Source: Bispira polyomma
Taxonomy: Eukaryota
Assembly: GCA_965649765.1 (NCBI GenBank)
Contig: OZ287753.1
Span: 77,128,001 to 77,192,000 of the forward strand
DNA: 64,000 nucleotides
Direction of reading: 5' to 3'
The translations under genes were made by a program, and so were the position numbers. The number at the start of each line of letters is the position of its first letter. Positions within the stretch are counted from its first letter, which is position 1. Positions 1 through 64,000 of this stretch are shown here, piece by piece. The notes beneath the pieces are model-generated. The model was not told the origin of the DNA and did not search any database. It was given only the letters and a program-made list of their open reading frames with translations.

Positions 1-1965
1 ACACTCTGGTTTCAGACAGTTAATATTTAAAAACTTGCCCATTTACGTATATAAATGCTATGCCTTCGATTCCTATATTTACCATTCTCGTTATTCAATT
101 GTGGTCACCTTAACATATATCATACATGTAAATTTGACATGTAAGATTTTTAAATATGTACACTTATAGGTGAGATTAGATAAGTAGCTAATTAATTCAT
201 TATTTTTAAATAAAACAAAATTCTAGCAGACTAAAAATGTTCATATATATACAATTTAAACCTATAGATATAACACTAGTAAATAGATATATTGTAAGTT
301 TATGTATACATTGCCAAGTACCTGTCCCTCGGTTCTTTAACTAGTACACCTTTGTGTACTTTACCTCTTTTCTGCTTGGGTGAGTCCGTGTCAGATGAAG
401 ATCTCTTGGTGGTTATGCTCACGGGGTTGTCTGACTGCCTCCATCTGTTCTCTTTTTTCAGCATCAACAAAGTAACTATCACTTCTACCTTGGTCTTGTC
501 TTGTGGGTACATAGCCTCGGTTACTATCCTCCATGTTATGTTTTTTGTGGGGATAATCTATAAGGGATCTTCTAAAGAAAGCTTCCATAACAAAAAAACT
601 CAGTTGACATACACAGGCTACTTTGTTGTATTCTCCTAAATTGGCAATAGAAGTGTTCCGACAGAGGAGCATGTGTAGAGCAACCACTTGTGTGGTGAAC
701 TTGTATTCGATCTCACACCATAAACATGTGAATATAGAGTTGTTATTGCTGTACTTAGCAGTGATAGGTTTCAGACCTTAACAAGTTTCACAGTGAGCAC
801 TCTGCTCGTACTATTGCCTGACATATATGGAGATCAGTTAAACCACAATAAAGACAAGTAGATTTCCTTGGTTCAACTGCATATACATCCATGATTGCTT
901 ATTATCTGTAGATCAGTGGTCGTTTAGCTATCAAACTCTGTGGTTTATATAGTGTGGTGTGCTGTTGTAACATGTATAAGCCCTGTATTGTTCTCAAACA
1001 TACTTTTGACGTATCTTTGACGTTACTTGACAAAGATTTCATGATATATCGTATAAAAAGAACCTGTTTGCTTTGGTATATCAATTTGGTTTAAAAAAGG
1101 AAGAAAAGATTAGCTTAATGTTGATATAATTATGTTGACAGATTGAGTCAGTATATCATTCAAGACTCCAGAACTAGATTGATTAGATAGTTACCGTAAT
1201 AACTTCCTGATTAGTAGTTGTTTTTTATTAGCGTTAAACGACTACAAATTAAATCATTTGATGGATAACTGTAATTATTAGTTATAGAGAGAGTGTTCGT
1301 ATGGTTAGTATGAATTAATTATTACACCTATATATTTGTGTTTTGATCAGATATTGCCACTGTTAGATATTATAGATGCGTGAATTTTAATGAATACTGA
1401 ATAACAGTTTTGTAGTATTTCATGAAGATTGTTGACATTGGGTGTGTAGGTTGGTTTGGACTTGAAAATTATAAAGTGTGCTCGACTTCTTTGTGCTTCC
1501 TCACTTTCTTCAAAGCGACAGTATTTTTATAAGATATCAGGTTTTAGGTTGAGGTTAAACTTAATTCAATAGTACAGTTTAGATGTATTTCTCTATTTTT
1601 ATTTTGTGCGTTAGGTTAACTGAATTAGAGGAGAGATTATTTTTGGTTAACAATGGATAAAAGTGTTCAAATGCATTTCTAGGTTGACATAAGTTATGAA
1701 ATTTTGGTTTTGGGTTAGGCTTAACTGTGGGTGATAGTTTATATGGTTTTTTCTTGTTTGGTGTTTGCAAGATAAGGGTTACTTATTTTTAGTTTTTTTT
1801 TTAATAACAAAATACAGTGGCAATATTTCAACATAACATTTCTTAAAGTTAAGTTACACACTTGATTATCCTCATTTATAAGTAGGTAGCATATATTATT
1901 ATAGGTTAACATTAATGGTTTTGCTAAAACTAAACAAACATTACAAAGAAGTATAATACATTGAG

Positions 1966-4900
1966 TCAAATATAACTATATAATGTTATAAAGAGATCTA
2001 TATGTTTCATTAAAATTCCAAGTTTACCATGTTGGGTATATACTCTAATGTCTAAGCTTAATCTATACTTTAATAAATACAAGAACTTTTGAAAAGGCAA
2101 ATCTTTATCAATTTTCTTACGCTTACTAATATAATATTTTCCACTCAATATAACATAATTAATAACATAAAAATATTTTCTTTCAATAGTGGGTTTACCA
2201 AACAGAACATCAAGAACAGCATGTCTTACAGTAAATGGTACAAGGTTACTTAGCCATATATCTACCTGATTCCAAAAGTACTTTGCGTCTAAGCAATAAT
2301 AAAAATAATGCTCTAGGTTATCTGCATGGTTACAAATATTACAGTTTGGTGAATCTTTAATTTTCCATAGATGCAGTTTATAATTACATGCATATACACG
2401 GTGTAAAATTTTATACTGTGTGCCTAATAAGTACGGATCTAAAATTATTTTATGAGGAAGCACATACACATCTTTCCAATCAATTGATTCTAAAAAGGGA
2501 TAATATTCAACCCATTTGTTTTGACTGGGTGGGGTTGTATATAACCTGATAGCCAAGAACTTGTTTACTTCAGAAGATTTAACATTGGATATGTCTGATA
2601 AGCATTTCTTGGGAGTAGTATTTGAAAATATTAAAGAACTCTTTTTTTTAGTCTTCGATAGCTTACGAAACATATCAGATAAACAGCTTATAATTTTATT
2701 GTATTTCAAATGTGGAATAACAATATTGTATATATCTTCTAGTTCTGTTTTATTCTTAAAAGTTTTTAAATCCGTAGTTGAAATATCTCTCACATAAGTA
2801 ATACCCGCCGCTTCCCAGTCACGATATTCAGTTTCTATAGGCTTATTATCAATTAAGAGTAAAGGATTATAAAAAAGACTTTCTTCTAGCAAGTCATCTA
2901 GACTTTCAATGTCGCTTAGAATAAAATCAAACCATATTCTTAACAAATCAGAATAAAAATGGGACTTAACACTCTTTTGAATATTTACAAATAATTGTTT
3001 TTTAAGAATTTCTGATTTGGCTAGTCCCATAAGGTTTTCTGCTAAAACCTTCCTTTTAACTTCAATACTGTTATTCAGTCTCTCGATCCACATAATTTTT
3101 GCAGAGTATATAATGTTCTTTGTCGTTATCATTGATAAACCTCCAAGTTCTGGAGGTTGTATTAACATTTGTTTGGAAATTAAATGTTTTTTCCCGCTCC
3201 AAAGAAAGTTGAAGAACATAGAATCTAAATCTGCCAGAAGTTTCTGACTGAATGGCAATACATATGCCAGTTGCAAGAGGTGTGGAATCAGTAAAGATTT
3301 GATAACTGTGATTTTGCCTTTTGCAGTTAGTGTCCTGGCTTGCCAGGATTTAAGAATGGCTTTAATAATACGAAAGTTTTCTCTTATATTTAGATTTACC
3401 ATTTCCACTGGATCTACAGAAAACCAAGAGCCAAGTGTCTTAAATGGTTTGCTTAGCCAATTTATACCAATGCTTTCATCTTTGGTAATTGAAGTACCAC
3501 AGTTTATTATAAATGCTTCTGTCTTACTCTTATTAAGCTTCAAGCCAGTGTAGCGATAAAATTCTTCAAAAATTTTTATAGCAAATTTTACTGATGTAGT
3601 AGATGAAAGAAAAAGTATCATGTCGTCAGCTAGCTGACATAATTTTATATGTGTCATTAACATTTATGCCATTAACATTTTCTGAGTCACGCAAAATTAT
3701 GGCAACTATATCAGCTACTAATAGAAATAGTAAAGCACTGATTGGGCAACCTTGCCGGATTCCTCCGGAAAGTTCAAAATATGAAGATAGATAACCATTA
3801 TTCATAACACAACTTTCTGTGTCCTTGTATGAGATACCCACCCATTTTTGAAAATTAGGGCCAAACCCATAATATTTCAGAATTGACTTCAAAAATTTCC
3901 ACTTTACTGTGTCAAATGCTTTTTCAAAATCAGTAAGAAATATAACTCCAGGAATATCTAGTACTCTACAATAGTCAATAATATCTGCTATTAATCTGAC
4001 ATTTTCACCACAGTATCTACCTTCCATGTACCCCACTTGATCAGGATTAATAGTTTCCTTTAATGATAATTTTAGTCTATTACCTAATACTTTCGCTAAT
4101 ATCTTATAGTCAGTATTTAGAATCGATAAGGGTCTCCAAGATTTTAGACATGTCATATCTTTACCCTTTTTAGGTACAAGTTTTATTACACCTTGCCTCT
4201 GGCTTCTCGAAAGTAATCTACTATTAAATGCAAGATTGAAGCTTTCAAAAACATGGGTACTAATTTCAGGCCAAATTTTTTTATAAAATTTGCCTGGAAT
4301 GCCATCTGGTCCAGGAGTTTTATTATTAGCTAAACTGCTTATTTCCTTATCACATATATCTTTAGTACTATCACAAATTTGTGGTATACTTATTCCGTCT
4401 AAATAAGTATTTAGTGCATCATCATACATAGTGTCCTGTACTGAATCGTCAGAATACAGTTTAGAGAGGTAAAGTCTTTGTATGTCTAGTATATCATCTG
4501 ATTTTGTAAGTCGTTTACCATTATGCACTAATGACCGAATATGCTTGTTATTATAATTACTTTTTTCAAGATTTACGAAGAACTTCTCATATTCATCTAT
4601 TAATTTGCATCTTGACCTAACAATGACCCCACCAGCTTTTTCATTATAGAAACTTTCTAGCTGATCCTTGATGAGATTATACTCTTCAATATAGTCTAAT
4701 GATGGAGTAGTACACACTATTTCTTCGAGCTCAATCAGCCTATTATTTAGGTGGTGTACATGTGATTGCTCTTTTTTATGTTTCCTAATAGAAAAGGTAA
4801 TTGACTCTGTTCTTATAATACATTTAATGATGTCCCAAATTAAAGTGCAGTCATTTAGATTGATTGAGTCTTTTACTGTATCAATAATTACTTTCTTCAT

Positions 4901-5681
4901 ATGCGATATATAATTTACATCTGTTAACAGACTAGTATTAAGTTTCCACAGCCCCTTACCTCTCTTTTGTTCTCCCTCTAAAAACAAACAAATTTGTAAT
5001 AGGCTGTGGTCTGACCTAATACTGGGAAGAATATTGATGGTATTGACATAGAACTCTAGACCAGTAGAAATAAGAAAATAATCTATTCTAGATTGGTTTA
5101 CACCATAACGTGTTTTTTCCTGTCTTGTATATCTAATTGCATCTGGATGCTTTATTTTCCATATATCGACAATATGTAAAAGCTCTAATAACTCTAAAAG
5201 TTTTTTGCCATATCCAGGATTTTTTCTGGGACCATGATTCTGGTTTAAATAATCTAAATTTATGTTTAGGTCACCCGCAATGACTATGTTTTCTCCTACG
5301 TATTGTTGGAGCATATCTGTAACATATTCTGCAAATACCAGTTGATCGTGCATTTTATCTATAGTAGGAGCATAAAGATTCACCAAAATATATCTTTTTT
5401 CTGCAAAGGTACAATCAAGTAATACAAATCTACCATTGGTATCATGTTTTATATCACATATTAGAATATCAAGACCTCTGGAAATTAGACAAGCCATGTG
5501 AAAATATTACTTCACCATTCCACTGACTTTTCCATTCACTTTCACATTCAAGTACTGAATGAGACTCTTGTATGAAATAAACTCCTGTACCTTTACCCTT
5601 TAGCCACTGAAAGACTGCCTCTCTCTTTTGTCTGTTTCTCAACCCTCTAACATTCAAGCAAAATAAATTAAGACTTTCCAT
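1966..5681 (-). pseudogene. LINE ORF2: apurinic endonuclease + reverse transcriptase + C-terminal CCHC finger, two frameshifts (~5480, ~3640)
   Basis: APE motifs LNVRGL, FIQESH, NLYAP, AGDLN, SRIDYF, SDH; RT motifs PGPDG, WRPLSILNTDYKILAK, DFEKAFD, GIRQGCP, QLADD; CNIC..EH..YYC. Split over ORFs 5469-5681, 3626-5497 and 1966-3663. Confidence 0.95.
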
Positions 5682-6209
5682 TTTAAAGCTTTAGCAAACA
5701 ATATTGTTAACTCGCTAGTAAATAAAATACTACACTTTCATGAAAAAAAAATAATAATAATAATATAAACCACACCATCGCTATGGGTAAAATAAAGACA
5801 ATATTGATAATCAAGAAAGACGTGAAATATTTATATTTGCCACAGCTAATTGTAAAAACAAAAAAAGATGGATTAACAAAGCAGAACATCCTGTTTGAGA
5901 AAAAAAAAAGGTGCTGTGCTTTGGAGAAATTATAATTCATTTTGATACCACATTAAATACCGAATTATTTCGATATTCAGTACCATTGAATAATACTGAA
6001 AAGGACCAAAATAGAAAGAGGTAGATTTATTTACTAATATTTTAACCCATTCATATAATTTAAGAAGTCAAGTTTCAAAGAACTGAAATCTCAGCTGTAA
6101 ATCTGAGTTGGTTGTAGGACCATGTAAAGAACTTATGTGTGTATCATATATGCCACATAAAATATAAGTATTTAATTTACACTTATTTACTTTTTATAAT
6201 TATCAACCC

Positions 6210-6250
<41 letters not shown>

Positions 6251-6703
6251 CATCATGACAATTATCAAAATTAACAAAAGCTAAAGTGTATATGTAATTG
6301 TACAGTACTTACTTTTACTTTGAAAACTTAGCATTTACTGCTTTGAAGCCTTTGTGATTTTTTTTTGTTAACCAATTGATGCCCAGGAGAATATTTGTTT
6401 CAACACAATTATAAAAGAAAAAGCTAACAGAAACAGAATAAAGTGGACAAACATCTACTTCTGGTTTACAGAATATGGGATATCATTTGTGAACAAGAAC
6501 TATTTGATGTACCAGATAATAAACATTGGATATAGGTGCAATGCTTTATTTTTTCAAGTGGTTTTCTCGGGGGGTGGGGGGGGGTGGGGGGGAACCCTTT
6601 ACCATATATGTGTTACAATAGTTAAAGTTTTTTATAGCATTTCAGTTCATTCATACAAAAAGAACAAAGTTTTTCATAATGTTTAAGCACAATTGTAAAG
6701 AAA

Positions 6704-6975
6704 TTATAGAGTTTCTCGTATTTCAGCAATAATTTTACCAAGCATGTTTCTACCACTCCATTTTTCAGGATTCCAGATATTGTCATCAGTAAGAGAGATC
6801 CCAGCACCCCAGTATTTATCGCTGGGATTCGCTTCGATTAAGGTCTTGTTTCCTGTATTCTTGAGGTATGTTGCCAACTCAGGATTTTGAGTGAACTTAG
6901 CCTGGATACCTGCTTTCATTATAGAATCACACTCCCTTTTCCATGTATCAACCTTGTAGTTTCTTACTTTCCTAT
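6704..6975 (-). pseudogene. C-terminal half of a NADAR (YbiA-like) domain, probably the end of the LINE ORF1
   Basis: Frame reads RKVRNYKVDTWKRECDSIMKAGIQAKFTQNPELATYLKNTGNKTLIEANPSDKYWGAG...WSGRNMLGKIIAEIR, containing the NADAR motifs AKFxQN, LIEAxPxDxYWG and GxNxLG. Same strand as ORF2 and ~1 kb upstream of it. Confidence 0.88.
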
Positions 6976-8540
6976 CCTGTTTCTCTTATGATTCTGTCCA
7001 TTCCTCAGTTTAGGTATTCTGTTGTTTTAACATAAGTAAAAGGTGATTTCTTGATTTGATAGGCTGTGTGTTGTTTCGTTTCTCAGTTTAAAGTTAGTAG
7101 TTAGATTAGGTAGTAATAATATTTTATTAATTAGCTTCTTTCTATGAAAGATTGTTGTTTATTGGTTCGTTTTAGTTTAAAAGTAGATCAGAATAATGTA
7201 TGATATTTTCTAAGTATGAGTGTACTGTCTCGATACATGTTGGTGCTTGGGTTGTTTGGTGAATGACTATTTATAAACTAAGTTTTTATCAAGCATATTT
7301 AAGGACAGACTGCTTTGTTAACAGAATATATGTAATGAGTAAATATCCAATAATTTTAAAGGTTGGATTGCTTTGATGTTGGCTATTAGCTTGTTACATT
7401 ATATTCTGGTATTCAGTTCTCTTTGAAGTTTACCATTCCTTTCACTTGTCTAGGTGTCGGGTTCTGATGTTTTGTTAACAATATTATCATTATGGATCTT
7501 ATTTCTTACTGTATATGTTTTGTGATATGATTATTGATTAATTAGATGACTCAATACCAAATATTCAAGATTCTTTAATTGTTGTATACATTACAGGTTT
7601 GTTAGTTATATTTATAAATGTATAATTACCATATATATTTATTTTGGGGCTTACGAAATACATAAAAAATAGGTAATGATTCCCTTTTTATATTGATCAA
7701 ATGGTATGTTTGTTGCTGTTAGTTGGTGATTACATGTATTATTCCTCATAATGTCTGCCTGTAATAATAACACGGAGCAAATGGTTGTTGTTAATTCCAA
7801 GAAAAAAAGGGTAAACAACCTGGGTTACCTAAACTTATAGTTAAATTAGGTAAACCTGATGGTGCAACTACACCGTCAGATGATTCTGGTGTCTGTAAAA
7901 AAAAATTCTCAAATGTTACCAGTTAAAAAACCTGTCACTTCACATGCTGTAATGAATGATAGTTCAGTGGTTGAGGCTGTGGTAAGTGAGGTCCTCCTAC
8001 AGAGAAGACTGTCAATTGTAATGATGTTGATGCGAGTGCAGATGACTTTTTAGATGGTAAACTTGTTAACAGCAAACTGAAGGCTGTCTTAAATAAAGAA
8101 TTTTGTTTAGATCAGTCAAGATTCCTACGCGTGCATTGATTAAAGTCTAATGTGTGGATTCATATTTATCCAAAAGACGCCAATGGTTTGGTTGAAAATT
8201 TTATCAATCTAAGTATGAAAGCTTTCAATGTTTTGATTTATAATTTAAAAATGGTCAAACAGCAGCTGTGTCTAAAGGGCCTTGCTAACCGGCTCCGGTG
8301 CGGTACGGTCCGAACATTTATGTACGACACGATCCGACGATGTCAGATGGTGCTTTTACACTGGATCCGGTACTGCAACTGATTATGTGCTAGAAAAGTA
8401 TGACATGCTCACCTTTTTGGATATATAAAAGTTATTTTACCTTTTTGCATCCTTGTTGAAAGAAGCAGGAAGTTTCAGTTGTTTACAGTTTTTAATTACT
8501 AACACTCGATAATCTCTCATTATTTTAGCCGGATATTACA

Positions 8541-10252
8541 ATGGGAAACACTAATGAGGTAAGTTTCTCCAATTTTTTTAAATCTATCACTATTAATTAA
8601 ATACTTCTAAAATACTGCAAATGGATTATATGTAATAGGTTGATAGACTAGATGTATTTTGCACAGTAATTAATTTAGTCAAGTTAGTAAAACTATTTAT
8701 TATACTAATAGTCACTTAGTATTTTATTCTCAATTGTGATGAACTTGTATATATTTTATCATTTTCATATGCATGTACTCTATGTTTTAAATGTTGGAAT
8801 AAACTATATCTATCTATCTCCCCATCTATCTCTCACTTATAGATGTGTATTTCTACTATATTTCTAAGATTGCAGCCTTAGTTTCAAAGGACCGTTATAA
8901 TTCCAGTCCATGAAGTAATACTGAATAAACAATATTTTCCAGTGTATTTGATAATATTGTATCTGTAAAGTTAATAAAGGATCAAAATTTAATAAATTCC
9001 TATTATAACACAGAATGAAAATCATGATACAGAAGAAGACCTACTATTGTTGCTGCTGCTTCAGAGACGACAGAAACTGAGAAAAAGGAAATGGGGCCAT
9101 GAAATTAACCAGAGAAGACAGGAACTGGGTGAATATCATCGCCTCATTCAAGGGTTGAGGCAGGATCCAGAAAGGTTTTTTACTTATTTTCGGATGTCCT
9201 GTGCTCAGTTTGATACACTGACCCAAATTATAAGCCCCCATATCAAGAAACTTAACACAAATTATAGGCGTGCCATCACAGTGGAAGAAAGGCTGGCTGT
9301 TTGCTTGAGGTTCCATGCCACAGGAGATTCATTCACTACTATTGCTTTCAGCTTTAGAATGAGGATAACAACTGTGGGGCAAATTGTAGATGAGACATGT
9401 GAGGTACTTTGGGATGCTCTAGTAGAAGAATACATGCCTAAACCAACAACTGCAATGTGGAGTGCCATTTCAAGCAAGTTTTTTGATCTTTGGAATTTTC
9501 CGAATTGTATTGGAGCCATCGATGGGAAGCATGTTGTGATACAAGCTCCACCAAATTCAGGCTCAATGTTCTTCAATTACAAAGGGACATTTTCCATTGT
9601 GCTTATGGCATTGGTTGATGCAGAGTATGCCTTCATAGCGGTTGACATTGGTAGCTATGGCAGTAACAGTGATGGCGGTATTTTTCGTGATTCCCAAATG
9701 GGAAAAGGTCTCGAACAGGGTATATTGAATGTCCCCTCTACAAAAGTCATTCAAGATGCTCCAGAATGGGGACTGCTTCCTCATGTGGTTGTAGGAGATC
9801 CTGCCTTTCCACTGAAACCGTATCTAATGAGACCTTTTCCAGGTAAACAGCTTAAGGATGATCAGCTTGTATTCAATTATCGACTATCCAGAGCCAGGAG
9901 AGTATCGGAAAATGCTTTTGGGATCCTAACCAAACGATGGAGAGTCTTTCAGAGAAGGTAAAATGTGAGTGTTGAAAGGGCTGAAAGAGTTGTCAAAGCC
10001 ACATGCATTTTGCATAATTTTCTACAGAAAGATGGTGCCTCCCACCCTGGTGAAAGATGTGCTGATGATCTGCCCAGTAATGACAATACAGGTGCTGGAC
10101 TGACAGACATACCAGCTAGTATGTTAAGTGGTAACCGAACCAAACAGGAGGCCAAAAAAATTAGAGAAACTTTCAAAGATTATTTTAGTTCAGATGCTGG
10201 AAAAGTTAGTTGGCAGGACACCGCCATTCAACGAGGACAGATACCTGAATGA
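8541..10252 (+). pseudogene. Harbinger DDE transposase (HARBI1-like); exon 8541-8558, exon 9014-10252; one in-frame stop at 9959-9961
   Basis: FRMS..F..L, IGAIDGKH, VVGDPAFPL, FNYRLSRARRVSENAFG, ATCILHNF. ORFs 9047-9961 and 9965-10252 share a frame; the GT..AG intron is in phase. Confidence 0.93.
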
Positions 10253-10533
10253 ACATTACAATGCTGTGTTTGTGCTACAACAAATATATTTTTATGTCAT
10301 GGTATATATGTATGTGGTAATTGTAACAAATAAAGTGATAACCATATGATACACATACATTTTATTGCATTGAATATGCAATGAGATAATTATTGTTTCG
10401 TAAATCTCATATAGAGCAAAATACAGACCATGAAAAGGTATATAAAAAGTATAGCAAATAAAGTATAACCAATTTATTCAAAGAGTAATAAAAGTTTATC
10501 TACAAATTTTCATAGGCATAACTGCCATGGCTT

Positions 10534-12077
10534 TCAATGTTCTGCATCTGCTGCAGAAAATCTGTTAGGATTAGTCTGCAAATTTTGGGACGCATTATAA
10601 TTTGTTGCAGGGATTTGTTGATTACTTGGTCCCTGCATCCCTGCATGGCTTGCAGTTGGTGTATGGTACACCTGAGGAAATGCTGTGTCGTACACAAGCG
10701 GCTGAATTTTTATTCTCAGCCCTGCTCGTGTGCGCTCATCTAAGCCTTGCATAGTTGGCATGAGGCTCAGGAATAAGTGCATGTCAGGATTGTCTTTGTA
10801 GGGGTTCTCCTGTACTGGTGCAGCCTCCCTTTTGTTCTCGAGATATGTTATAATTTTCTGACTCAGGGGGTCCACATCTTTGGACTTTCTTCTCCTCTTT
10901 CCTATTGGGGTGTCACCTAGTTGAGGAGTGCTTGAGCGTGACAGTGGCCTACTGGTGGCTGCAGTCTGTTTAGGAGTGGTGATGTCATCATCCTCGTACA
11001 TGACAGACTCCATGTCACTGTCATGCCCCTCCTGTGACTCGGGCAAAGACAGACTCTCAATCCTGTCGCAATCAAAGTTGGAGCTTGTTCTAAAATTGAA
11101 AGATAAAATTTCCTTTATAATCGTACAAAAATATTACTGCAGAAACACTAAAAATTTCTTTTAAACACAGAAGATGTATGTAATTACAATACATATGTAT
11201 CACAGTGACGTCATTGCCCCTAATCAGCACATGTATGGGGGGGGGGGGGGTTTGCTCACTCTATACTACTACTCTCTTGTAAGCCACACATGGGTATTAC
11301 TTGTAAATCACCAGCTGTAAGATTGTCAAAAAGATATTCTTTGTATCTATACTTACATCTTGCCTGTGGTATGCCTCTGTAGAAAGGCCATTTCCTTCAC
11401 AAACCTCCAAGGCTTCTTTTTTTCGGCTGCCTGTCCACTGACGGTTACTTCACTCTTTTGATTCCTGCGATAGGTATCGCGCAACTGACGCCACCCCCAC
11501 TTTGCAACTTTCACTGAGAGACAAGTAAAAGACATAATTCAGATTTTAGCTATGACACAGCTGAAAATGCAACACTTTTAGAATCAGCTTACCCATTATT
11601 ACATGATTTTTTTTTTATTTTGAGGTTACTACTGCTCACATTTTTGCAAAGTTCAAACAAAAATGTTTATATTCCCTGATCCAGTAATTCTAATAATTCT
11701 GATAATTAAAATCAACCTCTGTTAATATTTTAGCAATATTACCAGCATATATTTCTAGTAATTCTAATTATTTAATAATTAAAATCCCCTCTTAAAATAT
11801 TTTAGCAAAATTTCTACCCTGAAGTCTCTCTATATTGCCGGCTAAAAAAAATGACATTATTTGTAATGAGAAACAGTATCAAGCTGACCTACGCTAATTA
11901 TAGTAAATAAAAACAATATAATTACATACCTTGTACATCCAAAGTTGTTGAAATTTGTTTCCAAGCATTCTCCCGTGCATCTCTATTAGAGTAATCTCTA
12001 CAGGCCTTGTCAAAAAGACAAGGATACCTCTCTACTTGAAGAATTAAATCTTCTTTTTTTTTATCTGGAAACTCCAT
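10534..12077 (-). CDS. Harbinger accessory DNA-binding protein, MADF (Myb/SANT-like) + BESS, three exons (~12077-11930, ~11513-11357, ~11089-10534)
   Basis: Exon 1 MEFPDKKKEDLILQVERYPCLFDKACRDYSNRDARENAWKQIS; exon 2 WRQLRDTYRR...PWRFVKEMAFL; exon 3 ends with BESS-like PDMHLFLSLMPTMQGLDERTRAGLRIKI. Canonical splice sites. Confidence 0.85.
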
Positions 12078-14092
12078 GGCTTTTTTTGAATCTTTTTTTC
12101 GGAGATGCGCATGTGCAGTATACTACTCCCACTCCCCCCCCCCCCCCCCCCCCCCCCCCCATACGATCCGACAAAAATTAGAGAAATTTCTATTTTAGAA
12201 ATTTCCTTGCGGATTTTACGGATCGGATCGGACCGCAACGGATCAGGTATGTATAGACAATATATATTTCATTGTTTCTAAAATTTCCGTCGGATCGTAC
12301 CGTACCGCACCGGAGCCGGTTAGCAATGGCCTATATGTACAATGATTGTGAGGTTAACTACCTACAACATTTGGGTAATACGATCTTTGTGACCATGACT
12401 AACCTAAAGAGGCTTGACCTTAAAGTATATAAATCTCTGTGCTCTAGGATAGCCTACAGTCGTATTTGTGATGCCTTGCCAACAGTGACAAAGAAGATTC
12501 CTTGTTTACAAAGTAAATGTCATTTAGATCTGCTAGAAAAATTTGTATGTGGTGAATGTCTACCCAGTGATGACACCATACTCGGGCTTGCTGTTGTACC
12601 AGTTATAGACATCTAAGATTATATTCTCTCAACGACACTATTCTTTAATTTAAAGTATATGTAATTATAAATCTTTTTTGTCATTTTTAGCTCTTCTTTA
12701 TTTTGTGATGTATTTTAGCAAAGATTTTTATATTTTTGTGATGTGCTGTATAACAATGATTATGTGTTGCTCTTTTTAATTGTTTTGTTGTTGTTAATAG
12801 TACTACTTCTCTGTGTAAGTAAAAGTTTGTTTCTTTGTATTCGCGAGTTGTTCTTTGTGTTAAAAAAATTAACAACAGTTTAAAAATTGAAAAAAAAAAT
12901 TGATTTTGTCGGCCATTTTGAATCCACTATACTGTTTTTAGCCACAATAATTTTAGATGAGATATAGACTGATTGTAGAGAGACGCATAATACTACTGTC
13001 AGTCCACAGAATTTACAAGTTCAGCAAGGTTGTACAACAGATATTGGTCTAAATGCCATTTTTAAATTGAGGTAAGCTTGTCTGTTGCTGATTCTTCAAT
13101 GGATTTGTGAGGATCAGTTATGAGTAGAGCTTTAAATATGGCAACAAGGGACACAAATGCAGAGGACAAAGGAATGTTTAGACTTGTAAAGAGGAATAAA
13201 TTCTAACTCCTATACCGTTTTTTTTACAGCTACTGTCACCAATATTTGTTGCACAATTTTTTTTTTTCCATTACTTAAACAATTAGTGAACATTAAATTT
13301 GATTGACAGTTATATTTGGGTATTGAGTGAATATATATGATTAAGTCAAAATTTGTTATCAGTGTAGACCTATTAGAATTACTCAGGACTAGGGAAATTA
13401 AAAAAAATTATTCTTCTAATCCCATTTCAGTGTCTCAACTCATGACAACTAGAAGCAAAGGTAAAGAAAACATGGATAAAGAGAATTTGTATATATAGAC
13501 AAACACTCTGAAGAAGGCTGAACTAGTCTTAGATATTGAGATAATTTTTAATGATGATTTTGATTTGGTGGATATTTTACCAAAAGATGATGACAATGAA
13601 GAAGATGATAATGGTTTATTTGCTTTGCTAATTTTTCCAATATTTATGATGATTTTTGGGGCCTATTTTGGTCTTAATTAAGATTAAATTTAGGCAAGCT
13701 TTTACCCTTTGTTTGAAGGGGCAAATACCGAAGTTAAACAGAAGATAAATGTGGAGAATGTAGAAACTGAGGAAGAGAAAGAGGAATTGGAAAAGGAAGA
13801 AGAAGAGGAAGGAGGTGAACTTTTAGTAGAAGTTGCTCTGGATCAGAGAATGAGAATGAATGTTCAAGTAGCTATTAAAATGACTAATGATGATACTTAT
13901 GATGAAATAGGGAAAACTAGATCCGGTAAAGAGTATCAGACTTTAAAACGATTGTTACATATCATTCTATATGATTCTGATTCATAAAAAAAGACATTCA
14001 GTATCTTATTTTTCTATTATAATAGAACTTCTTTCTTTTTTTTCTTGAAAATTATTCATGTACACTCCTGATGAATGCTATCTGGTTTTTCA

Positions 14093-14425
14093 TTATTTTT
14101 GATCTAAACACATCAAAGCTCCCATAGTTTCTATTAAATGGTTATTTTGGAGCAAATTACGACAGACAGGGCAGTAGAAATGCAGACATCTACTCACAAA
14201 AGCATACTCTAAAGGTAAAGGATAGCGACAATGAGAGCAAGTCATTGCCTCTATGCTTTCTTGGTAGTATTGACACCATCTTGGAGCAATTTGGAGATCC
14301 GCTGCTGTTGGGCTTAAATTTAAAATAAAGACTGCTTTGAAGACATAATGGAAGTCTCCCATCATTAGACCATTCCTATAATCTTGCCTAAATCTTGGTT
14401 GACAAAAACGACTGTAGGGGTCCAA
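14093..14425 (-). pseudogene. RING-finger (C3HC4-like) protein of the older element; decayed frame probably extends upstream to ~14880
   Basis: CSHC-x12-CLHFYCPVC-x17-CLD spacing at the C-terminus. Confidence 0.6.
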
Positions 14426-15949
14426 TAAAACAAGTGGGCGGATGCTAAGTTGTCGATGTAGAAATTATACGGCTTCAGGAAATATGGTTCCCGCAGCTCC
14501 AATCAGCATAAAGGACATTTTTTTTCTCTCCGTGTTTTCCATACCCCAAATTTTTAAGAGTTCTGTGGCACAATGGCACATATAAAATGCCCACAAACTT
14601 GTGTTATCAAAATCTCTATTCTCTAGAGATTATTCCAGCAAACCATGCAAGACCATCTCCCTCATCACCCCAGCAAAATATTCCTCAAAACAAGTATATC
14701 TCTGGCTTGAAAAAAACTTATATGTTGTTTTTTCAAAAAAATCCCATAAAAATGTTAGTTATTATCTGCCATTTTTAAATCTTTATTCAAAGTTGTTCAC
14801 AAAAAATCAGGTAAAAGAAAAAATAGTTGTTGCAAACCCAAAATCAAAATCTGGAATAATGATTTGAGAATATTTCATTTCTAATTACCAGCATAATGGG
14901 ACCATTGGTTAGATATTCATTAGTTTTAAGTATATTATTTAGAAAGCATTCCAAGATAATCCTTAATAAATTATACATCTTTATTAGAGAAAAATGGTTA
15001 TATACTTCAACAAAATTTATACAGGTGAGGTAGTACTTTGATCAGTACGTGACAGAAAGTAGGCTATATAGTGACAGATAAGAGACCAGCAAGAGCCAGA
15101 TTGACAACAGGTTAAATATAATCTTAATTAATTATTCTTAAATAATTAAATCTTAACATGAATCTGAAATAGTCTGTATTAGTCTATTTTAACAATAGTA
15201 AAGACCAGATTGAAGCTTAGACTAGATGGCGCTAGTGAAGTAATCTTTATTAATTATTCAGCTTTATAAAATAAAATTTTGATATGGATATGAAATAGTC
15301 TCTATCAGTCTATTTTAAGTAAACAAACTCTATAATGATCAGAACACATTCATAATTTACCATCTTTTCTCATTGCCATCGTCTTGGCATAAAAAAAATC
15401 TCTCCTACTTGTTGACATTATTCATTCAGCTTATTTCTTTTCCTAGATGGTGTTTTAAATTTTTTGTTATTTTTCTATGTTTAATTCATCATTTAATATT
15501 ATATATCCAATAATGATAACAAGAATCTTGTACAGATTTATGTGATAGTTTATCATTTAAATCGAGGTAATAGATATTCTTATAATATATGCTTTGTAAT
15601 CCTTTCACAGAAGTGACTTCATCTTATTTATGACAGCTCTGCACTAATTTGGAATATCTGTAACCCATCTTGGAAAGAGACACAATCCAAGATTTTAAAA
15701 AAAATTAATAATTCACTCCATCTAAAATCAAAGTTAGGAAACAGAATATAGTTAAAGGTCAAAAGAAATGGTGTCCCAAAATATTTAGATTTTCTGTCTC
15801 ATAATGTACTAAAACACCCTTAAATATCAGGCATATACTTCCAGTATACAAAACTACAGTATATCAGCCTTAAATTTACTTTCAAAGAAAAAACACGAAT
15901 CCCTCTCGGTAACGCCATTGTTTGTTTACTTTTGACGAGCGTTGATTGA

Positions 15950-15968
15950 TGACGTCAGTGGAGCCAAA
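15950..15968 (+). promoter_or_regulatory. Subterminal 19-bp motif TGACGTCAGTGGAGCCAAA (CRE core) upstream of KolX; exact inverted copy at 30078-30096 upstream of the transposase
   Basis: Exact inverted match, each copy ~195 bp inside a Kolobok end. Confidence 0.6.
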
Positions 15969-16000
15969 TATCAAACGTAATAAAATCTGAAACTGTAAGT

Positions 16001-19000
16001 ATGGCTTCTGGCAGTGAAAGCGATTGTGAAAATTTAGCTTTTGTAATGAAGAAAGAAGATCCTGTTCCATATATTTACGAACCACCAGCAGGACTTCTAG
16101 TGGGTGAAGAGAGTTCATCCAGTGAAAGTGAAGGAGAACCTCAGAGATCAGAGAGTGCCGCCAGTTGATCCTGCTGCTTGGTTTGTATTTCTGTCAGTTA
16201 TTATCTCTCTGAATTTTGTCAGGTTTTAAATCACTCTATTACACACACACACTGCTGATAAACCCAGTCACTTTCCACACACACATATATACAGACTCCA
16301 TATATACTGCTGTTTTCTTTCCTTGATATGGCAGGTTGGGGGGGGGGGGTCAGGTCTTTTTTGTGTGAAAAAAAAACACACTTCTCATGCAGATCACAAT
16401 TTTGTGTGTGTGTACTTGAGGTTAGTTAGCCCTTCCTTGGATCAAATTTATTGCAACACAGACCACACTATTTTGTGGGAGGAATTGGGGATTTGAATAT
16501 CATCTTTTTATAAACTGTTTATTTTTTTTATTACAGCAAAATAATCCATGGAATATATTACATGAATTGGAATATGTCAAATCAACATCAAGTGTGCACA
16601 CAAATTAGCCTCTTGTCCAAGCGGATATATACTTTGCATATTGGCCTCCTTAGGACAACCTATATATTTTTTCTCATTGTAAGACATAGATATAACCCTC
16701 CCCATAAAGTAACTCATGTACATTTGTGAAGGGATATCTTATAGATCAGGCTAGGCAGTCTGTGGAAAAAAGTGGAAAGCACTGAGACTTGAACAGTGTT
16801 GGGTTACAGTCCCCCCTCAGAGACACACTCCATTGTTATGAATTCATCATCCTTCACTGAGTTAGTCTTTGTACACATGTATGCAGCCTCCAAAAATAGA
16901 TTGACTTGCTTTTAGTCCAACATTACATAGAACTACCTATATGTGTATCTGTATTTTAAAATTTCTGATAGAGTCTTTACAATTAGTTAGGCAAGGTTAA
17001 ATAAAAAACCTTTTTGTATGTTGCTATATTTACACCAAAATACACCAATGCTTAAATTATTGAGTTTTAGAAACCAAAAAGTTTACTTTTCTCAATAGAA
17101 GTAAAAAGCTTGAACTAAAAGATCAACAGATAAAGAATATTATATAAAGTCATTTGATAGTGTGGTCATAAAATACATTTACCTGGAGAAGTAACAAGTA
17201 AAACTGAGAATTATCTCATTAGATATATAGATTTAACTGTTTTCTTTTCTGCACAGTGTGTAAATCTGGTATGTTATACAAGTGTCATTTTATGGCCAGT
17301 TCACATATTGGCGGTATGGTAGGCAGTAGCAGGATGTATTGTAACTTGTTTTTTTGCTTGTCCAACTTCTCCAGCTAATTGTCGGGACAGAAGAGTTACA
17401 ATAGTGATACGGAAATAGTTAGAAACAAGCTGAACAATTATGCATCAGTGAGGCATAAGTTTGAACATGTCCAAAACTTACATCTTGCATGGCCAACTGT
17501 TGAAGATTTGGGAAGGAAGCTGCTATAAAGGAAGTAAAAGATAGGGTTCTCCACACTACAAGGTGATTTACATGTCTCTTACTGTGTTTCCATACCGTCA
17601 CAGTGTGAACCGTACATAAGTACGTGTCGCTACATTAGGAAGTGTTGATCACTGGTTCTCTAAAAATTTGTTTAAGGATTGTGACTTCATGACTTGACTT
17701 AAGTGTAGACATGATCTAGTTGACTACATTTCATTTGTGTACTGGAATTTCTTTAAAAAAAAATTTTTTTCCTTAAACATAATTAAATAGTACTGATTGG
17801 CCCTTATGAAATAATTATAGATATATATTAGATCACTTTAACCAATACATATTTGATTTAAATACCTGCTTAAACACTAATTTATGTTTTACAAGTTATA
17901 ACTCAACTGTACCAGTATTGTATACACTCCTAACTTGTACAGGACACATATACATGTATATTGCAAAAACAAATCAAACCCAGCTCACTGTAACAGTGAA
18001 ACCTGATCATTAACAAGTGTGAATACCATGAAAGCAGGATGTAAAGTGAAGCCAGCTAGTGGAATGTTATCTCCTGTAGTTCCAGAGTGACATGATTGAT
18101 GTCAGTTAGAACTACCTGTTTAGACTACTGTAAGCTATAAAGACTACTCTTTCAGTTGAAAAATACAATGCCTCAATTTGAAAGTGTATATAGTATATTC
18201 TTGAGGAAATAGGTTATGATGTCAAAGCTTTGGTACACTGCAGGCTCATCAATGTAAACTATCCAGACAGGTGTTGATAGATCTGTTTGTTACACACACT
18301 ATGGGAGGTGGGAAGGAAAACCCATTTAAAGGTTCCCTGACACCATTTTAATTGAGATACAGCTATTTAAATAAGTCACAACATTCTATAATAGCTGATT
18401 CAGTTTGGCTTTATAGTCAAACTTCTTTAAGTAGAACTCTGAAAAGTGGAATTACCTTTTAAGTAGAATTTCTGTTAAGTGGAACTAAGTTTTATAGTTC
18501 CTTTATAGTCGAACTAGGTTCCAATGTATCTATACATCACTATAAATGTTTAGAACTACATGTAATGTACATTAAATTATGTAACTAAGATTGTTAATGC
18601 TTCAGAAATATTATATAAAAGAATAAGATAAATCTCCTGAACATTTATGGTGACTGGTAAATAAAGATAATTTTACCTATTGAATGAGATTCAATGCCTT
18701 TGTCAACAAATTAATAAAAGGTAAGTGTACAAAGTTCTGTAGAAAGTTTATTGAATCTTTCTGAAATTATTCAAGCATACATGAACAATGCAAAAAGACA
18801 ACATTTACATTTGACACACATGGTTTTATATATTTATAAATAACAATTGGCTAATCACAATTAAACTTACTATCTTACTAATGTCAAAATTGAATCGTTA
18901 TCATCTTAAAAAGTATAGTTTATAAATGAGACATATTGTCATAGGTGTGGTAAGTTTTGGCCTGGTACATTTGACCCTGAACATTTTGTCCTGGTACCTT

Positions 19001-19640
19001 GTGTCCTGGTACCTTTTGTCCTACATCCCTTGAAGTATTATCCTGTGTCGGGCGAAAGAGTTGTATGCAAAAATTAATTTGATACGACTGAAAACTGACT
19101 CTCATTTGCTTTTAAATAAGAAAGAAATAAGATCACATTAATATAGGATAGTCACCTAAACCAATATGTCTCCAAAATTATAATCATAACATACTGCATT
19201 TACATAGTTTTACGCTATATTGAAATGATAATATCATTTTCAGGTGTCTCTGTGGAAAATGCCAAGTGATGCCTACTGTATTAGAAAATGTGTGCTGCCA
19301 TTCCTAACCCCAATTTAAGTCCAGACTGATGAGTAGGGAGGGGAAGCAGCACCAGTGTATCACAGATACCACAGGATTCCAAAGTGTTTGTTTGGATATG
19401 GACGTGGCTGAGATGAACTACTACGACTTCAGGGAAACATATGGCCAGCATGGGGATGATGAGAAAATGTGTGAACTGTATCGTCATTTGGCATACAGGA
19501 GACTTACAAGATGGACATTTAGAAAGCTAGGCAAGTACAACAGGAAAGTGTTACCATCTTGTACAGTAACTGCAATACGACAGGCATATCCAAATGAGGA
19601 AGACAGTCCATATACTGGCTCTAAATATCCATTTATATAA
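16001..19640 (+). pseudogene. KolX protein (P2X7 cytoplasmic ballast-domain homologue); exons ~16001-16180 and 19244-19640
   Basis: Exon 1 MASGSESD...PYIYEPP; exon 2 (W)CLCGKCQVMPTVLENVCC..CIT...F.SVCL...YRHLAYRRLTRW...LGKYNRKVLPSCTVTAIRQAYP...YTG. Frameshift in exon 1 and one stop in exon 2. Confidence 0.85.
18950..19025. repeat. 15-bp tandem repeat (about 4-5 units, TTTGTCCTGGTACC-like), probable non-autonomous repeat end
   Basis: Repeating cctggtac / tttgtcct units read directly. Confidence 0.5.
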
Positions 19641-21376
19641 TTTTCAGGCTCAGGCTATTTGGTTCAGTTTTCCTATATTTATAATTAGTTGAATAGTGTT
19701 TTAACAATTGAGTAATAAGTCTCTTCACGGGCAGTTTATTGGTAGAGGAAAACAGTACAAGGTAGTTGGTCAAGGTTTTCTGTGCTACAATTGTCCTCCT
19801 TCAGGAACCCTATTGAGGTGAAAGTGTTACCACTACACATATCAATCAATAATCAACTGATTAATCCTAAAATTTAAAAAAATCAGTACATGACAATTTT
19901 TTCTCTGGTCATATATTTAATTTCACAAACAGTTCAATATATGATCAGGATAAAGTCTTCTTAAATCTAGTTGTGCGCCTTTCTACTAGAATGTGTTTTG
20001 GTGTGGATCTGTCGGGATGATCATACCGAGTGCACACTGCAGGAGGAGCACAGTCACTGTTTGCTGCTCTAGCTTGCCGATAACTTGGGTAGGCCTGCCG
20101 AAATGCCACTACTTCTTCCAGTAGATTTTCAGCATATTCTGTGTCATATAAAAACATAAGACTAATCATGAAATCACCACACTTACATAATTTTTGCAGA
20201 ATGCTATGCATAGATAGGCACATCATTCTACTGTTATATTATCAGAGTAGATGTTGTAGATGTATTTGGTGTCGATAGGACAAAGGGATCCCATATACAT
20301 GTACAAGAAACTCAGCTATCAGATATCTTATTTATGATCTCTCATTGCCAATTTTAGATCCGGAACACTTAAACTAGTAGTACAGACAGGCAGACACAAG
20401 ATAAAAGAGTAATCAAGAAGAACGACACTTTCTTATTGATTGCCCAATGTAGAATCACATATTACATAATAAAAATATCAGTGTTGATTTCTTTCATTTA
20501 ATTTCAAAAGAAAAACTAATTAAGTTTATTCTTCAAGTGACCTAAATTTGAAAAAATGTGTTAATTTTATGTACAATATGGGAATTAAGAAAATTTTAAT
20601 TGGTTAGAGAAAGTATTTTGCCTGATAATGTGGTGTTCCTATTGTTATTTTTGTTCATGCGTTAGTTTGCTAATGTAATAATTAACACTTGTAATAACAC
20701 ACTTATAAATTTGTACTTGATTGTGAAGCTGATTTATAAGCCTTGCCTGAGTGCTATTATGCTTACCTTTTTTAATTTGTAAAATATGTTTGCATAGTAT
20801 ATTGTCAGTTTAATAAAAAAAATTATCTAGCTATCTTTGCAGAAACCACTGCAAGAAGTAAATTATCACAGGACACAATACTTACGATAGGTACATGGTT
20901 TTTTCACTTCTTTCACAACAGCTCCACCTTTCTTGGCTTTAGGATACGAAACAGCAAATAGTGCATTTCCCTCCTTGGACACCTGCTGTGGCCTGTTTGC
21001 ATTTTCGTTTTGGTGCAGTACTGCTAACAGAATCCTGGGAAACCAATAAATTAAAAAAATTACATTATATAAGAACTGGTCATTGTGGAAATAAGGCCAG
21101 CTACCTCATAGCCAATACAAGACTCTGCATAGACACTACAACATCGTTGTGTTAACTAACAAACAATTTCCACCGATTATAAATGGCCACCACAGATTTG
21201 CCTACCTATTTCATTTCTCACGTAACAACTTTACCATTTCATCAACCATTCTTTACAAAAGTGGAAGTTATGCCTAAATGTGCCTGAACATAGATTTGTA
21301 AAGTTTTTTGCTCTATCACCTGAACTCTGCTGCACAATATAAGACCGTAAACATAAACATGACATTAAACTTGTAT

Positions 21377-21597
21377 ATTCTAATGTGGCAGTCACACTGT
21401 CCAAGTTCTCACCACGTTTATACCCGTTTACTACCCATCATTAGAACTTGGCTGGTCGGGAGAAAATGGGGGAAAAATGTTCATTTGCATATATTTGCAT
21501 CCCCGTTCAAGCCCCGATTAACCCTATTTATGCCCTGTTAGGCAGTGAGTAAACAGCCCTATAGAACGTGGACAGAACGTGACTGCCACATAAGAAT
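21377..21597. mobile_element. MITE in a Kolobok intron
   Basis: Imperfect ~30-bp inverted ends ATTCTAATGTGGCAGTCAC... / ...GTGACTGCCACATAAGAAT. Confidence 0.55.
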
Positions 21598-22351
21598 GAA
21601 GGCCCAGTGATAATATTTTTATAGAATCTAGAATTTTATATTGAACATACAACGACAACAATGAATGGATGAATGAACACTGTAAACAAAGAAATATACA
21701 CACATAGTTAATAATGTCCTCTCCATGAAAACAATACTAATTTTATAATTTCAGACAAACATAAATGAGAAAGATTATTTCTGTATTATCACAAATTATA
21801 GTTGTGCATATTCTTTAAAATCCCTTGAAAGGTATTATCTTTACCTATATGTTTCTACTGCTAAACTACGTCGATTGTCAATGGTACATACCTTGCCTCC
21901 ATTGCTGCAAAACTGTAATGTGTTGATTTAGGGGCAAAATATATGACAACTTTATGATATGCCTCTAAAGATGAAGTTTGTTCTGATGGTGACAGTTTTC
22001 GCACAGCAGCCAAAAGTCTTGTACTGCACACAATGGCACCCAGTTCCTTATATGCTTTTGAGCCTTGAAATAAAATAAGTAAAATTTATCAAGGAAAGTT
22101 ACATCTGTCCGCAAAAATATTTATGGATTTTACAAACATTCTCCCAAAAAATAAAGTTACTTTCAAAATTACCTTGTAGTATCACTTTCACATGTTTTAA
22201 AGACAGAATATCAATAACTTTAGTCTTGAAGATACCTAACATCAAGCACTTTACAGAAATCTAGTCCATTTTGGAAAGTGGTGATTTAGATTTGAAGCTA
22301 TACTTATTAGAAGGGTCTATTTAAACTAACATAAATATATAAATACATATA

Positions 22352-22524
22352 CAGTCAAACCCCTTTAAGTAGAACTCTCATAAGTGGAATTACCTGTTAA
22401 GTATAAGTTATTTTAAGATCCTATTGCTATATTTCTAATTAAAACTTATCCTGTTAAGTATAATTTCTTTTAATTAGAGTTTTTTTTATTGTCTCTTCAC
22501 ATTCCACTTAACAGAGTTTCGCTG
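22352..22524. mobile_element. Tc1/mariner-type MITE (related fragment near 18413-18520)
   Basis: TA-flanked CAGTCAAACCCC..TTAAGTAGAA / TTCCACTTAACAGAGTTTCGCTG ends. Confidence 0.55.
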
Positions 22525-25500
22525 TATAATAGTGAATGTGACTATTGTTTTATAAAGTCCTCACATGTCTTAACAGCTATGTGATCGTGTATTCAATGAC
22601 TTGAAGATAATTAAACCTTGATTTAAAGATTTTGTGGTAAACAATATAAAGTTATATACATAAAACATTCAATGGTGATATTCTATTTATATATGCATGT
22701 CTGGGTATTTATTATAAGTAAGTAAAATAGTACCTTTATCAAGCCATGCTTTTTGCTCTGTAATTTCCCCATGCATACACTTTGGGAATACGGGATCATG
22801 ATCAGCATGCACATTGGCAATGTGATTCATCATACTCTTCCATTTGGCCACACATAGCTCTCCATCCCCTCCACTAGTTGCTGCACACCAGTAAAGGTGG
22901 TTGGCAATTGAGTGGGCCCACTCCTTTAGGATTGCACAGGACTTGTGTCTCTTACTGATGGCCACTATTTTTTGTTCCACACCTGCATAAACATATAAAC
23001 GTATAGTATAAAATCTACCCCTTGATTTAATTCAAATTACAGCTGTCTCCAGTAACTGAGTAATAAGCGGTGATGACAGTGGAACTGATAACAATGTGTG
23101 AAACATTGATTTGATGCGAGTTTGGATTTAATGTTGCTTTCAACACATTGTATAGCTCATATCATAATGGGCAGTTTCACTTGTGGGTGAAAGCTGTGCA
23201 TGCTACTTGGTCAAGATTCTGCACTTTAAACCACCGATCATCAGCAAGTAACTGTCAACTTTCGCACTGATTCGAACCCAGGACCTCAGAGATGGGTTAC
23301 CACTGTGCAAAGTAGTCCTTACTCAAAAGATCAAATGAATCATATATAGTATATTACATGGTCTGATTTTTAGCAAGAATGAATAATGCACTTTTGAAAC
23401 ATTTTAATTCATTAACAATAATACCTTGGAAAATTATTAGAGAAAAACAAGTGGATTGTAATTCCCTGTTTTCATTAAGCCTCCAGCCTTACTTCTTATA
23501 TTTAATATTCATGTATTTGTCACTTTATTTTGAGTAAATATTTTTTCATGGTATACCCATGTTCTAACAGAGATCAAACTAAACTGTTGAGAAGTAACTT
23601 TGGCAACATGCCAGCAATCATACCAATGATCATATAGGGGACACTCCAATTTGAGAAATTTCTGAACCTGGAGATGACGATCGGTGGTGATGTTCTGCAC
23701 ATCTATCCCCTGCTCCTCCAGAAAAATTAAACTTCTCTTTAAACCCTCAAGCTCCATAGCTCCAGAATTAGCAACTTCATTAGACTGCAAATATATATAT
23801 GTACAAGTTATAGAAGATAAAGTAAGCTGGCACATAATGATATGTTCTTATTATAATGACCAACATCTCAACTTCATGAAATGATTCATCTGTAAAGGTT
23901 TAAAATTACCGACCATTTACCACAGAATTTTAACATCACCTTGATGAAACACTACTCAACACTAAAAGAGTACTCAGCGGGCATGTTTAATAATTTTTGT
24001 CCTTGTGTTGCCTTGGTAGAGTTTTACTTAAATTTGATGGTTTATTCCTTGGCCCACATATACATAGTTTACAGCATAATTATCAGTGAAATTAATCTGG
24101 AGGAAAAAATTACCTGCACAAGTTGCATGTCTAGCACCTTGGTTGTGATCAAATCCATGAGGGAGTAACTGCCATATTTGGCTGTGTGGTCTGGAGAGCA
24201 GCACCTCCCATCTCCCCCAATGGACACTGGTCCCTGACCCCTCACCTCTTGCAACAACTGCTGCTACTCACACTGCCAGTGTGAATGCACAGTTGGAATC
24301 AGGTAGCTTCTCTGGATGTTGTAGTAGGTCCTGGCACTCACCACAGGTACTCTGAGAAACTGCAATACACATGTTCAACAGTATGTATACAGTCCACTTA
24401 CTAGCATACAGCACAGAATAACACAAAGTAGTTGAAGACTTCATGCAGGTGTGTGTTATCACTTCTCAATCAACAACGTTGATTTTTTATCTGATTTGGG
24501 TTCAACGTCACTGTCAACACATATAGGTCGTATCACGATGGGCAGTTTCAGTGGTGGAGGAAACCAGTGCATACTAGTTGATCAAGATTCCACACTGTAC
24601 GAGGGTGTTAGCACTGCGCCATCGAGGCCCCAAATTAACAATGTTGAATGAAATTATATTATACATGTATATTAATTGCCCATTTCAATTTTATTTTTAA
24701 TTGCAAGAGGGATAAACAAACATATTGTTGTAAATTACATGGAGGTTAATACAACCTAAACTTTACAAATGTATCTTAAGTTTAAATCTTAGCTGTTAGT
24801 TGAATATGGCTGGTTTCAACCTTTAATGTTAATTAACACAAATTAGCTTCATCATATTAATGGCTTTTTGAGGGCTACTGCCAGTAAAGAGGATAGCCGC
24901 AGCAAACAGGAGGTTACCAAATGGCATTGTACCACTGGTTGGCTGACTGCACCATATGCGTTTGTGGTTATTCTTGCACACCTGGAAATATTTCGTTTAT
25001 TTTATACATGAAGCAAATAAATAACACAAATACTTCATACAACATAGGAAGACTGGCTATGTATTATACTATAGAAATTATTGCATTCACTGTCAAAACA
25101 AACAAGTTAAAATACTTCTGTAAACTAGAAGTTACAGCCCATCAGAATCTATACAGACTACCAGAAATATAAACCATTTTTGCAGTAAAATTGTATACAT
25201 TATCTTGTGTAAATAACACTTGTAGTCACTAATCTGACATGGAACAGCTACTCACTAATCCTTACTTTGTAAGACAGCAACAGCCCACTAACATGTCCAG
25301 AAACTAGTTAATTATGGTCACTAATCCTCCTGTTTGCATTAAATAATTGGGGTTTAATGTTTGATACATTTGGGGCTGCAATTTGTGGAAATAAGACCTA
25401 TACAAAACTGAGTGGAAACCAAAGTTTGATTATGAACGCAGACGCCAGATAGCAAAATACAGAAATAATATGGGGGAGATATATAATTACATCAGTTATA

Positions 25501-27859
25501 CCTGCTCAACTGTAAGAGCACTTCCAACAAGTTTTACAACATGTGCTTCACAAGAGCACAGACATAATGGACAAGATTCCAAGAGCTTCAAAAGTGCAGA
25601 TTCGAAGACAAGAAACTTCCTTTCCTCTTGTGGAACCTTTCCCGACTTCAGCTGTTCAATTCTGAAAATATATAGTTGTAAAAAGTCTTAGTGAAAGAAT
25701 GTACAATAATCAGTGAGATATTATTTACATGATAATTATTATTAATTATTGTTAACTATAAGGCTTAGTGACTGTGGAAAGGCTAGGACACAAAGCAGTG
25801 AAAAACAAGTTAAACAACTAAATTAAACCAAATAGATGTGTACAAGATCAAGTGCTTCATTGTATATAAAATATATATACAGTCTATGGAAAAGGTGTCT
25901 TTGGGAACCTTTAAATGTTTTTATCCTCCCCCCCTCCCCTGCTGTGTGTAACCACAAATCTATCAGCACCATGTCTGGATTGTTTAAATTTATACATAAA
26001 ATATGCTACATTTTTGGAAACAAGTGATCAACACATCCACATACTAATGCAGGGTTCACACTATGACGGTATTGAGAGGTGGTAAGAGAATTTATGAAAT
26101 TCGCCTTATGGCACTGGGAATCCTATCGGTAACTTTGTTAACTTTAGCTTCCTTCCAAAGTATATCACTAAGAAATCTTCCGCTTAGAAAACTCAATACT
26201 CAAAAATCTGAGTATTTCCGTATCCCTACTGTAACATTCATACCAGTAATTGTCTGTGAAACTTATATGACAAGTTTTACTCCATTTGAGAGTTATATCA
26301 CTTCTAGTCAAAACCACTCAGTGAGGGATGATAGATTTACAACATTAAGTGTGTCTGTGAGTGGGCAACTGTAAACAAACACCTTCCCAGTCTCCTTCCA
26401 GGGACATATTTTCCATAGACTGTATACACAGATCAGTTGTCTCTTGAAAGTTAAACTATACACATGTGCTTTTGTGACTATATCAAAAAGTGAAAATATA
26501 CATATAACTTAAGAGCGGTTCCCACTTTCACACCAGCCTTGCAATTTTTGCTGCTTACCCAGCACTTATCTGCCGCAGTGAAAATATGCATTTATTGCCT
26601 ATCAAATCTGGTTTCTAATCAGGGTCTGTCAGATCATATTACGTATGGAGGAAAGTATAGTGATGCTCCTGCTGTGTCACGTTCATTGCCGAAATTTGAG
26701 TTTTTTCTAAATTTCTACAATGGCCATGGAGATCTACGCTTACTTAGGATTTCAGATGGAAATCACTGTGGGTTCAAATTTTTATAACTTTTACATTGAG
26801 GGATGTTTCTGCGACCGGCTAATCGCCATACAAGCACAAGTATAATTTTTTCGCTAAAGTGGGAGGCGGGCTTTACCTTTAATGAACTCTTGTTTTAGTA
26901 CTAGTACAAATACTAGTAGTAGTATACTTATTGTATAAATATATGCAAACAGATATGAAAATATGAAACAGTCTTCTGCAATTCAGGTATTAATTGTATA
27001 AATTTTAGGTATACTAATATATTCGTTATTCGGTTGAAAAATATTTTTGTATTAATGGTTAATTTCAAATATGAAAATTATATTAAAATTATGAAATGAC
27101 AGAGTCTGAAACACTTACTGTGGTTCATCTTCATCTGATGAATCATCATCACTGTCCAGGTCCTGCTCATCTTTCACATTCCAGTCTGGGTCCTCATCCT
27201 CACCGATACTGACATCTCCAGTACCAGTCACATCATCCTCCACCTCCATGTCTTCAGGCTGAAACATCGGGTCGCAGGCCTGATCCTGACTTGGCACTGG
27301 ATCTGTCTGTATGGTGAGGGACTTCACTGGAATGGTTGTCTGGGTCCCTTTCACCCTTGTCTTAGAGCATGTCTGGGTGGCCACAGAAAGGTTCTACAAG
27401 TAAAGAAAATACACACAACAAGGTTTTTTGCATAACATTAAGACATATTATTTATCAATTATAATGTAATTATGATGCCCAGTTTTGTAAGATAAAACAC
27501 TTTTTCAAAATTACTTGTCATAAACAGTATTTAAATCAACACAACAGAACAATCAACAGTTAGAGTTTGAAGATGAAAACAGTAGAAATGACCTTACTAC
27601 CAATATTGTTGCAAGACCTGGATTTATAGTTGAATCTGTTACATAATCCTTCATTTCTACGGGAAAACATTTTGCAAAATATTGCATATACATGTATTAG
27701 TATCTACTTTTATATCCAATAAATTTGCTAGAACTGACTTCCAATAAGAAAATAGTACATTAGAACGGTTTTAAACATCAAATTGTCAGTCCATAAAATA
27801 CACCATCTGACAAAGGAAATAACATTTTTAAAATTCTGTTAAAGGTTTTCTCATGTAAA

Positions 27860-28770
27860 AATAATAATAATTGAACCATTTATATAGCGCCAAATTGATG
27901 AAAACATCCTCTAAGGCGCTGGTATGCAAAAAGGGATAATCAAGGGGCAAGCAAAGGTCGTTACCAAAAAGCATCCACCAAGGGAAGGGTGACTAAGGAG
28001 GGGGGTAGGCCAGTCTGTAAAGGTAGGTTTTCAGATGGCTTCTAAAACCAGAAATTTTATCCTGTGATCTGACAGTATGAGGGAGTTTGTTCCATTCAAC
28101 AGGAGCTGCAACGGCAAAACAGCGCCTACCGATTTTTCTGTTTGGTAGGGTTGAGGAGACGGAGAGGCGGTTTCCCCGGGTAAGGCTACTAGATTTGATA
28201 AGTGAGGAGAGATATGGAGGTTGGTTGAGTTTGATGGCTTTAAACACAAGAAGGTTGTATTTAAAGAGAATGCGCTGTTCGACAGGTAGCCAATGGAGTT
28301 TCTTTAGGTAGGGTGAGACATGGCTAAATTTGCTAAGCCTGTACACAATACGGCAGAGGGCATTTTGAACTCTTTGGAGCCTTGTTATGTTGGCCTTATT
28401 TATACCGTACAGCAAGGAGTTGCAGTAGTCTAGCCGGCTGCTCACCATTGCGTTAGCCACTTGCACCGCAGTTTCGTGACTGAGGTACCTGCGTATTCTG
28501 CGCAGATCGCGTAGATGGTAGTAACAGGCTCGGCAGACACTAGCTACATGACTACTGAAAGAGTTCTCTTGGTCGAAAATAACACCAAGGTTTTTGACTT
28601 TACTTGATGGTGACATATTGTTGTTTAGTAGACTGATTGGAAATAATGGTTTGCAGCTGTCTCGAGTCGAGTTTTCACCTATAGTGATGAATTCGGTTTT
28701 ATCTGGGTTGAGTTTAAGCTTGACGCTTTCCATCCATGTTTGCACAGCCTCGAGGCATTTTGCCAACTCT
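27860..28770 (-). mobile_element. 5'-truncated L2/CR1-type LINE fragment (RT C-terminus + 3' tail) inside a Kolobok intron
   Basis: ORF 27993-28766 with LKLNPDKTE, VKNLGVIFD, SRLDYCNSLL, LQRVQN, LHWLP; 3' end with GCGC hairpin and (TTA)n tail near 27860. Confidence 0.9.
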
Positions 28771-31432
28771 AATTAGTAGCAGTTACTGACCATTCGATGG
28801 TATCAGTGAGGTATTAGGGGGTATTAATTTTTTAACTGGTGGGGATTACTGTGAGTTAGTGGGTGTTAGTGCAGGTATGTGTCAGTTTCATGGCACAGGT
28901 TTGTGGACGAAAGCTTACAACTAGGATTTGCTAGATGCAACGAATACTGCCGAATATTTGTCTATAAGAGACCGGGCTATAAGTAAAAAGGGTGATCGAT
29001 TTCAAATAAATTCACATCGAGTAGTATTATGACCCAACTGGTATGATGAATGCCTATGTTTGACATTGTTAAAAAATGAAATATCATATGGTATGTCATC
29101 AATTTAAACTGAAATTAATTTTTTTGGTCAATTTATATTGTACTATGTACCAATATTTCCAACTTTAAAATTGTTGGTGAAGGCTGAAACAGTTTATACT
29201 TGTGGGCCTCATGGCTGACTGTATTTAAATATCCCAATTGTGAGAAATGGCAATGGTCGGAGGGGGTTCGGTGGTGGGGGACAATATACAAATTAAATGA
29301 CAAGTAGAAAGAGAAAGGGGAGGGGGCGCAGCAATGGACATAAATATATTTAATTCATTAGTAACATTTCTTATGTTTCTAGCTGAAATGCATTAAAAAA
29401 TATCAAGCACTAGTGGACAATATAGATATTGAACTATATATTGAAGTCCAGAGTAGGTATCCTCACACTGTGCAGTTGACGATAACGTCTGGGCAAGGCT
29501 AATGCTGTCTGTGCAACACTATCAGCAGTGTTTACCTTCAGATAAACTATAAACCACCATAAACAGAATCAGTTGAAGCTGTATGTTATTAAGTAATTCT
29601 ACACAGCATTTTCAGTCAAATTGGGGGGGGAGGGGCATTTCCTTTATAGAACATCGGCCCATAAAAACAATACACATACCTCCAGGTTTTTTCTTTTAAC
29701 TGTGGCAAGGCTCCTCCTTTCCTTCTTCACCACTTTGAAAGAAAATAAAGTTGGATAGGCTCCTTGAACAAGACCAATCTTTGTGAAGCCTGCCTTCCTT
29801 GCTTCTTCTCTGTTCTTCTCGAAGCACCACTCCTCAAAATGATCTTCACAGACCCGGTGGTTGTGAGTGGCCTTGTAGTTCTTTCTCCGCAAACTTTTTT
29901 CCCACTTTGTTTTCAGAACTTTCTCAGTGGGAAACCGAAACAGGGCCTTACCCTGGCTGTTCTGACAGTTTAAAGCTGCACACCGAGGCATAATGATTCC
30001 AGAAAAAACTAAAACAATTTCACAAAACCACGAGACAGTTCAAACGCATATACAATATGGCCGATTGTTTACATATGTTTGGCTCCACTGACGTCACAGC
30101 TGCATCGGATTACGGAGTTTATCGAAGATAAAATTATGGCGGCACTTATAGAAAACCACAAAAATAAGGAAGTAAATGTTGTAAATACCACATGTGGTGT
30201 GGGATTATAGATACAAATTCAACACATATGTACATTTTACATATGTGTGGATATATTAAAGCTAAATCTGGGATCATGGATTTTGACCTTTAATAAACTT
30301 TATGGGGTTTATGTGGCATTACAGTTTTAATTACTGTAATATATAAAGATAAGATTGTCAAATACCGTATTGAGCTGCTTTTTCAAGTCCATACAGCTTT
30401 TGCCACACTAGCGACAACCTTCTTTTCAATGAATGTTTAGGTGTAATCGGTGGAGTAAAGTCTAGATCTGAGTCTTCACTTCTTAAAATGTAAAATATGT
30501 TTAAATCGAACATATCAAGAGTTAGGTCATTATATATATTATATAACATCGTGCATAAAAAGGTTTACTATTTAAATAGGAATAACATGTAACCTTGTAA
30601 GTACCTTGACAAAGACCCACTGGCTCCATTGTTGCCTTTTTGCCAACTCCATTATAAACCAACCCCTGAAAATTTGTCTACATCTACCACCTCATCGGTT
30701 ATTTCACTGTTAAGTATAACAACTTGTTTGCTAATGTAAGAGGGGAAACAGTATCTGTAATAACTATGACTATGCAGTTATATAATGTATATCGCATATA
30801 GTATATGTCTATAAAATACTATGTACTTGTGCAGTTAGGTTAATAATATAGTAACATGTAAAGCTAACACATTAACTTAACGTACATTTTTTTAAATCTC
30901 TTAATCATGGTCTCATCTCTGGACCCGAAAGTGCTGGTAGAATCTAATGTGCTGGAAACAAATATTATTTACTGTGTATATTAAAACAACCCCAACAGTA
31001 TAATGAGTATACATAAACCTTTAACACATAATAGTATTAAACATATGTTACATAAAGTGTATTTTGCTAGATAATTACAAATCCACATGTATATTAACCA
31101 ATAGGTAAGGTTAAAGTTAAATAAAACCTACAGTAACTGTGTCCATTTTTCCTTAAAATTTTCAAAATTCTCCACCAGCAATTATTTAATGATGTAACAT
31201 TATGAAACACGTACACTTTACATAATGTTTCTAACCTGTACATTGTCACTTTTAGAAAACTATTTAAGAAATACTCACAATGAACTCATATTGTCTGTGT
31301 AACTGTTTTTTCTTCTTTTTTTTTGAGTTGAAAGTTAAAACAGTTTTTTTTTTTTGTTTTGTTTTACCCAACTTTTTCTCAACCAGTGATAGCTATATAT
31401 AAACCAGATAGCTATATATTAACTAGAGAAAG

Positions 31433-31783
31433 CTATATATAAACCGACTTTTCATCAACCAGAGATAGCAATATATGAACCACATCAATAATAGTGTACA
31501 TATACATATCACCTAAGTTCAGAAGAAACGGGTGGTTAAATTTATTAACAAACTCTAAGGAGTCTATCCACGACTCAGAGAGGTAAATCCTCTCGATATC
31601 TCCCGGTGTGGTTACAATCGGATTGGGCATACAAAAAATATTCATGCAGGATATTATAGCAGGCCCACAGTAGCATTTTCCCACAAATTCACAGTCGTTC
31701 AAGTCGACTGCGACTAAAACGGGCAGCAACAGAACTAAACACACAAACACTAATTCAACCATTTTCATAATTTCTTGAAACAA
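31433..31783 (-). pseudogene. Secreted/membrane protein exon with LRRNT-like Cys cap (paralogue of 51408)
   Basis: Signal peptide MVELVFVCLVLLLPVLVA; C..KCYC....ISC; IYLSESWID matches AHFSESYVD of 51408. Confidence 0.6.
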
Positions 31784-32796
31784 AAACTAATACTGTATTA
31801 ACAACTAACAAGAGACTTCCTTCAAACAAAAAACAGCAATTCCTTCAAGCACAAGTGTATGTGTTGTGTAAATTTTTGACACTAACTCCAAGTAGCAGAC
31901 AACACCTAGATATCTGGATCTACCCTTGGTATATTCATCTATTTAGAGCTGCATGTTTTATTACAGGCCAAGGTAAATAGACATTACCCCTGCACACTAC
32001 AAAGCTGAGTATAGTAACAATGCACATCAATATAAAAGCATCTGCAAGACATTCATGATTGATGCAACGATAAGTGCATTGTATTATAAACATATATGTC
32101 AAATAAAACGTTAAAGACATTTCTATAGTTCTTTCCTAATGTCTCTTTTATAGCCAGTATAAACGGACACTCCCTAATTATCTAGATGTTACTGACTCGC
32201 TATTCTTTTTATAAAAAAATATATTCCTTAAGTTACAATTACACCTAGGTAATACCCAGTTTTAATATTAGTTTCATAAATTAATGCTGATCTCAATAAA
32301 GTGAGATTCAATATCTCTTCTTTGTAAAACTTTTCTGTTATCTAGTAAAAGGATCTTTTAACCAAACCCTGAACTTTGTACATCTATTTTGTTATCCGAC
32401 CTTATAAAAAAACCCAACTTGTTATTCATGTGCTGTGGTGATTATTACGTTGACGTTTTGACACCAAGAGGATTTTTTATGTTATGAAGTCACGCCTTGG
32501 ATTAAACTTCAACATCATGTCAGGAGAGTTAAGACGTCACGCTTCCGAATAAACGTCAACATCGTTTAGTCAGAAAGAGTAACCATAAAATCCACGAATA
32601 CGTCGATGTCGTGAAGTCAGCTGACATCATTCAAATAACTATGAAATTCACAAACCCATCGACATGGTGACATTGGTACCTCTAAAATACCTATAATCCA
32701 CAAACACGTTGTGACGTCAGCGTTACGTCTTTGACGTCACAGCGTGGCCTTTTATTTAACAATGCGGACTTTGATGGTTACTTTTAGTGTAAAACT

Positions 32797-32829
32797 GGCA
32801 GGATAACTCTAGCTTACATGTTTACTACT
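32797..32829 (-). mobile_element. Terminus of a second, older Polinton-like element that extends to the left
   Basis: Reverse complement AGTAGTAAACATGTAAGCTAGAGTTATCCTGCC resembles the left end of the complete element, AGTAGTAATATGCTAGAGCAATCTGGCC. Preceded by an ACGTCA-rich subterminal region. Confidence 0.55.
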
Positions 32830-32960
32830 GTTGCTTATTAAAATTTCAGTAGGATACTATTACAGATTGTTGCCTATTAATACTGTTTTAAGATAGTAAT
32901 ACAGATTGTTGCTCATTAAAATTTTAGTAAGATACTAATACAGCTTATTGCCTACTAATA
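32830..32960. repeat. Degenerate 39-bp tandem repeat, about 3.3 units
   Basis: Units GTTGC(C/T)TATTAA...AGATA(C/G)TAATACAGATT begin immediately after the ACTACT terminus. Confidence 0.7.
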
Positions 32961-32988
32961 TTTCACATTAAAGCAGAAATTACAAAAA

Positions 32989-33175
32989 GCCACGGTATAT
33001 AAACCTAAAAGGGTTAGGACAACTGCTCAGTCGGGCTCGGGTCTGAGAAAGGGGAAGAAGGTTACGAAGAAGTAAAACACAAAGACGGTGAAGAAGTCGA
33101 CAAAATCTAAGAAGTTAAAACCTGGAAACAAAAGAAGACAAAAACTAAGACAAAGAAGAAGAAGAGAAAGTCTAA
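32989..33175 (+). pseudogene. Relic of a second Polinton basic core-protein gene
   Basis: ATVYKPKRVRTTAQSGSGLRKGKKVTKK*... versus ADLYKPKRVRLSGQSGSGSKRKR in ORF 42224, followed by a K/R-rich tail. Confidence 0.75.
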
Positions 33176-33529
33176 TTCGAATAAAAAGTAAAAAGGACGG
33201 AAATGCAGGAGACTTTAACTGTTAGTTGCTGTGGTATTAGCTGGTCTGTTGGAGGGCTTGCTGGTTGCAGTGCTCTTAGCAGGGGTGGGAGGAGGGCTTG
33301 CTCGGTCAAGTGGTCTTATCCCAGGTGGGGCAGGGATTACTGTTAGAGGAGCTCTTAGAATTTTGGGGTACGGGTTCTTGGTTATAGTAGTACTCCTGGT
33401 AGACTGATGTTACTTTGGCCTGATGCAGTTGTGGAAATGACTGAATTTTGAAGAAAAAAAACAACAACATAAGAATGACTTCAAGAGTACAGAATCTTGT
33501 GTATACATCAAGTACAAACAAATTTGAAT

Positions 33530-34188
33530 TTGGATATTTAACGTCCACTCTAGTACCTTTTAGTAGGTTATATTGGGACGGGTAGTTGGAAACGCTGGAG
33601 GAAACACCGGATACAGTCGGTCAAGGATCTGCAGAGAAACCAGCGGCCCACAGTAAGAAATTTGAATTTGGATATTTAACGTTCACTCTAGTACCTTTTA
33701 GTAGGTTATATTGGGACGGGTAGTTGGAAACGCTGGAGGAAACACCGGATACAGTCGGTCAAGGATCTGCAGAGAAACCAGCGGCCCACAGTAAGAAATT
33801 TGAATTTGGATATTTAACGTCCACTCTAGTACCTTTTAGTAGGTTATATTGGGACGGGTAGTTGGAAACGCTGGAGGAAACACCGGATACAGTCGGTCAA
33901 GGATCTGCAGAGAAACCAGCGGCCCACAGTAAGAAATTTGAATTTGGATATTTAACGTCCACTCTAGTACCTTTTAGTAGGTTATATTGGGACGGGTAGT
34001 TGGAAACGCTGGAGGAAACACTGCATACAGTCGGTCAAGGTTCTGGAGAGAAACCAGTAGCCCACAGTAAGGAACTACCACCTTTCCCACATAGGCATCG
34101 ACGGGATTCGAACTCACGCCGCCCAGAGGTGAGAGACCAATGATTGTGAAGCTCAATGCTTGCTAACCACTAGGCCACCATGGCCCCC
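33530..34188 (-). mobile_element. tRNA-derived SINE with its 3' 138 bp present four times in tandem
   Basis: A box TGGCCTAGTGG and B box GTTCGAATCC on the minus strand near 34105-34180; units start at 33523, 33661, 33799, 33937; 16-bp TSD ACAAACAAATTTGAAT at 33514-33529 and 34189-34204. Confidence 0.88.
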
Positions 34189-34307
34189 ACAAACAAATTT
34201 GAATAAGCTCTACAATGCACAAAGATTCATTTAATGTTAATGTATTTGTTGTATTTGTTAAACTCATTAAAATATATGAACTAATGAAAACAAATAAAAA
34301 GCCTTAC

Positions 34308-34623
34308 CTGGACACATCTGTGCTTTAATCTCATAACTTGCAGCCTTATTATAGATAATGCTGTAATTGATGTGTACATTGTACAATGACAACAACTGCA
34401 GATTGGGGAACTTGTCTAAGAAATCCAAAGCAGTAATATACAAATTTGTCCAGATGAAATTTACAACCTTATCAGATTATGGTTTTGCCAGAACGGGTTC
34501 TCCAAAGATATTTTGACACAAGATGTATCTTTGAAAACAACTGCACTTGTCAGGGCAGTTGTAGTCATTTTCAAACCCACTGACATCACTGCACATGATA
34601 ATTACCACTAGAATTTTCCACAT
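34308..34623 (-). pseudogene. LRRNT-like secreted/membrane protein exon 1 (not in the ORF track; one stop at 34477-34479)
   Basis: MWKILVVIIMCSDVSGFENDYNCPDKCSCFQRYILCQNIFGEPVLAKP*SDKVVNFIWTNLYITALDFLDKFPNLQLLSLYNV...MCP, then a GTAAG donor. Confidence 0.72.
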
Positions 34624-36720
34624 CTTTAAAATTATTCTGAGGTTTTTGCTATATCTTACGTCAAAAAATGTCTAATAAAATTTAAAAATATTAAAAACTT
34701 TTCCTGTGAGATTTGGCATTCACGCCCCGGAAAGTATAGTCTCTCTCCCCGCTGTCCGTAGACAGCATATTTCCGAATCAGAAACTGCTGGTAAATATCA
34801 TCGATACTTACAAAATACTTGCAGGGTAAATCCAACTGGTACCACACTCTGAGTTCTCGGTTGGCATTATTGAGTGCCAGCTTCATCTCCCGACGGCAGC
34901 TCCAGACTATGTGGCACTGGTCTTTATACAGTCTTACATATTAGTCACTATCAGAAAAAAGCTACTGTGTCGGTCACACAATCTAACTCCATTTGGAGAC
35001 CACATGACTGGGGTTTCATGCTGCTGGCCCAGGTCTTCCTGGTGCTGCTGAATTGGGTCTTCCTGGTGTCCCGGGTCTTCCTCCTGCTCAACTCTTGTCA
35101 AAGCTCTGGCATTTGCGATGGCTGTATCCAACTCAATTTCTGACAGTTTTCAGTCCTCCAATGAAGGCAAGAGTTCTCCCTCCAACATACTGAGGTAGTT
35201 CAATTCTCAGTCAGACTCAGTCCTACAAAATAATAATACTAAAATAAATAGTTTGTATTAGCCGGGCAGCAAGTTCTTTCTTATTGGTGTGAAATGTGCA
35301 TACACATGCAGAGATACATATATATATATTCGATAGTATATGACGAGGGTTTTATTTGTGAAATTTGGATGTGCCATTTGGAATTCCATAATATAAAGTG
35401 TATATATATATATATATAAGTTTTAAGCAAGTTTCTATGGAAATATATACATACATATTACAAAATTTTTTATTTTAGTGGCATTAAATATACTAGAGTT
35501 AAAAATAGAAACAAGTGGTAAGGCATTTGCATCCTGACGTTGAGGTTGTGGGTTTGAATCTCTACCCAGACTTTAAGTGGTAAAGTTGACAGATATTGTC
35601 GGTTTATAATGCAAAATCGTACGGGTGTCAGTCTAAATTTTATTTAACATATGTAAGAGTACTTACAGGTAGAGCTTTTTATAGACGTCCTCAGTGGAGT
35701 AAGCGATTGGTGTATTCAGACGCTTGTTGCTACAAATAAAAAAAAAAAAAAAATAAATAATATTTGGTTTCTAAGGTTAAATATTTTCTTCCACAAATAG
35801 AATATTAGCTTAATATTATTAAATGATAATCATAAATACAATAGTGATAATATAACATTATTGCATTATCATCCGAAAATATATATATTAGTTTTGTTAG
35901 ATTCAATTTACTTACATTTTAGCCTTTACCCAGGCATGTATTAATTCTTCCATGGAAGTATAAATGTCTATATTAATCATATAATGTTGAATGTACAATT
36001 CCTTTTACAATTACAAAGTTTTCATTTTTTACACATCAGTTATGTTCAGTATTTCAAATAAAATTTGCTATTGTTGGCCATTTTTTGCTGTTATATTTTC
36101 ACTTTCTTTTTTTATCCTTGTATTCAAAAGCACAAAACTAAGGTTTCTAAGAACTTCCACAATGGATGTTGTACAAAAACAAGTCCAACTTTGGTCAAGA
36201 TCTGTCTCTACTTCATAGACAATCCTGGATATAGGAACATTAAGATTTTATGCAGCTGGGGCCCCCTGAACGGCTAGCAGAAGGCTAGCAGGACCCAGGT
36301 TTGTTTTCATTATTTTTCCACACACAGCATATATCAAAGTTAGAGCCGTTAAGTATCTCCAGGTTAGGGTTTGCTTTCTGGATTAATTCTTCTAAGACTA
36401 GCTTTTTTTAAAGTGTTAAAAATTAGTTCCTTGCGATATTTTCAACAAAATTTGTATTTTATTTATTCAATAAAAGACAGATAATGAAAGGATGAATGAT
36501 ATAAGTCTAGTGATATACTTTGTAATAAATGGCAGGTTATAATGGTGCTTAGTGGAATTTTAAAGAATGCAACCGTGAGTGTCTGGGGATATTTCAATCA
36601 GGAAGTCTTTCATTCGGAGTGCTTGTGGGTGGGGGGGGGGGGGGGTAGTGGGGGTAGGGGGGTACTTAATATTACCAGTTCTTTTGTGTGCTTGGGTTTT
36701 TTCTCAAAAGAGCATCTGAC

Positions 36721-36804
36721 AGCCCGGTAAATATGCAGAGACATGCATGCATGCACAGACCCAGCCCGGTAAATATGCAGACTCATGCATGCATGCACAG
36801 ACCC
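36721..36804. repeat. 42-bp direct repeat x2 containing (ATGC)n, next to a G run
   Basis: AGCCCGGTAAATATGCAGA(GA/CT)CATGCATGCATGCACAGACCC twice. Confidence 0.8.
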
Positions 36805-37746
36805 AAATGTTTATTGTGCTCTGAGATTAATTTGACCGTCAATGACCTAAATGCAGGTGATATTGAGAAAAAGAGATCTTGATTAGTAATTATCTAGATA
36901 CATCTGCCTATGCTTATATATTAAAGCCATTGATATGGTATAGAACCATTACTTAATATTTCAGTCATCGTTTTGTATTTTGTTTGTGTGTATATGTCTG
37001 TATGTCTAGTCATTTTGTTCTGCTTTTTGTTTTTATATTCTAGCCATCGTTTTGTCTTTCATTTGTATGTCTAGTGATTTTGTTCTGTTTTATATATTAT
37101 TTATTATATTGTAAAAATGTTTTTAGGTGTAGCATAACACCACAGTGTTTATACACCTTAATTTTAATTTACTTTGCTGGAGCATTTCGAATTGCTGTTG
37201 TTACTGCCGTTGTACATCAACGGGATCTGCTTGTTGCAATGATTGTGGTTGTTGTACAAACTGTTGTTGCATATTTTGTTGGACGTACATGGGAGCCGAG
37301 ATAGTGGATACCATGTCTTCTAGCATTTTTAAACCCTTTTTGGCTTTACCACCTCTCCTTTTTTTCTTTTTGGGTTTTTTCATCACATTGGGTTGTTCAA
37401 ACACTACCTCATCATCAGAGACACCGCTAAAGAATTTGTGTTTAGCCGATCTCAACTGTGTTAGCGAGACAATGCTAGCCAGTTCTTCTAGTTGGTTGCT
37501 TTTGGTTCTAAATAAATATATTGTATAAACCTAAAGCATAAATCCAGTTCTCAAGTTGGATAACTTAAATTATAAAATATTACCTCTATTCTCAGTTGAT
37601 TCTAATGACGAGTTAGATAGAGCTAGCGATGAGGTCAGAACTGATTCGGACTTAACAGATGTCAAAAAAACTTTGAGTGAACCGAAAGATTTGTGTAGTG
37701 ATAACATCCATAAAATGAAGACCAGGTCGAAGTGTGCAGGTGCGAG

Positions 37747-37960
37747 AGTAGTAATATGCTAGAGCAATCTGGCCCCCCAACAAATGCTGCCAGAAACGAT
37801 ATAACCCCACAGAAAATGCCGAAAATGCAGAGTCATCATAATCCCACAGCCCCCAACAAATGCTGCCAGAAAAAAGATATAACCCCACAGAAAATGTCGA
37901 AACTGCAGAGTCATCATAATCTCACAGAATGAACTGGCTGACACCACATGACGTCAACAT
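37747..37960 (+). repeat. Left terminal region with ~79-bp duplication
   Basis: CCCCAACAAATGCTGCCAGAAA..GATATAACCCCACAGAAAATG twice; inverted similarity to 57585-57806. Confidence 0.8.
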
Positions 37961-38200
37961 ACCCTAATCGGTGAGTGTTGTATTCAAAATCGGGGTTACT
38001 AAAAATGAAACAAGAAGACGAAAAAGATCGCTTCAATCTGATTGGTTAAGAGATGTGTGCTATTATAGGTTTGTGACAACGTGTAAAAGAAGGACAAGGA
38101 TACATGTTTTGATTGGTTGAGAGTACAACCAATCATTAGCTTTTGAAAAGACCACATGAAAGGGGAGTCATAAGCAGTAAGATCGTCAAATTAGATAACA

Positions 38201-38658
38201 ATGGATAAGGAAGACAGTCCTGATATTGCTCGTTCAACTGGTTGTGTAAGCGGTTTTTCTTTTTGCAAACCAACCAACTCCATACAGCTTCATCTTGGAG
38301 ACCAATCCGAGGCAACACCACCTAAACCGGTACAGATTCAACTGGGAGGTTTTCCATCAGAGGTAACTACTAGAAGGCACAACAGCAGAGCTGGATTTGC
38401 ATTTACCACTTCAACGGATTATACTGATTATGATAATAGGCTCGGAACTTTCAGTGACTGGCCCAGAGTCACCCGATTCGTAAGGATTTCTTAGCCAACG
38501 CAGGTTTTTACTACACAGGCAGAGGAGACAACTGCTGTTGTCCTTGGTGCAATCTGAATCTGCATCACTGGGAACTTTTTGACAACCCAGTTCAGGAACA
38601 CAGAAAACACGCGGGGAAAAACTGTAAGTTTTTAAACTACCTCTTTTCAAAGAACTAA
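38201..38658 (+). pseudogene. Single-BIR inhibitor-of-apoptosis-like protein, one frameshift near 38470
   Basis: RLGTFSDWP in ORF 38201, then in the -1 frame LANAGFYYTGRGDNCCCPWCNLNLHHWELFDNPVQEHRKHAGKNCKFL: canonical BIR with CxxC..H..C. Confidence 0.92.
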
Positions 38659-38678
38659 CACAAGTCTACCCTAGACGG

Positions 38679-39167
38679 ATGTCTTACTTAATTGATGAAG
38701 AAGGACATAAACATGTGAAAATTGAAACTCTAGGACATGAGGTTGTAATTATTTTAGCACACGACCAAGGTGAAATTACCTTACCCGCGGTTTTGTACAG
38801 ACGTCTAAAAAAATACAGAGACAAACTCTCTCGATATCTGGTAGAAGTGGTTGAGGGAAATGACCAAGTTGAGTACAGAAAGCATCTACAGGATAACGTG
38901 TATGCATACGTAACTTCACCATATCAGTGTGTCCAGATTCGACGGTTTGACGAGATTTCAGGAGCTCTCTTCCCCACAAAAGATGGTATATCTCTCAAGT
39001 GTAAACAGTGGTTTAGATTTTTGGATATTTTACCTGGTATTGACAAAGATTACCCGCTTACCAGTGTTGCCTTCATGTGCCAAGACTTTCATGCAAACCA
39101 AGAAGACTATTTTGCCTGTCCCAGATGTGTTCCTCCCGACCTTTTTGACTCTGATGAGGATATGTAA
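38679..39167 (+). CDS. PC4-like (p15/ssDNA-binding fold) protein with C-terminal Cys/His cluster
   Basis: VQIRRF...FPTKDGISLKCKQWFRFL matches the PC4 signature VDIREY...PxKKGISL...QW..L; C-terminal C..H..CPRC. Confidence 0.75.
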   Translation: MSYLIDEEGHKHVKIETLGHEVVIILAHDQGEITLPAVLYRRLKKYRDKLSRYLVEVVEGNDQVEYRKHLQDNVYAYVTSPYQCVQIRRFDEISGALFPTKDGISLKCKQWFRFLDILPGIDKDYPLTSVAFMCQDFHANQEDYFACPRCVPPDLFDSDEDM

Positions 39168-39337
39168 AATTACTGAAACGCTACAAACACTTTATTTACT
39201 GTTGTATGCTTGTGTTAGTGATTCTTGATTTATGCTTACCGTTAAAAAGGAAATGAAGTACTACTATCTTGTACTTCTATTTATATTATGCATTAAACCT
39301 CTCCTTCTCATTTGTGTGTTTTTATTATAAAGACAAC

Positions 39338-39970
39338 ATGGACATTGTAAGATTTCAATCTCCCTCTACATGGATCATTTCAGGTATGACAGGAAGTGGT
39401 AAAACAATGTGGTTGTATAAACTTTTAAAACATAAGAATATCATGTTTGAAACTCCACCGGTTAAAATAGTGTACGCTTGTTCTGTTTGGCAAAATGTGT
39501 TTGAGAACATGGAAAAAGATCTCAATGTAGAATTTATACAGGGTATGCCAACTACAGACACAGTCAAAAAACTGTTTGATGGTAATCACCACCTGATATG
39601 TTTAGACGACCTCCAACAGGAAGTTGCTAATAGTAAAGATGCAGAACGATTGTTTACTCAATTAAGTCATCATAATAATCTGAGTGTAATATACATTAAT
39701 CAAAATTTATATTATCAAGGTAAATGTGCTCGCACTCTGAATCTGAATACTGCTTACACTGTGTTACTCAAAAACCCTAGAAATATCCAACAAGTGTCAT
39801 TGTTAGGTAGACAATTCGGAATGGGAACTCGTTTAAAAGAGGTGTACCTGGATGCCACAAACAAACCTTACGGATATCTGATTGTGGACTTATCACCTAA
39901 GAGCGATGAAGAGTACCGACTAAGGACAAATACTTTTCCGGACGAATTACCCATTATAGTATATCAGTGA
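39338..39970 (+). CDS. A32/FtsK-like DNA packaging ATPase
   Basis: Walker A GMTGSGKT, Walker B LICLDD, HH..SVIYINQN, PYGYLIVD. ATG at 39338 preferred over the ORF-track start 39269. Confidence 0.93.
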   Translation: MDIVRFQSPSTWIISGMTGSGKTMWLYKLLKHKNIMFETPPVKIVYACSVWQNVFENMEKDLNVEFIQGMPTTDTVKKLFDGNHHLICLDDLQQEVANSKDAERLFTQLSHHNNLSVIYINQNLYYQGKCARTLNLNTAYTVLLKNPRNIQQVSLLGRQFGMGTRLKEVYLDATNKPYGYLIVDLSPKSDEEYRLRTNTFPDELPIIVYQ

Positions 39971-39993
39971 CATTGCTTTTACAAAAGCTGTAG

Positions 39994-40338
39994 ATGCAAC
40001 TAGACCTTAGAACTGTTAAGATGCCATGTCATCTTAAAAGGTGTAAACACTATCTAATATTGTTGTTAACAACCACTAATAAACAGGCTAAGGCGCTTTT
40101 ACACACAATAACAAAGGATCAAGTAAACCTAATCAGTGAAATAGCTCACAACTTATTAAAACAACCTTTGAGTGGACGGGATAAGAGAATAGTTAGCTGT
40201 AGCAAACGACTTTTACGACAATTGGCTCTTAAACAAGTCAATTCATCAAAAAAACAAACCCTCATTACCAAGCGCAAGCTGACTTTGTTACGTACACTAC
40301 TACATTTTAAACATCCTCTGCTTAACCTGGTGAAATGA
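39994..40338 (+). CDS. Small basic Polinton protein downstream of the ATPase, function unknown
   Basis: Intact ORF in the compact gene run; KQ.KALL...Q...I.EIA.N.L pattern typical of this position; ATGA overlap with the next gene. Confidence 0.7.
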   Translation: MQLDLRTVKMPCHLKRCKHYLILLLTTTNKQAKALLHTITKDQVNLISEIAHNLLKQPLSGRDKRIVSCSKRLLRQLALKQVNSSKKQTLITKRKLTLLRTLLHFKHPLLNLVK

Positions 40339-51407: not shown

Positions 51408-52277
51408 ATGATGCGTCTGAACATTTGCACAGTCATGTTGCTGGGCTGGTTAGTATATTACCAGGTGGGGGCGTGCCCCAGGCAGTGTGAGTGCCGCATA
51501 AATGTGTTGTTGTGTAACAAGGCCACTCAAGAAACTATATATCAAAAAGCCTATTTGATAACAACTGCTCATTTCAGTGAAAGCTACGTCGATTTTGCCC
51601 AATTACTGCGGGCGTATCCAAAACTGAATTATATAAGTGTCAGTGGGTCGACTGTGGTGAACTGTCCCAGTACAGTGGGTATAACTGTCATAGGGGCTTG
51701 CCCAAAACAGTATGATGTCAATGTCAGGGAGAATGTTAAAGAACGTGATATTAAAGTTTACAACAGCGACAATACAGGAGAAGACAGTGTCATAGGTTTA
51801 TCAGTAACCTTAGTAGCAACCTGGCTAGGAATTGTAAGCGCTTTTATTCGACGCTTTCGTATATGGTGGAAGGCCAGGCAAAAAAAACCAAGACAACCAA
51901 ATAACAATGATATCGAGTGTGGAGATAAAAATCTGCTTGAACAGATTGACCCCATGCCAATCCAACCGAGGTCTGATACACACAGAGACTGTGGGATACC
52001 TTCCCCCATTGGAGAGTCAACCTTTGTGGGTTATAGAACCAGACCTATTAGAGACACTCCTGGCTTCCATGAGATACCTTCAAAAGGCATTACACCTAGG
52101 ATTATAGTGCCTCAACCCAGCCCGGGACCACCTCTCCGACCCAGACCAGGGTCACCTGCCTGTCCTCGTTTTGACTCCTCTGGTTATGGAACCCCTTCTG
52201 CTCAATTCTACCAGGTAGATGGAGACGTTGCCATAAAAAAAACACGTTTTGCAAGAGAACCTCCTCTGGAACTTTAA
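51408..52277 (+). CDS. Type-I membrane protein: signal peptide, LRRNT-like Cys cap with 1-2 degenerate LRRs, TM helix, Pro-rich cytoplasmic tail
   Basis: CPRQCECRINVLLC; YPKLNYISV; TM VIGLSVTLVATWLGIVSAFI followed by RRFR..KARQKK; PxxP-rich tail; intact 289 aa. Confidence 0.8.
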   Translation: MMRLNICTVMLLGWLVYYQVGACPRQCECRINVLLCNKATQETIYQKAYLITTAHFSESYVDFAQLLRAYPKLNYISVSGSTVVNCPSTVGITVIGACPKQYDVNVRENVKERDIKVYNSDNTGEDSVIGLSVTLVATWLGIVSAFIRRFRIWWKARQKKPRQPNNNDIECGDKNLLEQIDPMPIQPRSDTHRDCGIPSPIGESTFVGYRTRPIRDTPGFHEIPSKGITPRIIVPQPSPGPPLRPRPGSPACPRFDSSGYGTPSAQFYQVDGDVAIKKTRFAREPPLEL

Positions 52278-52365
52278 ATCCAGGTTATATACTTTTAACC
52301 CAGACACTTTTGTTTAGTTCTGTTTAGGGTATTTACCGGTTACTGCTAAATACAATATGTTTGTA

Positions 52366-52532
52366 CAGTAGAACCTCTGTTATCCGTATAGTTAATTTAT
52401 GGACTGATTATCAATCTCCCAAATTGTGATTTCCTATTGTTTTAAGCAGATAGCCCTCTTTTATGTGTTTGAACATTCTAATATCCAACACATCTGGCTC
52501 CCTCAACATGTTCGGATATTAGAGGTCTACTG
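52366..52532. mobile_element. Tc1/mariner-type MITE
   Basis: TA TSD; TIR CAGTAGAACCTCTGTTATCCG / CAGTAGACCTCTAATATCCG. Confidence 0.75.
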
Positions 52533-53379
52533 TACTTACTACACACACAAGGTATGGTGGTTTTTCTTTGTCGTGTTTTTTGTTGTTGTTTTTTATGTCA
52601 TTTTAGGGTAGTGCTATGTAGCTAACTTCAAGTGAAAACAGATTGTGGTATAATAACAAGGTAATTTACCAGTTACACTGGTGTATATATGATTACACTA
52701 CATGCAAACCTAGGTGGCTGTGACTTTCGTTCTTGCTACTTTTGTACTTTACTGCACACACAAACTTATGCTACGGATTTGTGTGTTTTTTTGTTTATTG
52801 GTTGGTGATGTTTTGTTTGTGATGTTTTTGATTACCATTTCTCGTGTTCACTTTACTTTAATGGTATGTCCTAATATTGTCAGTAACCATAACCTGTAGT
52901 TACAACAGTGTACTGTACTACAATAGGTCTTATGAGATTACTTGTTACAGCTATTATCAGAACTTTCTGTAATTACTCCAGTCTGCCTGATTGTGTCTCA
53001 GGTTAATGTAGTTATTATACACACACACGTATGTTTGTTGATTTTGTTTGTGATTTTTTTTCTTCATATACGTTTTACAGCTATTACCAGAGCTTTCTGT
53101 AATTACACCATTCTGCCTGATTGTGTCTTTAGGTTATTGTAATTATCGAACACACAAACATATGTTTGTTGATTTTGTTTGTGATTTTTCTTGATATCCA
53201 GTTGAATTGCTTGTAGTTATATTAACACTAAATATAAATGTAGTTAGACAGTTACCAGAAGAGATTGTTACAGGTATTACTAAAGGTTGCTGTAATTACA
53301 CCATTCTGTCTTGATTGTATCTTCAGGTTAATTTAGATAATGTGGATATATATACAAGATTAATAAACCAGATTCTTAC

Positions 53380-53529
53380 CTGATCTTGTAGATTTTTAAT
53401 CTGTGCCAGTACCTCGGGGTGCTTTGTCAAAGCATTTCTCATTGCCCACTGTTTTAGGATATCTTCATTGGGTTGAGACCTCAACTGTAACTTTTCTAAG
53501 TAGGTCAGAGCAGCATAGTTACTAGCCAT
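53380..53529 (-). CDS. Coding exon (50 codons), candidate upstream exon of polB
   Basis: MASNYAALTYLEKLQLR...KNLQDQ followed by a phase-0 CAG|GTAAGA donor. Confidence 0.45.
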
Positions 53530-53798
53530 AGCCTAATGTGTACAGAAACCATGAGTTTTATGTCAATAGTTTAAGGCATGCTTATCTAGGGGTATTCTTT
53601 CACTGACAGATAAACTGGAGAGCCTGCCTGCTTTTAACCTAATTCACATGATGAGTGCATGATGAACTCATAAGTAGGGCTAATACTGGTGAATGCTGAC
53701 AAGATAGTTACAGAACAACTGAGCATTCAACAGTACATCTATTTTTAAGTTGTGGACAAAAACAAATAAATGCACAGCCATCAGTAAACTGATACATC

Positions 53799-53834
<36 letters not shown>

Positions 53835-54370
53835 CACACATTATACTTGAGCTATAGAACTCTGGTATTTATCAGCAGTCCAGTACACTTACTACATTGT
53901 GGTTCCTGATATATAGCAATGAGTGCATTATGGGTGTAAATGTTGGACATTCTGATGAATACTGACAACATATTTACAGTACATCTAAAACATCTGTCAA
54001 GTTATAACCAGATTATAGTGTATTGTAAGACTAGTATTTACTAAGAGGTATATTACTGTGAACTAATGTGTACACTTACTTTGGGTATGAGGTATCCAGA
54101 AGTGTATGTTATTTCCAGGCAAAGTCACTTTTTTCAACACACTTTTGTAAATTTTTAACCTGTTCAAGACAGATCACTGGGTTTGTAAAGACCGTCCCTA
54201 ACACTTTCTAACTAGTTAAAGGCTGATCTGTGGGGTGTTACTGTTAATATAAAAGAATAGTTGTGGGGTTTAACAACTTTGTGGAGGATTTGTATTGGTT
54301 GAGACAGTGTATACCTGTGTATGAAAGTTTCTAAAATATTGATTGCTTAACACAATGCTGGTTGTTAGAA

Positions 54371-54830
54371 GACATTGTCAGTCAACTGGTTAACTAAATC
54401 CCATGCCTTCTTGGGTTTAGTGTTTGTCCTGAAGGACAGTTTCAGTGACCTGCTTAACTAAATTTCATACGGTCTTGGACATCTGGTGAGGACAGTGTCA
54501 GTGAACTGTTTAACAAAATGCCACACATTCTTGGGTTTAGTGTATGTCCTAAGACCAGTTTCAATGACCTGCTTAACTAAATCTCTCATACAGTCTTGGA
54601 CATCTTGTGAGGATAGTATCTGTGACCTGATTAACAAAATCCTACACATTCTTGGCTTTAGTGTATGACCTGGAGACAGTTTCAGTGATAGTTTAACTAA
54701 CTCTGGTACACTGGTGGACATATTGCATTAACTGTGGACAGTTTAAGTGATCTGCTCAACTGAATCCCATACAGTCTTGGTTTACATTTTGTGAGATAAT
54801 GACAGTTTCACTAAACTGTTTAACTAAAAT
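54371..54830. repeat. Degenerate ~120-bp (2 x ~60) tandem repeat, probably a decayed repeat-protein gene on the minus strand
   Basis: Units start near 54371, 54491, 54612, 54737; minus-strand peptides KPKNVWHFVKQ, KPKKAWDLVNQ, RDLVKQ. Confidence 0.65.
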
Positions 54831-54899
54831 CGTTTACTATTGGTATTTATTTCTAAATTTACATCTGAACCTGTTATACAACAATGAACCTGTTATACA

Positions 54900-55342
54900 A
54901 CAATAATTTAAGTATACAAGCCGTCAGAACCTCGTGCAGGTTAACCATTATGAAACAATGTCCATGTTCCTGGTGTTTACATGCCATTAAGATAAATTCG
55001 CATATTTTCCTTGAACTGGTCATTGTCCTCTGGCTCCACAAGAATGCCTCTTCTAGTTGGGTGTGATATACCCAGGTAGTTGGGACTGGCCCATTTCCGA
55101 ATATTGATACTCGGGAAATCAAGGTTGACGGAGGCGGACACATAATGTCCTAATGCCGCCACCATATCTACATCCCTGGCGTCAAGGGCTTGAACCTGGG
55201 TTTCTACCAGGTCTTCCCAGTAACTTGCAAGGGCAGCCACTTGGGTGCGTTTCAACCGCAGCTTAACTTTTCCCCCAGTCAGTAACAAACTGTCATCGCT
55301 TGGGTCCCACATCATAGTCAACAGATCACTGATATGATTCAC
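54900..55342 (-). pseudogene. Second PC4-like gene of the complete Polinton
   Basis: KLRLKR.Q..AL...W..L...LGHYVSASV...PSINIRKW...HPTRRGILV; the C-terminal CKHQEH..C lies in the adjacent frame. Confidence 0.65.
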
Positions 55343-57584
55343 GAATGGTCGACTGAAATGAATTTTAAAAATTGATTAGGTATTGGATTTCAGTGTACAA
55401 GCTGAGTAACAGGTTGGTTGTACTTTAATCAGAACAAGCAAACTGTTACAAGATCCCTGTGTGTGAAACCTAAAAGATAACTATGTACAGGTGGTTAGTA
55501 TAAGATTGTAAGTAAAGATTAGTAATACCACAGCAGAGTTGATAATCAACATATAAATCTTTCAAATGATGGTAGTATAACAACACTTTATCTATTTGAC
55601 ATACTAACACTGTACAAACATTTACTATAGAATGGACACATCAGTCAAATGCTTAAACGATTCCACTTGACATATATTCTACATTATATTAGAATAATAA
55701 TATTAGAAACTCACCACTAAAAGCAATTCCAATTGACGTGTATTATCAGTTATCCATCTTCCACTTAAGGAGTTGAGGGTAGAATATAATGTAATACTAA
55801 ACTGAACAATCTACAGTTAGCTTTACTTACTTTAAACTGTCGTTCGTGTTATTTACAGGTTGATCTACCTCCACAACCTCGGTATCCTTCTCTGTTGCTG
55901 CTGTTGCTGCTGCAGTGCAATTGTCAAACACTCCACTAAAACAATACAGTTGTACAGACGAATTAGTACTGATTAAGTGGTGTAGTTAGTATATAACATG
56001 TAAACTTAGGGCTGTAGCTTTAATGTATTATAGATTTGCACGATACAACAGTCTGTCTATACACTTATAGATATGGTTAACTCGGTTCAACCTTGATTAT
56101 ATATATATTACATATATATGTATATATGTGTATGTATCATGTGTATTAGTTAAAATGTACAAGTAATGTGTACCCCTTCCTAGGTTTTTTTCCTTGAAAC
56201 CCGGTTGCTCCCTTGCTGGTACTTGGTCGTTTTCTACAATACAATACAAACGCACTTAGTTCTATAACACTAAGTAATGTGTGTGTCTACATGTTAATGT
56301 ATGGTTAACACATAATCTCTTGTTATACAAGTCATCTAATCTCTCCATTTAAAGTAATTATAATTCTAAGTATACTCACTCTGGAGACATTATTCCTGAT
56401 AATTCCCTTTAGTAACACTTAACGTTGAAACTACTGTCACTTAAATATTGAACAAAACGGTAACTTCAAGTAAACTGTGAACTTTTAACGTGGTGTTGGA
56501 GTTTTATTATGTTGGATACCCAAAGCTTTTTAGTGATAAGTTCAGTGTTACGTTATGATTGGGTTAGAATATTTCTAACATAAACACTAGGGTAATTTCT
56601 ATTGGATGTTTGTTCATGACCTCGACTATTCAGCCCAGTTCCATCTTGGTAAATCTATTCCAGTCAAGCCACATAATTAGACCTCCCATATGTGAGTACC
56701 ACAGAGTGCAGTTAACAATAAAAGTATGTAAGTGCAGACCTCACATCTTCAGAGTATGCTACGTTAAGTAGATTTTTCCTGGGTATAGTTCCAGTGTGCT
56801 TTTTAAAAGATCCTAGATGTACAGATGGGGATAATAGTATTTATAATGCTACATTAAATATGTCCTGAATATTAGTTGACTATCTGTATGTGTTAGTTAG
56901 TATATGTTTCTATCTGTACTACTGTATTATGTTAAACAAAGTTGGAAATAAATCTACAATTAAAGTTCATTAGTAGTTTGAGTTCTGAGTGAAAGTGTCA
57001 AGAGATCGCCTCCACATAGATCAGCTGACAGTAAAGTTGTTGACGAGAGCACCACAACTGAGAGAGCATCTGTACATTCTATTTTTATTCCTACTACTTT
57101 GTCAGTTAAATGTCATCAGTCTGAGCAGCTTAGTGTTGTTGTTGATGTTGTTGTTGTTGTTCTTCTGCAATGTGGTTATTATACCAGTTTTAGTGTATTC
57201 ACCAGCTACAAAACTATGTTATTTTGACCTTACCCGTTTTCAACAGTGTGTGGTCTTTATTAGCAGTGTTACTGTAATCAGCATTTGACAAGCGTAAAGA
57301 GTTCAAGCAATATGGTATTTTGACCTATAATAGTGTCCCCAATGACATATCTCTTAAACGGGTACTAATTTTCTCTTACTACGGTTAATAAAGTATTCCT
57401 GTTGATAGACTTAATTAAGTGTATTGTATGTTCTAGATTAGACCTTGGCATGCAATGTCCCTATTCACTTTTCTTTTACTATGGCTAATTAAGTTCTCCT
57501 GTTAATAGACTTAAATTAGGTGTAACATTACCCCAACATTATTTGATTGTCACACAATCTTACTGTGGCATGAAGACCTTGTTG

Positions 57585-57806
57585 ACAACCCTATTGTGGC
57601 GTGTCTCCCATTATTCTGTGTGGCCTTTTCTCCTGGGATTTTTCTGGCATTATCTGTGGGGTTACATTGGCCTCACTGGCATTCTGCTGGGTGGCCAGAT
57701 CATTCTGTGTGGTATTTTCTGGCATTTGTCTGGCATTATCTGTGGGGTTACATTGGCCTCACTGGCATTCTGCTGGGTGGTTAGATCGGCCTAATAAGTA
57801 ACTACT
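57585..57806 (-). repeat. Right terminal region with an 86-bp-period duplication
   Basis: 52 identical bp at 57643-57694 and 57729-57780; shares TAACCCCACAGA(A/T)AATGCC with the left end in inverted orientation. Confidence 0.8.
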
Positions 57807-60389
57807 TGCGAGCAGTGAGAAAACAAAAACAATTCAGTAAACTTTCGGTTGATAATATTCGTAGCATATATAATTGAGTAGTGTTTTCTTTATTTAATTA
57901 TGTAAGGAAGCAGATATTTTCAAAATAATAATAGGTTAATGTGTGACCTTTGTGTTAGTATTTTAAGATATTAAATAAAAATTTAAGACGGTGAGGTGTT
58001 GAACTCTATGTTAAATTTCATAGACAGTGAGGTACTTTAAGACCAGATAACTCATCTGTTGCTGCTACTACTGAGACAGAGGACGTTACTACAGGTGTTT
58101 CAGCGGCTCCTACAGGTGCTGGTGTTGACAAACCAGCTGCTACAAGTGTTGCTGTAGCCTTTACTTTACTTTAGCCTTTATGGGTTTAAACATTTCAACG
58201 ACTTTACAATCGAAAGGTGAGGCATCTGCTGCCTGGGGGAGTGTTGTGTCAGGGAGTTTGTCATTGTCAGACATATTGTCATCAAAGAATACCCTAAATT
58301 TAAATACGAATAATTACCCACTTGATATTGACTTACCTTTTGTGTTATATCACAGAAGATGGCAAAATACAACCTACACAATGTAATGTATATATAAACT
58401 TCTACTATGCTCCTTTTTGTTCTTGTTGTTTTGCATTACTACATAATGTTGTCAAATTATTTTTAGTATTAATATAGGCTAGAGTACGATGGTCTGTACC
58501 AAAAACATGTATGTGTAATATACCTCACCTCTGTTTCTTGAGCTTAAAGATGGACACTCCATTTCACATTTCGCTGTTACTTGCAGCTTTTCGTTTTGGA
58601 CAATATATAGTTTGGTGCAATTACAGCTATTGTTAAACATACAGCTTTTTACACTATATATATGTACTCTTCTAAGGGTTACACACATATACTATTGGAA
58701 AATTTAAGTTGCACTGATTTTATTGAGACGTTTATTATCTTTGTCCAGGAAATTAGTCGGTTATTTAATTTGTCGAAGAAATATTTGTCGTTATGAATTC
58801 CACTTTTAGTAGTAACCCTCATTTATCGTACAAAATAAAGAAATTTTTATTTTTTATACAGCCGTTATCGTTGAAATACAAAATGTCATATGAATCCCTC
58901 ATTATAGACTTTCTAGTTTTGAAACAGTATGTGGTTGAAGGGGATATTCAGTGTAAAACTATTGGAAAATCATGTCACTCTTGCGAGATAAAACCAACAA
59001 GAACAATCAGACTTACAGCAAAACATTTGTACAACAATACCACACCTAACAACAATTACTCTAGACAGTAATTTTGCTTGTACGCAAAGAAACTGTCGAT
59101 AAAATACTGATTGAACATATATGGATATCAAGCAGTCAACACTGGTACATGTTGTAGTTAAGCCAAGGTACTTAGTTAAAATTTGCTGTTGTAGATGTTC
59201 TTGCGTGTGGCTGAAATTTGTTTGCCTATTGTAACTCATCTGTAAAATGTAAATGACACTTAATATGAGTGGGGTACGAATTGCACCATAGCTTTAAACT
59301 GAAACAATTATAATTCTGTTAATACAGCATTGCTAGAAAATACATTGATCATATGATAGACATTTTATGACAGACAGGCGGATTATAACCACAAGTAGTA
59401 GTCAAGGTACTCTAGTTAAGTTAATGACAAGTTAAATATACCTTGATCAGATTGCTCTTTAGATCATTTTAGCCAAAATAGTGTAGTTACGATATTGCAT
59501 CAGTTTGCTCTTTAAATCATTAAGATGTCATCATGGTGGTTACCATACATTCTAGAATACAAAATGGTAATACGGTATAAATTTAATATACAACATGCTT
59601 TTATAAATTATACAGCTATATAAAGTATTTACAAAAGTAGTGTTTCTATTGCTCTGCAAGAGGTTGTCAATAATTTACATAATGAAAATAGTGTTTTTAG
59701 CACTCTAATAGCTTGTCACATGTAGTTGCATTTTTTCATATCCAATAATTCATCAACCTTAATCTTCATCATCAGATGCCTAAACCTAAAATATAAAATG
59801 TATTGTTATATTATCTAATTATATAGATAATGGGGAAAAGACCAGTGACAAAGATGGTGATAAGAGACCAGTGACTAAGGATATGATAATGTTGACTTAA
59901 AACAAAATTAAAAATTTTATTCATGTATTGTATTTTTATAAAATACATACTTACCCAGTGAAACGGTGTGCTTACCGGTAGTTCGCCTGCCGGTGACGAC
60001 CAATCCCTAAGAGAAAAGGGGTTATAGACCGGTCGCCTCCGGCGACACTCGGCCCCTTCCAGGGACCGGGGATATCACGTGACCCTGCATGAGAAGCTGC
60101 GCACTGACCATTCTGATTTACTAGAGCCATTTTGTTGAATTAATGAGAAATAACGCTACCCAGTGGGATTTACCGCAGGGCAGGTTGAGTGGGACTCTAA
60201 CCGTTTCACTGGGAGGACCGGGCCGGGGAGTCTAGGAGGGTATCCTTTGGGGTTGCCACAGGGGCCTTCTTCTTTTCCTGCCGCTGGTGGTAGGTGACTC
60301 TAGCCTTGATCTTTGCTTGTACTTGCCTTTCTTTTGAAAACCTTTTCTCATTGCCTCAATTTTATCATAGTTGGCCTAGGTTCACTAAC

Positions 60390-60606
60390 CTGCTTCTACT
60401 AGTTTTTCCTTCATCTGCTCCACTAGATTATAGTTGGAAATGGTACCTCCAGTGATGCTTTTTCCACACTGAAGGCACCTAGGTAGGGTCCTGTAGCAGT
60501 ACAAGCATACCACATGGTGGCATGGCTTCAAATCAACCTTAAAAGGTGTTTTTGTTAGACATATCCTGCATTTAAACGTTTTTTTGGCAGGAGAATTTTA
60601 AAACAT
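60390..60606 (-). pseudogene. IAP-type RING finger gene relic (not in the ORF track)
   Basis: MF*NSPAKKTFKCRICLTKTPFKVDLKPCHHVVCLYCYRTLPRCLQCGKSI; C3HC4 at 60466-60570; several nonsense codons. Confidence 0.8.
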
Positions 60607-61327
60607 GACTTTCCCTGATGGTTTTTTTTTGCTGCAAATGCCAATGTCCCTAAAATTGCAGATCGCAAATTGAATTTTATATATATGTACATAATTAAAA
60701 ATGGAACCAAACTAAATAGAAGAATATAGCATATTCGTTATTGCTACTATGTACATGGTATCAGTGTAACAAATATTCGTCATGTCTGGGAATACGTTTA
60801 TGTACAGTAATGCTAAATGTCTGTTGTAGATCTGAAATTGAATATCATTACATTCTTGAATTACTAGATTGTTTCACCTAGATCACAGGTTTATGATAGA
60901 TTAAGATATTTACAGAAAGTTTAGTTAAATGACCAGTATATTTTAAAAGCCTAAATATTACATAAAGCATTTTTAGTTAAGTCAGATGTTTATAACAGAA
61001 ACAGAATGCCATTTTACATAAATCAGATGTTTATAACAGAAACAGATATTGGCATTAGTTAAAAGCAATATATTTTTTTAAATGACATCTGTCAAAGGCA
61101 TTTAATATGGAAATTTGACAAATACGTTATTATTGCTATATTATATTTAGAATCAAGAACTATATCTATTTGATAGAAATAAAGATTGTTTTGATTTGAA
61201 ATTTCCTCTTCTTTAAGGGTATGACCTTCTCCCCTTTTTTACTGCCACCATCCTTTGGTACAAACCAGCTTCGTGTGCACATAATCACATAGTCCTCGTC
61301 GTTATGATAGATCCTCTGAGCGTGTGA

Positions 61328-62148
61328 TCACCATGTTTGCACATCTTCAGTAGATATTACCCAAAGGGGGTCATTTTCTGGCAAGTCATCTACAGCCGAG
61401 GGTTGTGTACATAGATAAGCATTTTCTCTGTGGCGGATTATTGTCTGTACCACCACTATTGTGGAGCCTTTGCTGGGGACTGGCTTTTTTACACCTCTCC
61501 AGTCCAGCTCAGTCCACAATCTTAAGCTTACCTTTAAATAGCACCTCTGCACGTTGACGGTAATGTCTGGAGCAAGGGAAACATTGAAGACGGTCCTAGC
61601 TCTATCCATCATAGCAGCCTCTAGGTTTTGCAACAATTGCTCCCAATGCTCCCTGAGCACTACCATCTCAGCTCTGTTTAGTCTCAGTTTGCTGTCCTCT
61701 TGTATGGTATAGAAAGTGTCATTTATCTGATCCCATGCTTGGGTCGTAGTATTGTTTATGTGTTTGATAATTCCCCTGTGTACAGAGTTAAGCATTTTCT
61801 CTGTGGTGGATTAATGTCTGTACCACCACTATTGTGAAGCCTTTGCTGGGGACTGGCTTCTTTACACCTCTCCAGTCCAGCTCAGTCCACAATCTGAAGT
61901 TACCTGTGAATAGCACCTCTGCACGTTGACGGTAGTGTCTGCAGCAAGGGAAACGTTAAAGTTGGTCCTAGCTCTATCCATCATAGCAGCCTCTAGGTTT
62001 TGCAACAATTGCTCCCAATGCTCCCTAAGCCCTACCATCTCAGCTCTGTTTAGTCTCAGTTTGCTGTCCTCTTGTACAGTATAGAAAGTGTCATCCATCT
62101 GATCCTATTCTTGGGTCATAGTATTGTTTATGTGTTTGATAATCCCCC
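61328..62148 (-). pseudogene. PC4-like gene of the older element with an internal ~373-bp tandem duplication
   Basis: KLRLNRAEM.VLREHWEQL...LAPDITVNV...VSLRLW...PVPSKG aligns with ORF 54977; 61416-61777 is repeated at 61789-62148. Confidence 0.7.
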
Positions 62149-62381
62149 TAGAAGTAGAACATACCAAATAGAATATGTATACTATACATGTGTATTTGTT
62201 ATAAGTTTAGATGTACATACACTAATATTATCATGGTTATAAAGTTGTTTACATATATATAGGTAAGTTAGTTTGTATGTGATTGTTTTATTGGGTTTTT
62301 TACCTGGTTGCTGTTGCACAAGTTTTTGGTTTGGATCGAGGTACCACCAAAGGGGGCAGCTCATCATCTGACGTATGACTG

Positions 62382-62417
<36 letters not shown>

Positions 62418-62499
62418 TATAATAGTTGTACAGACAGTTAATGGTCATCTCCATAATGGAGATTTTTTCAGATATATTAGACTGGTCTCTCTAGCTCTT

Positions 62500-62610
62500 T
62501 GGTGTTTCTTGCAGCATTTCCAGATACAATAACAAGCGGCAGGAATGATTATAACCAGGCCTACTGCAAGTCATATTCCAATACCCACACACAATCCAAC
62601 ACTGCTTCAA
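62500..62610 (-). pseudogene. Transmembrane-helix exon relic of a type-I membrane protein
   Basis: SVGLCVGIGI*LAVGLVIIIPAACYCIWKCCKKHQR; a nearby 30-bp block is identical to one in the 31433 gene. Confidence 0.45.
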
Positions 62611-62942
62611 TCTATTATAGGTTAATAACAACATGAGTTATATTACTGGCCAAACTGTTATTATACCTGTATGTTTACATGGTGTTATGATTGATATATA
62701 TATATAAACCACATCAATAATAGTGTACATATACATTACTTAAAACGATTACTACATAAACAAGATTCATTTACATAAATGTATACACTACCATTTTCTT
62801 TAATATGTTGAGACGTAGGCTCAGGTTTACCTGTAGTCGGTATGGGCATGTTAGCTTCAGAAACACTACAATATACAATAACACAACTCTAACAAACAGT
62901 ATACACAACATGTATATTATCTTTTAATAAGAGGTTATTGTA

Positions 62943-62997
<55 letters not shown>

Positions 62998-63153
62998 GCA
63001 ATAATACAACTCTATCTAACAAGCAATATACACAATATATATATATATTTTTTTTATAACATTTTTTTTTTTGTATTTTTTTAATTACAATTATTTTACT
63101 CTTTTTAAATATAATTATTTTACAGTCTCTTTCAAACAAAATGTCTAGTGCAG

Positions 63154-63390
63154 TTAATCATCATGGAGAATCATTTTTAAATAGCTGCAGTCTTTGAAAT
63201 GTTTTTTTTTTTTTTTTTGTTCAGCCAGGGGTTCGTCTAAATAATCCAAGGAATGTAATATAACAGAACACCACAAACACTGACATCTGTCACCTAACCC
63301 CGTGTACATAAACCCTGCTTTAGCTAATTATTCGGTTTGAAGCTTTCTAATCTGTTGTAGTAGAGCTTGTAGGCTAGCCAATCTGGACAC
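63154..63390 (-). pseudogene. Second BIR-domain gene, decayed (not in the ORF track)
   Basis: YYNRLESF, a frameshift, then LAKAGFMYTGLGDRCQCLWCSVILHSLDYLDEPLAE(poly-A)HFKDCSYL. Confidence 0.85.
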
Positions 63391-64000
63391 ATACACAGGC
63401 TTTCTTCTTCATACTGAAAATTTTTGAACTTATATCTTAGTTCCTAAGTTTTTCTTGTCAGTACATCCTCCTTCTAAAACTTAATGATGCTGACACTGCC
63501 ACCACACATTCAGCTTTATCCTCTCTTGATCCCTGTCTACCTGCTCTGCTATCTGTGCTAGTACTCGTTTTATTCATATAGTTGAATCTAATCTGTCACA
63601 CATTTTCACTCCAGTATTTACCTTTTTTCTACAATGAAATCTAATTATAACTCAATACCTCACCCTTTATTATTCATAATCTATCTATGGCAATACCTAA
63701 ATTACATATTTTAAAACAATGATAATTACAAATTGAGAGGCTTTGATCAATCTTACAAAACTAGTGTTTCAGAAGTTAATGGAAGGGTAATTGGAGGTTG
63801 CTCATTATTTGTTAAAAAAAGGTGTGTCACTTGAAGTAATTACCTTAACTACACAGTTACAAGCTGTAGCAGTTAATGTATCTCTACACAAACAATAACT
63901 ATATGTTGTATATATATATTCCACCAAGTTGTTAGTTGCACAGAAAGACAAGAGACAATGTACCCTGTTGTAATATTACAAAGGCGGATTAGGTAAAATA

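Follow-up and report, generated by a model that had tools for sequence, protein, structure and literature searches.

Nesting of related mobile elements is already known in a protist, Halocafeteria seosinensis, in which Polinton-supergroup elements (5 PLVs and 9 virophages) are nested in one another and in transposon-rich hotspots; in the available portion of that report, the nesting is read as landing where insertion is tolerated (10.64898/2026.07.28.741278). Ngaros, tyrosine-recombinase retrotransposons found in the EMALE virophages of Cafeteria and counted there over many insertions, offer in the accessible part of that account a model for family-specific preference for resident viral DNA (PMC8547959). 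At eri-6/7 of C. elegans, several Polinton copies, inversions, and remnants share one locus and, as far as the accessible text goes, belong to one Polinton family associated with a host gene and a functional effect (10.1101/2024.01.15.575659). The mollusc pPolB2 group, whose polymerase carries a VSR nuclease insert, is the closest described relative of the element presented below, a putative placement drawn from the available text (10.1101/2023.08.22.554363).

The locus analysed here, referred to as the window, is a 64,000-nucleotide stretch of Bispira polyomma DNA (assembly GCA_965649765.1, contig OZ287753.1, positions 77,128,001 to 77,192,000). Unlike Halocafeteria, a protist with PLVs and virophages, this is a 1-Gb animal genome with canonical Polintons, in hundreds of copies, and nesting is uncommon in the tested families. 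Unlike eri-6/7, the locus holds many Polinton families, and no host gene was seen in the cluster. Its youngest Polinton, family A, is a DDE-integrase element with three copies, in contrast to the Ngaros. Similar to known Polintons/Mavericks (Polintoviricetes, Orthopolintovirales; adintoviruses), A is 20 kb long, has a 6-bp TSD, and encodes a protein-primed DNA polymerase B (pPolB), an rve integrase with a chromodomain, a packaging ATPase, and a double-jelly-roll (DJR) capsid, the gene set by which it is a Polinton/Maverick. Among the differences are that the pPolB of A ends in a NADAR domain and that A carries BIR, two PC4-like, and LRR membrane genes.

The window copy of A spans 20,060 bp (37747–57806) between the ends AGTAGT and ACTACT. 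Genome-wide, A is present as three copies of 20.1–20.2 kb (window, C7, and C9), each with a 6-bp TSD, in agreement with the Polinton ranges applied for TSD (5–8 bp) and length (13–25 kb). The C7 and C9 copies are 97–99% identical and have boundaries identical to those of the window copy but different TSDs, which confirms that the window holds a TSD-bounded Polinton. A long matched TIR (applied range, 100–1500 bp) is absent from the window and C9 copies; in the window copy, the two ends share AGTAGT and ~63 bp at only 76–78%. In the C7 copy, the ends are mosaic, with ~220–350 bp matched at 93–100%. An earlier sequence-only reading had called the element complete, a description that suits its gene inventory but not the state of its genes or ends: the pPolB lies in four frames, the protease and BIR genes are broken, and the ends are mismatched. 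The pPolB is broken in all three copies.

The genes of A are listed in Table 1. The named relatives of its integrase are from bivalves (34–40% identity), and the chromodomain of A and its relatives retains the aromatic residues Y...WxxW. The capsid was assigned from a low-confidence structure model (pLDDT 43), for which the Foldseek matches listed are all DJR capsids (best E 9e-10), including those of Sputnik, mavirus, iridovirus, and PBCV-1; no sequence-level match was found, nor any relative in IMG/VR and a phage set. The pPolB comprises N-terminal C2H2 fingers, a nuclease-like insert that is a candidate counterpart of the VSR insert of the mollusc group (MTES_1575 E 5e-5 and RAP E 7e-3, both under cut-off), and the C-terminal NADAR domain (Pfam E 7e-10). 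The putative adenain-like protease and minor capsid genes occupy the expected positions and are conserved, with no match in Pfam or PDB; the protease is presumably such by its position and a motif. The minor capsid and core-like genes gave no Pfam or database match, and the LRR-N-terminal-like gene gave no significant Pfam match. The model of the second PC4-like gene (54980) has a pLDDT of 91 and a Foldseek probability of 0.99, with a best E of 2e-3.

Table 1. Features of the window (positions in nucleotides from its first letter; strand given where assigned)
Feature	Position	Strand	Evidence or remark
Cys/His-rich accessory gene remnants, B-lineage-arm associated	298..1566	-	
LINE ORF2, L1/Tx1-like by inspection, NADAR frame upstream	1966..6985	-	Pfam NADAR E 1e-27
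PC4-like gene split by Harbinger (8273-12335)	8030..12616	+	
B-lineage arm fragment with RING-like gene	12996..14646		83-91% to Polinton B left arm
Kolobok-like DNA transposon with THAP and P2RX7_C, boundaries tentative	15950..30096		Pfam THAP E 4e-14, P2RX7_C E 6e-13
Remnant N: LRR-N-terminal gene and candidate terminus at 32829	31433..32829	-	
K/R-rich remnant of a core-like gene, 39-bp repeats in front	32962..33200	+	E 0.026, one stop
Remnant M, left part, accessory arm of older Polinton	33217..37746		
TSD, left copy, TGCGAG (6 bp)	37741..37746	+	
A: BIR (IAP-repeat) gene, stop-interrupted	38198..38655	+	Pfam BIR E 2e-16
A: PC4-domain gene	38679..39167	+	Pfam PC4 E 4e-4, under curated cut-off
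A: packaging ATPase	39338..39970	+	Pfam Pox_A32 E 8e-6, above cut-off
A: rve integrase with C-terminal chromodomain	40706..41830	+	Pfam rve E 1e-8, Chromo E 2e-7
A: putative minor capsid gene and K/R-rich core-like gene	41827..42592	+	Position and conservation in families D-H
A: DJR major capsid protein	42589..43866	+	Foldseek on structure model
A: putative maturation protease, frame-broken	43960..44310	+	Position, conserved in D-H
A: pPolB, four frames	44515..49865	-	Pfam DNA_pol_B_2 E 4e-6 on one of four pieces
159-bp inverted repeat inside A (MITE-like or hairpin)	50724..51303		
A: LRR-N-terminal-like membrane protein gene	51408..52277	+	Homologues in D, F, G, H
A: second PC4-like gene	54977..55375	-	PC4/PUR/Whirly fold of model
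TSD, right copy, TGCGAG (6 bp)	57807..57812	+	
Remnant M, continuation past A	57813..57905	+	68% to uninterrupted paralogue, in register at TSD
High-copy MITE	59903..60213		>30 copies at 88-93% among matches listed
Remnant K: RING gene and tandem PC4-like pair	60326..62158	-	
Decayed membrane-gene tail and B-like BIR gene	62463..63707	-	BIR region 75-77% to both B copies examined

A sits nested in the accessory arm of an older Polinton, remnant M. An uninterrupted paralogue of the insertion site lies 39 kb upstream, and together with the TSD it bears out the Polinton-in-Polinton nesting that had been proposed. Remnant M is 76–83% identical to C8:36.52 Mb and 81–90% identical to a paralogue 4.3–1.1 kb left of the window; its segment at 33217–34623 is inverted and split by a SINE at ~33520–34190. 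The right-hand tip of M before A is a plus-strand membrane-gene tail, broken by A. A decayed minus-strand frame had been read through the TSD; against the paralogue, this frame has 3 synonymous and 13 non-synonymous differences and six stops. The plus frame across the TSD has 6 and 10, respectively, and is open for ~70 codons. The gene interrupted by A lies on the plus strand, and the minus-strand frame is discarded. The right end of Polinton B abuts the inside of an M arm, the one junction on which an insertion of B into M depends; neither a partner end nor a left TSD was found for B.

The flanks of A are a patchwork of decayed arms that stem from four or more other Polinton lineages and extend over at least 116 kb, and the pieces match more than the two older relatives that had been the minimum proposed. 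Identities differ by lineage (M, 76–90%; K, 82–92%; B-like, 75–91%), and parts of the remnants, which occupy both strands, have undergone local inversion or short duplication. The left arm of Polinton B is found 20–22 kb left of the window, and a D-like Polinton end is found at extension coordinate 75065. Remnant K is 82–92% identical in DNA to an arm at C9:38.41 Mb that immediately precedes ATPase-integrase-capsid genes; its PC4-like pair (61331–61810 and 61865–62158), which arose with a tandem 372-bp duplication, shows 27–33% to the 54980 gene of A, as had been suggested. A label of Baculo_F for the 61331 protein (Atlas cluster match, recognition 1245) was rejected, the family having a PC4/PUR fold. 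The B-like BIR gene is likewise a paralogue (63157–63360, Pfam BIR E 5e-11, 38–43% to the BIR of A), as is the PC4-like gene at 8030/12336, whose halves are separated by a Harbinger element. These flank paralogues were checked against an origin from single-copy host genes and matched Polinton families instead.

Other proposed paralogues held in part. Two LRR-N-terminal membrane genes were recovered: one in remnant N (31436), which matches a family H accessory gene at 37% as well as LRR clusters in the Atlas and has a 75–88% copy at C8:38.66 Mb, and one within M (34354–34569). The third candidate (62463–62736) is decayed and resembles the tails of membrane genes in families G and H (E 3e-4). 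The core protein paralogue placed at 32989 gives a weak match only (Table 1). A RING gene (60388, Pfam E 3e-6) and a RING-like one (14096–14646) are present but are not cargo of A; RINGs are absent from A and families D–H and derive from the more distant B and K lineages. The extra AGTAGT terminus claimed at 32829 is no more than a candidate: the motif occurs 50 times in the window versus 48 expected, and in 114 kb no end with a matching TSD pairs with this occurrence, which also shows no significant resemblance to real termini.

Harbinger, Kolobok-like, LINE, SINE, and MITE insertions share the remnants with the Polinton pieces. The Kolobok-like transposon at 15950..30096 has a 19-bp inverted repeat and holds an L2/CR1-like LINE fragment (27993–28772). 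Whole-flank DNA searches were saturated by SINE and MITE sequences, with the best 40 of 882 and 40 of 4490 candidates scored. Family relations were taken from an oriented protein tree, and of the DNA comparison the identity matrix alone was used; a tblastx self-comparison with summed statistics gave noise. Contigs of three sequencing runs, possibly the source samples, represent the left flank at the depth of single-copy DNA; one of them extends over 31987–33545 with no differences. Among the matches listed, there was no sequencing-run piece spanning a junction of A and no RNA sequencing run holding the locus.

Five other bounded families (D–H) have the same gene order as A and integrases about 60–70% identical to that of A. 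Every one of the five carries BIR, PC4, and PC4-like genes, and four (D, F, G, and H) also have the LRR gene, so that the accessory toolkit is shared as had been supposed: BIR, PC4-like, and LRR-membrane genes belong to the normal cargo of Polintons in the Bispira polyomma genome. TSDs have no fixed motif. The outer 4.5 kb of the left flanks of independent located insertions of the sister families was compared with 40 control windows, and Polinton DNA was found in 0/29 and 0/40, respectively. The upper 95% bound for 0/29 is 10%, or ~20% allowing for the sensitivity of the panel to old arms, which is ~50% (7 of 13 tiles of this cluster found without the cluster's own genes). In the controls, blastn matches were not scored as Polinton where they fell on the SINE within the G copy, on a short repeat common to B2 and A, or, in control L120, on the LINE-like beginning of B2; NADAR alone was matched in one control window. 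When both flanks of five family representatives were considered, Polinton DNA was present in 1/10. Polinton DNA as a background is put at 1–3% of the genome. Neither a genome-wide enrichment of Polinton insertions in Polinton DNA nor a general rule of Polinton-into-Polinton targeting across families is supported.

The chromovirus integrase, which like that of A has a chromodomain C-terminal to the rve integrase, is said to target heterochromatin, in work by Gao and colleagues of 2008. That the integrase chromodomain steers all Polintons of this genome to silenced, Polinton-rich chromatin, as had been raised for this locus, is nevertheless very improbable. A and its relatives do have a chromodomain with Y...WxxW, and capsid loci cluster (23 close pairs versus 5.5–7.5 expected), but ~9–10 of these pairs are read as same-family inverted or segmental duplicates. 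Different-family pairs within 100 kb may reach up to ~2x expectation, a point in favour of targeting. A role of the chromodomain in site choice is suggested, as conjecture, in the accessible part of one report (PMC8502044). Unlike the chromovirus case, the chromodomain-bearing Polintons show no sign of repeat-rich flanks: by a crude proxy, repeats cover 7.6% of 26 flanks and 13.3% of 40 control windows (P 0.067), the reverse of what heterochromatin targeting predicts. The D–H chromodomains match that of A, yet none of the 29 insertions has a Polinton flank, and Polinton DNA as a general chromodomain target is largely refuted. Just as hard to credit is a single Polinton of unusual size and accessory content as the source of the flanks. 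B-lineage elements measure at least 22 kb from the RING arm to the right end, and their additional genes include RING, Cys/His-rich, and membrane genes; one piece of the left flank and one of the right have homologues at C8:38.66–38.70 Mb, separated by 36 kb. Against this, the A-clade-type arms (M, N, D-like) and the B/K-type arms match separate loci with different divergences, B has its own right terminus, and a pair of outer termini was not found; this mosaic of matches largely refutes the single-element alternative. Somewhat less remote, though still improbable, is a piRNA-cluster-like trap kept by the host as a source of silencing RNAs from Polinton fragments, which is compatible with a pile-up and would add selection for retention. 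The fragments are dense, old, and from multiple families over at least 116 kb, and piRNA clusters exist in molluscs according to the available part of one study (PMC6128900), but the remnants lie on both strands, with inversions.

A specific preference of family A for other Polintons or their neighbourhoods, which would make it a Polinton hyperparasite, is unlikely but is the most credible of these alternatives. The integrase might be tethered by the chromatin of resident Polintons or by proteins on them, or integration might take place while A co-replicates with another Polinton. All three copies, with three different TSDs, are inside other Polinton DNA or no more than 2.8 kb away from it: the C7 copy separates the capsid gene of a distant family from that family's LRR/BIR genes, and the C9 copy stops 2.8 kb short of a D-family element. 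The chance for the two non-discovery copies is 1e-4 to 5e-3 if 1–7% of sites qualify, and in the accessible text on the Ngaro types favouring EMALE virophages, 91% of type 1 lie in EMALEs versus 8–14% of types 3 and 4 (PMC8547959). However, only two copies are independent and only one lies strictly inside a remnant, and P ranges from 0.001 to 0.14 with the unit counted: 3/4 flanks of A hold Polinton DNA versus 1/39 others (P 0.001, the flanks being non-independent; left flanks alone, P 0.11), 1/2 copies versus 0/34 lie strictly inside a remnant (P 0.056), and both flanks compared give 2/2 versus 1/5 (P 0.14). Moreover, family A was singled out after the fact, and its chromodomain has no obvious difference from those of D–H. 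A tentative extension, doubtful to the same degree, is that A, besides preferring sites within or next to other Polintons, remains mobile with ends that do not match, sometimes re-equalised by end-to-end copying during replication, as suggested by the mosaic ends of the C7 copy.

The locus is probably a local pile-up, in which several Polinton lineages integrated independently into a repeat-tolerant stretch, followed by decay and retention. Separate lineages are favoured over one element because the flank pieces match different families, loci, and ages, and a pile-up is favoured over a targeting rule because the sister families do not aim for Polinton sites. Speaking against this reading are the positions of the other two copies of A, the right end of B against the inside of an M arm, the possible excess of different-family capsid pairs, and the sensitivity of the flank panel, at which old arms could be missed. 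These lineages would have arrived at different times in a stretch that measures 116 kb or more and decayed there, undergoing local inversion and short duplication. The integrase of A, the newest arrival, made a 6-bp staggered insertion in the membrane-protein gene tail of the older arm. Integration may have little sequence preference, with retention where it is harmless, and every dead 20-kb element would enlarge a dispensable target that other transposons may exploit too.

Polinton-in-Polinton nesting is clearly illustrated at this locus in an animal, together with a paralogue of the empty site. In the literature on Polintons, as far as its accessible parts extend, no published test of target choice or of the role of the integrase chromodomain was found, and the flank test gives a first answer on target choice: the chromodomain-bearing sister families do not sit in Polinton DNA. 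If A does seek Polintons, the integrases of A and D–H would form a natural comparison for the determinants of target choice, and such a preference would offer a route for accessory-gene swapping between Polintons.

The TSD-bounded element proposed by the sequence-only reading is borne out: family A is a Polinton with an AGTAGT start and an ACTACT end, flanked on either side by TGCGAG. Its description as complete holds for the gene inventory but not for intactness, as pPolB is spread over four frames, the protease and BIR genes are interrupted, and the ends are mismatched. The minor-capsid, core and protease genes carry putative labels taken from position and conservation, and the named relatives of the integrase are bivalve proteins (34–40%). 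In the 1.035-Gb assembly scanned, the window occupies C6:77,128,001–77,192,000 and further copies of A lie on C9 (98.8% identical) and C7 (93–98% by segment), each with a separate 6-bp TSD, and all four candidates found in a genome search with the left end of A fall in these three loci. The two ends in the window share the hexamer and only ~63 bp, at 76–78%, a mismatch also present in the C9 copy; the different TSDs of these two copies indicate that A was mobilised with mismatched ends. The C7 copy has mosaic ends, left and right matching over 220–350 bp as a matched TIR, which suggests copying of one end onto the other during replication.

The target of A is an arm of an older Polinton, M. 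A paralogue of the site, located 1.4–1.1 kb left of the window, is 90% identical to 37526–37746, passes one TGCAAG, and then runs in register with 57813 onward; it is a natural empty site. The decayed minus-strand frame previously read through the TSD has 3 synonymous and 13 non-synonymous changes and six stops, whereas the plus frame has 6 and 10 with ~70 open codons and is the coding one. The interrupted frame forms the tail end of a gene predicted to encode a membrane protein; in the paralogue this gene ends four codons beyond the site. The surroundings of A match C8:36.52 Mb, a locus whose LRR gene and small helical gene resemble accessory-arm genes of the sister families G and H; A therefore lies within an arm of M. 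Its 6-bp-TSD insertion is of the integrase type.

The flanks form a mosaic of such remnants, spanning at least the stretch between −27 and +89 kb. Every flank paralogue maps to Polinton arms at other loci rather than to host genes, and several lineages differing in age are present, in agreement with the at least two older relatives originally proposed. The suggestion that the flanks are instead one giant element is accordingly given very little credence. Left of the window, the right terminus of a decayed element of the distant lineage B (C6:77123685, 4315 bases from the window) adjoins the interior of a second M copy at a position homologous to window 35186; no left end of B was found in the searched DNA on that side, and this one junction points to a second nesting, of B in M. 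The extension also contains a D-like terminus, at coordinate 75065 (P 0.003). In a capsid tree of 21 rows, A, D–J, B/K and the C7 host separate, the long branches being unsure. A Harbinger, a Kolobok-like element, LINEs, a SINE and MITEs break up the same remnants.

Six relatives of A were sampled, five of them (D–H, 15.9–21.6 kb) with bounded ends, a perfect TSD in four and a 5/6 match in one, and the gene order of A. BIR, PC4 and PC4-like genes are found in 5/5 and the LRR gene in 4/5, so that the shared accessory toolkit is standard Polinton cargo in this genome. The RINGs, which had been counted among the paralogues, occur in neither A nor D–H and belong to the B and K arms. An extra AGTAGT terminus at 32829 remains unproven: the motif is at chance level in the window (50 observed, 48 expected), no partner was found, and there is no likeness to real Polinton ends, despite five CRE half-sites following it (three or more at only 2/99 control sites).

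Coordinates of features in the window, its extensions and other loci
Feature	Location	Description
Family A	window 37747–57806	BIR, PC4, ATPase, rve integrase with chromodomain, DJR capsid, pPolB with NADAR tail
Compared end regions of A	window 37747–37930 and 57600–57806	
C7 copy of A	C7:7035504–7055701	
NADAR domain of A	window 44515–44930	terminates pPolB, as in D–H
Separate NADAR frame	window 6704–6985	upstream of LINE ORF2; again near similar LINE in C7 flank
M arm	window 33217–36963	76–83% to C8:36.52 Mb
B-lineage arm fragments	window 298–1566, 8030–12616, 12996–14646	matches to B-lineage arms
RING, PC4-like	window 60326–61454	82–92% to C9:38.41 Mb, just upstream of ATPase, integrase, capsid genes (family K)
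BIR region	window 62954–63707	75–77% to family B
Decayed B element	13.7–6.6 kb left of window	pPolB, integrase remnant, capsids, protease
Minus-strand motif	~23.9 kb left of window	like F-related subfamily terminus, RING gene beyond; possibly a further element end
Decayed transposon, presumably Kolobok-like	window 15950–30096	THAP and P2RX7_C domains, internal repeats, L2/CR1-like LINE inside
SINE	window 33520–34190	four tandem 138-bp units; very high copy number in reads
Inverted capsid-gene pairs	C9:50.40, C8:43.04, C6:9.00, C11:26.19, C1:89.04, C11:52.81 Mb	closely related genes, opposite orientation, 5–31 kb apart; possibly inverted replication dimers or local inverted duplication
K-family Polinton	C9:38.41–38.42 Mb	directly followed by second capsid-protease remnant; duplicated small gene, double BIR; another small cluster
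Homologues of window 31513–32090 and 58050–58644	C8:38.66–38.70 Mb	separated by 36 kb; perhaps a single large element or a further Polinton cluster

Insertion-site preference was examined at the left-end regions of the 40 next-ranked full-length capsid loci among 99 scored (875 candidates), with 40 evenly spaced genome windows as controls; the outer 4.5 kb was scored against 137 Polinton proteins, 30 cluster proteins and a Polinton DNA library. Termini were located at 31/40 loci, and two pairs are segmental duplicates, leaving 29 independent insertions. None of the 29 has a Polinton match in the outer 4.5 kb besides generic SINE or short-repeat matches, and none of the 40 controls has one (one NADAR-only and one LINE-like match). 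Of the nine loci without a located end, four show own-family DNA (rearranged or extended copies) and five no Polinton gene. Among the five bounded representatives, one of ten flanks holds a B remnant, 1.6–2.3 kb away. The upper 95% bound from 0/29 is 10%, or more safely ~20%, because the independent panel recovers only 7/13 tiles of this cluster. Polinton sites are therefore not enriched in Polinton DNA for families D–I, and, as far as the measured families go, the broad targeting claim does not pass its own test. Guidance of all families by the integrase chromodomain is hence most improbable. The chromodomain residues in the tested families are the same as in A, no fixed TSD motif occurs there, and the flanks are not richer in repeats than controls (7.6% versus 13.3%, P 0.067, a crude proxy).

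In favor of general targeting, capsid loci are non-randomly placed: 230 loci include 23 neighbors within 100 kb, the expectation being 5.5 under uniform placement or 7.5 under 5-Mb jitter (P 2e-4). By our reading of the identities, 9–10 of these pairs would be same-family inverted or segmental duplicates and 9–10 would join different families; since a count of at least nine pairs, whatever their kind, arises with P 0.10 to 0.34, cross-family clustering is at most modest. Among 173 listed loci, density per 10 Mb is highest on C11 (3.8) and sparse on C12–C14 (0.3–0.8). A preference specific to family A is a somewhat better, if still doubtful, alternative. On C7, A has the capsid gene of a distant Polinton on one side and the LRR and BIR genes of that Polinton on the other. 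On C9, a D element lies 2.8 kb from the end of A and a capsid-protease remnant 8.8 kb from its start, the immediate neighbors being a LINE and unassigned DNA. By flank, A is in or near Polintons in 3/4 cases versus 1/39 (P 0.001), but other units give P 0.11 (left flank), 0.056 (strictly inside) and 0.14 (both flanks seen), and with two copies, which cannot settle a preference, the lead is modest. A trap resembling a piRNA cluster is rated as unlikely.

The nested Polinton in a multi-family cluster is real and well documented. Passages of earlier reports describe PLVs and virophages residing inside other viral elements (10.64898/2026.07.28.741278), so that nesting of the same kind is already described in protists, as well as an insertion preference of Ngaro (PMC8547959), a suggested role of the chromodomain (PMC8502044), Polinton definitions and the pPolB2-VSR group (10.1101/2023.08.22.554363), and several Polintons at the eri-6/7 locus (10.1101/2024.01.15.575659); in the matched text of a paper on coral elements (PMC11131425) the term "nested" is absent. 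Among the papers listed by the literature searches, none measures the targeting of Polintons by Polintons in an animal, and subscription journals, Repbase and supplements may hold cases. We consider it fairly probable that target choice of Polintons is loose, that inserts would be retained in a tolerant region, and that the cluster may grow as dead elements become safe targets.
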